DNA of 64,000 bases from Orbicella franksi. Its lineage: Eukaryota. A program made the translations under genes and the position numbers. Positions within the stretch are counted from its first letter, which is position 1, and each line of letters opens with the position of its first letter. Shown in pieces: positions 1 through 64,000 of the stretch. Under the pieces are notes generated by a model, which was not told where the DNA came from, searched no databases, and saw only the letters and a list, made by a program, of their open reading frames with translations. Location: positions 3,410,001-3,474,000 of the forward strand of contig OZ116712.1 of assembly GCA_964199315.1 (NCBI GenBank), read 5' to 3'.

Positions 1-49
1 ACAACAAAAGAGTGTTACTAACTGCCGAGGGGATATAAGCTGCAACAGG

Positions 50-290
50 TGCCCTTGTGAATAAAACCCTAGTGTGTGGCCATTCAAATGAAAGCTATTG
101 AGCAGTACTTTCACGTGGTACTGTTTATTATGCTGTACAAGGTGGTTCTAACTTTTAAGTCTGCGGATGAAACCCTAGTGTGTGACCATTCAAATGAAAG
201 GTATTGAGCAGTACTTTCATGTGGTACTGTTTACTATGATGTAGTTATAGCGCTCTTTCACTTTTAAATCTACGGATGAAACACTGGTGT
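50..290. repeat. ~106-bp-unit dispersed/tandem repeat (AAACCCTAGTGTGTGACCATTCAAATGAAAGCTATTGAGCAGTACTTTC...)
   Basis: Unit starts at 64 and 170; related copies at ~6955-7135, ~23205-23460 (reverse) and ~59825-59900 (reverse). Confidence 0.85.
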
Positions 291-405
291 GTGACCTATC
301 AAACAAACGTCACTGGGTAATACTCCCATTACTTTCTTTTACCCTTAACTTGAGCAGTCCTAGATGCAGCCTCTTATCTGTTATTTCACTAGCTTTACTA
401 ATCAC

Positions 406-465
406 CTTTAGCCACGCCTTCATCCCCCGCTTTATCGTTACTGTTTTCATTTGCGGCTCCTCCGC
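406..465 (-). CDS. Short exon ([19 protein letters not shown]), internal or terminal
   Basis: TTTTGCTTTCAG acceptor in phase 1; weak GTGATT donor, or stop TAG at 400-398 on read-through. Confidence 0.55.
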
Positions 466-3400
466 CTGAAAGCAAAACAGTCATAATCAGATTGATGCTC
501 CAACGCAGCTTAAATTGTCTGTTTTCTTTGGCTTTGCGTTTAACGAGCTTTTTACTCGTTACGAAAAGTATGTTGTAACCTTTCCGTCTTTTTCATGATC
601 TTAACACAAATTCTCCTACAGACATCAATAGACAATAGACAGAAGTCAGTAGGGAGAATTTGTATTTTGACACAAGCACCATCATTACCTTCAACAGTGA
701 GAGTCACTGCACACTTATCCTCCCCAAAGTCGTTTTTCACCACACAAGAGTACTCCCCTTCGTCGGACTTTTCGACATTTTCAATCTCGAGTTCGCAAAA
801 GTCTTCAGCAGTTTCAATGAGCACTCGTCCTTCGTCCTTTAGTTGCGTTTTACCATGGTACCAGGTCCCGGATGGGATGGGATTTCCAGATATTTCACAT
901 TTGAACGACACCACATCCCCAACGCGGACAGTCTGGGACTTCGGCGCTTTTTCGATTTTCGCTGGAGCTAGATGAAGGCAAGAGAACGTGTCAGACGCTG
1001 CTAAGGTTTGCGCATCTTTTAGTTTAGTTTACTCGAAATTTTTCAAGTTCGTCGTTTGTAATCCGTGTTAATCTTCTCCATCCTTAAACATGTTTTTTCC
1101 TTTCTGGTTTATTTTTTTCCAATTTTTTAAAATTTTTGTTTTCAATCTGTACCGTTTAATTTTACAACTATTATTACCTCTTTTTTATTATCTCTTTGCT
1201 GTTTTTCTATTTTAGTAAACTACTATTTTCAGGTTTCCCACAATTTAAAGGTAATTTTAAAAGTGGCCAAAACAAAACAAAATGCCATGACTGAACACCT
1301 TTAAAATTCTGACGGTGACGCTTTCCCACCCCTTCCCCGGCTCTGAAAATAAACGCACTGTAAAAATCTCGCTCACTAGATTTAGATCTGACAAATATAT
1401 GTACTTTTTCGTTTACTGCACGTTCTGCGTTGCATTTTATCACAAAAGTACTAATCGACGATGCATTATGAAGCCTATTTTGTGGCCCATATTCTGATAT
1501 TGCTATGTTAAGAAGAATTCCGAGTTTCTTGATCTACGATATCAAAAACAAGACACGGTGTTTCATCACGAAGACAAAGAAATCGTTTGCAAACAGATTT
1601 CTGCCGCTTTAACATAAATCAAATTTAATTAATTGAAACTCTCTAATCCTCCAAAGCGTGTAATATGTACTTAAAGCGACAAATAAACTCAATACAGTTT
1701 AACACACCACTTCTACGTGACTAGACTCTTCCTTTCTCTCAGTCTAAATGTAAAACTTGTTTCCCGGAGAAGGCCACTAATTGCATGTCAATTTTTTTTA
1801 AAAAGGGCTGCAATCTTGGACAGAAAAAAATGAGAAATACTGAAAACCACCCCTTCCCCCGAATCAACGATGAATTCGCGCCACAACCAAAACGCGCCAT
1901 TTTTTCCATCATTGAAATAGGGGAGGAGTGGTCTTAATTTTTCATTTATTTTGTCCAAGGTTGTGGCTGGTGGATCAATAGGAAAAAACATCGATGATTG
2001 ATGAGTTATCTCTGTACAATAATCTCGAGTATCTCCCTGAAAAATGTATTGATAAGTATTTCATCTATATATGGCGATCTCTCGTCAGTTATTTACATGA
2101 ATTGCCAGCACAATCGTCTATAATTGTCCCACCAAAGTCGATTACAGACAATGCCTGTATTTAGAGAACAAACTCATTAACATTGCGACTCGCCAGCTCT
2201 AGAGATGAGAGAAACTTTCCGAGGTCAACCAAGTGAAATATTTCACATTATCGTATGACACGACAAGAATTCGAAGAAAAAAAACGTTTTTATTTGACAA
2301 ATGAAAATAAGCCAATTTGATGTTCCACAAACGCAACAATTTGACAACGAAAATGTCAGAGGTTGACAAATTACTAACCTGGTATAACAAAGACATAACG
2401 AGGGGTTTGTTAGACAACGATTTTGTACCGACCTGGCCTTGTTTCTTGCCGAAAACCCGCTACTGACACACAGAACTGTTACGATGCACCTTGAAAGGAT
2501 TAGGTCTATTACGACAGAATGTAAGTTCGAGTTACAAAAACGAGTCTCCAGCCAACATAATTCCTGGTGTTTTAAGAAGCCTGTTTTCTATATGAAGTCT
2601 TTGGGTGCAAATTGGACAAGAAAAGAAGAGGTTTGAGATTCTGTGCTCAGTATGAAAATCACGAACTATGGTTTTGAAATAAGGAACACAAAGTACGTCA
2701 ACAACATCAGCAATGGACACGATTTGAAGATTTTTCTGGTTACACTTAAAACAGGGAAGAATATTTGTATTTTACGACGAGCAGAAAATAATAACTGATA
2801 ACTCTTCCAAACGGTGCGGAAGAGCGAATCTAAACGAACTGGATAGATGAATAATATTTCCAGAAGGAAGAATCATCGCACAGGTCCCAGAAAAACTTAT
2901 TTGTCCAATACTTTGGAGCAGATGAGGCTTCTCCTATTAGGAACACATTGATTGCCACTAGAAGTGCATAGGTCTATTGTCTAGTTCTAAGAATATTTCA
3001 CTAATGGACGATCAAAAACGCCCACAAATTTCAGCAGCCTTGCTAAGATTGCCCCAGTATGGAAGATTACAAACAGGGCCTAGAGACCCGAAGCTTAACT
3101 TAGAGTTTTTGAAAATGTCACATTCGATATTTTACAAATTGGTGTGTCGGCACAGTTCGGAATGCAGCTTTCAACATTCAAGTCTTGATACTGTGCAAAC
3201 TGAGTGGCACATAATAAAATATATCTCTTAGAAAAAACGAGCCGTCATTTTGTTGCACCTGCCAAGATGAAACTGTTACAGACTTAGCACGTTCACGAGT
3301 ATCCTGCGCGGAATACGAGCAACAGATGTACGAGTGGCTTTGTTCCCTGCACGCGAGTACAGCAGGAAAAGTGACCTTGTCGCGTAACGGCTAATACAGT

Positions 3401-6400
3401 TTCAGCAGGATTCTCAAATGACATTCTAGAACTTACTTTTTTTGGACGGCATCCTCTCCAACTGAGGCAGATTGCGGATAAATAACAACAGGGAAAACAA
3501 GAAACCCCTTTGCCTGAAACAGTGCTATCTACCAGAGAGATTTTTGACCTATTGATCACGGTGTGTTTTTTTTATTTATTTTGATAGGTTGGTTTATGAA
3601 TCTAAATGGCTCCGGAAAAAGTGCAGGGCAGATAACAAAACAAATATCCCCGCCGCCTTTTTAAATTAACATGTCACGCAAGCACGAAATCAACAACGCA
3701 GGTCTGTTTGGCAAATATTAGTAAATATCACTGGGATCTCGCTTATATTCCGGTAAATAAGAGAGGACGACGCGAATGGTGGAAATATCAAGGTTATCTC
3801 ATTGTTCAAGAGTTGGACCATACGAATTCAGGAAAATTAAGTGCTTCTCATTTGCTAGACATCTCTCAGATTCAACACTAGAGAGGTCACATGAAAGTGC
3901 AGGCTGTTCACGGAAAATACGGAAAATTTGCAGAGCGGACACTACCATCCGAGAAATGCCAACAGACTGAAAGATATTTGACTCAGCAACTGTTATGCTA
4001 ACAAAATGAGGAGACTCGAAATTGTTTTCAGTGGTGCAGTAGCCATCACTTAAAAGTTATCTCGCAGAGCATCAGCATTCCTTTTCGGGGTGGTGCGATA
4101 ACTCCAGAACTGCGTATCTGACGCGCGCCGAAATGAAGAAACCTAATCCGTGTAGCGTAAAGTTACACTGATTGCATTCTAAACCTCGCCAGACCGCACA
4201 TTAAAAGATGAACGGTACAAATAACATTAAGCTGTTTGACAAGTGTTCTTGAAATGAAGAAATAATGGTAAAACGATAAATACATTAAAATGCAGGCACC
4301 CTGCGGACCAACTGAACTTAACCCTCACGAAAGCTCGTAGGAAAAAACGCTGTGCATCCTATATGCAAAACTTTGCTATCTCGGCACTGACCGCAAAAAC
4401 GCAAAATCACTTGTAATTTAGCTAAAAAATCTCTATGAGGGCAGGAAATGGACCACTTATAATAACGACCACAGAGTTTGGAAACGCAGCTCGGTCTAAA
4501 AGTCTAAAGAGCTTTTAGGCGTCAAAACAAAGCAAAGCTTTCCTGCAGTGAGAAAACAAGAGATTTCGGTCGAGTTAAACGAACCATTTATCGAGCCTAT
4601 GATTAATGGCTTAAGAAGATGAACACACGAACACTGTAGTACATATCTGACGGGTGTGCATCAGTATGGTTCTAAGAATTCAAAACCGTGACACAGAGTT
4701 TATCGCTCGCGCACAACATTAACAAACTAACTAATCTTAACATTGTCCGTGACTGAAACTTTCACCTCACATGCCCATAATGTAAATTTGCAAGTCAAAG
4801 TTAAAAATAACTCCAGCACATTCCTGGGACACTATTTGTACTTTGAATGATTATTCGTCGTTTAGACTGTCTCAAAATTCCATTACATTACATTGCATCC
4901 GACAGGACAAGGTTTACCCCCACTTCGCGGTCAACCGCACTAAGCAGGAACAACAACAAATCACAGATTTTTCGCGTTCTCCCTTACCGTTTACTATAAG
5001 CTCAGCCGAAGTTGTTGCTGTCCCATTTTCGTTCGTCGCAGTACATTTATATTCCCCCTCGTCTTCTGCACTTGTTTCGGAAATTTTCAGCGTAACGAGA
5101 TCACCTTTGGTTAGAAAATCGAACCTTCCTCCCTTCTTAATCTTGTCGCCATCGACAAACCATTCGATGTCTGGGACGGGATCTCCCTCCACTCGACACC
5201 GAAGCTTGGCAGGTTGGCCGACGCAGACCTCCACATCTTCCAGTTCCTCTGTGAACTTCGGTTGAGCTGTGGGTCAAAGCAGTATTTATTAGATGACATA
5301 CTTTATTTGATAAGCCTCGCAAACAAACTGTAAACTACGACCGCGATAGCAAAGTTTTGTTTGCAGAACGACATGAACGCGAACGATAGCTGAGGACACG
5401 AATTTAGCGTGTATATCTTTCAGAATTATTATGTGAGCCGAGAATGTTCCAAACTGGTGTTGTCAAAATTGGATACAATACTAGCAAAGAGCATGCGAGC
5501 TTGACGCAAATTTAAAGGCCAAAGTAACATGAAAACCTGATTCAAATTGAACAACTATACTTAATTACCAACAGAAATCGTGAACAAATTCTCGAAGACC
5601 ATAAATATAGTTCGCTATACCTCTTCGCCGTCTAGATCGTCCTTCGCTTCGCTCATCCGCCGTCTGATCGCGAATTCGCGATGTCCTCTCGTATGAACGA
5701 CTTCCAGTAGTTGTTGAAGACCCATAGGTCCGAGACGAAGAGATATGTGATCGCGAAGACATTTGAAAAACAGTTGACGTTGATAACAAGTGATCTATAG
5801 CCCGAAATAATGAACTATGTGGTTCCTAATAACACACTTCGCATCAAATAACACCCTCAGGAATATTACAGTATAAATATATAATTCCCAGCGATGAACG
5901 ATTTGAATTCCTTTGCATAAATCACTTGCAGATGGAAGCAACATTTACATAATTAATATTCTCACTAATTAGGAAGCAACGAAACGCGACCAACGAACAA
6001 CAGCGCTATCAACAAAAACTATTGTTTTCGATAAGATGTTTTACATTGCCTAAAACCACTGCCAAATTATCGCTGAAAAACACGACCAGTTGAAACCGTT
6101 TAAATAACGTTTTGCCCCGTTATTTTCCGCTGCTCCAGAGCCATGCACCGTTACCGTGAAATGACAAGAACGAAATTCGAATTCAGGTTTTATAATCTTC
6201 TTAAAACGTAATTATGTAGCATTTCAAATGGAGATGAAATTATCAAAATGTACTTGCAATTAAATGGTAAAAAGACAATATAAGTTTTTAAATATTATGT
6301 ATTTGTAATCCTTTTACAAAGAGTACTCTGACGAGCGTGACTGGAATAAAGACAAGGAATTAAAATGGATTTAATTCGTTTAAAGAAACTTCAAATTTAA

Positions 6401-9400
6401 AAGAATCGTGTTTATTCATGGACATCCACCATATATTTTGAAGGTGTGGGGGTCAAAGTTATCTTTAGGAAGCCTGAGAGCTATGCTATGTCACGATATT
6501 TTAGTAATGTTTCGCGATGTACAAAATCACCTTCAATTCGAAAGAGTCTTTAAAAGAATAACTGAATAATTTAGAGAAATACGTAAGAGATACCACTAAA
6601 CAAAAAAAAAATCAAGGATGGTTAAGATTGAGAGAGATTAACAAGGATTACATGGGCACCATCCGTGACGAATCTGCATTGACTAACTGCCGTGTCAAAA
6701 TACGAAACAAAGAAATTCAGAGCACTTTGGGTGAGGCCAGCCTTATGTTACATTTCGCGATTTTTTTTTTTGGCGGCATGTAACCACGTTTTCACGATCA
6801 ACAAAGAATTCTTAAAACTTTTGTGACAGAATGGAAAGAAAAAAAAAATGCAACTCGATTGAAGGATCCATGTCTCTATCTATGCTTTTGTAATTTTCAA
6901 AATCTTTTAAGTGGTTTTGATAAGTACTGACTTTCATGGGATAAACCCGCACTACTGTGTGACCATCAGTTCAATATGAAAGCTGTCGAGTAGCACTGAC
7001 AAGCACTATTAAGAAATTATTATGTTATTGTATGTGGATCAAACCCTAGTGTGTGGTACTGTTTAACATGCTGTACAAGGTGGTTCTAGCTTTTAAGTCT
7101 GCGGATGAAACCCTAGTGTGACCAGTACTTTCACGAGGCGCGCGTGAAAAGCGACGAAACGCAGACATCTTTCCTCTCGCACGTTTGTTCGCGTCACAGT
7201 CGCCAGACTAAGAAAATAGAGGAACTGTTCGTAGTCTAAGGCATGTCCCCAATAGCTATGGTACAAAACCCAGATATACCTTCTCCTGTGTCCTTAAGCC
7301 TCTGAAGTTCCGGCTCAGACGCTTCAGAGCTCAGATCCTGTAGGATATCCTCATCTAAGCCAGCCTCCAGCTCTTCCTGGACCTCTGTACTGGGGATCTG
7401 ATCTTCCAAGCCTCTCTCAAGCAACCAGCTTCCTGGTACCCAGCCCTCCTTGGTTTCGCCATCCTTGACCGTCTGAACGAAGTAAAGATCTCGGCCCGAG
7501 CGGAGAACGCGGACTTGCTCTCCACGGCCAATAACTAGTTCATGAGTCTCTTTTTCCAGGGTTTCTTCGGACAAGCGGTAGGTGCCTCCAAGTTGTATGT
7601 TCTAGGGATGAAGGTTAAAAAGGACACAATGAGCTACACCAGGGCATGAAGGGTGAATAAGCCTCCTGCTTAACTGGGGACGTAGTGAAAGGTAAGGCAG
7701 GTGAAACATCGAGTAGGCCCCTCCCGAATATTAGTCCCTCACTCCAACTGCCCCCCTCAGCCGACACCTATCTAAGATGGACGGCCTCGTAAGGTGTAGA
7801 TACCTCCGAGGCAGATACCTTCACTAATGCGAACGCTCCAGCAAGGCATGTGATCAGGCTCATTAGTGGGGGATAGGACGCTGTCTTGCTGTGCTCCGCA
7901 CGCCAATTTTCGTTTCGTCCTCTACCTCACTCAGGAGCCCATTCACAGGCTACTGTAAGTAAACATCTCTCTGAGATGAACACTTCTCTGAAGTGGACCC
8001 CTCCCTCGAAGGGACTCACTCATCTCTAACAAGTCTTCATACTTCTACCCTTTCAATTTCTGAAATTTTAAGAATCACAGAAGTGTCTAGCGGAATTGGG
8101 TATGCCTCCCTCTCAACACTAAAAAGAGTTCACTACATAACTAACGCCGTAATATGATTAAAACATACCAGGCCCATAGGTTCGGGCGAGTCTGGGGGCG
8201 TGATAGCCACGTACTGTTTCTCTACCTCAGCGATCAACCGCGAGTACGAGAGACTGGTAAGAGTTTCTTTGACTGTTGTTACCAGGTTCGTCTCAGTCGA
8301 TGTAGTGCTGGGCACTTCAACCGAGAGTTCACCGAATACAAGAGATGGTGCAACAGCAGTGACGGGCGATTCTGTAAAACGAAAGGATAAAATGGCACCA
8401 TGAAACATGATGAATATTAAGCAGACAAGTCGGACAATGGTCTAAATGCATTACACAGCCGCCATTTAACGTCGGTTTCAAGTAGATCCTGGTTACACTT
8501 TCTGCAACGTTTGCAGCAAACTTCTTCGCAACTCATTTGCCATTTTCGAAGAAAGCTGCATAAAAGTAACAAATAGATTCACTCGACAGAAAGAAAACAA
8601 ATATATAGAAGGCTTGTGATTGTAAGCTGTAACCCACCTTCACCTAAATTGAGCAGCCGTTTGATCTCTCGAACCCACGCTTGCTTAGACCACTCGGTCT
8701 TGGTCTGGAATAACAATGATGAAGAGAAAGAAAGTCAAGTATTATTCTTAAGTAATCCAAAGGAACATTCAATCACGGGATGCAAATCATCTCGTTCTGA
8801 AAAGTTGCTTTTGATGTTGCACGAACAAACATACGTTTTCGCTTCAGCAATTTTAAACTGAAATCCTAACATAACTATTTGCGAGATCTAGCTTCTCCTG
8901 AAACTATGTTTTCACTGTTAATAAGATTATCGTTACCGTGGACAAGAGTGCCACAGGTCGAGGGCTACAAGTTCAGCAATAATTTTAGTTACTGTCAAGC
9001 CTTCTAAATGAAGTCCTACCTTACTTTGCAGGTCTACAAGATGATTTAGATGTTCCAGTTAAACCTAAAGGACACATCTTGCACTTGGGTAGGGAGTTCC
9101 GAAAGCGCCAAACTGATGCCATTTTTCTCGATGCCCCACACCAACCACCCAACCTCCCTCCCCGGCTCCCTCCCTCCCACCCTTCCCTGGTAATATATTT
9201 ACCAGGCTGACTTTCTTACCTCGAAGGTGTGAAGCACAAGAGCACTGGTCATGGAGGTACCAACCCACACCATGAACTGACGCGGTTCACCTTCAACATT
9301 CTCCGTCAGGCCAACATTTCCACTTGTCAACTGCAACACAACCAATCCACACTAATCCACTTCATGCGTATACTGACACGAGTTTTAACAGATTCGGTTA

Positions 9401-12400
9401 GTAGATACCTATATCACAGGACCCCAACAATAATGGTTTGATTTTGTAGAACAGTACTCATTAAATGACAGAAAACCCATCAGGGAGTGAGGATGGCAAA
9501 CGATGACGAGGATGGAAATGGATTGTAATATGGACAAAGTTGAGAACGGAGGTAAATATCATAGCGAGATACGTGGAGACCCTGCAATAATGGTTTGATT
9601 TTGTAGAACAGACCTGGAGAAATGACAGGAACCCATTAGGGAGTGAGGATGAATAACGATGACGAGGATGGAAATGGATTGCAGTATGAACATGGAGGCC
9701 AAGATGATAGCTAGACAACAGAAACCACTACAATCATGGTTTGATTTTGCAGAACAGTAGTCAACAAATGACAGGACACTAAGACGTGAGAGTGACAAAT
9801 AATGACAAATATAATATCGACAAGCTTAGATAAGCCAGACTTGTATTGACAAGTTTGGATCGGATTCTTTTGCAGTTTGAAAAGAGGACAAGAAGTTCAT
9901 ACCTTCAGCATGTTTTTAAACACGAACTTTCTTCCACCTTCTTTTCTCTTGGTGTTCACGATTCCTTTCTCAAACAAAAACAAATCGCGTTCTTTTCCTT
10001 TACCACGTGCTTTCTCCTCCCAGAACAACACCAGTTCCTGCAAAACAAGAAAAGGTACAACTTGAGTACTCTGAAGATAGGCTAGAAGAGGTTTCTAGAA
10101 ATCTTAACGCATTATTGCAATACATGTTTTTCAATTTGTGCAAAAATCCTTCTGGTCCATATGCCTTACCTGGCGGATAAGTCTTCCAAGATCTACAAGT
10201 GGAACCTCGCCCTACCGGTAAATAAATAAACAAAAATTTAAGTAAGGTAGCAAGGTAGTAGGTGGGCAGGTAGGTATGGTATTGGTTGGTCCATCCGTCC
10301 GTCCGTCTGGCTGTCTGTCCGTCTCTCTGCACGTTGGTCGGTCGGTCAGTCTGTCGGTCTGTCAGTCGCTCAGTCAGCCGGTCGGTCATTCAGTCAAGTA
10401 AGCATCTGGGCAGACAGTCAGTCCTTTAAGTAAACAACCGACCGAAAGACCAACCGAGACAAAAAAAATCATCAAACGTGTCGAGTAGAACCAAAATCTT
10501 AACGTAGAGTAACCACTCAAGCCCAAGAAAACTGGCTAACGGTGGCTAACTCTACGTGTGTACCTCAACACCCTGTCTCGTGTCAACTCGTTTACTCACG
10601 TTGTATCCTTCGATATGGAACTTCAGAGCTGCCTCATCAGCTCGCTGGGAGATACTGGACAAGAATTCAAGCGCCGCCTGAAAAAAAGATTGCAAGAATA
10701 TAAACAACAATGACCAGTAAGATTATACCTCTTGTTGTTTGAATTGTACGATGCAAACGGCAGATGTAGGTTCTTCTGTCTACAGAGTGTCTTTATAAAG
10801 ACAATCAGGAGATGAAAAATTCTGACAAGTATTTGGAACAGTTTGTTTGTGGTTCTATATGAAGACAGATATCTGAGGTCGAACGCACTTATGACTGATG
10901 AAGAGGACAACTGTGAAAGGGTCTAGCGAGTTGTACTTTACTCTATAATGTTCCTACCTCATAGTCGGAGTGCTTCAGATTTGCGCGCACTGTGAACTTA
11001 AGCAGTTCCTGCGGGGAAAAAAAAGGAAAACAGAGGGATCTTAGAAAAAGCTGTGACTTGTTATAAATTCTCTCTCTATCAGAGTGGAGAATAAAAACAA
11101 CACAGGTTTAATGTCCCAAGCAGTTGGAGTTTATCCAGATTCCGTGGCAGGGAGCGAATACGAGTATTCCGACTGGAAACCAATAAGTATAAATGCGCAA
11201 GAGAAAAAGAACTTTACGACGTATCAAAACTGGGAAAGGATATAAGGGCCGTGACAAACTAAAAAGAAAGCCAATTCATGTAGGACATTTACAAGAGAAT
11301 TGTCTACTTTCTCTAACCTGGAGGTGCAAGATGTATTCATTCAGTCGCTGCGATGGTTTCTTTAGATAATCAGACAGGGAATTCTCGTCTTTCATGTCTT
11401 CTTTAAACTCCTGTAAAATACACAAAGATTTCTCATAGTTATCAGTTATTTTAGAAAATAGTCCGATGCTTAGCAACTGGTCGGAGACAAAGTAATTAAA
11501 CAAGGAGTGTCACTAGTGCTTGACTAACCGTCCAAAATTCGCGCGTGACTTCGTTTTCCAGCTTCTCGTTGGCAAGCGATCTACCCTCAAGGAACTTGAC
11601 GTACATCTCAAATTTGGGTTTCTAATAAAAGCAAATGAAAAAACATGTCCAGCGCAAGAGCTGCTTAAAGCTAACTCAAAGGATCAACGTGAAAGAATAA
11701 TCAAGCATGCATGATTATCCTAATAACTTTGTAACACAAGTAAAGAGATTCATCTACAGATGCAAGAATATTTCTTTCAAAGAAACATTTTTCATTTCTG
11801 AGATATGCCGCGTCAATTATCACTTACGTGTCTCAGAATAACTTTTGGTACGTCATCTGGATTCTTTGCGCATGCCTCGAGTTCATGTAAGAATTGCCTG
11901 GGGAAAAACAAAGCAATGTACCCCTTTATAGATCGTCACAAACAGACAACTACAATTATTAACTGTAAATAACAGCGCACAGACTCTTGTGTTCTTTTTC
12001 CCGCAGAAGAGTCGCAAAGTATCGTCATTCATATTACAATCGTACCGTAGTCGTTGTAGGATCGCTTCGTAGTAGTAACCTCGTAGGACCGAGGTCGCAC
12101 AATCGTGCTGTAGTCGTCATACGATCGCTTCGTAGTCGTACACATCACAGGACCGAGGTCACAACACAATCTCGTTTTGACTATTACCTTGTGTGAAAGC
12201 CGTAGATATCCTTGATGTTGGAAAACACGACATCCTTTTCTTCAACAACTTCATCGGGGATGTCTTCGGCCTCGAGCTCGGCTAAGTGACTCTGCCAAGA
12301 AACATAAATGACAATTCGGTCAATCAATAAAGCTCTTCCATGGATTTTAGAATCGTAAGCAAAGCTTGCGATGTTCACAAACCAGTGTTCGTCTTGTTAC

Positions 12401-15400
12401 CGAAGTTTAACAATGGTTACCATCACAGTTTGCCCAAGCTTCACGATTTGTCAAGGCACTGCAACAATTTGCAGCACAGCAAAGTGCAATGGGCCACTAT
12501 AAATTTCAATGAGCGAACCTTAAGATCACTGCAACACTCACTTTTAAACAGCTATAGTCACAAAGAGGTTCTTTTATTGACATTTCGTGCATAAAAGCGT
12601 ACTTGAGAAAATTGGTTACCTCAACAACTGTGCGGAGATCATTGACGTATTGTCGCTCAGATTCAATCATCTCGTTCAACACGAATCTACAGGAATAAAT
12701 CTCGTGTTAGTGATTTCGTCTTGAGCCTGAATTAAAACATTAAGTAGAGTATCATAAACACATAAGACATGCACACGTTATAACAACCAAAGGATAAGAG
12801 ACAATGGTGTTCTCTGGAAAGAGCGTAAGACTGAAAAGAAAGATTGTTTGGCGACGATTTGGTTCAAAATTCTCAATTGGACCTGAGAATTTATTGGGAC
12901 ACTTACTCTCGTTGATGGAGTGCCTCCCTTTCTTTGCCTTTAGCAGTTTTCGGAGCCTTCTTCACATCCTCCTCCGGGGCCCTGATGATAAAGACCCGAG
13001 GCAACCACCCGACTGCTCCAGTGGTAATAACACAGACCATTAAACTCTCCGAGCCTATGTTGTCAAGGACCTCTATTGTGTCTCCTTCATTCGCGGATAC
13101 CTCACCAGGAGCCTTAGGTTTGTAGTTGGTGATACACACAAATCTTATTTTCTCTCCCTGCAAAACCAAAACAAATGCTTGAAAATGTCGACGACAAGGA
13201 AATATTAACTGAGATTCAAGCGCGAAGGGAAAAGGACACATTTTTACATTGTTGTCCTAGAGACCACAAATAGACTTACTTGCGTCGGTATGTCTGCAGT
13301 TTCATCGCTGAAAAAAAATAATAGTAATAAGCATGGGTGTGAGCATAATCATAACTGGTGAGCAAGGGCATTGCAAAAACCCGATCACAAGACATCGTCA
13401 ACAACAACAACAACCATTTATTTGTACTCATAATTTATAATGGAGTTTGAAGGCAAATGTAGACATTTTAGTTCTATTTGAGTCTACGGAAACTGGCGCT
13501 GTCATGCAACATATCAACAAATCGTAGGTTATATCGGGGACCTCTCGTTGCTAACCATATACACGGGAAAATACTCGAATCTTTCATTATGTTATATCTG
13601 TCAGCAAAATGTCGGTTGTTGATTTAAAAATGTTGATTTCAGCAATAGGCTTGATTTGAAAGTCAGCTGATGAAATCGTTCAAGGTATTAAAGTGGAAGC
13701 ATCGAACCCACTCTCAAAATCTTTGATTACTGCTATTTATTAGATATAAGTAATAAAAAAAACTTGGCGCCAGGAAGCACGTGGTGAAATACTGTAGTAA
13801 GCGTGCCTATTTTGATACCAAATTTGTAGAAGTGTGAACTTTATGGCGGCTAAGATGTTCGATAAATTAAGAAGATTTGTACCGCAACATAACCTCAGTT
13901 AACTCTTACTTACCCGTCGTCATCTTTCTTCAGACAAGTGTGACGTACAAATCCGATCTCTGAACCACGTGATACTCTTCTGACCAACCAGAACTCAGGT
14001 CGACTAGTATCCAGTACTTCGACCTTGTCGCCCTTCTTGAGGAATTTGTTTCCAGTTTCCTCCGAATAGAAGTCTTCTATGGCCGTGTACAGTTTGAGCG
14101 TGAGGACCTGAGAACGACGTAAAGGAAAATGTAAGAACACCACAAGAAAATCCCTGAAAAAATCCTTTAGGGCACGTAATGTAGCTTAAAACCTCAAGCA
14201 TTGCAAAACAAAAATGTTACCTCCTCCACTCTTGATAGTCCTGAACTCTTACGAGGAGGTTTTCCACTGTAAAGGAGTGGCCTTTGATCCGTTCCTGGAA
14301 GAGAAAAGCGACGAATATTTTCTTACGCAATCATAAGTGATGGAAAATTTCCCAACAATGGGGGGGGAGCAGAAGTTTTAAAAACCAATATTCAGTTTAA
14401 TTACCCGGCATAGTCAATCGAACCCTGTCGAACTGCATATTAACAGTTTGGCAATCGAACGAAATCGAAGTCACACAGAAATAGTCGGACAATCGAACGT
14501 TTGATTTCCGAACTCAATCGAACGAAATCCAGGGATGGAGTTCGATTGAGTTCGTTTTCCGCACGTTCGATTCACCATGCCGGGAGTCTAACAGCAGTGT
14601 GTCTATTACCCTTGCTATCCTTAGTTACAGTTACTCAACACGCACAATAGATCTCCAATAAAATAAAAATGTTCTAACTACGCACCTTCTACAAAGAGAT
14701 TTGAGGTAGAAGACACCTCTCCGAAGTCATTTTTAGCTACCACTTTGTATTGTCCAGCATCATCGACCTTTCCTTCAGTTATCAAAATGGAGTACAGGTT
14801 TTCTTCTTGGAAAACTTTGATATGCGGGAACTGTTCGTCAGTGATCTCTTCGTCGCCTTTGTACCACGTGACTGCCGGGGTTGGCTTTCCGCGCACGCGT
14901 ACATCAAACCTTGCTGCACTACCGTCTTCGATGGAACGATCTCTCAACGGAGCCGTGAATGACGGTGCTTCGCCTCCTTCAGTTTTTAGCGCTGCTGGGA
15001 TGAAAATGATTGTTACAGGTAAGGAACAGCGCACGCTCGGGTTTACTAGCTTTCTCGGATTCCGAACATAGGTTCGGTTTTTCTCCGATGTTCGTCCGTT
15101 ATTCCGATGTAACGAACATTAGAATCAGACCACTGTAAACACACTACCTTCAGCCAAATTTTTGGAGAAATTTCCCCGAAAACTCTTAACTCTGCTACTT
15201 ATCCACAGATATGCCGAATAGGCCATTTCCGAGTTACCTTGTGTCTCTGTTTCAAAACGACTCGAGTCCTCGTGAAAAACCTTACATATGAAAATGAGTT
15301 TGACTGACATCGAAATGACTGAACCTGTAGGCAGAACTCATTTTCAGATGAATGGTTTGTTTTGACAAAGAGGCAAAAGCCAACTCGGAAATGGCCTATT

Positions 15401-18400
15401 CTACTGAACATCTAGACAGCCATTTGGCCATGTCAGGCTGTCCGTCTTCCTCGTGCATTAGTTGTTACAAGCGCCATAATCATTACTTTCCTTACCTTCA
15501 ACCGAGAGTTTTGCTTGGCAAGCTACTGAACCTCCCATGTTGGACGCCACGCAACGATACTCGCCCTGGTCCTCCACGGTCGCTTTGTTGATCAGCAGTG
15601 AGTAGTTTCCAGTCTGCGAATCTTTGATAAACTTCAATCGCGAGTCCTCCTTCAGTAACTCACCATGTTTGTACCACGTGACTTCCGGTTCCGGGATGCC
15701 CGTTGTTTTGACGGTGAAGTAAACAGTGTCCCCAGCTTTGACGTCACGGTTGCTAAGCTCTTGTTGGAACTCTGGCGCGCAGACGCTGTCACGTGATCTC
15801 CGGCGCTCCATCCGGGCATTCATCTTTTCGAGCTGTTCTTCATCTTGGGATGAAGACTCTGACATTGATTCTTAAACAAAATAAAAACAAAATAAAAACA
15901 AAATAGTCAAACGACAAGGCTATTATTCTTTTGCTCACTGAAGTAAAAGAAAACGCTCTGTGAATTTCGACTCTAATCGTAAGTAGGTACTCCTACGCTG
16001 TTATTTATCGGCAGTCGCAAGCTTACAGCCCTGTGTGATAAGGAGAGTCATCTTTAGCGTAACAAGGTCTTTACCCCAATACAGCATGGCCAACACTGAA
16101 GAAATTACGTCAACATACATTAAGACATCACTACGGTGGGAGAACATTAGTAGCTTGGAAGTCTCCAGTGACGCAAATTGAGGTTAAATTTTCAAGTTAA
16201 TCTTTCATGTTCTATCTGAATATTTCCAACCTGAAACGGCGTCGCTAGTTTCGTGATTACTTAAACTACTAAAAATGTTATTTTGATGTCTCTGTTTCCA
16301 ACCACGGGTTAGTATATGAACACAAAGCTCTTTTCAACTTGAACAGTTGGCTTTTTCCAGTCTATAAGCACTCCGCGTCAAGCAGTTCTTTAGAAAGTGA
16401 ATATCTCAGAAAAGCGCCTGGATGTAAAACACTCATCTCAAAAAGAGTGACAGAAAATAACCAAGAATCACCTACCTTCTACCAACACCTCAGCCGAACA
16501 AGACGCAATGCCCCAGTTATTAAGCAACACGCACTTATAGATGCCTTCGTCGTCACAAGTTACTGCCTGAATGTCGAGGTTGTGTGTTGAGCCCTGTGAA
16601 GACTGCGTGAATCGAGGACGTGAGCGGATCAGGTCATTGTCCTTGAACCATTCAATGTTGTCGATGGGTTCTGGACCGGAAGTCACCTAAACAGAAAACA
16701 GTACGTCAATGAGAAAACTGCTCTCCTCAAAGACAACCTGGCATATGCAATGAGCAAGGTTAAAAACAGCGAACAGTTCCCAGTTCTCGGGAAGAGACAG
16801 GATAGGATAGAACACCTTAACTAACAACTTGAAAGTTACCTACTCTTTTAATGTTTACCTGCAACGCGACATTTTCGCCATCATTGACTTCGATGTTTTC
16901 CAGAGGAGTCACTATGGTCGGCTTGGCACCACTTCTTTGCTTGGACGGGAGTTTCGTGACCGGAGAGCCTGGAGTAGCGCCGTCGGCACTTTCGGCGACT
17001 TCGACTGATTCTGAAAAATGTCAAACATTTAAAGAAGTTCAATCAGAGTATTTTAAGTCATTTTGGCCACGTACAAAATTGCCTTAAATTGAAGGAAACC
17101 TGAAAATAATAGATTCCTAAGATATAAAAAAACCAAAGAGATAGTAATAAACGATGAAGGAACAAGGATGGTTAAGGATGGAGAAGATTAACACGGATTA
17201 CAAACGACGAACTTGAAAAATGTAGGCTAAACCTTTGAGGATGTGCAAACCGTGACACAGCTCCTTGTGGTAAATATTCCTATGACTGGAGGTAATTTGC
17301 TGCATCACTGTTACAACTCTGAAAACTTGCACTAACCTTCTACTGTTATCTTTGCCTCGCAAGACTGTGTCCCAGCCTTGTTAGATATCACGCATTTGTA
17401 CATCCCCTGATCTGAAGTTTCCACCGGAGAAATCTTTAGCGAGCAATGCTCTCCGTCGGACGACATTTTCAAGCGTTTTCCGTACTTTATCGGCTCGTCG
17501 TCTTTGAACCAGCGAATCTGCAGTGGTTGGCTGCCAGCGGCTATCACTTCTAGCTGTGCAGTGGAATGTTTCACCACACTCAGGTCGGTGCATTCTTGAA
17601 CAAATTCCGGTGCCATTTGAGAAAGACGGCTGCAAAATTAAATCCAATGCGAAGGGGTTAGCAAATGTTGTACACAGGTCTTCTAAATTTTTGCAAGACC
17701 GTATACGGAGTGTGGCCCAAAGTAACTTACTGTACATGTTCGAAGCAACACAACAGTGCTCCGGGCAAATCTAAGAATTTGCTGTGATAACCAACTACAT
17801 TTAAGCACAAGGACTGCTCCATACAAAATCTACACCGTGAGTTTTGTATTTTCGTTGTTTCCACAACCTCAGCAACAACAACAACAACAAATTACTTACG
17901 GGGTAACACGCTTCGAAATTTCAGCTTTACTTATGGTGTCATTGTGCAGTTCACAAGCGTTTTTACCACGCACCGAAACAGCAAATGAAAACAGCTTTCA
18001 ACATTTGAGCGATTTGATGCACATTAGTGATCAAACAGATTTTATAAGGTGTAGTTAAGTCAGCATCAATATGTAATAGGAATACCTGAAAAAAAAATAA
18101 TCACAACAAAAATAATAGCACAAAAACAACAAGTACTTACCCACGGTTCATGACTGTTTGAGGAACTTTGACTTTCTCTGTGAAGATAAAAGCAAACAAC
18201 CCTTCTGTTATTTCTCATGATTTCTTTTTCTACCACAACTAGTTTCATTTCCGAACGGAGTCAAAAATAACTTTCTCGTACCTTCGACAAGAACTTCACA
18301 ATCAGTAGAAACTGAGCCCGCAGCATTCGTAGCGACACAGCGGTACACCGCCTCATCCTTGACTGTCACGTTGAAGATATTAACAGCGTGCATTTCACCG

Positions 18401-20570
18401 GCGGAAATAATGGTTATATGATGATCCTCTTTAAGAGCATGGTCGTCTTTGAACCACGTGACCTCGGCCTTGCACTCGGCTGGTACTCGGACGTCTAGCG
18501 TGAGGTTGTCGCTTTCTTTAACTTGTTTGTCCTGAAGCTCCGACGAGAAAACCGGTTTTGGAACTGACGGTAAAGAAATGATACAAACCTCAGCTTTCAG
18601 TACACTTTATATAAAGATTTGGGAAAGCCTTGCCAGGTCGTAATATTTTAAGCCCAAGACCAGGCACACAAAACTGAACTATTTTAGAAACTCGAGCAAC
18701 AGATGCGAGAAAGAGCTACGAAGAAAATCAGTTAAAACTTTGTTGTCTTTTATGATATCTTTAAGAATTTTGCGACGAATCAAGACAACTTCCTCCAGGT
18801 AATGATCTAACTGCTGTATTCTCGTTAGGTACTTTATGGAAAATGGATATATACTGTAAAGAGAAAATGGACTTGATCATTTTCATTACTGACCTGATTT
18901 CGCGGCAGGCTTCGGTTTAGGTGCTGGAGGGGGTGCTCTGGAAACAGAATAAACAATAAGCAGTGAATATGGACAGATTTATAACTGAGTCTTTTATTGA
19001 CCTTGGTAAAGTAACCAAATCTAAGTATTTGAAATAAGTCAATGACAAGAAAAAAAAAAGGAAATTACGCCACGAACTAATCACAATTCAAAGCAAAAGC
19101 GTGAAAACGGTGGAGGTAGGGGGAAAATATTTTGGTTTTGCTTTTGCCACTGATCGGTTAATGAAAAGCACGTTGTAATGTTCTGATCAGTAAGATGGTT
19201 TTATGACAAATTCTGGAAACAATCCTAGAGCTAAGCAGACACAGAACCCCGCGTAAATTTCTGGAAATTAATTGCTGAACAAACTGCCCAAAAGCAGCAA
19301 AATCAAAGTCATAACTACACGAAATAACACCAATATCTGAAGAAAACAAGACCCATATCTTACTTGGCAGGAGGTTCTTTCTTTGCTGGTACCTCATCTT
19401 CGGACGTTTCTTCACTTTCTTCCTCGGTTGACTCTTCGAGGCCTGAATCAAATAAAGAGAACCTCTAAGCGTCATGACAGCTCTCTTTGCGAGCTTTTTT
19501 TTCTCTCAAGACATAGATCCCTTGAGAACACATCTCCAACGTGGTTTCAATTTTTGGTCAATCCTCATCAGGGAGGGCCGGAAATTGCACATTTTTCTTG
19601 GACAGTGTAGGGCTCTTTACTGTAAAGGAGCTACGTCACAGTTTGCGCATCTTGAAACGTTTAGCCTAAATTTTTCAAGTTCGCCGTTTGTAATCCGTGT
19701 TAATCTTCTCCATCCTTAACCATCCTTGTTCCTTTATTGTTTATTATTATCTCTTGGGCATTTTTCTATCTTAGTTAACTACTATTTTCAGGTTTCCTTC
19801 AATTTAACACTAATTTTGTACGTGGCCAAAATAACTTAAAATACTGTGACTGAGCTCCTTCAAGTCATTGTGCTACGTAGAACCGAAACAACAAAGCAAC
19901 TGACCTTCTACTTCAAGCGCTGCAGTGCAAGAAACCTCTCCTTTGATGTTTGACGCTTCACATTTGTAAACGCCTTCGTCATCAGCCACCACCTCATTCA
20001 CAAACAGAGAGAACACTCCGTCATCATCTTCGTCAAACCGGAACTTCCGGCCCTCTGTAAGAGGTTTATCATCCTTTAACCATCGTACTTCCGGTTCTGG
20101 GCTTCCGGTGAGTTTGACATCAAACTTTGCCGCGCTTCCTTCAATGACTTCCGCTTTCTTCATGGTGCGGACGAACTTGGGCGGAGTCTCAGGGGGACCA
20201 TCTTCGAGGTCAGGGGCACGAGACACTGGTATGTCTGTGGCCAGTGTCACTGTTTTTTCTACTGGCATCTTAGGACTAGACGTCGAAAATATCAACAGGT
20301 AATTAGTGTGATTAGCTGGTAACTTGTCGATGTAGAAAGAAATCACTGGAAAAAAAATCAGCTTAACCTAAATCCTGACCCTATAAAGTGGAAATTTAAA
20401 AAGTAAATTGACTTACAGCGACATGACACCTTCTTTAATTTCTGGCTTAGGAGCTGCAAAGAAACAAAGCGGTAAAGACATAAGTCACATATTGGTCATA
20501 AAATTTAACCAAACCCAAATGTTGCAGTAAGCCAAGAAAACAGTGAAACCAACAGGTTCGTTGATTATTG

Positions 20571-20602
<32 letters not shown>

Positions 20603-23600
20603 TACTGCCAAACCGCTGAACGAAAGAACGAGCCAACGAACTAATTTAAATCAGAATCGAAATGGGAGAGAACACAAAATTTAACTTGCACTTGTAAATA
20701 ACATATCTAACACAAAACGTCATTTACTATCCTTTCCATAAATGAGACAGCCATAAAGCACGTAAGAAGCCGAAACTACCTTGAACAGTCAGCTTAGCAG
20801 AACAAGTAGCTTTTCCAGCTTTGTTCTTAGCAATGCAAGAGTACTCTCCCTGGTCAGCGGTTTCTACACGTGGAATACGCAGTACATGCACGCCATCTTT
20901 GTTCTTGTCAATCTTAACTCGACGTCCATCTCTGATTGGTTTGCCTCCTTTCTGCCATTCTACATCCGGGACAGGGGTTCCGGACACCTTAACTGTCAAC
21001 TTCACCTCCTCACCGTCCGTGACTGTTGTGTCTGTAAACTTTTGCTCGAAGTTTGGGCGGACCGTTACCTCCTGACGAGGTTTGGAAAGTCCTGAAGTTT
21101 GAAAAAGAGTTCTCTTTAGTGGTTTGTCACGTAATCTTGTCAAGCACATCTTGAAAAGTTTAGCCTAAATTTTTCAAGTTCGTCGTCGGTAATCTGTCAA
21201 TCTTCTCCATCCTTAACCATCCTTCCTTTATGGTTTATCATTATCTCTTTAGTGTTTTTCAATCTTAGTAAACTATTACTTCCTTCAATTTAAAAGTAGT
21301 TATACGCGTGGCCAAAATTATTCAAAATACCATGACTGTGCTCCTTTAAAGTGACTGCTATGTTCATGTTAAAGAATCTTTCCACCCTTCCCTCGAACCA
21401 AATTTTCGACGATTTTTGGCATATTATAGTAGAGATGGAGAAAGAGGAGGAAGACTGCCTTCACAGTTCAGAAAAGAAGACAATCGGTTGCCTCAACATT
21501 GTGTTGGATGTGATTTTCTTACTGGTGACATATTTCAACATAAAAGTTAAACTCTAAATCTAACCTGTCACAGTGATTTTACACGCCGTGCTGACGCTGC
21601 CCGCCTTGTTCGAGGCTTCGCATTTGTATTCTCCCGCGTCCTCTACCTCACAGTCTTTTATTACAAGTGTAAACCCGCTCACTGATTGGCTGATGTCAAA
21701 CCGCCCTCCAGCGCTGATTGGCTTATCATCCTTGAACCACTGGAACCCAGGTTCCGGCGTTCCCATCGCCCGGCATGCTAAGCGCACCGAACTTCCTTCA
21801 ACCGCTGACCTGTCGCGCAGTTTGAGGATAAACTCTGGTTCTCGAAGGCGTTCTTTTGGTTTTGCAGGCTCAGGCTTGGCTTTTGGTTCTGCTTTTGGTT
21901 GAGGTTTTGGCGCTGGTTTCGGCGGTGGCTCTGATTTCTCTACTTGAGCAGTTGCAGGGGCAATAGACGTCTCGATAACTGGAAGTGGTTTCTTCGAATC
22001 CCCGGGTGGTTTTGTCCTGAAAGCGAAAACAAAAATTGAAAATTGAAATCATACGAAGATCATCCAAATTCTCCTTACTAGTTATCATACAATTTCTACA
22101 ACCATCTTTGGCAGAATTTCGCCCTATAATCGAAACTTTTTTTCTCGAGACGTTCAAGCGCTCTTTCCAAAGTAATGTTCTTTGTTTCAAAACAAATAGT
22201 TCTCTTCCCTGGAGTTTCGAGTCCTATAAAATAAGACATCACAGACTTCGCTTCCGTTTTTTGTTCTTCCATTCTCTCATTATGAAATAATACTTTTAAA
22301 CAGGCTTCTCAAATTAGCAATATTCCTTCTGACACTTACTTCTCTTCTTCCGGTTCCGGTTCACCAGCAGACTCACTTTCCTCGTCTTCTGTTTCTGTAA
22401 CAAAGAAAATAATAAAACAAAAATTATAATTATACAATTTGAAACAAGTGCCAACAAAACAACAGGGAGAAATCTCCCTGCGTTCGCTGGCTTGTGAAGA
22501 TAATGCGAATATGATACGAACGATTTTAAAAGACATAAAAGGCTCATGCAATATCTGAATAGATAGAGAATCGACAATCATTCCCATATAGTTGAAGAAC
22601 AAACACACACACGAAAAACATCCCCTCCCCACAGCTCTCTTTCGGATCCGAACAGGTGATGACCTCTAATCATAGCTGATCTAGTTTTCAAGAACCCAAA
22701 CCAAACAGAAATTGAGATAAGCTAAATGCTATCCAGTGAATACTTTGTCTATTTTTACATGTCATCTTAGCGTCTGTTATATTTTGAAGTTTTTAGCCAA
22801 AAGTTACTTACGCAATACAAACAAATCCGCTGAGCAGTGTGCCTTGCCGGCGCTGTTCCTAGCCACGCACTTATACAAGCCTTCGTCACTTCCGCAGACG
22901 TCATCAATAACAAGCACCTGCCAGTCATCATCATCCTCAAACTTGTATCTTCCGCCCTCAAGCAGGGGTTCGTTTTCTCTGTACCACCGGATGTCTGGGC
23001 GAGGGTCGCCAATTACACGGCACTCCAATCTCGCGGTTTTCCCAGATACTGCGTCGACGTCTTGGAGCTTCTGGGTAAACTTTGGTGTTGTTCCTTCAAA
23101 CTCGGGCTCCATATCAGCTGGAAAAAGAACAATTTTTGTTCAAAACGTCAAAATTGAATTCGTAAAACACTGTAAAATGAATATCACCGCATGGAAGTAA
23201 TGCTCAAAAAGCTTTCATTAGAATGGTCACACACGGGGGTTACATCCACAGACTTAAAAGTTACAACCACCTTGTACAGGATAATAAACAGTACCAAATG
23301 AAAGAACTGCTCAGTAGCTTTCACACTAGGGTTTCATCCACAGACTAAAAAGTTAGAACCACCTTGTACGGCATAATAAACAGTACCACATGAAAGGACT
23401 GCTCGATAGCTTCACTTGAATGGTCACACACTAGGTTTTCATCCACAGATTTAAAGATAAAACCACGATGTCGCACTGTTTGAGACTAACAATTAAGGTT
23501 GGTTTTACTCACGTTCAACATTGAGGTAAGCATTGCTCTCCACCTGACCAAACTCATTTCGTGCCACAAATCGAATGTGCCCTGCATCTGTCCTCTTGGC

Positions 23601-26600
23601 GTCCGAGATGGTCAGAGCAAAAAGATCCTCGTCACGTTCAGAGGTAAAACGAGGCCATTTACTGACAAGTTTTTCATCTTTGTACCACTCAGCTGTCAAG
23701 GCGCTACTGCTCACCACGCGACACGCAAACTTTGTCACGCCACCTTCCTTTACGTCACGGTTGCGTAACACAAGCGTGATGTCCGGGGGGAGCTTGGGTG
23801 GGCCAGAGGATTCGGCGTCGACTTCATCTTCAGTGTCATCTGACAGCATGTCAAATGTCGACTCACTGGCAACAAAAAGAGCATTTGCAATGAATATATA
23901 GTTGTTTCGTTTCCACAAAATAACAAAACTTTCCCGTTTACAGTAAGTCATGTTTCATTCAACTGACCGTTTTCGTGCTTTGAAAACAAAGGAGAATGAA
24001 GAGAATTAACTGCCACATTATTCAACGAAATTTAAATATTCACTTACCGAGAAAGACGCCTCTCATATTCTGACCCACTTGCAGAATCGAAACCATGACC
24101 TGTGAAACAAGAAGGAAATAAAGGAAATAAAATTTATATGCTAAATCTACATATATACTCGTTAAGACAGCATGACTAAGTAGAGAATAAAGTTTGAGCT
24201 GGGAAATATACCGTGGGAAGTTTGCTTCAACTCGGTCTTGTGAACATGGCGTCTATTTGAAACCGGAGTTACTCGCGGAACGGTGTTTTATAGAGAAAAT
24301 ACGGCAATAACACTGTGTTGAGAATCACAGAACACACTAAAGAATCTGCCCACGGATGAGTACCTTAAAAATTTAGCCAACTCGTCTTTCAAGTTTTGTC
24401 ATTCTCAATAAAGCAAGCACTAAGGGCGCTATAAGCATGACGCCTGGTTACGAAAGAGGACATGTTAAAACGATACTTACTCTCTATGAACAGCTCTGCA
24501 CTGCATTGAGCTTTCCCAGCTGGATTACTTGCTACACACTTGTAGCGTCCTCGGTCAGAATGCTCTGCTTCTCTGATCAGTAGTGAACACAAGCCGTCAT
24601 CTTCAAATGTGAACTTGATCCGTCCACCCTCGCGGATCACTCGGTTGTCCTTGTACCAGTCAACCTCGGGCTCGGGGGTTCCTGGATAAATACACAAAGG
24701 AAAAAACTTTCTGTCACAAAGAAAAACTCCAAACAAACAAAGCACTCATAATTTATCTTTCCATGGTTAAATACATAATTGTGACAACTTTGACGATTTT
24801 ATTGGTGACCGTGTTTCTATGCTTGTGTTGCCATCATTGTTGTTGTTTGATCCAGTAGTCTTCACTGGAACATGGATTTTATACCGACTGTTCCCAAGTT
24901 GAAACCTGTGAAAATTCGCTTTTGTTGCTGCTACTTTCACCTATGACTCTGCTGTTGCTCCTGCTGCCAATCACTAGCACATTGTTTACCACTTTTTCCC
25001 AAGTGGGAATTTCAGATACATTGTTTTAACAATACCCGAATGAACACTGTACTCAAATTAAAGTTTTAGACCAACATTCTCAAACGAGCCTCAGTAAAAT
25101 AGTCCGTACATACATACATATACATTTTATTTGTTATCAAATTAAAATTACAATTGTAACATGCCCGCGGATAGCTGAGCTAATCTAGGCGGGTCATGTT
25201 TAGACGAGTTATTAATATACAACTAGGTACAACCAAATACAACTGAAGGTAACAAGAGAACTAAAGAGACTAGAATTGACAACGATGACTAAAGACAACT
25301 AATAAACTAACGATATTACAAATAATAATTAACAACAGTTACGACGAGAGACTACAGATACACTAAAGCGAAATTATTGAGTATTAATGAATACATACTA
25401 GGAGGAAAATAAATTCAGCTTTACTTTTTGAACGATTTCTGCAAGATCAATATAACAGTCTTCTGAAGCTAGGATTGCAAAAAGTTCTTGTTCTTGTTCA
25501 CACAAGCACACCGAGAAAAGTAAAATCTACTTATTAAAGAAGAATTACCTTTCACACGAACATCAAACTTAGCAGCACTTCCTTCTACGATCTCGACGTC
25601 CTGGATTCTTTGGATGAACTCGGGTTTCACAGCCCCAGCAGGAACCGGTTCACGTCTCAATACAAGCTTCTGAGCTGTGAATTAAAAAGAAGCAAAATTT
25701 CATTTGCGAAAACTCAACCGTTACACTTTGTAAAAAGATGTTATGGGCAGGCTAAACTTGCGGCCTTTTTCCTCAAGGCAATTAAGTTCAATAAAGCCCT
25801 ATTTAAACATAAGCTGCTTTTTGTCTTTCCGAGAAAAACGAAGTGCGATTTTCTGTACATCGAATTTGTTTTTTCTTACTTGTGTAGATTAGAGAACGTT
25901 TAAGGAGCTATATCACGGTTTGCGCACCTTGAAAGTCTAGCTTAAACTTATCAAGTTCGTCGTTGTGTAATCCGTGTTAATCTTTTCAATCCTTAACCAT
26001 CCTTGTTCCTTCATGGTTTAATATTATTTCGTTGGTGTTATTTTATCTTTGTAAACTATTATTTTCAGATTGTCTTCAATTTAAGGGTACTTTTGTACGT
26101 CGTGGTCAAAATAACTCAAAATTCCGTTACTGAGCTCCCCTAAGCCAAGAAACCTACCATTGACTTTGACAATGAATGGCTTCACAGCTGTCCCAGCAGG
26201 GTTTGTAGCCTCAACTCGGTAATTTCCTGAATCTTCCGGTACCGCCTTGGGAATCAACAGAATGTTTTTGTCTCCCACCATCTGTAGCTCGACTCGCTTC
26301 ACTCGCCTAGCAAGACGATTTTCTTTAAACCACTCAACTTGCGGCGTAGGTTTGCCTTTCGCTTGAACAACGAGCTTCACCGGGGCACCCTCCCACACCT
26401 CAAACAGCTGCTCTTCCGTACCTTGGACAAACGTGGGAGCAAATTGTCTGTCACTGACCTTAAGCTCTGCTGCGCAAGTGACTTCACCTGCAGTGTTTCT
26501 CACTTCACACCTGTATTGGCCACTGTCTTCTCGTCGGCAGTCACCAACAGTAAGCGAATACCTCTGCCTTTCGGAGTCTTCATCCATGGTGTACTTCCCT

Positions 26601-29600
26601 TCGTTCTTCAACAGCATTTTCCTTAAGTACCATTGTACTTCGGGCGAGGGTTTGGCGGTAACCGAAACTTCAAACACCGCTTCATCGCCCTCTACAATTT
26701 CCACATCCTCCATCCTTGTCTTAAACTCCGGTTTACTCGCGGATTCACTTACAACAAGCCGTGTTCTGCATGAAGCTGTTCCAATCTTGTTCTTGGCTGT
26801 GCACTGGTATTCCCCACTGTCTTCAGGTCTGACGTCCGAGATAACAAGAGAACACAGCTCTCCATCAGACTCCATTTGAACCCTTCGACTTTCGTCTATA
26901 GGTCGGCCATTCTTGGTCCATTCAATGTTCGGTTTAGCTGTTGCATTTAGACGACATTTTAGTGTCGCTGTACCGCCAACAGTAGCTTGTGTTTCCTCTA
27001 AAGGTTGAGTGAATTTTGGTGCAGGTTTCTTGCCTACAAAATAAATAAAAATTCTGTCTTCAGATTTGTGTTTTTCTTTTAAAAGGAAGGTAAGTCATTG
27101 GGTCTAGTAGCCCACAACTACAAGAACTCTGTTTCGCTTTCTGTAGCACGATGAACCTTAAGAGTATCACCTCCCTCCTGATAAACCCTTCATCCATCGT
27201 AGGTCGACATTTTTGTCCGTGATTTAATTCACAAATACTCATTCAAACCACCTGAGTACCGTGGGAAAAGTACTTTGCCAAACAACAAGAGATAAGGACA
27301 GAGACGTGAGACCAGGTTCTCAAACCTCTCCTAATTTACGATACATCGCAAATATCTTTTACTCAACAAAGAGCAATTGCATGTGAACAAGCTAATCAAG
27401 CAGGGCATTAAAACTCTCGTCAACACAAGACAAACAGAAGATAACTTACCTTCGATATTAACTTGGAAGGTCTTTGTCGTTGTACCTGCAGCACTCTTTG
27501 CAACACACTTGTAAACTCCCGAGTCTTCAGGGACAACAGAAAAGATTGTAACACCAAATTTATTTCCTCGAGCTGATAAGTTCACGCGACTAGTTCTTTT
27601 TAACAGTCTATCATCCTTGTACCATTCCACGTCTGGTCTCGGATTCCCTTGAATAGTAACATTAATCTTAAGTTCGTCGCCTTCGTTAATCTCTATGGGT
27701 AAATCGCCGTATTCATCGGAGAACTCTGGCGCAATTTGTCTCTCTTTTACTTCAAGTCGAGCAGAACACTGCATTCTTCCAGCCTCGTTTGCCGCTACGC
27801 ACTTGTAGCTTCCGAAGTCATCCATCGACACATTCTCAATTAACAGTGAATGTGAATCTCCGTCGTCGGACTGTACCGTTTTAAACCTACCTCCGTCAGT
27901 GATAACTTTTCCACCCTTTGACCATTCAGTTACAGGTTTTGGGTTACCCAACACCTGGACATCAAAGCGCGCCGTATCGCCCTCGATAACTTCAATGTGT
28001 TTCATCTTCTCTTTAAACTCCGGCATGACAATGGCTTCATTTACAAGAAGCTCTGCTGAACAAGAGGCAGTACCATGTTCATTTGTCGCCACACATTTAT
28101 ACTCGCCTTCGTCGTCAGCAACAGTGTCAGAAATTGTCAGTCTGCAGACTTCAGAGTCGAAATAAGTCTTGATTCGCTTGCTTGATTTCACGGGTTCATC
28201 GTCCTTAAACCATTCAATGCTAGGCTCTGGTTTTCCATGAACCCAACATTCTAACTTGGCTGCGCTACCTTCAACTACTTCTACTTTCCTGAGAGGCTTG
28301 AAAAACTCTGGTGCCGTTCCTTTAGGTTTCTTAGCTGTTTTAAAGAGGAGAACACATAACGCAATTGACGTAAATTATCTTCTATCTGGCCAAACTCCAG
28401 ACAACGCAGGATGAATCAGGAACAGTATTATGTAACTAAGAATAAACAGAGCCACATGGTACCCACACGCTATATAGCCTACGATGTACGGTTATTAAAC
28501 GAAAATAATTTCCCGAGTCTTGCAACACTTCCAGAAAGAAACATCAGTATGTCAAAAGCATTTAGTCAGGAAATTCAAAATTACAAAATCGCCATGGCAA
28601 CGTTTGGCGCGAAATTTCTCGATACAATAAAAAAGCGAAAAGCCCGCGATTGTGAGCGTTATTTGTCACCAATGATATTGAAAGGTAATCAAATGGTATA
28701 CTCGAAAAATAAGGAGATAATTTCACTAACGTTTTGTCAAGAGTTTAAAAGTTACAAGAATTTTGACAAAACGCGCGTGAAATTATTTCCTTCTTTCACT
28801 CGTCAACATTTGATTATCCAACCAATTTGAAAAAGGCTCTCTTACGTTCAAACTACATAAGTCTCTTCTCTTGCTTACCTTCTATTTCAATCGTAAACGT
28901 CCGCGTTGCTGATCCCATTTTACTTTTCGCCTCGCACTTGTACACTCCAGAATCAGCCGGTTTGGCGCTATAAATTAGAAGTGTGTATTTATCTCCTTTA
29001 ACCAGTGTGGTAATATTCGACGACTTTCTCACATTAAGTTCATCTTTGTACCACTGGACATCTGGAGCAGGTTTTCCTCGAATTGTGACCTCTAAAGAAA
29101 CCTCGTCTCCTTCTTTAAATTTTATAGGAGCTTCACTGAGTTCATCAGTAAATTCTGGAGTTGTTAGTTTTTCATTAACGTCTAATTCTCCACGGCAGGT
29201 TGCTTTTCCTGCCTCGTTAGAAGCAACACATTTGTAAGTCCCAGCATCGTCTAAAGTTGTTTCATCGATAATCAAAGAGTGTTGTTCATCTCCTTCCCCA
29301 GTTTTAACCGTAAATCTTCCTTCGTTTTTGATTGCTTGAGTTCCACGGAACCATGCGATGTTTGGCTCGGGATTTCCAGAGACTCGCACATCAAACTGAG
29401 CTGGCTCGCCTTCGCTGACTTGCATACTTTTCAGTTTTTCTTTAAATTCCGGCGCCACAATGGGTTTAGTTACGAGAAGTTCTCCTTGAGTAGACGCTGA
29501 TCCGAGATCGTTTTTAACCACACATTTGTAGTCTCCACTGTCATCTGTGTTCGTTTCAGTGAATGACAGCTGGCACATGTCGCCTATGATATCAGCTTTG

Positions 29601-32600
29601 ATCCTTCGACTAAGCTGAACTGGTGTTCCGTTTTTAAACCATTCTGCTGTTGGTTCGGGCGTGCCCGTCATGCGACATTTTAATCTCACAGGGTTACCCT
29701 CCACAACCTCTATTGCCTTTAACGGCTGCGTAAACTGTGGGGCTACTCCCTTTGGTTTCTTTGCCTTTTTGCCTGAAAGAAAATTAGGTAAATTGTATTA
29801 GAGTCCTAACAGACAGATGCTAGCATGGTGAAAACTATAGATCTCAGAAGTCCTGCAACGTTGTTACTAGTACTTGCACTACTAGTGCATTTCGAGCGGT
29901 TTTCACTTGAGTATCGAAAAGTAATTGGTCTTACGTCACTTGGCTACACGATTTGCTTAAAAAACTCGCGCCACTTTTTCATCCAATCAGAAGTAAAACC
30001 AAAACCAATCGTGACTTGTTCGCTCGCGTCAGTTACAAAAAATTACTTCGTGTTTTGATTGGTTCACTGCATTGTCTGTGTCCTTTGTGATTGGCTAGAG
30101 TGATTACTTTGGTTTTCGTTTTACGACACTCAATTGAAAACCGCTGTATGCCAAACTAAATGATTTCACAACAATTATTCTGTCAGTGTTATATATCTTC
30201 CTCATTAAGTCTTCAGGTTTCTTTATCTAATTACACCTAGCACGCGCTACCTATACTACGATAATGTGTGCCCTATGTACATTTACGGACCAACTGTCCT
30301 ATTAAAGAGAGTTAATGATCTTGATTAAGATCTCCAAGAATTGACATCGGTAAAGGTACTCCTTAGCAGCGTGACATGACCCAATTAATACAGATTGATG
30401 TGACTATGACTACCACTTCTTTTTCCTTATTTACGCTACTCCCATGCTTCGTCCATTCCAAAAGGAAGCCGGCTAAACAGAAGATAAACTTGATCGCGTG
30501 ACTACGGTGAAGCACACTGCAAACATACCTTCGATGTTGACTTCAAATGTCCTTGTAACACTTCCTGCCTTGCTGCTGGCCACGCACTTGTACAAGCCAG
30601 AATCATCTGGAGTGACATTCATGAGAACAGCGGAAAACTTATCCCCTCGTGACTTGATGTCGACACGACTTGTCTTCCTCAGGGGCTTGTCATCCTTGAA
30701 CCATTCAACATCTGGGCGTGGTTTTCCCTTCACTGTCACATTGAGCGTCACCTCGCCACCTTCGACAGCAGTGATGGGGCCTGTCTCCCCCTCATCATCA
30801 AACTCAGGAGATGCCATTTCCTCTTGTAGTTTAAGCTCCGCTTTGCAGGACACTTCTCCAGCTTCGTTATTGGCTTTGCAGGTGTATGTACCAACATCGT
30901 CTGGAGCCACTTTGTCGATAACAAGTGAGAAGAGGTAATCTTCTTCATCGTCAATGAAAAGAAACTTTCCAGCGTCCTCGATTTTCTTAGTTCCTTTGAA
31001 CCACTGCAGGGTTGGACTAGGACTGCCTGACACACGCACATCAAACCTTCCCTCTTCGTCTTCAGCCACCTCAATGTCTTTCATCGCTTCGGTAAACTCT
31101 GGTTTAGTAGCAGGCTCGTTGACAAGAAGCTCCGCCGTGCAAGACGCTGATCCCAGCTCATTCTGAGCAACGCACTTATAATCTCCTTCATCGTCCAGAT
31201 CTGCCTCGGTGAAGGACAAAGAAGCAACTTCCCCATCGAAGTCGTCTTTCATCCGTTTGCTAGTTTTAAGGGGTTTGCCATCTTTGAACCATTCGATGGT
31301 TGGTTGCGGGGTTCCTTTCACTGTGCATGCAAGCTTAACTGCTGCTCCTTCAGATACCTCCACTGATTCTAGGGGCTGAATAAACTGTGGTGCAGTTCCT
31401 GTTGGTTTCTCAGCTGAGGAAAGACCGAAAAATGTGATAATCGACATCAGAAGGGAATTCATGGAAAGTCCCGTCATTTTTTAAAAGGGTGGAATCACAA
31501 CACGTAAAACAATGATTCTTCGGGAATCCATAGTCAAAGAATTCCTGTCAGTAGTTTTTAACAAATATCATAGTCTGTGCGCTCATAAAATCTACCAAAA
31601 TATGTTTTTGACCATATCTGATGTGTTGATAAGCAGACAGCAAGATTTCACAACCGTCTTTAAAGATTAACTTATTAACGGTCGTGGTAAACGTAGAAAA
31701 ATGCAAGGAAAGGCATCTACAACTCTCAGATTTCATCACTAACATCTTATTCCAGATCCCCCGTCGGCTAATACCAAGACTTCCCCAATTGAAATGAAAA
31801 TTTTCTTTTAACTAAAAAAACCCTTTGCAGAATTATTTTAAAGCCGTTTTAACCTCTGAACAATGGCGCAAAACATAGATAATTACTGTTTACATCATAC
31901 CTTGAACTCTGACATCAAATGTCCTGGTAACTGTGCCCATCTTGCTTTTAGCTTCACACTTATACACTCCGGAGTCTTCAGCCTTCACGCCAAGAATCAC
32001 CACAGAATGTTTGTCTCCACGAGCCTTGATGTCAAGTCTGTTGCTTTCACGAAGGGGTTTGTCATCCTTGTACCATTTGACATCAGGCTTGGGTTTTCCA
32101 TTGATTGTTACATCCAAGCTCACCTCTCCACCTTCGGTCACTGTTATGGGGGCATCTAACTGATCTTCAGATATTTCAGGAGCAAACAACCTCTCCTTCA
32201 CGATGAGGTCGGCTCGGCATGTGGTCTTACCTGGTCAAAAGGTTAACGATAATTAACGGTATTATTTTAAGTATCAAGCCAATAGGTGACTAAAACGGAC
32301 CCCTTAGTATTAATTCACTTTAACTAAACAAACGTCAAAGGAACAGTACTACGAAATCCAAAGGAACAAGGATGGTCAAGACTGAAGAAGATTGAGACGG
32401 ATTATAAACGATAAACCTGAAAAGATTAGAATGAACCATCCGTGACATGGCTCCTTTGCCAACATAATAAATGTAGTTGACATAATTATGTTAACATCCC
32501 CTATATGTAAGTAACAAAGATGGTAAACACTGGGAAAAACTGAGACGGATCGCGAACGAGAAACCTGGAAAGTTTAGAATGCACCATCCGTGACATCGCT

Positions 32601-35600
32601 CCTTTGCCAACATAATAAACATAACTACAAGGATGATTAAGATTGGGGAAGACTGATATGCATTACGAAAGACAAACTTCAAGAATTCAGAATATCCTTC
32701 AGCGCTTTCAGTCTCCTGCGAGAATTTCTTTAAATTACCAACAACTTAGTAAGTTGTGATCATGAGACAAGCAAACGGTTTTAACCAACCCTACGACAGA
32801 CAGTGTTTCAGTAATCAAACTCAACCCTACAACGTGTTTTAAGAAATGCCCTGTTCCTTACCTCCTTCATTTGACGCCACACACTTGTAAATCCCAGCAT
32901 CTTCCCGCTTAGCGTCACTTAATACAAGCGAATGTAGGTTGTCCTTTTGGTTCTCTTTGAACTCAGTTCGTTCATCGCTCTTCAGCTTGGTTGTTCCTCT
33001 AAACCACTCAACCTCGGGCACAGGGTACCCAGCCACCCGAGTATCAAACTGAACAGTGTCGCCCTCCATTACCTCGACCGTCTTGAGTTTATCCTTGAAG
33101 TCTGGCTTAGTTACGACCCTGATCGTCATGGAAGCAGCACAGGAAGCTGAACCTAATTCATTAGTAGCCACACACTTGTACTCTCCGTCATCGCCTGATC
33201 TTGTTTCTTTGATTGTCAATGAAACTGTTTGACCGTCACTTTCAAGTTTCACTCGTCGGTTCTCTTTTATGCGCACTCCCTTCTTGAACCACTCGATGTC
33301 AGGCTTAGGTTCGGCTACGACAGTGCACTGTAGTTTGGCCTCGCTGCCTTCTTTCACCTCCACAGGTTGAAGAGGTTCAGAAAACACTGGTGCTGTTCCG
33401 TCTGGTTTCTTAGCTGCAATTGGCAATCAAGAAAAACATGAGAAGCTGACAGACAAATGACAGGAAATAATCTTGTTGTATCGTCACAAAAACAAAATGA
33501 AGAAATCAGCCGAAGGTAACACAACGCAACTCGAGAGCAAGAAAAGCAGAAAACGGCACTGATAAATAAAAGTGACATTATCAAAATATTCTGAGCGTGA
33601 ATACAAGGTTCTATTCATTCATTTCCTGCAAGAATGATGTAACAGTAAATGTATTTATAGATTCCGTTTAGCACGAGACAAGCAAAAATAAACGAAACTT
33701 CAAATGTTAATGTTAACGTACTTGAAAAGCTCCTGTACAACGCAAGAAAGGCCTAACAACAATCATAGACCCTTCAAGCTATTCTCACAAGTATCTTTAC
33801 CTTTCACTTGCACATCGAAGGTTCTTTCTGCAACGCCTCCTTTACTGTTAGCCTGACACTTGAAAATACCGGAGTCTTCAGGGGTAGCACCCTTAATTAA
33901 AAGCGTGTGTTTACCATTCATCTCACCAACTTCCAAGCGATCACTGGCCTTGAGGTCCTTTCCGTCCTTGGACCATTCTACCTCTGGTGTTGGCTGTCCC
34001 TTGACGTTCACACATAGAGTAACATCTCCGCCTTCGTCTATGACTACAGGTGCACTCTCCTCCTCCTCAGCAAACTCTGGTGCAATGGTGATGTCCTCAA
34101 ATAGAGGCAGTGCACTTTCAGCGTCCTCAGCAATCTCGGGCGCGATAATTGTTTCTTCAACAACTAAGTTTCCCTTGCATGAAACTTCACCAAATTCATT
34201 GAAAGCAATGCACTCATACTCTCCACTGTCAGATGGTTTGGCATCTTCGATAACTAGCTCAAACAGGTCCTCCTCTATATCATCAATCAAAACAAAGCGG
34301 CCCTCGTCTTCGATTTTCTCCTTACCCTTGAGCCAGTCGACTTCTAGTGGAGGTGAACCAGTCACGCGGACATCAAACCTCGCTTCCTCTCCAGGCAAAG
34401 CACTGATGTTCTTAAGTTTCTCTGTGAATTCCGGTTTGGTTCCCGCTTCGTTGATAAGCAGCTCAGCTGTAGTCGACCCACTGCCAAATTCATTACGAGC
34501 AACACACGTATACTCACCCTCATCATCAAGCTCGCTTGGTTTGAACGTCAAAGAAGAAGACTTGCCGTCGAAGTTCATCCTGACGCGTTTAGATTCCTTC
34601 ACCTTCTCGTCATCTCTGAACCATTCAATATCTGGTTGTGGTTCTCCCTTCAGCTCACACTCTAAGCTCGCTGGTTCACCTTCCACTACTGTGATGTTTT
34701 CCAGAGGTTTGGTGATTTCTGGTGCTGTTCCTGTGGGTTTCTTTGCTGTGAAGACAGAATGTTAAGAAAACAGCACCATCATCTTGTATTTCTTTTGTCT
34801 TAACAATTAGTTCAGCACTTCAGGAAAAAAAAAATGAGTACATGTTATAAGAAAAATTGTTCAAGTTCTTAAAATAATAAAATTCTCTGGGGAGAGGGGA
34901 AGAGGTATTTTCAAACGACATTTTCAAAAGGCCACTTGCCTCACCTAGGCAGCGAGGGAGTTCATATGCTCCCTAACCTACCCTTACACGAAGTTAACAC
35001 AGTAACGAAAAAGTTAACAATTTGTAGCGTCATATTGTGTCCAACAGACATCTGAAGCGCACATTTTTTTGATCAGGAACTTGCATTTTCTTACTTGGAG
35101 TACCTTTCTAGATATTCTAACCTTAATAGTACTCCATCCCTCGGACTTCGCACTAAAATTAAAATAGCGTGAAAAAAATAGGTACACTGATTCGCATTGC
35201 AGCTTACGCGAACTGCAGCTCACCCAGGCCTCGTGTACAGCCCCCCTAACCTGTACAGACTTCCTTCAAACAATCGAAAATCATAATTTGTATCTGATTT
35301 CGGGTCTCATAGTTCAACATACACATTCCCCTCAGTGACTGCAATACACTTCTCTTAATGTTGATGATGAGAATTGTTAATGTTTCAAGAACAAAGAAGA
35401 AAGTCGCAAATTGATCCCATATGGCAATTAAAAGCACATACCTTGTACTTTGATATCAAATGTCCTGGTAACAGTGCCCATCTTGCTTTTAGCTTCACAC
35501 TTGTACACTCCGGCGTCTTCAGCCTTGATGCCAAGAATCACCACAGAATGTTTGTCTCCACGAGCCTTGATGTCAAGTCTGTTGCTCTCACGAAGGGGTT

Positions 35601-38600
35601 TGTCATCCTTGTACCATTTGACATCAGGTTTGGGTTTTCCATTGATCGTTACACTCAGGTTTACTTCATCTCCTTCAGTCACTGCAATGGGGGCTTCAGC
35701 CTGGGCTTCAGCAAACTCAGGAGCAAACAGCCTTTCTTTTACGGCAAGGTCAGTTCGGATTGTAGTCTTGCCAGCTTCATTCGCAGCCACGCATTTATAC
35801 ATTCCAGCATCTTCTCGTTTCACATCGCCAATCGCTAGAGAGAAACGATCATTTTCTTTGTCTTCTTTGATCTCAATCCGTTCATTATTAGTTAGTTTGG
35901 TTGTTCCTCTAAACCATTCTACACTAGGATCAGGATAGCCAACGACAAGCACATTAAAGGTAGCAGTGTCACCCTCCATCACATCAACCCCTTTCATTTT
36001 CTCTTTGAAGTCTGGCTTAGTTACGACCAATACTTTCAAACTAGCAGTGCACGAGGCAGAACCGAGATCATTACTGGCCACACACTTGTACTCTCCTTTA
36101 TCATCTGGCCTTGTTTCTTTAAAAGATATGGAAGCTGTAACTCCATCACTTTCAACCTTGACTCTTCTGCTCTCCTTCACTCTCACTCCATCTTTAAACC
36201 ACTCAAGCTTTGGCGCTGGCTCAGCTGTGACTGTACATTGAAGTTTGGCTGCAGTACATTCCTTCACTTCCATTGGCTGCAGAGGTTCTGTGAATTGTGG
36301 AGCAGTGCCCTCTGGCTGCTTAGCTGTAAGGATAAAAGCAGACAATAGTAACGAATTCTTAACAAAGACAGCTCTTATTAAACTCAGTGAGACATGTACC
36401 ATTGCCACTCAAGTATGATTATAATTAAATGTGTTTTTTTTCCTTGATGATACTCTTCCCATTCCCTTCATTAACCTGTCAAGTATTCAATTTTCAATAT
36501 TGGGACACAAAATCATAAAGGCAGACCACTGGAATAACTGCTGACGTTACTAAAATTAGATGACGGACAGTACCTGCAATCTGCACATCAAACACCCTCT
36601 CTAGAGAGCCTGCCTTGCTGCTGACTTTGAACTTGTACAAGCCAGAGTCACTGGGGACAGCTCCTCTTATTTTCAGTGAGTGTGTGTCCTCATTGATGCC
36701 AACATCCAAATGCTCATCCACTTGTACTGGTTTGTCGTCTTTGAGCCATTCCACTTGAGGTTCTGGCTGTCCTTTCTTCAACAGTACATTTAAATCAATG
36801 TCGCCTCCTTCTTCAGCAAGTATTGGTGCACTCTCAGCTTCTTCGGCAAACTCCGGAGCCACAAGGGTTTCTTCCACAGTCAGGTTAGCCTTACAGGACA
36901 CTTCAGCCAGCTCATTGAACGCAATGCACTCGTACTTTCCACTGTCTTCGGGCTTAACGTCTTCGATAATCAACGAGAAGCTTCCTTCCTCTTCATTGTC
37001 TAACAACGCAAATCGTCCTGCATCTTCCAATTTGTCATCTCCTTTGACCCAGTCAACTTCTGGTGGTGGCGACCCAGTTACAAGTACATCAAACCTGGCT
37101 TTCTTTCCCGCCTCGACACTCACGTTCTTCATTTTCTCCTTGAACTCCGGTTTAGCACCAGCTTCGTTCACCAGCAATTCAGCCTGGCTCGACACACTGC
37201 CAAACTCGTTACGTGCAACACACTTGTAGTCACCTTCATCATCAAGCTCAGTTTCTTTAAAATTCAAGGAGAATGTTTCATCGTCGCTCTCAGGCTTAAC
37301 ACGTTTGGACTCCTTCACCTTCTCGCTGTCTTTGAACCATTCAACAGTGGGCTTGGGTTGTCCGCTAATTTGGCATTCTATCCTGGCTGGTTTACCTTCT
37401 TCAACTTCAACTGTCTCGGCAGGTTTAATAACCTCGGGTGCCTTTCCTTCTGGACTTTTTGCTACAAAACAAAAGAACAATAAGCAACATCTAATCTCTG
37501 CAATGCCGTGGAAGAATGCGTAGCATAGGAGGCGATCCAAAAATAAGAACACGAAAAAACAAAATTGTTAACTTGATAATTTGCGTAACCAACTTCGTAT
37601 AGTTCTTTAATAACTGGAATGCTTCTCTCCATTCTTATCAGAGAACAGTCAAGTTCCAAATTGGCTGTTTCGATAGAAACTTAAAGGTACAGTCTGGACT
37701 ATCTAAAAGTGCTCTTAAATCTTTTCTAGTGTTTTTGCCCAGACTAACACTTTACTGTGTCCTTGTACAAATGAAAATCGACTTAGTTGTCAAAAAGCAA
37801 CCTACGACTGTGTTTCAAAACGGAAAATCGCGAAATACCATACCTGCTACATTGACATCAAATGTACGCGTGATAGTCCCGGCCTTGCTTGAGGCTTCAC
37901 ATTTGTATATCCCAGAATCTTCAGGGGTAACGTCCAAAATCACAAGGGAAAACTTATCACCGTTTTCATCGATCTTTATTCTGCTGGTTTTTCTCAGTTT
38001 CTTGTCATCTTTGTACCACTCCACACCCGGCACAGGCTTGCCTTTGATGCCCACACTCAAGCATACCTCATCCCCATCTGTGACGTTGACGGGAGCACTT
38101 TCCTCTTCGTCTGTAAACTCCGGCGCAATCATCTTTTCTTTCACTGCTAGAGCGGCCTTGGAACTTGCCTGTCCTTCCTCGTTGGCAGCAACGCATCTGT
38201 ACGTACCAGCATCTTCAGGCACAGTGTCCTCGATGATCAACGTAAAAATGCCCGCTTCTTCGTCGTCCATCATCACATAACGCCCTTCGTCATCCAATTT
38301 GTCCTTCCCTTTGAACCAGTCTACCACTGGAATTGGATTGCCTTCAATTGTGACGTCGAAACGTGCTGGTTCCCCCTCAGTGACATTCACGGGTTTCATC
38401 TTCTCGATGAACTCTGGTTTCTTGTTTGGCTCGTTAACGAGGAGTTCAGAAGCGCAAGACACTGTTCCGAGGTCGTTCTTCGCAACACACTTGTAAGCAC
38501 CTTCGTCTTCCAGCTCGGTTGAGAGAATCTTCAAAGTACACAACTCGCCATCAAAACGAATCTTTATTCTCTTGTCTTCCTTCACAGGTTCGCTGTCTCT

Positions 38601-41600
38601 AAACCACTCAATGGTTGGTTCTGGTACACCTGTCACTTTACACTGCAGCTTAGCAGGAGATCCTTGGACTACTTCCACCGGTTGCAGGGATTCTATGAAC
38701 ACTGGTGCAGTACCTTCAGGTTTCTTGGCTAAAGTGTATTAAGTATCAGGTAAGATTGATTAAAACAATTCTTCCCCAAATAAATTGAAGTCTGAGATTC
38801 AAACCCAAAAATTCCATATTGATAGCTCTACAAATCCGCGCGCAAAATTAAATAAAATTTTAAAAGAAAAAAAAAAAACAGAAAAACAACCAACCAGAAA
38901 GCATTATCTGGACGCCTGTACGGAATTTTTGGGGTCAAATCTGAAACTGCTCTCGAGGTGGGGAAAGAATAGGCTAGAATAAATTGGTAAGTACAATTTT
39001 AACTTTATTCTACCCATTTTGTTCAGTCTGTCCTGTTGAGACAAAGACCCTTGAAAGCAATTATGAGGTACTAAACGTTTCAAATTATTTTTCGTCATTG
39101 TTCGGGGTAACTTTGTGATAAAGTGGACTTTGGTTTCATTAACACAGTTGAAACAACAGTGCAACTGGAAAATTCAATACAAACATTCTGTAAGATACCA
39201 CCCTCTTAAGAACCTTTATGCATTAACTTCAATTGTCCATTAAAAATGAAACAGAGCAATCAAAACTCTCAAGGACGACGAAAGATTTTTAAAACATCTA
39301 GCATGAAATAAAGCACCTTTAACATCGACATCAAACGTTTTTTCTGCTTTACCACCCTTGCTCTTTGCTTCACACTTGTAAACACCGGAATCTTCAGGCT
39401 TGGCTTCCAATATAATGAGGGAGTGTTCCCCATCTTTGGCGTCCATCTTCAAACGACTTGTTTCCTGTAGCTTCTCCTCATCCTTGTACCAATCGACAGC
39501 AGGCTCTGGCTTCCCTTTCACAACAGTATTGAGACTGACAACATCACCTTCTCCCACCTTCACGGGGGCCGCTTCTTGTTCAGTGTCAAATACAGGTTCG
39601 GTGATGACCTCCCTGACAGCCAAGGCAGCCTTGCAAGACACTTGACCTTCCTCGTTTTCAGCTACGCACTTGTAAGCTCCTGCATCCTCTGGAAGCGTGT
39701 CGTTGATTGTCAGTGAGTAAGTGCCACTGTCTTCATTATCAACCATCTCAATACGCCCTTGATCTTCCAATTTGTCCTTGCCCCTGTACCAGTCAATGAC
39801 AGGTGAAGGGTGGCCAGTCACTTTCACAGAAAATTGTGCAGGTTCTCCCTCAGTGACATCAACAGGCTTCATTTTCTCTTCAAACGCAGGCTTTACGTTT
39901 GCTTCATTGACAAGAAGCTCCGACGAACAAGAGGCTGAACCAAACATGTTTTCAGCGACACACTTGTATTGACCCTCATCATCTAGTTCTGTGGTCGTGA
40001 TCTTTAAAGTGGCCCGTTCTCCGTCAAATCGAGTTTTGTATCTCTTCACCTCTGCCACGCTTTTACCATCTTTAAACCAAGCTATGTTCGGCTCTGGTGT
40101 CCCCGCGACCTTGCACTCCAACGTTGCCCCATTTCCTTCTGTTACTTCAACAGACTCCAGTGGTTGTGTAAACTTGGGGGCTTCACCTTGTGTCTTTCCT
40201 GTACCAAAAATACGAAAAAAAAATTCATAGCATTTCACCTCCACTGACTGTACACCTTTTGACGTTCTTCAACTTAGCATTTACCATCAGCAATCAACAG
40301 TCTTTGTTTACTTAATATTGAATAAAACACGTTAATTGTCCTATCAGTGATGATGAGGTCAACAGATTCCACAATGCAGACATTTCCCTTCTAGAGTATT
40401 ATCGTAAAAATGTACTTGGATTTCTACTCCAGTTACTCACTCAAACCACTTTCTCTTTCATCCAAGCACTCACTCGCTTTCTCATTTTCCACGCTGCATT
40501 AAACACACGTTTAATGCAGAAACATACGTTACTAATATTCATTTCACTCGCAACAGGTAATGAAGGAGATGTATTATAGTCCTGGTTCTTTCAATTTCAC
40601 AATTTTCGTCAAATCCTGAAAAATTCCAACTTTCTCAGCTTTTATCGTAGTGGTGAGATTTAAGTAGGATGTTCATTATCTTATTCAGCACTTAGCTTAC
40701 CTTTCACGTTGACATCGAAAGACTTTGTTGATATTCCCGCTGGGCTCGTGGCTTTGAAGGTATAAATGCCAGAATCTTCCGGTACCGCATGTTTGATATT
40801 CAGCGTGTACGTGTCTCCTTTAGTCTTTGTGTCAAGCCTACTTGTCTTTCGTACCGGCTTCCCATCCTTCAGCCACTCCACAGTAGGTTTGAAAGTTCCC
40901 GAGACCGCCACATTTAAGTCCACTTCGCCACCCTCGGTTATATCAAGGACTGAAGTCTCCGATTCTTCTGCGTCTTCTGGAGCTGCTTGTTTTCCTTTCA
41001 CTGTTAACTGTGCTTCACAGGATGTCTGGCCAACTTCATTTGATGCAACACACTTGTACGGACCAGCATCTCCAGCTTCAGTTTGCTCAATAATCAGTGT
41101 GAACAGGTCTTCCTCGATGGCATCTACGTGTACGAACCGCCCTTCATCTAATATCTTCCTTGACCCTTGGTACCACTCAACGTGAGGTTCTGGAATGGCA
41201 AAGATTCTAGCGTCAAAACGGGCTTCTTCTCCAGCGTCAACTACAAGATCGTCCAATTTCTTTGTGAAGACTGGAGCGGTTGTATCTCGGACAGGTCTTT
41301 CCTCGATTGGCAATGGTAACTCTACGTCCTGCACCTCGGAAGCGCTTACTGGCTGTTCTTGTATTCCGTCTGGTCCTACGTGACACAGAAAAGAATCCCT
41401 CACTCATACAGTGCATCAATAAATGAACAACAAGAACGTCAATAAATGGGTCTGAGGCAGACAAGAATACGACATTTTGCAGATCCAAAGCTACAGACTA
41501 GCTGTGTATCTTAGTATGAAGTGTTATTACTGAGAAACATTGAAAAGAACGGTTTGATTGTTTCACGTTTGTCATATTTAATGCGCCGAAATAGCATAAC

Positions 41601-44600
41601 ATATGAGACTAAAGAAAACTGTAGCTATAATGGAAAGAAAGATGATGGTCGTAGAGGGTCACACCGACTCTCAATAGCAAGTGTGCATGAAGACCAGAGA
41701 GTATGTAAATGAATTACATGTACATACGAGTGTCTTTAATTTACATAAAATACCTTACTTATAGACGATACTGCAGTGATATACCGACACATTGAACAAT
41801 GTTTCCCTTTACAGTAAAGCCCATAATTTAGGAGTACTGAGAAGAAACTGAAAATCAAGTGCTCTCACCAAATGAACTAAAAACATCTGCTAGAAACCAA
41901 CTTACCTTCAATGTTTAGAAGGAATTTCTTAGTGATAGTTCCCATCACGCTAGATGCAACACATTTGTATGTACCAGAGTCAGCTGGAGTCACGTGGTAA
42001 ACCATTAGTTTGCAGTGATCAGGATCCTGTGAGATCTCTAGATGAGAGTCTGACACAATGGGTTCCTCGTCTTTGAACCATGCAACAGATGGCGAGGGTA
42101 AGCGGCCACTGTTCATAACCATGCACACATTATCTCCTTGAGAGCCCTCCATGGGGACCTGAAAAGAGAGGAATTTAGATATTGTACTTTGTAAAGGACT
42201 TGTCAAACTAATAAAAAATTCACCAAGTTTAAACAAAAGAAATCATAACCATGACGTTAATTACTCCTTAGTCTCATTTCCGATTGAGAAGATAATCAAA
42301 CACTCAAAACGCGTCATATTTCCGATCCTCTTCTGAGCGTTTGAAACGTAATGAAACTCTGTCTGTCATGCATATTGCATCTGCTTTCCAAGACATTGTC
42401 CGGCTTTCGGAGCTGTTTCTATAGAACCTGACCATATTCGTATTCTCGGTATTGGACTGGAACTAGCTTGGAAAGGAGGCTCGTGCGGGGGAATGTCATT
42501 AAAAACAGATTAAAGTCATTTGCATTTTAAAAGATTCCCCGCATTGGCCTCAATTTCAAGATAGTTTCAGTCCAATACCAGGAATACGAATATGGTTTAT
42601 TGCAAACTCGTTCTAGATTAACTTGGGATTCCATTCATGTCCACATGAAACATTTTTTTTCCTTACTTCTTCCATTTCTTCCTTAAACTCAGGTGGGACG
42701 GTACTACGAGTGACAGCCAGCTCACACGTACAATTGGCAGTTCCTGCTTCACTCATAGCCACAACCTTGTAGCTACCAGAATCCACCACTCGGCAATCTT
42801 CAATCACCAAAGAAAACAACTCCTTGTCATTGTCATCAACGTCATCGATTATGACAACACGACCTTTATCTTCAAGCTGGTGTCCATCCTTGAACCATTC
42901 CACCACCGGTTCAGGGTCTCCTGCAATGCGGACATCAAATCGAACCACGTCACCCTCGTTTGCCTCCATGTTCTTCAGAGGTTCCTTAATCAGTGGCATG
43001 GTCACACCTTCCTCCACAATCAGTTCAGATTGGCAAGCTACTTTACCAAACTCATTCTGTGCAACGCACTTGTACTCCGCTTCGTCGTCCAATTCTGTGG
43101 GAGAGATCACAACCGCAAAGACGTCGCCCTCGTTTTCAATCGTGATTCGATCATCTTCTTTCAATGGTTGATCGTCTATGTACCAGGACACGTCTGCTCC
43201 AGGTCCCACGCGGCATTCGAGCCTGGTGGAGTCGCCTTCAAGAACCTCCACTTCTTCTGGCAAGGGTGTTATGAAGTAAGGTCTTTGGTCTATTTATGAC
43301 AAAGATTAGAGTATGTCAAATCATAAAATAACTAAGATAGTACGCAACTGTGTTTAAATAAGGCTATGCAAACCCGGAAAAAGTGCTCTGCTGCCTAAAT
43401 CTCACACACTCCAATCAGTCAGAAAACAGCGACGCTGTTCAAAGTACACATGAATAGTGCATACATACCACTGATACCTGCACCATCTTCTACAGCTTCG
43501 CTCTTTTCTGTAAAAGAACACGGTATTCCTTTAGAACTCAAACCATGCAATTTTAGAATTTATATCAAGCCGCCTAACTCAGACGAGTCGAACATACACC
43601 AAAAAACATAAACGCCAAATTCCAAGGGTAATAACTACTTGCAGGGGATGGTAATTTAAGAGGGACAATAATTTTCTGTCAAGAATTTATGAAGACCTAC
43701 CAAATTTGCTAATTATCTGAGGCCTTATTCTTCATAAGGAAAGGAGAACACAATGATGACAGAAACTGTCATATCCAACAGGTCATATCTTTCAGCTTTA
43801 TTAGACTTATTAGTAGCCAAGCTTCTCAGGTTTTCCCTGTGCATTGCGTTACAGGTTGAGTCACGTTCATGGTCTATACTCTGCTCGACAATAGCTCCCG
43901 AAAAAGGAGCACAGTTACTATAAAAAGTGTGACACGTTGCTACAATACCTTCAACTAAAATCTGAGCTTCACACTGGTCTTGCCCAACTTGGTTCTTCAC
44001 AACACATTTGTAAATAGCTTCATCGTCGATTTCTACTGGATCCACCCTGAGTAAAAAGATGTCATCATCTGACAGTAATTTGCAGCGTTCATCTGCCTCG
44101 ATTACTTCGTCATCCCTGTACCATGTCACAGTGCGAGGTTTGGATGCAAGGACTTTGATTTGCAGTTCAAGCTTTTCTCCCTCGATAAGATCTTGGTCAA
44201 CAAACTTCTGAACCAATACTGGCTTTTTAAGTCTGAGTAAAGAAAGACGATTTTATTCCATAAGCATACCACTGATGAAGCTTAGAAAACTGGCTTGAAA
44301 ACCGAGTGAGATTCCCTAAAGGAAGAGAGAGTTCTACATTGAAATATAATTTGCATTTGATCATTTCTTTGATAGTGATAGCGATTTTGATTATGTTTTG
44401 ATACGATCTTTTTTTTGGGGGGGGGGGGGGGGTTCTTGCATAAAATTAAGCAGGCATTACATCTACAAGGCATAAAAAATATACTTACATCACTGGATCG
44501 TCATCCGACGGTTCTATGGATAAAAACAAAACACTTACAGTTTAACTCTTCACAGAATAAAACTAACAGCAGGGTGTAAGATACACGTGCAAAATGAAAG

Positions 44601-47600
44601 CAAATAATACACTCGCTGAACAAATAGATGTAGTTTTAACATGTTCAAATACATGAACAAAACCATTACAGAATATCAACAGAGGCTCACATTTGTGTGA
44701 CATATTTGCCTGACATTTTTGCGTGGAAATTTTGGGTGATATGCCACATGCAGCAACAACCAATCAGAGACACTGCACGGATCAATATAGATCTACGTCA
44801 TCAGTACAGTATCTCGGGGTGAAAACAAGGGCATCTCTCGTTCCGTAACAGAATAGAACACTCGAAGAGAAAAATAACAAATTTCTAAATACCTTCAACT
44901 ATCAGCTCTGCAGAAGAATTCAGTTCTTGGTCGCCGCTCTGAACTGAACACTTGTAGAGACCCTCATCTTTACCGACAGTTTTCTTAATCACCAGCTTAC
45001 TGCTGTGTTCATCTGTGAAAATCTTGATTCTTCTGCCTTGTTCCACAGGCCTCATGTCCTTGAACCATGCTACAGTAATACTGGTGTCACTAGCAAAGCA
45101 CATTTCCAAGGTAGCAGGCTCTCCTTCATCGACCTCTACATCCTCCAATTCCTTTGTAATTTGAAGTCCGCGGGGCTCTTTTTCAAGTGGCTTTTTAACT
45201 TCTGTCATAAAAGGTAATGTAATGCAGGTAAAAAGGTGTCCAACTAAACGATAAATATCCGAACATTTATCTTAAAAGCAAGTCAACTATTTGTACATTC
45301 AACCTTAGAGGAACACATGTTTAAGAGTTGGATTACGGTAATGTGACAGCCATCTTGGAAGAGACATGTCACCTTTTTCTTTGAATGATTATTAAGTCAG
45401 AAAGGCCAAAATAATGAAAATCACTTGTAAAGCATAGATGATGCAAGTTATGAATTGTAACTATGCAATTCAATTTGTTCTATCGGTATAATTATTGGAC
45501 AGTGTAAGCTACAATAAACTAACTGTTTCATTTTTGGAAGCCAATGTTTACCTTCCACCAACAGCTCTACTTCACATATAGCTTTGCCCGCCTCACTTTT
45601 AGCCACGCATTTATACATTCCTTCGTCGTCTAACTTGGCCTTATGGATCACAAGCTCGTGCTGGTCTCCCTCTGATGTCACAGAAATCCGATCACTTGGC
45701 TCAACTAGCTTATCGTCCACAAACCACGAAATATCAGGTGTAGGCTGCCCAATCACCCTGACCTTGAGGACAGCCTCGTCACCTTCATCCACCTTCAGGT
45801 CGTGAGGAACGTCTACAAAATCGGGCAGAACGGTGGGCTCATCAGCAACGGGTAGTGTCATCTGTACTGGCTCGTACTGCAGAGCAGACATGGTATCGGG
45901 TATCAAAGGCACATCCCCTTGTCCAGGTAAAACAAGCTGCAGGAATGAACATATATTATTACCACATTCCGCTTACATGGGATAGTCTGTCAAAAGTCCA
46001 AAAGCGAAGGAATATTTGTACCTGAACTTCGCCAAATGGTTGTTTACTCCCTGGGAGTTCTTTACTTGACATTTGACGTGATTCCTTGGAAGGAGGAAGT
46101 TCTTCCTCTTTCACTGGCAGTTGAAGCTGCACCTCTCCAAAGGGAGATGAGCTTACAGGAATACTTGTTTGCACCACGACTGGTCCCTCTGGTTTCTCTT
46201 CATCTTGTTGTTCATCATCTTCTCCTACAGAAAAAAGAATGAAGCCTCGTAAGCTACACACAGCCGTTCCTTACGTTCCCATTGAATCAAGTCAGAATGT
46301 TCTAAACAAACTTGTTATGCCACTGTCTTCAAATGACGGCCTACATCTAGCACTACATATGGGTGATACTACTCTCGCGAATATTGATCTTAGAGCTGGA
46401 CTTCATATGTCCATCCATTTCCCTACTGTTCCATTAGAGCACCAGTGACTCGCACTGAGCCCTTACATGCTCATCACTTACCGGATTAGTTTCAAAAGGT
46501 TAGGTCGATAGTTATGAATATACACTCAATATCTTCCTGAAACCGTGTTAGTTTTCCATGATTTATGACCGAAAAGTTAGAAAATATACACGAAAAATCT
46601 AATGTTTTCCCCCGAACAAAATTCAGAAACAATTTCCACGCACAAAGTCAGCCATAAGACATTCCACAAGTATGTTCTATCTCCGCCATTCACAATGCTG
46701 CAAGCAACAACTCCTTACCTGTCACCAACAACTCTGCTTCAGAGATGGCTTTTCCGAACGAGTTTGAGGCCACACATCTGTACATACCCTCATCCTCAAG
46801 CTTAGCAGAATTGATGACCAGGACACAGCCATCAGTGTCGTCAAACTCGATCCTAAAATTTCTTCCTTCTTCTATCGGCTCCTCATCTTTGAACCACTCA
46901 ATGTCAGGCTCTGGTTCACCACTTAGCCGAACCTCGAGCTTTGCTGCACTACCCTCAAAGACTTCCTGGGATTTCAAAGGTTGAAGGAACTTAGGAGACT
47001 CGCCTTCGGGTTCTTTTGCTGTAAAATTAACGAGAGGTAACATAAGAACTCAAGAGCCAAATGCGTCTGGTGAGTATGAAAAATGTCACATCCAAAGAGG
47101 TGAAATGTCCGTCCGAATGTTCGAATGTTAATTCGGAACTCTTTTTGGTGGCCGTTTGGCAAATGACTGCTCCGCGGATTTGGTGGTACTTCAAGACAAT
47201 ATCCACAAGTTATGGAATTGCTTTATTTAATTTAAAAGTGTATTTTACAATTTTACATACACTGTCACTGTTAATTGCTAATTACTCTTGAGAATCAGAG
47301 GGTAAGGCAGTTAGATTACTCACCTTCAATATTAACATTGAAGTCTCTTGTCGCTGTGCCAGCGGGGTTGGTAGCTTTGCACTGGTATGTTCCAGAGTCA
47401 TCAGGTGTTGCGGCGACAATAGTCAGTGTCTGTTTGTCTCCTTGCACATCAGCCTTGCACTTGCTGCTTGTTCGACTGATAGGTTTGTCATCTTTGTACC
47501 ACTTAACAGACGGGTTTGGTTTTCCACCTACTTCCACTTGCAGTGTTACATCACCTCCTTCGTCAATCACCATTGGCGTCTCACTAGGTTGGTCTGCGAA

Positions 47601-50600
47601 CTTGGGTGCGATCAATTTTTCCTTCACTGTCAATCCTGCAGAACAAACCGCCTTTCCAACCACATTGGATGCAACACATTTATACCTTCCTTTGTCTTTT
47701 GCGTCACAGTCTTTGATGGTAAATGTGTGCCGGCCATCAGACATGGAATCTACCGAAAATCGCTCATCAGTTGTGATCTCCCGATCAGATGTAAACCATT
47801 GAACGTCTGGCTGTGGGTGGCCTTGCACTTTGACACTGAAGACAGCAGAATCGCCTTCAGATGTGCTCAGATCTTTCATCTTCTCCAGAAATTCTGGTTT
47901 TGTTTGATCTTCTTCATCAACTATTTCATTGACAAAGAGTTCCAACGTACATGTTGCTGATCCAAACTCATTGTGAGCCTTACACTGATATTCTCCTTCA
48001 TCATCCAACTCTGTGCTGCTAAAGCACAGTGAAGAGACCTCTCCATCAAAGTCACTAGTTACACGCTTATCTGTTTCCACAGGCTCACCCTCTATAAGCC
48101 ATGTTATTACTGGACTTGGTGTTCCAGTGACCTTGCAAGAAAGTTTGGCCGCAGTACCTTCAAATACTTCCACGGGAGTGACGGCGTCAGTGATTTCTGG
48201 TCTAATGCCATCAACAGAATCTTTGCCTTAAAATTAAATCAATGTAAGGTATTAAAGCAAAAGTGGGACAAATAAACAGGTTAGTAGCTTACTTAGAGTA
48301 TTTTACACAACCAAAGAAGGACTAAAATACCGTCGTCACAGCATAAGCTCCACGACTGAAGGAGAGGAGTTATATTTTTCAAGCTGAATCAGTTAGCCGT
48401 CAACTACGTTATCTTTTTAAACCATCCTTACAAATGAAAAGGCAGGAACAATCAACCTTGAACGTGGGCGATAAAAATTCCAGCGCCCAAATGACTAGTA
48501 AAGATGTATGGGTTATTGACCAAGTGTGAGGTCAAAATGGCTGGATAATGTGTTTATGGACCGAGACGGAGTCCTTCCGAATGACAATGCCACGAACGAT
48601 GTAAAATGAGAATGTGGACAATAAAAATAATACTTATATTTCATTGGCTATTGCAACAGACAAAAAGTTATCTTGTTTTGCTTGCTTGAGATTACTATTG
48701 TTGTTTTGTTTTGTTTTGTTTTTTTGTGGCACAGTCTGCCACACATAATTTGTGGAGCCGGGGAAACATTATTATAACAAATTTTTGGACAAATTCTAGT
48801 TATCAGTCATTGTTTCTGTGATAAAAGTAAAATACAAAGTATACACAGTACAAAGTAAATGCGGAGAAACGTGCAAGTGTTACCCTTAATGGTGACATTG
48901 AAAGTGCTCGTGTTGTCATCAGTGGTCTCACACGTGTAAATCCCCGAGTCGTCAGGTGAGGCATCTTTAATCGTCAAGGTGTGGACGCCTTCTTTAGCAC
49001 CGATATTGTAGTGATTGCTCTGTGTGATGGGTTCATCATCCTTAAGCCAGCTGACTTTGGGATGGTCAGCACTCATCAAAGCCTTCAGTGTTACATCTTG
49101 GCCTTCTAGAAACTCCAAAGGAATTTCTGCCACGTCTGGGGTCTTTAGAGACTCAGATTTAGGAGTGAAAGACAAGTCAGCGGTACAACTGTCCTTTCCA
49201 GCCTCGTTCATGGCTAGACAAGTGTACTGACCCGCATCAGATGGTTTGCAGTTTTCAATAACAAGAGAGAACAGGTCTGGTTCACTGTCATCCACATCAT
49301 CAATTATCATGACACGACCTTCGTCTTCTAGTTGTACACCATCTTTAAACCATTCCACGACTGGTTCTGGATTTCCAACAACACGTATGTCAAAGCACGC
49401 ATTCTCACCTTCAATCACATTCAAGTTTTGCAGTTTCTCTTTAAATATTGGTAATGCCATTCCTTCTTCAATAAGAACCTCAGCAGACGTTGACACAACT
49501 CCTTGGTCGTTCTCTATTTGACACAAATAGTCCCCTTCGTCTTCAAGCGTTGAATCTTGGATGGTCAGGATACAAACTGTGCCATCAAATGAGCTTGATA
49601 TTCGTTCATCTTCAGTAATAAGATCGTTGTCATGGTACCATCTTACTTGAGCATCAGCTGCTCCAGAGACATGGCACTCCAACACAACAGGTTGTCCTTT
49701 AAGAACTTCTACTTCAGTCAATGGTTTGGTGATCTCTGGCACTGAGCTGACTGGTTTTGCACCTGTGACATTGTAGGTTGAACATAACGATTCATAAAGC
49801 TTTTACCAAATAGAAACAAACTACATTGCATTAGTATTGTTAGTATAGTTGTTGCGATAAAGTGGCATGTTGCCTGTACTGTGCTACATTCGAAGCCCGC
49901 TATGCCAAACTCCCGGTAGAAAATGGCTGAAAAAGATGATACATGGGGTTAGGATGTGGCGAGTGTGAAATAATTGAGTTCATGATAGCGAGGTTCAACT
50001 GTATTGACAGGCACAAAATAACAAAGATGTCTTTAAGGCTTATTATCAAACAACGAAATAGGAAATAACCAATCTAAAGAAGACGAAGAAGAGCATGAAA
50101 TGGAAGTGTTTAAAACACAGGAAGATGACAAGATTTTGAGCTACCTTCAATCTCAACATTGAAAGCACGAGTACCAACTCCAGCTTCATTTGTGGCAGTT
50201 AGCGTATACGTTCCTTTGTCGTCCACATTTGGATTCTTAATCAATAAGGTGTGCAGGTCATCTTTTGAGGTGACGGAAATATGTTCGCTGTCTTTAAGAG
50301 GGACTTCGTCTTTATCCCACTCAATTTCTGGTTTGGGGATACCCTGTACCTTGGCTTCAAGTTTCACATCTCCTCGGTCAGTTACTTCAAAAGGAACAAC
50401 AGTTTCATCTTCAACAAAAGAAGGCCTTTCCAACTCAGACGGTATATCCTCTGGATGATTGTCTACCTTCCCTTCAAATTCAACTGTGAATGTTTTCCAT
50501 GACTTGCCTGCTTTGTTTGAAGCTGTGCATTTGTAAAGCCCTTTGTCATCTGGAGTGGCACCGTTTATGACCAGTGTTTGCACACCCGCTCTGGACCGTA

Positions 50601-53600
50601 TTTGAAAGTGGTTGCTCTCCTGTATAGGTTTTCCATCCTTTGTCCACTCTATTTCTGGCTCTCCACTGAACTGAACCTCCAGTTTGACATCCCCAGCATC
50701 GGAAACTTCAAATGATGGCTCTTCCTCTGTCCTTTCCACAACTCTGGGAGGCGACAATCCTTCTTCTATCTGACCGCTTCCAGCTGGTTTAGGCTTGGCA
50801 CCTCCTATGTTAAGGGTGTATGTCCTGATAGATTTACCAGCTGGGTTGGTTGCTGTGCAAATGTACTTCCCTTCATCCTCAGGTGAGGCTCCTTTTATAA
50901 CAAGCCTATGAATGTCATCTGAAGAAGACAATTGGATATGATCACTCTCTGCTATCGGTTGATCATCTTTTGCCCACTCAACATCTGGAGGAGGATTCCC
51001 TGTAACTTTAACTTCCATGGTCACATCACCATCATCTGAAATCTGAAAAGGACTGTCTAAATGGTCTTCAAAAGAAGGCATGACCCAATCTTCATAACCT
51101 TCTATGTTCACATCAAAGCTTCTAGTGGAAGTTCCAGCATCATTTGATGCAACACAAACGTAAGTTCCTTTATCTTTTGGAGTGGGCCCCAGGATCGTCA
51201 AGGTGTGTATATCTTTGTCGCTACGTACAACGAGATTTTTGCTCTCCGGCAAGGGTTGGTCATCCTTTAGCCACTTCACCTGAGGAAGAGGTTTACCACT
51301 TACCCTCACTTCAAGTTTAACGTCCCCATCAGTGTTAACTTCAAAGGGACGTGACCCTTCTGGTAAGGCAATGAAGCGAGGAGCTTCGTGACCCTCTGTT
51401 ATACTCTCTCTAGAAGCCAAGAGTTTCTTTTTGCCAGGTTTCGTAGTCTCTGGTTGTTCCGATGTAATTTCAAACTTTGGCTCAATGGCGAACGTCACTG
51501 GTTCAGCCGAATCAGCTTTGAACTGCACATCAAATGGTACTTCAACGATGGGTCCACGTTCTTTGCCAAGTGGGGCAACAGCTAAGCATACTTTACAGGA
51601 CTCTTCTCCAGCTTCATTGAAAGCAACACATCTATATGAACCACCATCTTCCATAATGGTCTCCTTAATGGTGAAGGAGAATTTTCCATGGTCAACATCT
51701 TCTTTGATAACAAATCTTCCTTGGTCTTCTATTGCCAGTCCATCCCTGAACCAGTCAACCTCTGGAGGTGGACTACCACCTACAACAGCATTGAACGTGA
51801 CCTCTTGACCTGCCGATGTTGTTTGATTGTCAGGTTTCTTTTTAAAATAGGGTGGAGTGTGTTCTTCTTCTACTAACAGTTCACATTCAGTTGATGCCAT
51901 GCCAAAGTCATTTCTAGCAATGCACTTGTAATCTGCCTCGTCATCAAGCTCCGTACGCAAAAAGATTAAACGGCAGATTTTACCATCAAATTCCGTGCGA
52001 ACACGCGTTGTCTGCCTCAATCGAGAATCATCTTTGTGCCACTCAATTGATATCTCAGGAGAACCAATAACTTCACATTCCAGAGTGACAGGAGAATTCT
52101 CGACAGCTTTTGGTGACTCCAGGATCTTTGAAAACCGCGGTGCACTTCCTTGCGGCTTTGTGGCTATACAAAAATAAATGCAAGGTTCCTTCATATTTCC
52201 ATATACGATGGGTGTATGTCTGAGTAGCTCAGTCCCCAAACAGCATGAGTGCAGCATGTATAAAGTATGACAAGCTGAGCGAAAAGCGTTAGTTGAAACA
52301 CATGAGTACCCTTAGGAATGGCCACCAACATCAGTTACAAGTTAAGCAAGTTAAATCCACAATAGATGATGTCAAGTCCGGATAGCTCACTCCAGATACT
52401 GCAACAGGGTAGCAAGAATGAAGCAACGATGAACTGAATAGTAGTTGTTAAGATACCCAAAGATGCCCTTAATTGTTACCAACACCAGTTAGATTATCAG
52501 CACATGTACTCCATAAAAGACGATTTAAGTCGGAGTAGCCTACATGTACTTCAGTCATTGCATCAGGGCAGCAAGTGCAGTACAGGATGTACAATGAACT
52601 GGATAACAAGCATTAGTTAGGATAAAACAGCCATCAGCACCAGTTACAGTGTAGAGAGTTTTAACCGCAATAAATAAGTTTACGTCTGGTTAACTTATTT
52701 AAGAGACTACCTCAGAGTAATCACTACAATGCGCAATGAACAAAGCACAAGTTGAGGTACACGACGTTCTCTAAGTTAGTAAAATCACCACCAACACCAG
52801 CATAATAGTAGATAAGCAAGTTTCACCCACAATAGATGAGTTCAGGATTGGGTAGCTTGAGTGAGAGATTGCATTAGAGCAGTTAGTAGAATGTACGATG
52901 TACAATAAACTGAGCACTGAGCATTAGTTGACACACGTGATGGTTCACTCAATAATAACACATACTCGCCAGTTACCGTATCATCAAGATAATGTGATTA
53001 TTTTATGTCTGTCTCACTTGAGTAACTTCACTAAAACAATACGCGCGTGAATGACGTACGATAAAAATAAAAACCCTAGTTTAGGTTTAGCAAAACTAAA
53101 TTTTATTGCAAACACCGTAAAGTTCCGAAACTAACCACCCTCGCTAATTTCGGATTTTGCATCCTTTTCCATCGAAATTTTCGTAGCGTTACAACTATCG
53201 CGGGGTCACTACTTTTAGGCAGCTTAAACGGCTACCCTATGAGAGTCAGTTGATTGCAATAAAATACAAATGTTATAAAGTGTCATTGGTGAAAGGAATC
53301 AGAAAAAAGGATTGATGAAAAAAATTTACTGTGATCATAACAGAGGGTCGCTACTTTAAGAACTCTACGGTCCGTTACGGCCAAGTATAGTTAAACAACA
53401 GCAAACACAATTGCAGATTCATTCTATAAGCCTTGACGCAAATATGTGTATTATCGCGCACACACACTAATCATTACTCAACAGGGTTCTGACAAGACAT
53501 TTATAAACAGTGATTGTACAGTGACTGTAAGCAAGCTTTTAAACACAAATGACAAAATAGAATACGTTATTCCACTAACCGCATACATAGGAGGACCAGT

Positions 53601-56600
53601 ATAAAGCATTAACGGTGTTAGAACCTTGATAAGACTGTTATTTTCCTACAACAGATTTCAGTCAAAAATATTTTACCAAGAAATAAATCAAAATTCTCAC
53701 CCTCGATGTTGACGTTAAATGTCCTTGTAGATGTTCCGCCTGGGTTATTTGCTATACATTTGTAAGCACCAGAATCAGTAGGGCCAGCGCCAACAATGGT
53801 CAATGTGTGTTTGTCATCCTCTGCTTTGATGTTAAAATGGCTACTGTTCTTCACAGTTGCATCATCCTTGACCCATTCTACAGTTGGTGTAGGCTTGCCA
53901 CTTACAGTGGCCTCCAACAAAATATCACCACCATCTTCGATCACATTTGGAAATGACGGCTCGTCTGTGAATACAGGAGGCGTGGGTTTTTCCATGACAG
54001 TAAGTTCAGCGCTGCAAGATGTCTGACCAGCTTCGTTTGCAGCAATGCAACGGTATGTCCCAGCATCAGACAGAAGGCAATTGTTCAACTCCAGGGAATG
54101 CATATCATCATCTGAGAGGAATTCATAGCGTGGTTCTCCTTCCAAAGCTGTATCATTCTTAAGCCACTTCACATCTGGCTGAGGTGTACCAGACACACGG
54201 ACATCAAATCGTACCAAATCTCCTTCATATAACTCGATACTGTTCATTCTCTTCAGGAATTCGGGAGCAACAACTGCCTCATCAACAACTAGTTCTATGG
54301 TGCAAGAAACCTTTCCAACCTTGTTAGTTGCTGTGCAAGTGAATCCTCCATCATCCGTTTGTTTTGCATCCTTCACTGTGAGAACAGACCTGTTTCCATC
54401 AAATTCCAATTTAAAACGATAGCTTTCCCGAACAAGCTTTCCATCTTTAAACCACTCAATTTCTGGTTCTGGGAGGCCAGAAACGACTGCTTCAAATCTA
54501 GCTTGGCCTCCCTCCACAATCTGTACTCCTTGAGGCTGGACAACAAATTCTGGTGCATGCATTTCCTTCTCAACTTCAAGATTAGCAGAACAAGAATCCC
54601 TACCACCACTGTTAGAAGCAACACAGCTGTATTTCCCACCATCTCCTATTCTAGACTGAGTTATTGAAAATGTATGAATGCGGCCTTCAGTGTCTATTTG
54701 AATATGATCATCAGGGGCAACGTCTCTGTCATCTTTAAGCCACTTCAGGGTTGGTTTGGGTCTTCCACTGACCTCGACCTCGAAGTCTACATCAGACCCT
54801 TCGACAACCTTTTTATCTTCAAGACGTTGAAGGAACCTCGGTGGAATGACATTTTCTCGTACTGTCAATTGTCCTTCACATGATACTTCGCCTGCCTCGT
54901 TTACTGCTGTGCATCGATAGGTAGCCTGATCGTCTGTTGTGGCACCATAAATAAGATAAGCATAACTTCCTCTCTCTTCATTCTCAACAAACTCAGTTCT
55001 AGATGTTGCTTCCTCAATCACAACACCATTCTTGTACCAGTCAATATCAGGTTCTGTGCCTTGAACTCGAACCTCCAATCGCACATCCGTATTTTCAGTC
55101 ACTTCGATGTCTCTGAGAACCTCCAAGAACGAGGGCTTTTTAATCTTCTCTTGAACAGACAGCTTTCCTGTGCATGACACTTTACCTACTTCATTTGTGG
55201 CAGTAACCATGTAGTCTCCTTCATCCTCTGGCAGAACATCCATCAAAACAAGCCTATGAATGTTGCCTTCGGACTCCAACAGAGTCTCTTCGTTTCCTTC
55301 AATCTTTGCATCACTGTTAAACCACTCGACATCAGGTGTAGGGTTGCCAGAAATTTCCACCTCGAAACGTGCCGTGTCACCCTCTGTTACGGTAAGATCT
55401 TCTAAGCCTTTTGCAATTTCTGGTGGAACAAGTGACTTTTCCTCCTTTGGAACACCAAGCACAGCTTCAAGGGGTACCTCACGTTGTACATCAACAGTAT
55501 GAGATACAGAGATTTCTTCAATGTCATCACTTGTTTTCCCTTCATCTGCTACTTCCTCTTGTTTCTTTGCTGGTTTGACAACAAGTTGTGCAACACTGTG
55601 AACTCTACCAACATCATTTTTAGCCTGGCATTTGACTTCACCAGAATCCTTTGGTGTTGTTTCATGGATGATCAATCTGTGTGCGTCTTCAACTTTCGTT
55701 TCTTCATATCTGTCACCAGGTTCAATGAGTACATTGTTTCTAAACCATGAAACATCTGGTTCTGGATTTCCTTGCACTTGCACTTCGAACTCTACATCAC
55801 TACCCTCTTCAACTTCCACTGGTTTCAGTTCTTTTAAAAACTCCGGTTTGGTCGTAATTTCATCAACTAGAAGTTCAGCAATACATTCTACCTCTCCAAA
55901 TGAGTTCTTGGCCACACACTTGTACTCTGCTTCATCATCTAACACTGTACCATCAATAACCAAGGCGTGCAAGTTTCCCTCTTGAATGATATGGGTATGC
56001 TCATCTTCTTCCACAAAGTCATTTTCAACAAACCACTGCACAGCTGGCCTAGGCATCCCTTCAACTACAACTTCCAACCGAACTGCATCTCCTTCAACAA
56101 CATGAACATTGGTCAATTCTTTGAGAAATACCGGCGCTTTACCACTTGGCTCTTTTTCTATTGCTGGAGGCACAGCCTCAAGAACTTGCTCTGTCGTGGT
56201 GGGCACTGCCTTCACACCTTCATCAACAACTTTGAGCTGCGCACTTGTAACTGCTTTGCCTGCTATATTAGTTATGATGCATTTGTACTGGCCGGAGTCA
56301 TTTGGTGCTATGTCTTCTAGCACAAGCAAGGATGAACCAGGCTCGGTCTCAATGTCCATACCTTCATCATCTTCAGAAACTTCCTCGTCATCCAAAAACC
56401 ATTTCACCTTTGGTTCTGGGCTGCCAATGTACTTGACAGAAAACTCAACAGTGTTGCCAGCATCTGCTGTGGAGTCATAAAGTTTCTTTGTAAACCTTGG
56501 TGGTACAGTGTCCTCTGCAACAACCAGTGTTGCTTCACAAGAGGCTGTCCCAAACTTGTTCCTCGCCTTACAAGTATATATACCACCATCATCATCTCTA

Positions 56601-59600
56601 CAGTGTGTTATAACAAAGGTGTGTGTATTTCCAGTTGTTTGTGTTTCAAACCGTGGCCCAGATTTTAACAGCTTGGTACCCTTGAGCCACTCTACAAAAG
56701 GTGTTGGCTTTCCTTGAACTCTAACTTCTAACCGAACAGGACTTCCATCTGGTATTTCAGTATTCTCTAGGACTTTGGTAAACTCTGGAACTTTACCCTC
56801 GCCATTGACTGTCACTTTGGCTGAAGTAGTATCTTTTCCAGCAGAATTAGTCGCCGAGCATGTGTATGTTCCTTCATCATCCATGTCTGACTTGGGTATG
56901 TTTAAGATACAAGTGTTATCAGATGTCACCTTCAATTTGATCCTGTCACTTTCCTGGACTTGCTGTTGATCTTTGAACCAAGTTATGTTGGGATCTGGTT
57001 TTCCAACCACTGTACATTTTAGCTTCAATGGCTCCCCCTCGGACACTTCGACAGTTTCTAACTGCGATGTAAATTTGGCTGGTATCTGAAGGGGTGATAT
57101 GTGAAGATGTGCTGATGACTGGGCGTCTCCAGCCTCATTGGAAGCCTTGCATATATAATCACCTGCATCTTCCAGTTTGCCGTACATGAGAATTAAAGCA
57201 GAAGTGTCTTCATCGTGGACGAGTTCCAGATGCTTGTCTTCTTTAACTGGCCGTCCATCTTTGTACCAGCTTACATTGGGTTCGGGCATACCTGTGACTT
57301 TCACATCAAAGCGAGTGCAAGATCCTTCGACGATGTATACATCCTTCAAATTTTTGACAAAAGCGGGAGGGCTTGTTGGAGTAACTTGTTTCACAGTTAG
57401 ATCGCAGGACTTTTTGACCTCTCCAGCAGTGTTTTTAGCTCTGCACGTGTATTTTCCTTGATCACTGCAGCGTGCATCCTTGATCTCTAAGCTACAAATT
57501 TCATTCTCTCTTGTTGCATGGAAACGTCTGTGTGGATAAATTGTAATTGGTTGTTCATCTTTGTACCAAACTACTTCAGGTGGAGGTGTACCGGTAACAA
57601 AGATCTGCATTTCCACTGAATCTCCTTCCTCTATTGTCTTGTCTTCAAGTTCAGAGGAAAATTCAGGAGGAATGGACCGTCGACGCGTTGTTGGCTTACT
57701 TTCAGTCATCAAATAAATCTCAGGTGCACTGCTGTCACCTGGTTGAGGAAGCTGAACTTGAATGGGAGCAAAGAGAGTCCCACCTTGTCCATCAAGAGTT
57801 AAAGTGACCGCCTGTGGTTCTTGATTTGGGTCTCTGTAGAAAACAAATATGGCAAACCCCGTTAATTAACAGACGTCTAGAACAGAGTATCGTATCCTCT
57901 TATGTCTATACTGGCATTAACCTAAGTATCCGTCGGAAAACTTAATCTGGCTTTGGTGCATCAAGATAGCTATGTTTACTTTCAACATCTATTATTAATA
58001 GTGGCTTTGTGCTGCATGAGTGTGTGTTCATTTGCTGTGATTATAAAAGAAGTTCTTACATTGTTATAACAGATCTGTCAGTTTGTGGCTCATCAACATC
58101 TGGTTCTCCCTCTGATTCACCAGCTGTATCACAATAAAGGAAAAAGTTGTCAAGAACCAAATCCACTTCTTCTGAAAGTCTTAAAGTCTTCAATGATATT
58201 GTTCAGATACAATACAATACCAAAAACTCAATCTGGGGACATTTAAATTGGTAAAAAGTAGCAGGTAAAAAGACAGTGTTTACGGGGTCAACATTACATG
58301 TTGTGGTTATAGTTGACTTGACAATTTTTTAAGAAATGAACGTTTTCTGTGAATGAATATTGCATCTACAATCATGCCTTTCTCATCTAGAAATCAAAAT
58401 ACACGGATTATACTCTTACTGCAATAACACCTTTCCAGACTATGATTAGCAAGCAGTGAGTGATGAAAGAACCAATGAGATCTGCGAATTTGTAAACTCT
58501 GGTTAAAGTAGGAAGAAGTCATAAGTCATGGTACTGCAGTAATGCAGTCTGACACTTTGATCTACTTACATTCAACATTTAGGTCTGCCATGGACGTTGC
58601 TGTTCCTGCGGTGTTTCTGGCCTGGCACATGTATGTTCCCTCATCTTCGATATCGACTTCCGATATTTTCAAGCTATGCAAATCACCCTCCTTCTCGGCA
58701 TGGATGCGCTCCCCTGTTCTGACCGGATGATCATCCTTCATCCATGCTACCTCCGGCTCTGGAACACCAGACACACGGGCATCTAGCTGTGTTGGCTGGC
58801 CCTCCTTGGCTTTCTGATTTGCCAATGGCATGGTAAACACTGGCGCTACCGGGGCTGCAAAATGATAAGGATCTATGTTTAAGCTTTGCCGAATAAGTCC
58901 CTGCATTTTAACACAAAGTATTTTGAAGTGATTCGCTTGATTTGTGTTCACTTACGACACATTTGTGCATAACTTGCAACTGAAGAGCTGTCAGATAACT
59001 CTTCCATGAACTCTATCACAATTTCAAGAGACACAAAAACGTACAAAAATTATAGGAAATTCAATAATTAACGTATTTTTTCTCGCCAATTCTACTAAGT
59101 AACAAGATAAGATGGAGAGGAATTGCAGTATGGAAAACCATGATGTATAATATCCGGCGTCAATCTTTTCTGCAGAACATTGAATTCATAAAAAGCTTTT
59201 TCTCGTTACCTATACTTGCTGATAAAGTTCTGGTACGAGAATGTTCAACTGAATTAAAATCAAGACATACCTGATGCCAACTGTAGAGGCTCTGTTTCTA
59301 CAACAATTTCTTTTTCAGGAGCAGGAACGACAATTTCTGAAATCTTGACACGAAAGAGAGACATAAGTACTAGTAGACAGATACTATACGTGTAACTAAA
59401 TATGTCCAAATCTTTAGGCCGAGCGTGAGGTCGAGATGTACATGTACAAATATCGACCTCATACAAGTACATAACATTATTTCCCTGTCAATTAGTTTAT
59501 CTCCACCACTTCACTGATTACGTACAGAAACAAAAGAACTTAGCAAATATTTCCAATCCTGGACCTCACGTTGGGTTGATAAAAACTATGTAGAGCTATT

Positions 59601-62600
59601 TAAGTTCATACTTCATCAGGCACTTTGGATCCAGGCTTTGACTTCAGCTTAACGGTGTACTCTAAATAAAAGGAAGTAAGACAAAAACTCTCAGAACGTT
59701 TCTACAGGGAAATCGTTTCACTTCCTAAGGTTACTTAGCCCACAAATAATCAAACAGCAAACACAATCTAACCCCAACCACACAGATTTAAGTTAGAACA
59801 ATCTTTTACAGCATAATATTCAGTATAACATAACAAAACTGCTCGACAGCTTTCATATGAATGGTCATAAACTAGGGTTCTGTTGCAGACTTAAAATTTA
59901 GTATGAAGTTACACCGCATTTACCACGATACTACTCAATAGTTGAATGGTTGCATAACATGATTGACGATTTTGAATTTGTCACTCTAGGCTTGTAAAAA
60001 ATTGTGAAGAAACCAGGCATTACCAGCAGGCATAATGATTTCTGCTGTGGACTTCTTTCGCTGTAGCACTGCTGATGGTACCCAGATTTCATTGTCCTTG
60101 GAGCCATCTGCTAGCAGCCTGACCACCTTGTACATCCCAGGGCGTGACAGTCGATCTAGCACCACTACAGTCTCTTCCTTCCGAAGCAATATGTTGTTAT
60201 GGTCATCTCTGTAATCCTCTAATGCTACGTACAACTCGACGTCTTTTAGGGTGCCAGGAACAAGGATCTCAAACCTGAAATTAAGTAATATTGAACACTA
60301 ATTTAGAAGTAAAGCTCTTTAGGGTTCATCAACAGGTTTGCCCACAGCTTACAATGTTCTCTGTAAAAAGAGCTGTGTAGAATTCAATCAGGCCAAGTGG
60401 TCCGCAAACTGCTGACACTTAACTCTGTTTTCTCTACCACACGCACCGTAGACTAGGAGGGTTGCAACTCCCCATCGCTGGGATACTGGTTCTACACAGG
60501 ATACCACACAGCAGACTAGGATTAAGGACTACCGAGACCTTTGGACATAGATAAGATGCTAATACAAACATGATTACACGAGGTAGCACGTTTTGGGGTA
60601 ACCAACTTCCAAACAATTATGTCAAATACTTACTGGGTCTTCTGACGAATTTCTGCACAAAGACGATCAACAACTTCTTTGCCAGCCTGCAAAGACAAAA
60701 GCTTCCAATCATGACATTTGATGCGGGTAGGTACAGGTGTCTACATTTCTGCTACTTACTGTATTTAGCATAATCCAGTGACTGACTATAGATCATAAGG
60801 ACCCTCTTTTGATGGATAGTTAGACTTGGGAGCACGGTATTGTATGGACTACTTGCCAAAAGCCAATAATAAGTCTAGTCTCAGGGCCAGGGGGCAAGAA
60901 ACAAACTGGTACTTGTTCGTTGGACTGACCAGTCTTTAAAGACGAGCCACAAAGTGAATAACAGATTCTTTGATTAAACGGGTGTAGAAAAATTCTCCTT
61001 AATTGCATATAGTACCTCGAGGTCATCTGTATCAACCCCAGCCTTTCGTCCACAATCCAGAAGATCACCGAGATATGATCTGTATTCTAAAATACGTTCA
61101 ACAGGGCGATCCAGAAGTTCATCAACAGGACGAGAAGGACCCTCTGCCTCACACTTCTGCAACGTTGAAAAGGATAGTTAAAAATAATATCTGAAAAATA
61201 CTTGTCTAATACTAATCCTTATTCCTTGTTCAGCTGCAGGTAATAAATGTTCATAGTAACGAAAAGTAGAAGTAAAACGCGAACCTATCAACCACGCCAT
61301 GTACATTACATGTGCAGAGTCTCTACCAGGCAAGAAATAATATTTTAAGGAAGTCTTAATTATCTCCAGTTTCCATCCTTCTGGTTAAATCTGGAATTCT
61401 CATATGATGGCAAATCCAGACATAATACACAACCAACCAAGTGTATGGTTTTAGTTTAAACGTGGAATGGTAACAAAACTACTGTAATACTTCCAAACCC
61501 ACCTCGAAGAAGTCTTTTGGTTGAGATTCTAAAAAGCTGTCTGAGTCCCCTTTTCCATCACAGAAGGTTATATATCTGTCAAGCTCATGTTCCTTTAAAT
61601 ACAGAAATGCATTTATCAGAGAAGGCTCTTTTCATACAAGATCTATACAAAAGTGTAATGAATGACTTCGAAAAGCTCTAACTCTGGACTACACATCTAA
61701 CATGCAATGAACAGTTTGAATTTGTTAAGACAAACCACGACGGCATTTTAACATAGTGGTTTGTCACCAGCAACGGATCTAAAAATATAGGGAAAATTTT
61801 TTCTCTGTGACATACCTGTAAACTGACAAACCCGACATTTTACTCTTCAATAAACTTAAGAGCGAACATACCCTTTTCTTGAAGACCCTGCCAACTTCTG
61901 AAGGATTTCCTTTACACTTAGCCAGCTCCTCACAAAAGATCCTGCAAATAACCAAATACACATCCGTCATGATATCCACAATTCGAAGAACAAGATATTC
62001 TACCAACTGTTTGAAACTAACAGCCACAAAATAAATAAATCAAGTCTTGTCTTTGAGGCGACGTTAGTTTCAACAGTTGCACAATTAACGCAGATGGGAT
62101 TAACTTACACTTTGTGGAAGAAGAAGATGTCCTCTGAATTGATGAAGATGGTGTCTTTATTGTCAGCCACCTCAGGTGGAGCTTTGGGTAGCTGATAGAT
62201 ATAATCCTGCGAGATATACATGGAAATATATGGGTCTCAATCTATGCTCTCATAGGAGAATCTTTGTTTACAACATTTGCCTCATTAGCATAAGTAATAC
62301 AGTTTCTGATGGAGCCACAAAAACATTAGTTCTGAATATTGAAAGGGTACAGCACGATTAACTGTCCCAAGGAATTTGAGCCTGATCTATTGAATGCTTT
62401 TGTACGATGCGGGTTTAAAAACTCACGTTTTTACAAAGAATATATGAGCTCATTAGCGCTTTTGCCACCTAGAAATTTTGCAGTTTTTGAAAGCGAATTT
62501 CTCCTCGAATATTACCCCCAAAAGAGCCAAATTACTAAGTTTCACAAGCTCCTTAGCTGTTTGTAGTCAATTTGTGTCTAGGTGATGCCTTCTCTGTGCA

Positions 62601-64000: not shown

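Follow-up and report, generated by a model that had tools for sequence, protein, structure and literature searches.

The 64,000-nt window analysed here (Orbicella franksi OZ116712.1, positions 3,410,001-3,474,000; by window we mean this whole stretch of DNA) holds the middle three quarters of a giant gene. We put the probability at about 0.9 that this is one minus-strand coral gene, the ortholog of the published cnidarian "connectitin", known too as the cnidarian ortholog of obscurin/UNC-89, with a full product that reads SEC14, spectrin repeats, linker, DH1, SH3, 76 Ig domains with Pro/Glu/Lys-rich linkers, SH3, SH3, DH2, PH, SH3, Ig, Ig, kinase 1, Ig, kinase 2 and kinase 3. The gene family is real but not new, being already known from a paper of 2025.

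Connectitin has been reported in coral, sea anemone, Hydra, jellyfish and Trichoplax, with a layout comprising SEC14, more than 10 spectrin repeats, many Ig domains, RhoGEF together with PH and SH3, and two to three kinases (Hanashima et al. 2025, PMC12198301). A first reading of the letters alone (below, the sequence-only reading) had proposed an undescribed cnidarian giant scaffold. This claim of novelty falls, as that paper describes the family and includes a coral model, so that an annotated ortholog with the architecture already exists in the published connectitin (PMC12198301).

Extent and model of the gene

All the coding signal in the window fell on the minus strand, which also holds the long open frames almost exclusively. 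The analysis was extended to flanks of 60 kb downstream and 80 kb upstream of the window; below, negative positions lie beyond window position 1, that is, downstream on the gene, and positions marked "+" lie upstream of the part of the gene contained in the window. Exons were predicted with a splice-aware Viterbi gene model with fixed splice matrices and an intron penalty of -12. This model recovers 10 of the 11 introns seen in RNA; it missed the first DH2 exon and placed spurious exons beyond about -22 kb. A version in which the splice matrices were retrained on the model's own output returned 571-1,991 exons, a gross over-prediction, and was dropped. Exons below 57.8 kb, and those that join the spectrin repeats to the exon 64754-63922, come from the Viterbi model only.

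Inside the window the model encodes 9,353 aa, which bears out the in-frame chain of about 9,400 aa first read from the letters. When the flanks are included, the whole gene spans ~122 kb and encodes ~12,200 aa. The domain order in the window is DH1-SH3-(76 Ig)-SH3-SH3-DH2-PH-SH3-Ig-Ig, in frame on the minus strand. Two RhoGEF modules therefore bracket the array, as had been claimed, with 76 Ig domains between DH1 and DH2. The full gene model carries 79 Ig domains (76 + 2 + 1), two DH, one PH and four SH3, i.e., the numerous Ig domains together with RhoGEF, PH and SH3 that characterize connectitin. The coordinates of the features are collected in Table 1.

Table 1. Features of the gene, from its upstream part to its last kinase (window positions; negative values as defined in the text)
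Feature	Position	Strand	Evidence
Linker exon, 277 aa, 3' end	63922..64000, continues to 64754	-	RNA loose end at 63631 and model exon 64754-63922
DH1 (RhoGEF 1), six exons	63631-63274, 62206-62109, 61941-61872, 61592-61503, 61156-61016, 60686-60634	-	RNA joints, open frame
SH3 directly after DH1	60024..60274	-	RNA joints on both sides; ALEDY..WVP motifs in translation
Two short linker exons, SH3 to Ig 1	59661-59612, 59343-59271	-	RNA joints, in frame
76 I-set Ig domains, ~50 exons	14686..58854	-	Ig profile, Pfam I-set, exon model
Two SH3 ahead of DH2	14107-13914, 13157-12907	-	Pfam SH3_2, SH3_1; exon model
DH2 (RhoGEF 2), seven exons	12686-12620, 12291-12188, 11897-11828, 11621-11529, 11410-11318, 11008-10958, 10677-10564	-	Pfam RhoGEF, splice sites, open frame
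PH after DH2	10211-10170, 10037-9903, 9330-9220, 8704-8638	-	Dbl-type PH pattern in spliced translation, read and inferred
SH3 after PH	7280..7472	-	Pfam SH3_2, E 0.0025; exon model
Two Ig between GEF2 module and kinase 1	5266-4988, 967-689	-	Ig profile, 105.9 and 84.1 bits; matches at 5258-4995 and 953-696
Last predicted exon in window	406..465	-	Exon model; gene runs on to kinase 1
Kinase 1, several exons (at least six)	-0.5 to -4.7 kb	-	Pfam Pkinase on exons at -472..-4243
Kinase 2 and Ig, one intron-less 598-aa frame	-11332..-13125 (L001:6875-8668)	-	Pkinase 249 bits, complete kinase
Kinase 3	-17.5 to -20.9 kb	-	Pfam Pkinase at -17.5..-18.7 kb

DH1 and SH3 are spliced into the Ig array

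RNA was mapped over positions 57750-63749, using two poly(A) raw-read runs and two sets of RNA contigs (X10 and X1), the runs being labelled "coral metagenome". Eleven GT..AG joints on the minus strand chain the six DH1 exons, the SH3 exon and the two short linker exons to the Ig exons 58854-58570, 58123-58060 and 57833 onward. Contigs carry 10 of the 11 joints in X10 (depth 182-378) and all 11 in X1 (depth 58-359). Eight of the joints are also present in the poly(A) raw reads, with 1-3 reads each at a poly(A) read depth of only ~1x, while the three deepest in DH1 (61592/61872, 61941/62109 and 62206/63274) were seen in contigs only. Joints connecting the DH1 exons to the Ig modules, whose absence would have divided the chain, were thus found in contigs and, for eight of the eleven, in poly(A) reads as well. 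The single in-frame chain of the sequence-only reading is shown locally by these eleven joints; short reads and contigs document local joins and do not span one continuous mRNA from DH1 to DH2 or from SEC14 to kinase 3.

After splicing, one frame runs without a stop through a 182-aa DH (which begins near 63369, within the first DH1 exon), the SH3, both short linker exons, Ig 1 and the exon with 13 Ig domains. In the spliced translation, neither a stop nor a poly(A)-type end occurs between SH3 and Ig 1. No PH follows DH1: the RNA-supported introns bring the SH3 exon straight after the last DH1 exon. At the upstream side, contigs of both X10 and X1 have a loose end at 63631 whose letters match the final codons of a frame lying upstream (64778-63921), and the first DH1 exon is therefore spliced to earlier sequence. 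The expectation that the chain would still be open upstream was correct: the exon that precedes DH1 ends at 63922 and is joined to it by splicing, and beyond it exons for spectrin repeats and SEC14 extend to about +100 kb.

DH1 was not detected by Pfam on the single upstream ORFs, nor by a six-frame RhoGEF scan of the 497-Mb genome, because its exons are too short to be seen one by one; motifs of a DH can be recognized in the small frames, and the domain becomes clear only once they are spliced along the RNA joints. For the exon 61156-61016, the best PDB matches were p63RhoGEF and Trio GEF2 (E 1e-3).

The arrangement is collinear in a second species (ENA ERZ25073755), in which six DH1 exons and the SH3 lie just upstream of a large Ig exon, with no room for a PH between DH1 and SH3. 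Identity between the two species is ~50% in the Ig exon and 49% in the SH3 exon.

These data bear directly on whether the stretch could hold two or more adjacent genes, a Trio/Dbs-like one (SEC14-spectrin-DH1-SH3) and an obscurin-like one (Ig array-DH2-PH-kinases), connected by rare read-through transcripts. MCF2L/Dbs-type proteins end in DH-PH-SH3, which would suit such a division, as would the local, short-read nature of the RNA joins. Furthermore, KALRN and OBSCN are described as using internal promoters by Hanashima et al. (PMC12198301). Nevertheless, we consider this division very improbable. Every junction from the upstream linker exon, via DH1, SH3 and the linkers, to Ig 1 and the 13-Ig exon was seen, and the poly(A) raw reads show three of the five junctions from SH3 to the 13-Ig exon plus three more within DH1 or between DH1 and SH3. 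X10 depth is alike on the first DH1 exon (342) and on the Ig exons (360-378), with depths at the joints that drop to 182 in X10 and to 58-87 in X1. The uninterrupted frame from SH3 to Ig 1, the order kept in the second species and the non-Trio nature of DH1 (see below) argue in the same direction, and the published coral and anemone models (Am-CON, XP_044173189.1, and Nv-CON, XP_048579266.1) are given as single proteins (PMC12198301).

A separate observation concerns the intron 62207-63273. Between 62260 and 63250, RNA depth, elsewhere a few hundred, leaps to values of 1,000-13,000 in X10 and X1 alike, and the poly(A) reads reach 100-170x. The region also shows many fixed differences and loose ends at 62259, 62292, 62649, 62789 and 63251. 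This pattern suggests a transcribed repeat or mobile element of high copy number that lies in the intron and is no part of the gene.

The Ig array

A profile grown from one domain of a 1,415-aa exon gave 79 Ig matches, all on the minus strand. Of these, 77 fall within 58837-14693 and represent 76 domains, one domain being cut by an intron at 25.6/24.7 kb. RNA supports the entry into the array through the joints 58854/59271, 58123/58570 and 57833/58060. The third of these leads into a 4.1-kb exon (57833-53701) that contains 13 Ig domains. Further along, ten consecutive three-Ig exons of 876-957 nt each, with phase 1-1, occupy 40198-26158. One three-Ig module was found broken by an extra intron (33413-32862 and 32230-31901).

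The best database matches of the Ig exon are UNC-89, obscurin and titin-like proteins. When protein representatives were searched with 1,200 aa of the Ig exon, the longest protein among the matches had 7,754 aa, and cnidarian models appeared only as fragments at 46-52% identity, none of them full-length. As regards Fn3, a profile built from 207 Fn3 domains of obscurin, UNC-89 and titin-like proteins gave no match at E<=1 over 164 kb on both strands, which confirms the absence of Fn3 noted from the letters and sets the gene apart from obscurin/UNC-89 in this respect. The linker exons at 21565-22016, 18894-19442 and 20417-20453 are rich in Pro, Lys, Glu and Ala and are reminiscent of the PEVK spring segments of titin.

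The second GEF module and the kinases

Pfam located a RhoGEF piece at 11.3-11.5 kb, and the start of DH2, at 12.6 kb, came from the genome-wide RhoGEF scan. Once the missed small exon was placed, DH2 and PH could be read through without stops. Pfam gave no PH match on the single exons of 8638-10211, where the domain appears as a pattern in the spliced translation. Searched against PDB, one DH2 exon of 31 aa gave nothing but cytochrome c noise.

The sequence-only reading had described a protein without kinase. This holds inside the window and is wrong for the gene, because the kinases lie just past the window edge: their exons begin ~470 bp beyond the left end. A linker separates kinase 1 from the frame that encodes the next Ig and kinase 2. 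The resulting order, Ig-Ig-kinase 1 and Ig-kinase 2, reproduces the two C-terminal kinases, each preceded by Ig, that are typical of obscurin/UNC-89. An ARR(K/R)W stretch is present after both kinase 1 and kinase 2 (L001:6875-8668; L005:4590-4934), which we take to resemble the autoinhibitory tail of MLCK-type kinases.

In total, three Pkinase regions lie on the same strand, the third putatively joined to the gene, and three is also the number of C-terminal kinases of anthozoan connectitin: in the published description, jellyfish and Hydra have two, coral and sea anemone three (PMC12198301). In the kinase 2 exon (-11468..-13123), the frame ends in ..ENG followed by TAG, and the same bases form a possible donor (G/GTTAGC). 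Given this choice between a stop and a splice, kinase 3 may be isoform-specific or may belong to a separate gene.

The SEC14-spectrin end

SEC14-like exons were found at +95.4 to +99.9 kb. Their shortness puts them out of reach of Pfam; compared by eye with the row of Am-CON (XP_044173189.1) in the published alignment, they agree at ~108 of 119 positions (~90% identity), which identifies a SEC14 domain orthologous to that of Am-CON. This similarity to an Acropora millepora protein, along with the label "coral metagenome" on the RNA runs, bears out the assumption of a cnidarian host, against a bilaterian one, and indicates a stony coral related to Acropora and distinct from A. millepora.

Between +94.8 and +65 kb, the gene model places ~20 helical exons. 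Ten exons were tested, and four of them matched spectrin-family profiles (Pfam Spectrin, DUF7799, Spectrin_7 and Spectrin_SESTD1). The presence of spectrin repeats removes a contrast drawn at the outset, when Trio and Kalirin were set apart as having two DH domains but spectrin repeats: the coral gene carries them too.

Upstream of SEC14, from +103392 to +108373 (L010/L011), there are two long minus-strand open frames of low complexity (292 and 850 aa), in which Ser, Asn, Asp and Lys abound. These frames, from about +103 kb, probably belong to a different gene.

Phylogeny of the DH domains

DH1 and DH2 share 30% identity (E 4e-26) and are interrupted by introns at four common positions (..LRSLAE/..LRTVVE, ..FFFHK/..YGFHT, ..VFKKR/..VILRH and ..KDFFE/..REFWT). 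In the coral Trio, the exons of GEF1 and of GEF2 seem to be divided at the first three of these positions too. The introns therefore look older than the duplications.

We then compared the domains in a maximum likelihood (ML) tree of 24 DH sequences and 209 columns, which is rough, since the genomic DH domains were assembled from exon pieces aligned to a profile. DH1 and its second-species ortholog, DH2 and all the obscurin/UNC-89 DH domains form one clade (support 98.5/97), to the exclusion of both GEFs of the coral's own Trio and of another coral DH. Placing DH1 as sister of the coral Trio GEF1 was rejected (AU p 0.002), as was placing it as sister of the coral Trio GEF2 (AU p 0.001); DH1, which has no PH, is thus not the DH-PH pair of a Trio/Kalirin GEF1. 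In the alignment, DH1, DH2 and every obscurin/UNC-89 DH lack the Asn of the A-N-D motif, which is retained in both Trio GEFs and in that other coral DH. Judged by these sequence comparisons, both DH domains are obscurin-type and not Trio-type, and SH3-SH3-DH2-PH, with its DH inside this clade, corresponds to the module of obscurin/UNC-89.

Among 162 retrieved proteins, 21 carry one DH and none carries two; the 21 are nematode UNC-89 and arthropod and vertebrate obscurin. In three proteins from arthropods the DH lies around residue 1,500-1,650, which made them candidates for a SEC14-spectrin N-terminus; they proved to have none.

The canonical coral Trio is a separate gene on the minus strand (C15:1288001-1316000, i.e., 1.29-1.31 Mb; L016, L017), with two DH domains 18 kb apart that have Kalirin/Trio GEF1 and Trio GEF2 as best PDB matches (E 2.7e-17). 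The genome thus contains a Trio paralog of its own beside the giant gene. It is located on the same contig and strand as the giant gene, 2.1 Mb away, which fits the published idea of a duplication along one chromosome. Elsewhere in the genome, a DH-PH gene present as a tandem pair at a distance of 24 kb (C7:3568755-3571620 and C7:3592671-3595536; L022) gave the genome's best RhoGEF scores; its DH still has the catalytic Asn, and its place in the tree is immediately outside the obscurin-type clade.

The presence of two obscurin-type DH domains raises the question of how the bilaterian layouts arose. A review of 2026 (PMC12812942) places the canonical obscurin layout first in Cnidaria and derives the ecdysozoan and chordate layouts through "genomic rearrangements" that it leaves unexplained. 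Reciprocal loss from an ancestral two-GEF state, such that the N-terminal GEF (DH1) survived in ecdysozoan UNC-89 and the C-terminal one (DH2) in vertebrate obscurin, would do without rearrangement. It suits the obscurin type of both coral domains, and a tree constrained to it passes (AU p 0.21). On the other hand, within the clade the ML tree pairs DH1 with the deuterostome obscurin GEFs, which are C-terminal (87.7/87), and leaves DH2 basal, the opposite of what position would predict. DH2 is up to 37% identical to arthropod obscurin DH, and both arthropod and vertebrate DH domains score higher in BLAST to DH2 than to DH1. UNC-89 and obscurin are both SH3-DH-PH like DH2, while DH1 has no PH and its SH3 comes after it. 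Both bilaterian GEFs may thus derive from the same SH3-DH-PH module, a hint from sequence and module order. Overall, we regard reciprocal loss as improbable. In formal terms, no arrangement within the obscurin-type clade is rejected, six alternatives passing with AU p 0.15-0.66, so that the separate placement of DH1 and DH2 neither favours nor rejects the idea of the sequence-only reading that each lineage kept one GEF.

Titin, obscurin and the published connectitin

The name of the gene is disputed. Hanashima et al. (PMC12198301) read connectitin as a TRIO/KALRN paralog and titin ancestor and state that OBSCN is absent from cnidarians, whereas the DH and Ig comparisons made here point to obscurin/UNC-89. 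Obscurin/UNC-89 orthologs had been reported in Hydra and Clytia as well as in Nematostella (Steinmetz et al. 2012, as cited in Leclère and Röttinger 2017, PMC5253434).

That the gene is a true titin ortholog or ancestor, which is what Hanashima et al. strictly mean by connectitin, and not the obscurin/UNC-89 ortholog, is a possibility to be taken seriously, albeit the less probable of the two. In its favour are the PEVK-like linkers rich in Pro, Glu and Lys and published SEC14 and kinase trees in which cnidarian connectitin groups with SESTD1 and with titin/MYLK kinase-A (PMC12198301). The same source groups kinase-B with obscurin kinase-B. Furthermore, Fn3 is wholly absent, whereas the titin A-band is Fn3-rich; the SH3-DH-PH module and the two to three kinases are as in obscurin/UNC-89; both DH domains nest with obscurin/UNC-89; and the top Ig matches are UNC-89 and obscurin. 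An obscurin/UNC-89-like gene thus fits the domain comparisons better than a titin-like one, and the gene may predate the titin/obscurin split.

The gene bears on the debate about a common origin of cnidarian and bilaterian muscle scaffolds and about the kinship of titin, obscurin and Trio. The case has been in print since 2025, with a coral model of the same gene (PMC12198301), and no new kind of system is involved. The text of that paper puts RhoGEF, PH and SH3 "in the central region" and is silent on two RhoGEFs or on a first one without PH. To this, the present analysis adds RNA proof in a coral that DH1-SH3 is spliced into the Ig array, the SEC14/spectrin exons being joined by the gene model only; two DH domains of obscurin and not Trio type, the first without PH, in an arrangement kept in a second species; and a formal test according to which current data cannot match the bilaterian GEFs to the coral ones. 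These additions are useful for the study of obscurin evolution, and they will not surprise a specialist.

Proposed role

By analogy with obscurin, UNC-89, titin and Trio, the product would be a giant protein that serves contractile (epitheliomuscular) cells as scaffold and ruler of the cytoskeleton. The SEC14-spectrin end may anchor it to the membrane or to the cortical cytoskeleton, and the Ig array could work as an extensible spacer and docking surface. The two DH modules might serve as docking or weak-exchange sites for Rho-family proteins; their catalytic activity is doubtful, both being without the catalytic Asn. The MLCK-like kinases would be kept in check by tails with the autoinhibitory ARR(K/R)W stretch. 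As KALRN and OBSCN do, the gene is likely to use internal promoters or poly(A) sites that end transcripts early.

Comparison with known systems

With titin, the coral gene shares giant size, I-set tandems, PEVK-like Pro/Glu/Lys-rich linkers and MLCK-like kinases with an ARRKW-type tail. It differs from titin in having no Fn3 and no A-band super-repeats, while it carries two RhoGEF domains, a SEC14-spectrin end and two to three kinases; titin, in contrast, has an Fn3-rich A-band and a single kinase.

Trio/Kalirin has the same modules in the same order, namely SEC14, spectrin repeats, two DH, SH3, and C-terminal Ig and kinase. The coral gene departs from it in the 76 Ig domains placed between the first SH3 and GEF2, and in a DH1 without PH.

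The long I-set array, the SH3-DH-PH module, Ig-Ig-kinase, a second Ig-kinase and the loss of Asn in the DH are all common to obscurin/UNC-89. The differences are the two DH domains flanking the array, the SEC14-spectrin N-terminus, the lack of Fn3, the lack of an IQ motif among the features found and, possibly, a third kinase.

Finally, the published connectitin coincides with the coral gene in SEC14, spectrin repeats, many Ig domains, RhoGEF, PH and SH3, and the three coral kinases, and in both cases the genome has a separate Trio paralog; the coral model, Am-CON, differs in coming from another species, Acropora millepora.

Follow-up and report, generated by a model that had tools for sequence, protein, structure and literature searches.

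A Three-Ig Super-Repeat in an Obscurin/UNC-89-Like Giant Gene of the Coral Orbicella franksi

Introduction

Ig super-repeats underlie both the ruler and the spring functions of titin, in which the 11-domain repeat corresponds to 43 nm. On the minus strand of a 64,000-nt stretch of the Orbicella franksi genome (contig OZ116712.1, positions 3,410,001–3,474,000; hereafter the window), which encodes about 76–78 Ig domains in total, the same order of three domains recurs ten times in succession. The locus thus raises the question of whether this recurrence is a true super-repeat and, if it is, whether such an array might measure a filament, change its length by splicing, or hold other parts of a protein at a set distance. 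The last of these is favored here: with a probability of about 0.7, the array is the central Ig rod of cnidarian connectitin, made by old tandem copying and serving as a constitutive, fixed-length rod or spacer.

Results

The original prediction placed ten modules of 876–945 nt, all phase 1-1, between 26158 and 40198, and the exon ends, on the minus strand, coincide with it exactly. Every module contains three I-set Ig domains (Pfam) in the fixed order A-B-C, and the motif strings proposed for the three positions agree with the consensus of 11 modules. Acceptors (ag/NN) and donors (G/gt) are of phase 1 in all modules, all lengths are divisible by three, and no module contains an internal stop. 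With the exception of M5, module length is held within 292–298 residues (about 295). The array is laid out as follows.

40198–39317, minus strand: M1 (A-B-C), 882 nt, phase 1-1
38728–37844, minus strand: M2 (A-B-C), 885 nt; closest paralogue M1 (59% amino acid identity); examined by Pfam and AlphaFold model
37461–36574, minus strand: M3 (A-B-C), 888 nt; paralogue M5 (61% amino acid identity)
36323–35442, minus strand: M4 (A-B-C), 882 nt; paralogue M6 (73% amino acid identity), with its C domain evolving in concert with that of M6
34745–33801, minus strand: M5 (A-B-C), 945 nt; B-C linker with a 20-residue tandem duplication
33413–32862, minus strand: M6 exon 6a, with domain A and the greater part of B, 552 nt
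32861–32231, minus strand: extra intron of M6, 631 nt, GT-AG, with a direct repeat AGGTAAG at its flanks
32230–31901, minus strand: M6 exon 6b, with the remainder of B and the complete C, 330 nt; 6a and 6b together 882 nt
31413–30529, minus strand: M7 (A-B-C), 885 nt
29772–28879, minus strand: M8 (A-B-C), 894 nt
28334–27450, minus strand: M9 (A-B-C), 885 nt
27033–26158, minus strand: M10 (A-B-C), 876 nt; the last and most divergent module of the array

One exon per module, as first proposed, is true of nine modules but not of M6, which is divided by the 631-nt intron, so that ten modules are carried on eleven exons. This intron is cleanly bounded by GT-AG and restores the reading frame. It contains two copies of an interspersed repeat (BLAST), while Tandem Repeats Finder found no repeat within it, and it is orthologous in four of five other genomes compared (L002–L005) and missing from the fifth (L001). 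The introns between modules are short (250–756 nt), and conservation ends about 10–90 nt from the exons.

Since every module has phase 1-1 ends and a length divisible by three, removal of any whole module would keep the frame, as had been anticipated. This property is not specific to the ten modules, because it is common to all Ig exons checked: the other exons with ends set (4131, 2019, 879, and 903 nt) are also phase 1-1. Domain typing bears out the three further triplets that had been suggested near 54, 49, and 48 kb and adds more, in a pattern upstream of the array that is irregular (A-B-C-C-C-C, B-C, and single A-like exons).

54568–53701, minus strand: A-B-C triplet closing a 13-Ig exon (57831–53701) on its 3' side; Pfam and domain typing
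52163–50145, minus strand: 6-Ig exon, order A-B-C-C-C-C; Pfam and domain typing
49762–48884, minus strand: upstream A-B-C module, 879 nt; domain typing
48226–47324, minus strand: upstream A-B-C module, 903 nt; domain typing
43290–41907, minus strand: split module, with an A-B exon (43290–42709) and a separate C exon (42191–41907)
41289–40702, minus strand: partial module B-C directly upstream of M1

The 30 Ig domains of the array group by position and not by neighbor, and it is this clustering that makes the array a true three-Ig super-repeat, as the original prediction held. In a maximum-likelihood tree the A, B, and C domains each form one clade (99/99, 95/85, and 99/99), and the position labels change only twice, as few times as is possible, where shuffles average 14.7 changes (0/200 as low); the clustering persists when the window's full set of 76 Ig domains is included. 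Modules share 35–73% amino acid and 46–75% DNA identity with one another. Synonymous sites between them are saturated (pS 0.72–0.84) and dN/dS is about 0.12–0.16; the modules have diverged under purifying selection, and the copying is old. All three domain trees pair M3 with M5 and M4 with M6. The modules are not fully independent, because M4 and M6 show concerted evolution in their C domains.

All of M1–M10 recur in Porites lobata in unchanged order and at 65–85% identity, contiguous at residues 840–3813 of a 7320-residue gene model named unc-89 (CAH3173173.1). Among the modules within each genomic stretch compared, one-to-one orthologues in the same order were found for M1–M8 in L001, L002, and L004, for M1–M7 in L003 (the C domain of M7 lies beyond that stretch), and for M3–M10 in L005; M10 is the last module in L005 and in Porites lobata as well. 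The module count is thus ten in Porites, with the modules in reach retained one-to-one in the five other genomes. In L006, which is more distantly related, the place of the A-B-C modules is taken by two-Ig (A-B) units that are young and nearly identical to one another. The region's length does therefore change between lineages.

Beyond its Ig rod, the Porites lobata orthologue has RhoGEF (5.8e-24) and PH (5.8e-19) domains and three protein-kinase stretches. This is the architecture of coral and sea anemone connectitin, in which many Ig domains are followed by RhoGEF, PH, and SH3 domains and then by three kinase domains (Hanashima et al. 2025, PMC12198301), and connectitin also goes under the name of obscurin/UNC-89 orthologue (Steinmetz et al. 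2012, as cited in PMC5253434). On sequence grounds, the gene is identifiable as a cnidarian obscurin/UNC-89-like giant, called connectitin in recent literature, and the long run of I-set Ig domains in the window fits membership of that family. The titin frame in which the array was originally placed is wrong, because the Porites orthologue carries RhoGEF-PH and three kinase stretches.

Within the window itself, single exons between 14 and 11 kb give weak matches to SH3 (1.6e-5) and RhoGEF (3e-4) that fall under the curated Pfam cut-off, and DH-like pieces on both flanks match UNC-89-like proteins (BLAST). Pfam matched nothing in the open reading frames of the 5' flank (63–60 kb), where the suggestion of a RhoGEF comes only from the short DH-like BLAST match. 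The kinases would lie beyond the window; the Porites orthologue has three Pkinase stretches, the number reported for coral connectitin. The N-terminal SEC14 and spectrin repeats that form part of the connectitin definition would be encoded upstream of the window, and the Porites model, which begins with Ig domains, does not contain them.

Two other candidates were considered and rejected. Titin proper is set aside by the RhoGEF-PH and kinases of the Porites orthologue together with the lack of Fn3 and PEVK: no window exon tested with Pfam matched either, and no Fn3 family was found in the Porites orthologue at E <= 1e-5. In kettin/Sallimus, Ig domains are spaced by linkers of about 35 residues, and the linkers of the present modules (about 3–12 residues) are too short for such an arrangement.

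In a homologue search with Porites residues 840–3813, all matches were bilaterian (UNC-89, obscurin, and hemicentin, at 23–30% identity), with no cnidarian isoforms among them. No A-B-C periodicity emerged when bilaterian giants of the UNC-89, obscurin, and titin-like kinds were scanned for domain type. In a profile search of a representative library, which is informative for family context and not for orthology, nematode UNC-89 and vertebrate obscurin led the named matches, with only 30–40% identity per module, in a ranking by total score that consequently follows Ig count. A protein atlas comparison gave generic Ig clusters only.

A fixed geometry between the domains of a module had been envisaged. 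An AlphaFold model of M2 has a pLDDT of 93.5; the arrangement between its domains is predicted with moderate confidence only (pTM 0.63). The A-B junction is tight. The B-C junction has a longer, acidic linker and is the sole spot where confidence drops, with pLDDT falling to 76 at residues 201–210, and the C-A junction consists of a proline-rich, weakly basic linker whose coding sequence spans the boundary between exons. The best solved relatives of the module are titin I65–I70 and I67–I69.

Discussion

The array probably began with a single exon of phase 1-1 for three different I-set Ig domains (A, B, and C), which was duplicated tandemly. Subsequently, a two-module block would have been copied at least once, from M3-M4 to M5-M6, with ten modules of about 295 residues as the outcome. 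Since this old copying, purifying selection has maintained each module, and order and number are constant across related corals. Because the modules are kept under purifying selection in fixed order and number, the array is most likely a fixed rod or spacer. Such a rod, of about 30 Ig domains and constitutively included, would separate the N-terminal part of the protein from its SH3-DH-PH/kinase end. The differences among linkers would make stiff and flexible joints follow one another in a regular pattern, which compares in principle with the Ig super-motifs of the titin I-band.

A close comparison is with the 6-Ig and 10-Ig super-repeats of the titin I-band, which are likewise pure-Ig, arose by block duplication, and cluster by repeat position (PMC12241362); in both sequence and fold, the module is also most similar to a part of titin, the Ig super-motifs of I65–I70 (PDB 3b43). 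The coral array differs in belonging to another gene family and another phylum, in its period of three as opposed to 6 or 10, and in the coincidence of one exon with a whole repeat, where titin has one exon per domain. The A-band 7- and 11-domain super-repeats of titin are also regular repeats in a giant filament-associated protein and serve as a thick-filament ruler, but their period fits the 43-nm repeat of myosin, and they include Fn3 domains, of which Pfam showed none in those parts of the window to which it was applied. In protein family and overall plan the gene corresponds to vertebrate obscurin, which has an Ig rod and then SH3-DH-PH and kinases (Young et al. 2001, PMC2196875). Vertebrate obscurin has been explicitly reported to have no super-repeats, and the bilaterian obscurin and UNC-89 proteins scanned here differ from the coral gene in the same respect. 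The connectitin papers describe "numerous Ig domains" only, without a three-Ig super-repeat, a module count, or an exon structure; the term "super-repeat" appears once in PMC12198301, in reference to human titin, and no published description of a three-Ig periodicity was found.

It might be expected that modules which can be removed without loss of frame would serve as a spring or ruler whose length can be adjusted, with whole three-Ig exons skipped by tissue or life stage in steps of one module. The 6-Ig and 10-Ig I-band super-repeats of titin are so used in vertebrates, where copy number varies and splicing is differential (PMC12241362), vertebrate obscurin has spliced Ig exons (PMC2196875), and L006 differs in both unit and copy number. 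The phase 1-1 exons, however, are no special adaptation of the array, as other Ig exons share them; the ten modules are fixed in the corals examined; and the Porites lobata gene model includes all ten. Interchangeable cassettes need neither strong divergence nor purifying selection on each copy, and the flanking introns are unlike those of typical regulated cassette exons. One-to-one retention, divergence under selection, and short unconserved introns lean against a freely adjustable length, which we consider improbable, and conservation likewise tends to point towards a constitutive, fixed array.

A periodic docking ruler, in which the period of three is itself functional and each module binds one filament repeat (e.g. 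the axial repeat of roughly 14.3–14.5 nm in myosin or paramyosin thick filaments), appears less probable again. The retained identity of the A, B, and C positions and the tight module length speak for such a ruler, three Ig domains and about 28 linker residues could plausibly span 12–14.5 nm by our estimate (the original prediction put a module at roughly 12–13 nm), and UNC-89 is reported to bind paramyosin by way of its SH3 domain (PMC4865318). Against this, orthologous modules differ mutually by as much as 60–65%, so that no common surface is evident, the pattern upstream of the array is irregular, and the distant relative L006 uses a two-Ig unit. Anthozoan muscle is not known to be striated, and anthozoans are not known to have sarcomeres that a titin-type ruler could measure. 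The more specific proposal that each module is a molecular ruler in non-striated muscle, matching roughly one 14.3–14.5 nm step of a myosin/paramyosin thick filament for about 140 nm over ten modules, is slightly more doubtful than docking in general, although if true it would mean that filament-measuring by giant Ig proteins predates both sarcomeres and bilaterians.

That assembly duplicated the repeats, or that they are exon copies in decay outside any working protein, as the frequency of assembly error in tandem repeats and the interruption of one module might suggest, is already refuted, because DNA identity of only 46–75% makes collapsed or duplicated reads impossible, all modules are open with canonical splice sites, dN/dS is low, the same ten modules occur in independent genomes, and the M6 interruption is a clean, frame-restoring intron.

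A strict three-Ig period, in ten copies where the full array is visible, is present in a cnidarian relative of titin and obscurin, and ordered super-repeats in this protein family thus arose outside bilaterians and outside striated muscle as well. The same region appears frozen in some lineages and actively expanding in L006, with its young two-Ig units. For the function of cnidarian connectitin, the defined modules provide a concrete handle, as they may be deleted, expressed, and measured.

Exon structure and age of the modules

Within 26–58 kb every long open stretch lies on the minus strand, and exon ends set from ag/NN acceptors and G/gt donors in phase 1 agree exactly with the outer ends (40198 and 26158) given for the ten-module Ig array in the original prediction. 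The features concerned are as follows (window positions).

62108-62236 and 12187-12396: short flank exons
57831-53701: 13-Ig exon
52163-50145: 6-Ig exon
49762-48884 and 48226-47324: two upstream A-B-C modules
43290-41907: split module
41289-40702: B-C exon
40198-26158, minus strand: modules M1 to M10, coding lengths in order 882, 885, 888, 882, 945, 882, 885, 894, 885 and 876 nt
34032-34160: B-C linker of M5
32861-32231, minus strand: 631-nt GT-AG intron of M6

Each module is stop-free, has a length divisible by three and contains three I-set domains (Pfam), named A, B and C by position; the three motif strings proposed for them were recovered in a consensus of eleven modules. The expectation of one exon per module holds for nine modules and fails for M6, which is split into two exons (552 + 330 nt) by an intron bounded by a 7-nt direct repeat (AGGTAAG), with the frame restored on splicing. 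From exon coordinates, the introns between modules measure 250–756 nt.

Identity between modules is 35–73 per cent in protein and 46–75 per cent in DNA, synonymous differences are saturated (pS 0.72–0.84), and dN/dS is 0.12–0.16 where computable. Judged from these values, the modules are old copies with purifying selection on each. The divergence, the saturated synonymous sites and the low dN/dS also rule out an assembly artefact or decaying exons.

A three-domain super-repeat

In a maximum-likelihood tree of the 30 domains, cut from the modules at conserved linkers, A, B and C form one clade each (support 99/99, 95/85 and 99/99), and only two label changes are needed, which is the minimum, against a mean of 14.7 with shuffled labels. 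The domains thus group by position and not by neighbour, and the proposed super-repeat stands. Pairs inside each positional clade are M3 with M5, M4 with M6, and M1 with M2; since the first two pairings recur in each clade, at least one duplication took a two-module block.

When the tree is widened to every full-length Ig domain in the window (76 in total), type C is still a distinct clade. It then also contains the final domain of the 13-Ig exon and the C domains of both upstream modules, of the split module and of the B-C exon. Four successive domains of the 6-Ig exon also fall within it, so this exon reads A-B-C-C-C-C, the C-type domain having been amplified alone within one exon.

An AlphaFold model of M2 (11-module alignment; mean pLDDT 93.5, pTM 0.63) has confidence of at least 95 over the A-B junction, falling to 76 solely at residues 201–210, the B-C linker. 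This linker is acidic (mean charge −3.3 per 12 residues), and the C-A and A-B junctions carry a slight basic charge. Stiff and bendable joints may therefore alternate regularly along the array, the inter-domain geometry of the model being moderately confident. In M5 the acidic B-C linker is duplicated in tandem over 20 residues, and B-to-C spacing in M5 is enlarged also in Porites and in five loci fetched from other genomes (L001–L005; 351–480 nt versus about 291–294), so the insertion is old and length-variable.

Among the Ig super-repeats of titin, those of the I-band comprise 6 or 10 Ig domains and those of the A-band 7 or 11 domains (PMC12241362), whereas the period here is three; in human obscurin a super-repeat is explicitly denied and each exon encodes one domain (PMC2196875), unlike the three-Ig unit per exon here. 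Judged by the literature that could be searched, what is new is a pure-Ig super-repeat of period three with one unit per exon, located in the cnidarian member of the family and fixed at ten copies in corals with the full array in reach.

Gene identity

The closest solved structures, both by sequence and by fold, are the titin I-band fragments I65-I70 and I67-I69, but the remainder of the window points away from titin. Weak Pfam matches to SH3 and RhoGEF lie at 14–11 kb, and the two short flank exons, one on either side of the Ig rod, are DH-like pieces that both align with a single N-terminal DH-domain segment of UNC-89-like proteins (P0141 residues 310–343 and P0019 residues 326–358), with Pfam support for DH/RhoGEF, itself weak, at the 3′ flank only. 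Such an arrangement would fit a pair of RhoGEF modules, one before and one after the Ig domains.

A word-indexed search returned about 35 ORF-sized proteins (roughly 280–445 residues) 71–93 per cent identical to M2, which represent this exon in other genomes. The named member of one cluster, Porites lobata CAH3173173.1 (7320 aa, 'Muscle M-line assembly protein unc-89'), carries ten contiguous modules at residues 840–3813, in the order of M1 to M10 and at 65–85 per cent identity; beyond them lie RhoGEF, PH and three stretches of protein kinase. Its architecture equals that published for the coral and sea-anemone 'connectitin' (PMC12198301), and the gene itself is already known. This one named orthologue makes a scleractinian coral or a close relative the most likely source of the window.

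Concerted evolution of the M4 and M6 C domains

Within each of the six genomes compared (the window and L001–L005), the C domains of M4 and M6 group with one another and not with their positional counterparts in other species, a result of repeated gene conversion. In the comparison of M4 with M6 (C domains at 35442-35772 and 31901-32231), DNA identity rises from ~69 to 86 per cent exactly at the M6 intron. Across the five intron-bearing genomes, identity is 59–71 per cent in A, 66–69 per cent in B and 84–96 per cent in C, the converted tract ending at the intron. An orthologous intron is present in L002–L005 (alignable in part with L005) and absent from L001, where B and C are both 97 per cent identical to M4. 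Conversion by M4, which has no such intron, would account for its removal from L001; L001 may instead be ancestrally without it. The comparison suggests that the intron limits conversion tracts, or that conversion from M4 erased it. The intron also contains two ~111-nt copies, 84 per cent identical, of an interspersed repeat found in both orientations in introns at about 17.2, 19.7, 21.2 and 25.9 kb.

Module inclusion and the ruler hypothesis

The array had been read as a titin-like ruler, tunable in length by exon skipping. Loss of a module by skipping would indeed leave the frame intact. The same phase is, however, shared by the other Ig exons with ends set, among them the 13-Ig and 6-Ig exons, so phase symmetry is a family trait and not an adaptation of the array. 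A homologue search with the Porites protein (residues 840–3813) returned no cnidarian isoforms among its matches. Several features lean towards constitutive inclusion: the array is conserved module by module, the modules differ strongly from one another, the introns are short and unconserved, and ten of ten modules are present in the Porites gene model. Anthozoans are not known to have striated muscle, and a titin-type sarcomere ruler is therefore unlikely; a docking ruler on non-striated thick filaments has a low probability.

Conservation across genomes

Six loci (L001–L006) were fetched from ENA assemblies. Three of them (L001, L002 and L004) extend over M1 to M8, and L003 over M1 to M7, with the M7 C domain past its end; in these four the pre-array pattern is as in the window (single A-like exons, an A-B/C split, B-C), and the modules in reach are one-to-one orthologues in the same order. 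In L004 (10001–11365) an upstream B domain and M1 lie within one 454-residue open frame (B-A-B-C), and the upstream C domain and intron present in the window are apparently absent. The closest locus, L005, covers M3 to M10, and its array stops at M10, as in the window. Exon DNA identity between the two is about 84–86 per cent and intron similarity extends just ~10–90 nt from the exons, so that nothing points to conserved control elements in the introns.

Among the profile-search matches, the bilaterian giants of UNC-89, obscurin and titin-like type lack the A-B-C periodicity. In L006, the most distant of the relatives fetched (43 per cent identity in the 13-Ig exon), positions 21400–24329 hold at least three tandem units, each a two-Ig A-B pair with an 18-residue linker and without a C domain. 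These units are 91–97 per cent identical to one another, introns included, and would be either recent tandem duplications or a homogenised array. Set beside Porites and L001–L005, they indicate that the region is fixed at ten A-B-C modules in one lineage, whereas in another it is growing by A-B units.

What the first reader, a model, noticed from the sequence alone, without database searches (positions are those of the whole stretch)
32226..32863. Apparent intron gain inside one repeat module, flanked by a 7-nt direct repeat (AGGTAAG)
Seen in sequence: module 6 is split into 552+330 = 882 nt, exactly the length of its unsplit sibling module 4, and the other nine modules have no intron here. 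Both ends of the 631-nt intron carry the same 7-mer on the sense strand (GG-AG|GTAAG-G and CC-AG|GTAAG-A; CTTACCT at 32857-32863 and 32226-32232). One copy supplies the donor and the other the acceptor. The interior contains MITE family A remnants, but I see no TIRs directly inside the repeats. Established: insertion at an AGGT proto-splice site with target-site duplication is a proposed route to new introns. Inference: a natural case of intron gain with nine internal controls.
Basis: partly seen in the sequence, partly recalled or inferred. Interest (0 to 1): 0.7.

Follow-up and report, generated by a model that had tools for sequence, protein, structure and literature searches.

The report
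Old coral intron, not fresh gain
A real, RNA-confirmed intron splits only one of ten repeated three-Ig exons in a coral giant Ig-repeat gene; it was probably gained once at a splice-site-like Gly-Lys codon pair, but before the sampled corals diverged, so its 7-letter flanking repeat cannot be read as an insertion scar.

Summary
Module 6 is 552 + 330 = 882 nt and is split by a 631-nt phase-1 GT-AG intron, with AGGTAAG in register at both borders. RNA reads of a sister species use exactly this junction.

The intron is not recent. All 25 module-6 orthologue clusters found in coral assemblies break at the same residue. Ten lineages checked at DNA level, from both deep branches of the module-6 tree, carry a phase-1 intron in the same Gly codon (277-631 nt). 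The sister module 4 is unsplit everywhere, as are the other eight modules. A single gain after a two-module duplication (m3-m4 to m5-m6) is therefore the most parsimonious reading.

The 7-mer is weak evidence for a target-site duplication:
- One copy is the donor consensus. The other is the acceptor AG plus Gly-Lys codons.
- The match is perfect in 3 of 10 lineages and 5-6 of 7 in the rest.
- Two of nine neighbouring inter-module introns reach 6 of 7.

Module 4 keeps GGT AAG unsplit in 4 of 7 lineages, which fits a proto-splice site. The MITE pieces are later arrivals from a family with its own inverted ends and TTAA-flanked insertion sites. The mechanism of origin stays unresolved.

The parts
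32862..33413 (-). Exon 6a (552 nt): Ig1 and most of Ig2 of module 6; ends ...AAT GAA GGA G
   Evidence: Reading frame and borders. RNA joints at 33413/33801 and 32857/32225. Its near-identical ORF product P0001 carries I-set Pfam hits.
32857..32863 (-). Donor-side AGGTAAG (exon AG | intron GTAAG)
   Evidence: Sequence. It equals the 5' splice-site consensus. The donor varies among orthologues as GTAAG, GTGAG or GTAAA.
32231..32861 (-). 631-nt phase-1 GT-AG intron inside Gly codon G|GT, in the loop before the last strand of Ig2
   Evidence: RNA reads skip exactly 631 nt. An intron sits in the same codon in 9 other coral lineages, 277-627 nt long. As a whole it is single-copy in the genome.
32627..32698 (-). 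MITE-derived piece 1 (family model positions 42-113)
   Evidence: nhmmer E 2e-9 on the window and 2e-10 on the intron.
32509..32606 (-). MITE-derived piece 2 (model 7-118, includes the left TIR); first unit of the ~148-nt tandem pair
   Evidence: nhmmer E 4e-11. Direct repeat D2, 111 nt, 84% identity, spacing 148.
32326..32458 (-). MITE-derived piece 3 (model 7-151, includes the left TIR); second tandem unit
   Evidence: nhmmer E 9e-24. Dispersed copies lie on many chromosomes.
32226..32232 (-). Acceptor-side AGGTAAG (intron AG | exon GT AAG = end of the Gly codon plus Lys)
   Evidence: Sequence. Gly-Lys at this place is shared with unsplit modules 4 and 8.
31901..32230 (-). Exon 6b (330 nt): last strand of Ig2 and Ig3 of module 6
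   Evidence: RNA joint 31901/31413.
35442..36323 (-). Module 4, the unsplit 882-nt sister exon; homologous site GCT GGC AAG at 35775-35767
   Evidence: Modules 4 and 6 join with 99% SH-aLRT support in the tree.
31902..32105 (-). Gene-conversion tract shared with module 4 (35443-35646). About 96% identical, against about 68-73% upstream. It starts about 125 nt downstream of the intron.
   Evidence: It explains the 'goes back' pseudo-joints.

Best explanation
This is an ordinary, efficiently spliced U2-type (GT-AG, phase 1) intron, and it is old and conserved.

It most likely arose once, in the module-6 lineage of a giant Ig-repeat gene. The timing is after a two-module tandem duplication (m3-m4 gave m5-m6) and before the radiation of the corals sampled here.

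It sits exactly in front of Gly-Lys codons (G|GT AAG) that already looked like a 5' splice site, that is, a proto-splice site.

The identical AGGTAAG at both borders is held in place today by two separate constraints. At the donor it is the splice-site consensus. At the other end it is the acceptor AG followed by the coding Gly-Lys. So it cannot be used to tell how the intron was made.

The MITE pieces and the ~148-nt tandem units inside are later insertions and expansions in one sub-branch of corals. They had no part in creating the intron.

Shown: existence, splicing, position, conservation, absence from sister modules, and the secondary nature of the MITE. Inferred: a single gain, and the proto-splice-site target.
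For: - **Junction.** It is used in RNA.
- **Protein level.** All 25 module-6 orthologue clusters stop being alike right after ...CVASNE(G/A)G. All 12 module-4 orthologue clusters run through the site.
- **DNA level.** Ten lineages from both deep subclades have a phase-1 GT-AG intron in the same codon.
- **Tree.** m4+m6 join at 99* and m3+m5 at 100*.
- **Distant cnidarian.** Five homologous Ig2 sites on contig L040 (four read in full) are unsplit.
- **Sister module.** It keeps GGT AAG/AAA unsplit at the homologous place in 4 of 7 lineages.
- **Border match.** It is 7/7 in 3 lineages, 6/7 in 4 and 5/7 in 3. Neighbouring inter-module introns score 2-6 of 7, two of them 6/7.
- **MITE.** The family is found in this intron only in the window, L037, L038, L031 and L039. 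It is absent from L035, L036, L032, L033 and L034. The family has its own roughly 20-nt TIRs and TTAA-flanked insertions.
Against: - One gain in m6 and 'gain in the m4/m6 ancestor plus loss in m4' differ by only one event.
- No clearly orthologous module 6 from outside the stony corals was obtained, so the gain is not bracketed by an empty orthologous site.
- Parsimony over the ten lineages, with module 4 as outgroup, reconstructs AGGTAAG on both sides (or 6/7) in their common ancestor. A true 7-nt duplication is therefore not excluded.
- Species names were hidden. The claim that the two subclades are the two major stony-coral lineages is an inference.
Confidence: 0.7

Rival explanations
1. 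A piece of DNA (a transposon, or filler captured during repair of a staggered double-strand break) was inserted at AGGTAAG with a 7-nt target duplication. The upstream copy became the donor and the downstream copy the acceptor. Both copies were then frozen by selection.
For: The repeat is exact and in register in the window, L037 and L039, and parsimony gives 6-7 of 7 for the common ancestor. The unsplit sister keeps GGTAAG at the site in 4 of 7 lineages, so the downstream copy is the original sequence. The mechanism is established elsewhere: transposon insertion into AGGT and repair-associated short direct repeats (PMC3443670), and introners that take one or both splice sites from the duplication (PMC9860276).
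Against: Every position of the repeat is the favoured state under splice consensus or Gly-Lys coding. Two of nine conserved neighbouring introns reach 6/7 with no such history. There are no TIRs at the intron ends. The intron as a whole has no other genomic copy. The only transposon recognisable inside is a later arrival with different insertion-site flanks. The 2012 review warns that conserved Drosophila introns carry flanking repeats of 5 bp or more as often as gained ones.
Confidence: 0.22
2. The intron is older than module 6. It was present in the progenitor of modules 4 and 6 (or earlier) and was lost precisely from module 4, and from other modules if it is older still.
For: This costs only one extra event compared with a gain in m6. 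Gene conversion between m4 and m6 is active in this array, so sequence exchange that could erase an intron is mechanistically available.
Against: Module 4 is unsplit in all 12 orthologue clusters and all 7 DNA loci. Modules 1-3, 5 and 7-10 are unsplit. The three-Ig modules read on L040 are unsplit at the homologous site. The conversion tract seen today stops about 125 nt short of the intron site.
Confidence: 0.12
3. Tandem duplication of an exonic segment that begins with GTAAG and ends with AG (for example the 330-nt exon 6b itself). The first copy was spliced out as a new intron and has since decayed.
For: Exon 6b begins GTAAG and ends ...CAAG, so a duplicate of it would be a ready-made GT..AG intron. 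Its 330 nt lie within the 277-631-nt range of the orthologous introns. The model is an accepted route (PMC3443670).
Against: No residual similarity between any of the ten introns and exons 6a or 6b. All tblastn and blastn hits have E above 0.05. Given the intron's age, the absence of similarity is also expected, so the test has little power.
Confidence: 0.05
4. Recent intron creation by insertion of the MITE seen inside the intron.
For: Three pieces of the MITE family lie in the intron.
Against: Five of ten lineages have the intron without any trace of the MITE. The pieces are left halves in tandem and lie 143 nt or more from the donor and about 75 nt or more from the acceptor. Family copies are flanked by TTAA, not AGGTAAG.
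Confidence: 0.01

Closest known systems
Intron gain at a proto-splice site (Dibb and Newman 1989, as cited in PMC3443670)
   Same: The exon letters around the intron are AG|GT in 7 of 10 lineages, and G|GT or G|GC in all ten. The intron-less sister module keeps the same GGTAAG motif at the homologous place in 4 of 7 lineages.
   Different: This is a single old case. The motif is also what Gly-Lys coding gives, so preference for the site cannot be separated from later selection.
Transposon-made introns / introners with splice sites taken from the target-site duplication (PMC9860276; PMC3443670)
   Same: An identical short repeat in register at both borders could supply the donor and the acceptor, and the coding length is unchanged (882 nt as in the sister module).
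   Different: There is no family of similar introns. The whole intron is single-copy. There are no terminal inverted repeats. The only recognisable transposon inside is secondary and has TTAA-flanked insertions. The event is ancient rather than recent or polymorphic.
Repair-associated intron gains with short flanking direct repeats in Daphnia (described in PMC3443670 and PMC4202315)
   Same: A short direct repeat flanks an intron that homologous copies lack.
   Different: The Daphnia cases are young and polymorphic. Here no intron-less DNA form was seen (two related species checked), and all lineages sampled carry the intron.
Recursive splice sites (acceptor directly followed by a donor consensus)
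   Same: The 3' border reads ...TTTTGACCAG|GTAAGA. This is the recursive-site motif, and splicing regenerates AG|GTAAG in the mRNA. The comparison rests on my own knowledge of the motif.
   Different: What follows is 330 nt of conserved coding exon, not intron. No read used the regenerated donor (low depth).

Membership tests
Canonical U2-type spliceosomal intron | GT..AG borders with a pyrimidine-rich 3' end | tested here: met
   GTAAGG...TTTTGACCAG in the window. GT..AG in all nine other lineages.
Canonical U2-type spliceosomal intron | Precise removal from RNA | tested here: met
   4 reads with 4 starts skip exactly 631 nt. Depth inside the intron is near zero, against 1-6 in the exon bins. 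The RNA is from a sister species, not the window's own.
Introner / transposon-derived intron | Many similar copies of the intron sequence elsewhere, including other introns | tested here: not met
   The 624-nt interior matches itself only. Only the MITE-derived part (query 230-527) has other copies.
Introner / transposon-derived intron | Element ends (TIRs) at the intron borders | tested here: not met
   No inverted repeat joins the two ends. MITE TIR copies lie well inside the intron.
Introner / transposon-derived intron | Target-site duplication that matches within the locus beyond what splice consensus gives | tested here: inconclusive
   7/7 here, but 5-6/7 in 7 of 10 lineages, and 6/7 in 2 of 9 neighbouring old introns.
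Recent repair-associated intron gain (Daphnia type) | Presence/absence difference among individuals or close species | tested here: not met
   DNA contigs of two related species hold both borders and show no intron-less joint. All orthologues are split.
Recent repair-associated intron gain (Daphnia type) | Short direct repeats flanking the insert | tested here: inconclusive
   Present but within reach of the local background.
Intron from tandem duplication of an AGGT-bearing exon segment | Intron sequence derived from the adjoining exon | tested here: not met
   No significant similarity of ten orthologous introns to exons 6a or 6b. The test has low power given the intron's age.
Proto-splice-site insertion | Exon context (A)G|GT around the intron | tested here: met
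   AG|GT in 7 of 10 lineages (window, L037, L038, L039, L035, L033, L034). AG|GC in L031, GG|GT in L036, TG|GT in L032.
Proto-splice-site insertion | The same motif present, unsplit, in homologues that lack the intron | tested here: met
   Module 4 has GGT AAG or GGT AAA in L031, L032, L033 and L034, and GGC/GGA AAG in the window, L035 and L036. The sites on L040 are GGA/GGC/GGG followed by AAR or CGA.
MITE with TTAA-flanked TIRs (the interior repeat) | Terminal inverted repeats and constant insertion-site flanks in family copies | tested here: met
   The consensus is about 245 nt and ends TTAA|AGGAGCT...AGCTCCT|TTAA. Flanks beyond TTAA are unrelated between copies. The intron holds left halves only.
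Recursive splice site | Use of the regenerated donor after the first splicing step | tested here: inconclusive
   No joint from 32862 or 32230 to a later acceptor was reported, but only 4 junction reads were available.

The most novel reading that the evidence does not exclude
The AGGTAAG pair is a genuine target-site duplication from the founding insertion. It has been preserved since before the sampled coral lineages split because the upstream copy became the donor and the downstream copy stayed Gly-Lys coding. That would make this a rare 'fossil' in which the insertion scar of an ancient animal intron is still readable, with the intron-less sister module showing the empty site.
Probability: 0.22. 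Interest if true: 0.55.

Novelty: new member of a known kind. Interest (0 to 1): 0.3.

Why it matters
Documented intron gains in animals are few, and their mechanism is mostly argued from young cases in a handful of lineages.

This case offers a clean comparison inside one gene. Ten paralogous exons of nearly the same length are present, one is split, and its sister keeps the splice-site-like motif unsplit. That illustrates proto-splice-site targeting well.

But the event predates the split of the coral lineages sampled. It therefore cannot serve as a freshly caught gain, and its flanking repeat carries little information about the mechanism.

The practical lesson for the scan is this. A short in-register repeat that equals AG|GTAAG is expected wherever an exon starts with Gly/Ala-Lys codons. 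It should be weighed against neighbouring introns before it is called a duplication.

Tried and rejected
- **Other copies of the whole intron in the genome.** None. Only the MITE-derived middle is repeated.
- **Inverted repeats at the intron ends.** None. The 11-nt arm next to the donor pairs with an internal site.
- **Intron-less DNA allele.** None in contigs of two related species.
- **'Goes back' joints (34744/34745 to 31901).** These looked like back-splicing. They are explained by reads of the normal m4-to-m5 junction landing on the near-identical end of module 6, because module 4 lay outside the stretch laid.
- **A MITE right end next to the acceptor.** I thought I saw one by eye. The family model does not support it, and the match ends at model position 151.
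- **Residual exon similarity in the introns (tandem-duplication model).** Nothing above noise.
- **Sequence similarity between introns of the two deep subclades.** None. Only close lineages align.
- **Missing DNA.** Two look-ups returned no DNA (large files). Annotated full-length orthologues could not be reached because of the length window of the protein search.
- **Species names.** They are coded. Assigning the Tara Pacific scaffolds to Pocillopora and Porites is a guess from the expedition's design.
Full report
**What is there**

The window lies in a 497-Mb genome. Sequencing runs that hold this stretch are labelled as corals or coral metagenomes.

On the minus strand runs a giant gene made of Ig (I-set) domains. 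Ten consecutive exons of 876-945 nt each encode three Ig domains, and all have phase-1 borders.

Module 6 alone is split:
- Exon 6a: 33413..32862 (552 nt).
- Intron: 32861..32231 (631 nt).
- Exon 6b: 32230..31901 (330 nt).

The sum of 882 nt equals the length of module 4. The intron is GT..AG and lies after the first letter of a Gly codon (GGA G|GT AAG ACC). This is in the loop before the last strand of the second Ig domain. AGGTAAG stands at 32863-32857 and again at 32232-32226, in register with the two splice sites.

**Is it spliced?**

I laid raw polyA RNA reads of a closely related species (X23) on 30400-34800. They give a joint that skips exactly 631 nt, seen in 4 reads with 4 different starts and with 7 letters fitting on either side. 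They also give the two flanking introns of 487 and 387 nt. Depth inside the intron is close to zero.

DNA contigs of two further related species (X6, X9) hold both intron borders and show no intron-less form. They differ inside the intron by a 13-nt insertion behind 32685 and by one ~128-nt tandem unit fewer.

The 'goes back' joints are not circular RNA. The last ~200 nt of modules 4 and 6 are about 96% identical. Reads and contigs of the m4-to-m5 junction therefore land on module 6.

**How old is it?**

A protein search with exon 6a returned two kinds of ORF product from many coral assemblies and coral metagenomes:
- 25 clusters of 132-263 residues. All whose sequence I read follow module 6 up to ...CVASNE(G/A)G and then run into unrelated read-through.
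- 12 clusters of about 270-320 residues. These are module 4 and pass the site without a break.

In the tree the two groups are sisters (99% SH-aLRT), and the module-6 group has 98% support. Modules 3 and 5 also pair (100%). The array therefore grew by a two-module duplication, m3-m4 giving m5-m6.

The module-6 group has two deep subclades. Exon 6a is 66-73% identical in protein between the window and three lineages of the far subclade.

I fetched DNA for nine lineages spread over both subclades. Each has a phase-1 GT..AG intron in the same Gly codon, with lengths 531, 627, 423, 473, 585, 277, 442, 355 and 400 nt.

Introns of the two subclades share no detectable sequence. Only close lineages align with the window. 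These are L037 at both ends (about 82-86%), L031 over the 3' third (68%) and L038 within the MITE-derived part.

Two of the loci are Tara Pacific coral-metagenome scaffolds that fall in different subclades. That expedition sampled Pocillopora, Porites and Millepora. So the two subclades may be the two major stony-coral lineages, whose fossil record goes back about 240 million years (PMC4083563). This last step is inference, because names are hidden.

**Gain or loss?**

- Module 4 is unsplit in all 12 clusters and in all seven DNA loci that include it.
- The other eight modules of the window are unsplit.
- On contig L040, from a more distant cnidarian with very short introns, five homologous Ig2 sites are unsplit, four of them read in full. 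One-to-one orthology with module 6 is not established for that contig.

One gain on the module-6 stem needs one event. An intron in the m4/m6 progenitor followed by loss from m4 needs two. I therefore favour a single old gain, at roughly 3 to 1 over the loss scenario.

**What the 7-mer does and does not say**

In-register comparison of exon -2..-1 plus intron +1..+5 with intron -2..-1 plus exon +1..+5:

| Match | Lineages |
|---|---|
| 7 of 7 | window, L037, L039 |
| 6 of 7 | L038, L031, L035, L033 |
| 5 of 7 | L036, L032, L034 |

Position by position, with module 4 as outgroup for the coding side, parsimony gives AGGTAAG on both sides in the common ancestor. Only the last letter (G or A) is in doubt. 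So the repeat may be as old as the intron.

But each letter is also the favoured state under its own constraint. On the donor side AG|GTAAG is the consensus. On the other side AG is the acceptor, and GT AAG completes Gly and encodes Lys. That residue pair is shared with unsplit modules 4 and 8 and with the sites on L040.

The local background is high. The nine inter-module introns score 2, 3, 4, 4, 5, 4, 3, 6 and 6 of 7, because module exons start with CT AAG or GC AAG. A review of the field gives the same warning: in Drosophila, conserved introns carry flanking repeats of 5 bp or more as often as gained ones (PMC3443670).

I therefore treat the repeat as compatible with a target duplication, but not as evidence for one.

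**The proto-splice site**

The intron-less sister gives the most useful control. At the homologous place module 4 reads as follows:

| Lineage | Module 4 at the site |
|---|---|
| window | GCT GGC AAG |
| L031 | GCT GGT AAG |
| L035, L036 | GCT GGA AAG |
| L032 | GTT GGT AAA |
| L033, L034 | GTT GGT AAG |

So GGTAAG, a donor-like motif, probably stood at this place before the intron existed. The intron sits exactly in front of it. This fits insertion at a proto-splice site (PMC3443670).

It does not decide between the possible sources of the intron. Those are a transposon, repair filler, reverse splicing and a duplicated exon segment. A search for exon-derived sequence in the ten introns found nothing above noise, as expected after so long.

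**The MITE remnants**

The repeat inside the intron belongs to a ~245-nt family with roughly 20-nt inverted ends. Its copies are flanked by TTAA on both sides (TTAA|AGGAGCT...AGCTCCT|TTAA), and the flanks beyond that are unrelated between copies.

Four near-complete copies lie in other introns of this gene within the window: 17028-17266, 19621-19863, 21143-21351 and 25899-26143.

The module-6 intron holds three left-half pieces, at intron positions 164-235, 256-353 and 404-536. The last two form a ~148-nt tandem pair. Similar 148-nt tandem arrays occur at three other places on the same chromosome.

The family is detectable in the orthologous intron of L038 (nearly full length), L037, L031 and L039. 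It is not detectable in L035, L036, L032, L033 or L034. The MITE therefore entered an existing intron in one sub-branch and was then rearranged. It did not create the intron.

**Verdict**

- 'Intron gain' is probably right.
- 'Caught with its target-site duplication' is not supported.
- The implied recency is refuted.

This is a new, well-controlled example of a known kind of event. It is of modest interest.

Noticed in passing
window 31902-32105 and 35443-35646 (minus strand): The last ~200 nt of modules 6 and 4 are about 96% identical (third codon positions about 87% over codons 218-293). The rest of the two modules is 68-73% identical with saturated third positions. This is a gene-conversion tract that ends at the exon end and starts about 125 nt downstream of the module-6 intron.
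   Followed up: partly
window 17028-17266, 19621-19863, 21143-21351, 25899-26143; fragments at 997-1303, 6485-6652, 9409-9683: A ~245-nt MITE family with roughly 20-nt inverted ends, flanked by TTAA. Several copies lie in introns of this one gene, and dispersed copies lie on many chromosomes.
   Followed up: partly
G000:C15:2596389-2596798, C15:5559875-5560425, C15:16819472-16819862 (loci L002-L007): Tandem arrays of 3-5 units of the same ~148-nt unit (left part of the MITE) as in the module-6 intron. All are on the same chromosome as the window.
   Followed up: no
window 32501-32631 and behind 32685: Related coral species differ from the window inside the intron: one ~128-nt tandem unit fewer (with 16-17 replaced letters) and a 13-nt insertion. 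The copy number of the MITE-derived unit therefore varies among close species.
   Followed up: no
window 26158-40198: The module tree pairs m3 with m5 and m4 with m6, so the array grew by a two-module duplication. A distant cnidarian contig (L040) shows two alternating module types, one of them ending after two Ig domains.
   Followed up: partly
window 33801-34745 (module 5): Module 5 is 945 nt rather than about 882-888. This is due to a duplicated acidic linker before Ig3 (…[13 protein letters not shown]… followed by …[12 protein letters not shown]…).
   Followed up: no
window 29763-29775 (start of module 8): The acceptor expected from the module alignment is GG, not AG. The true exon start is probably 9 nt upstream (…CAG|GCAAAAAGG…), which would give 894 nt. 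I did not check this with RNA.
   Followed up: no
orthologous introns, last 12 nt (window 32231-32242; L035-L039): In the window's subclade the intron ends with a conserved TTCTGAC(C)CAG-like motif. This puts a branch-point-like CTGAC only about 5 nt from the acceptor.
   Followed up: no
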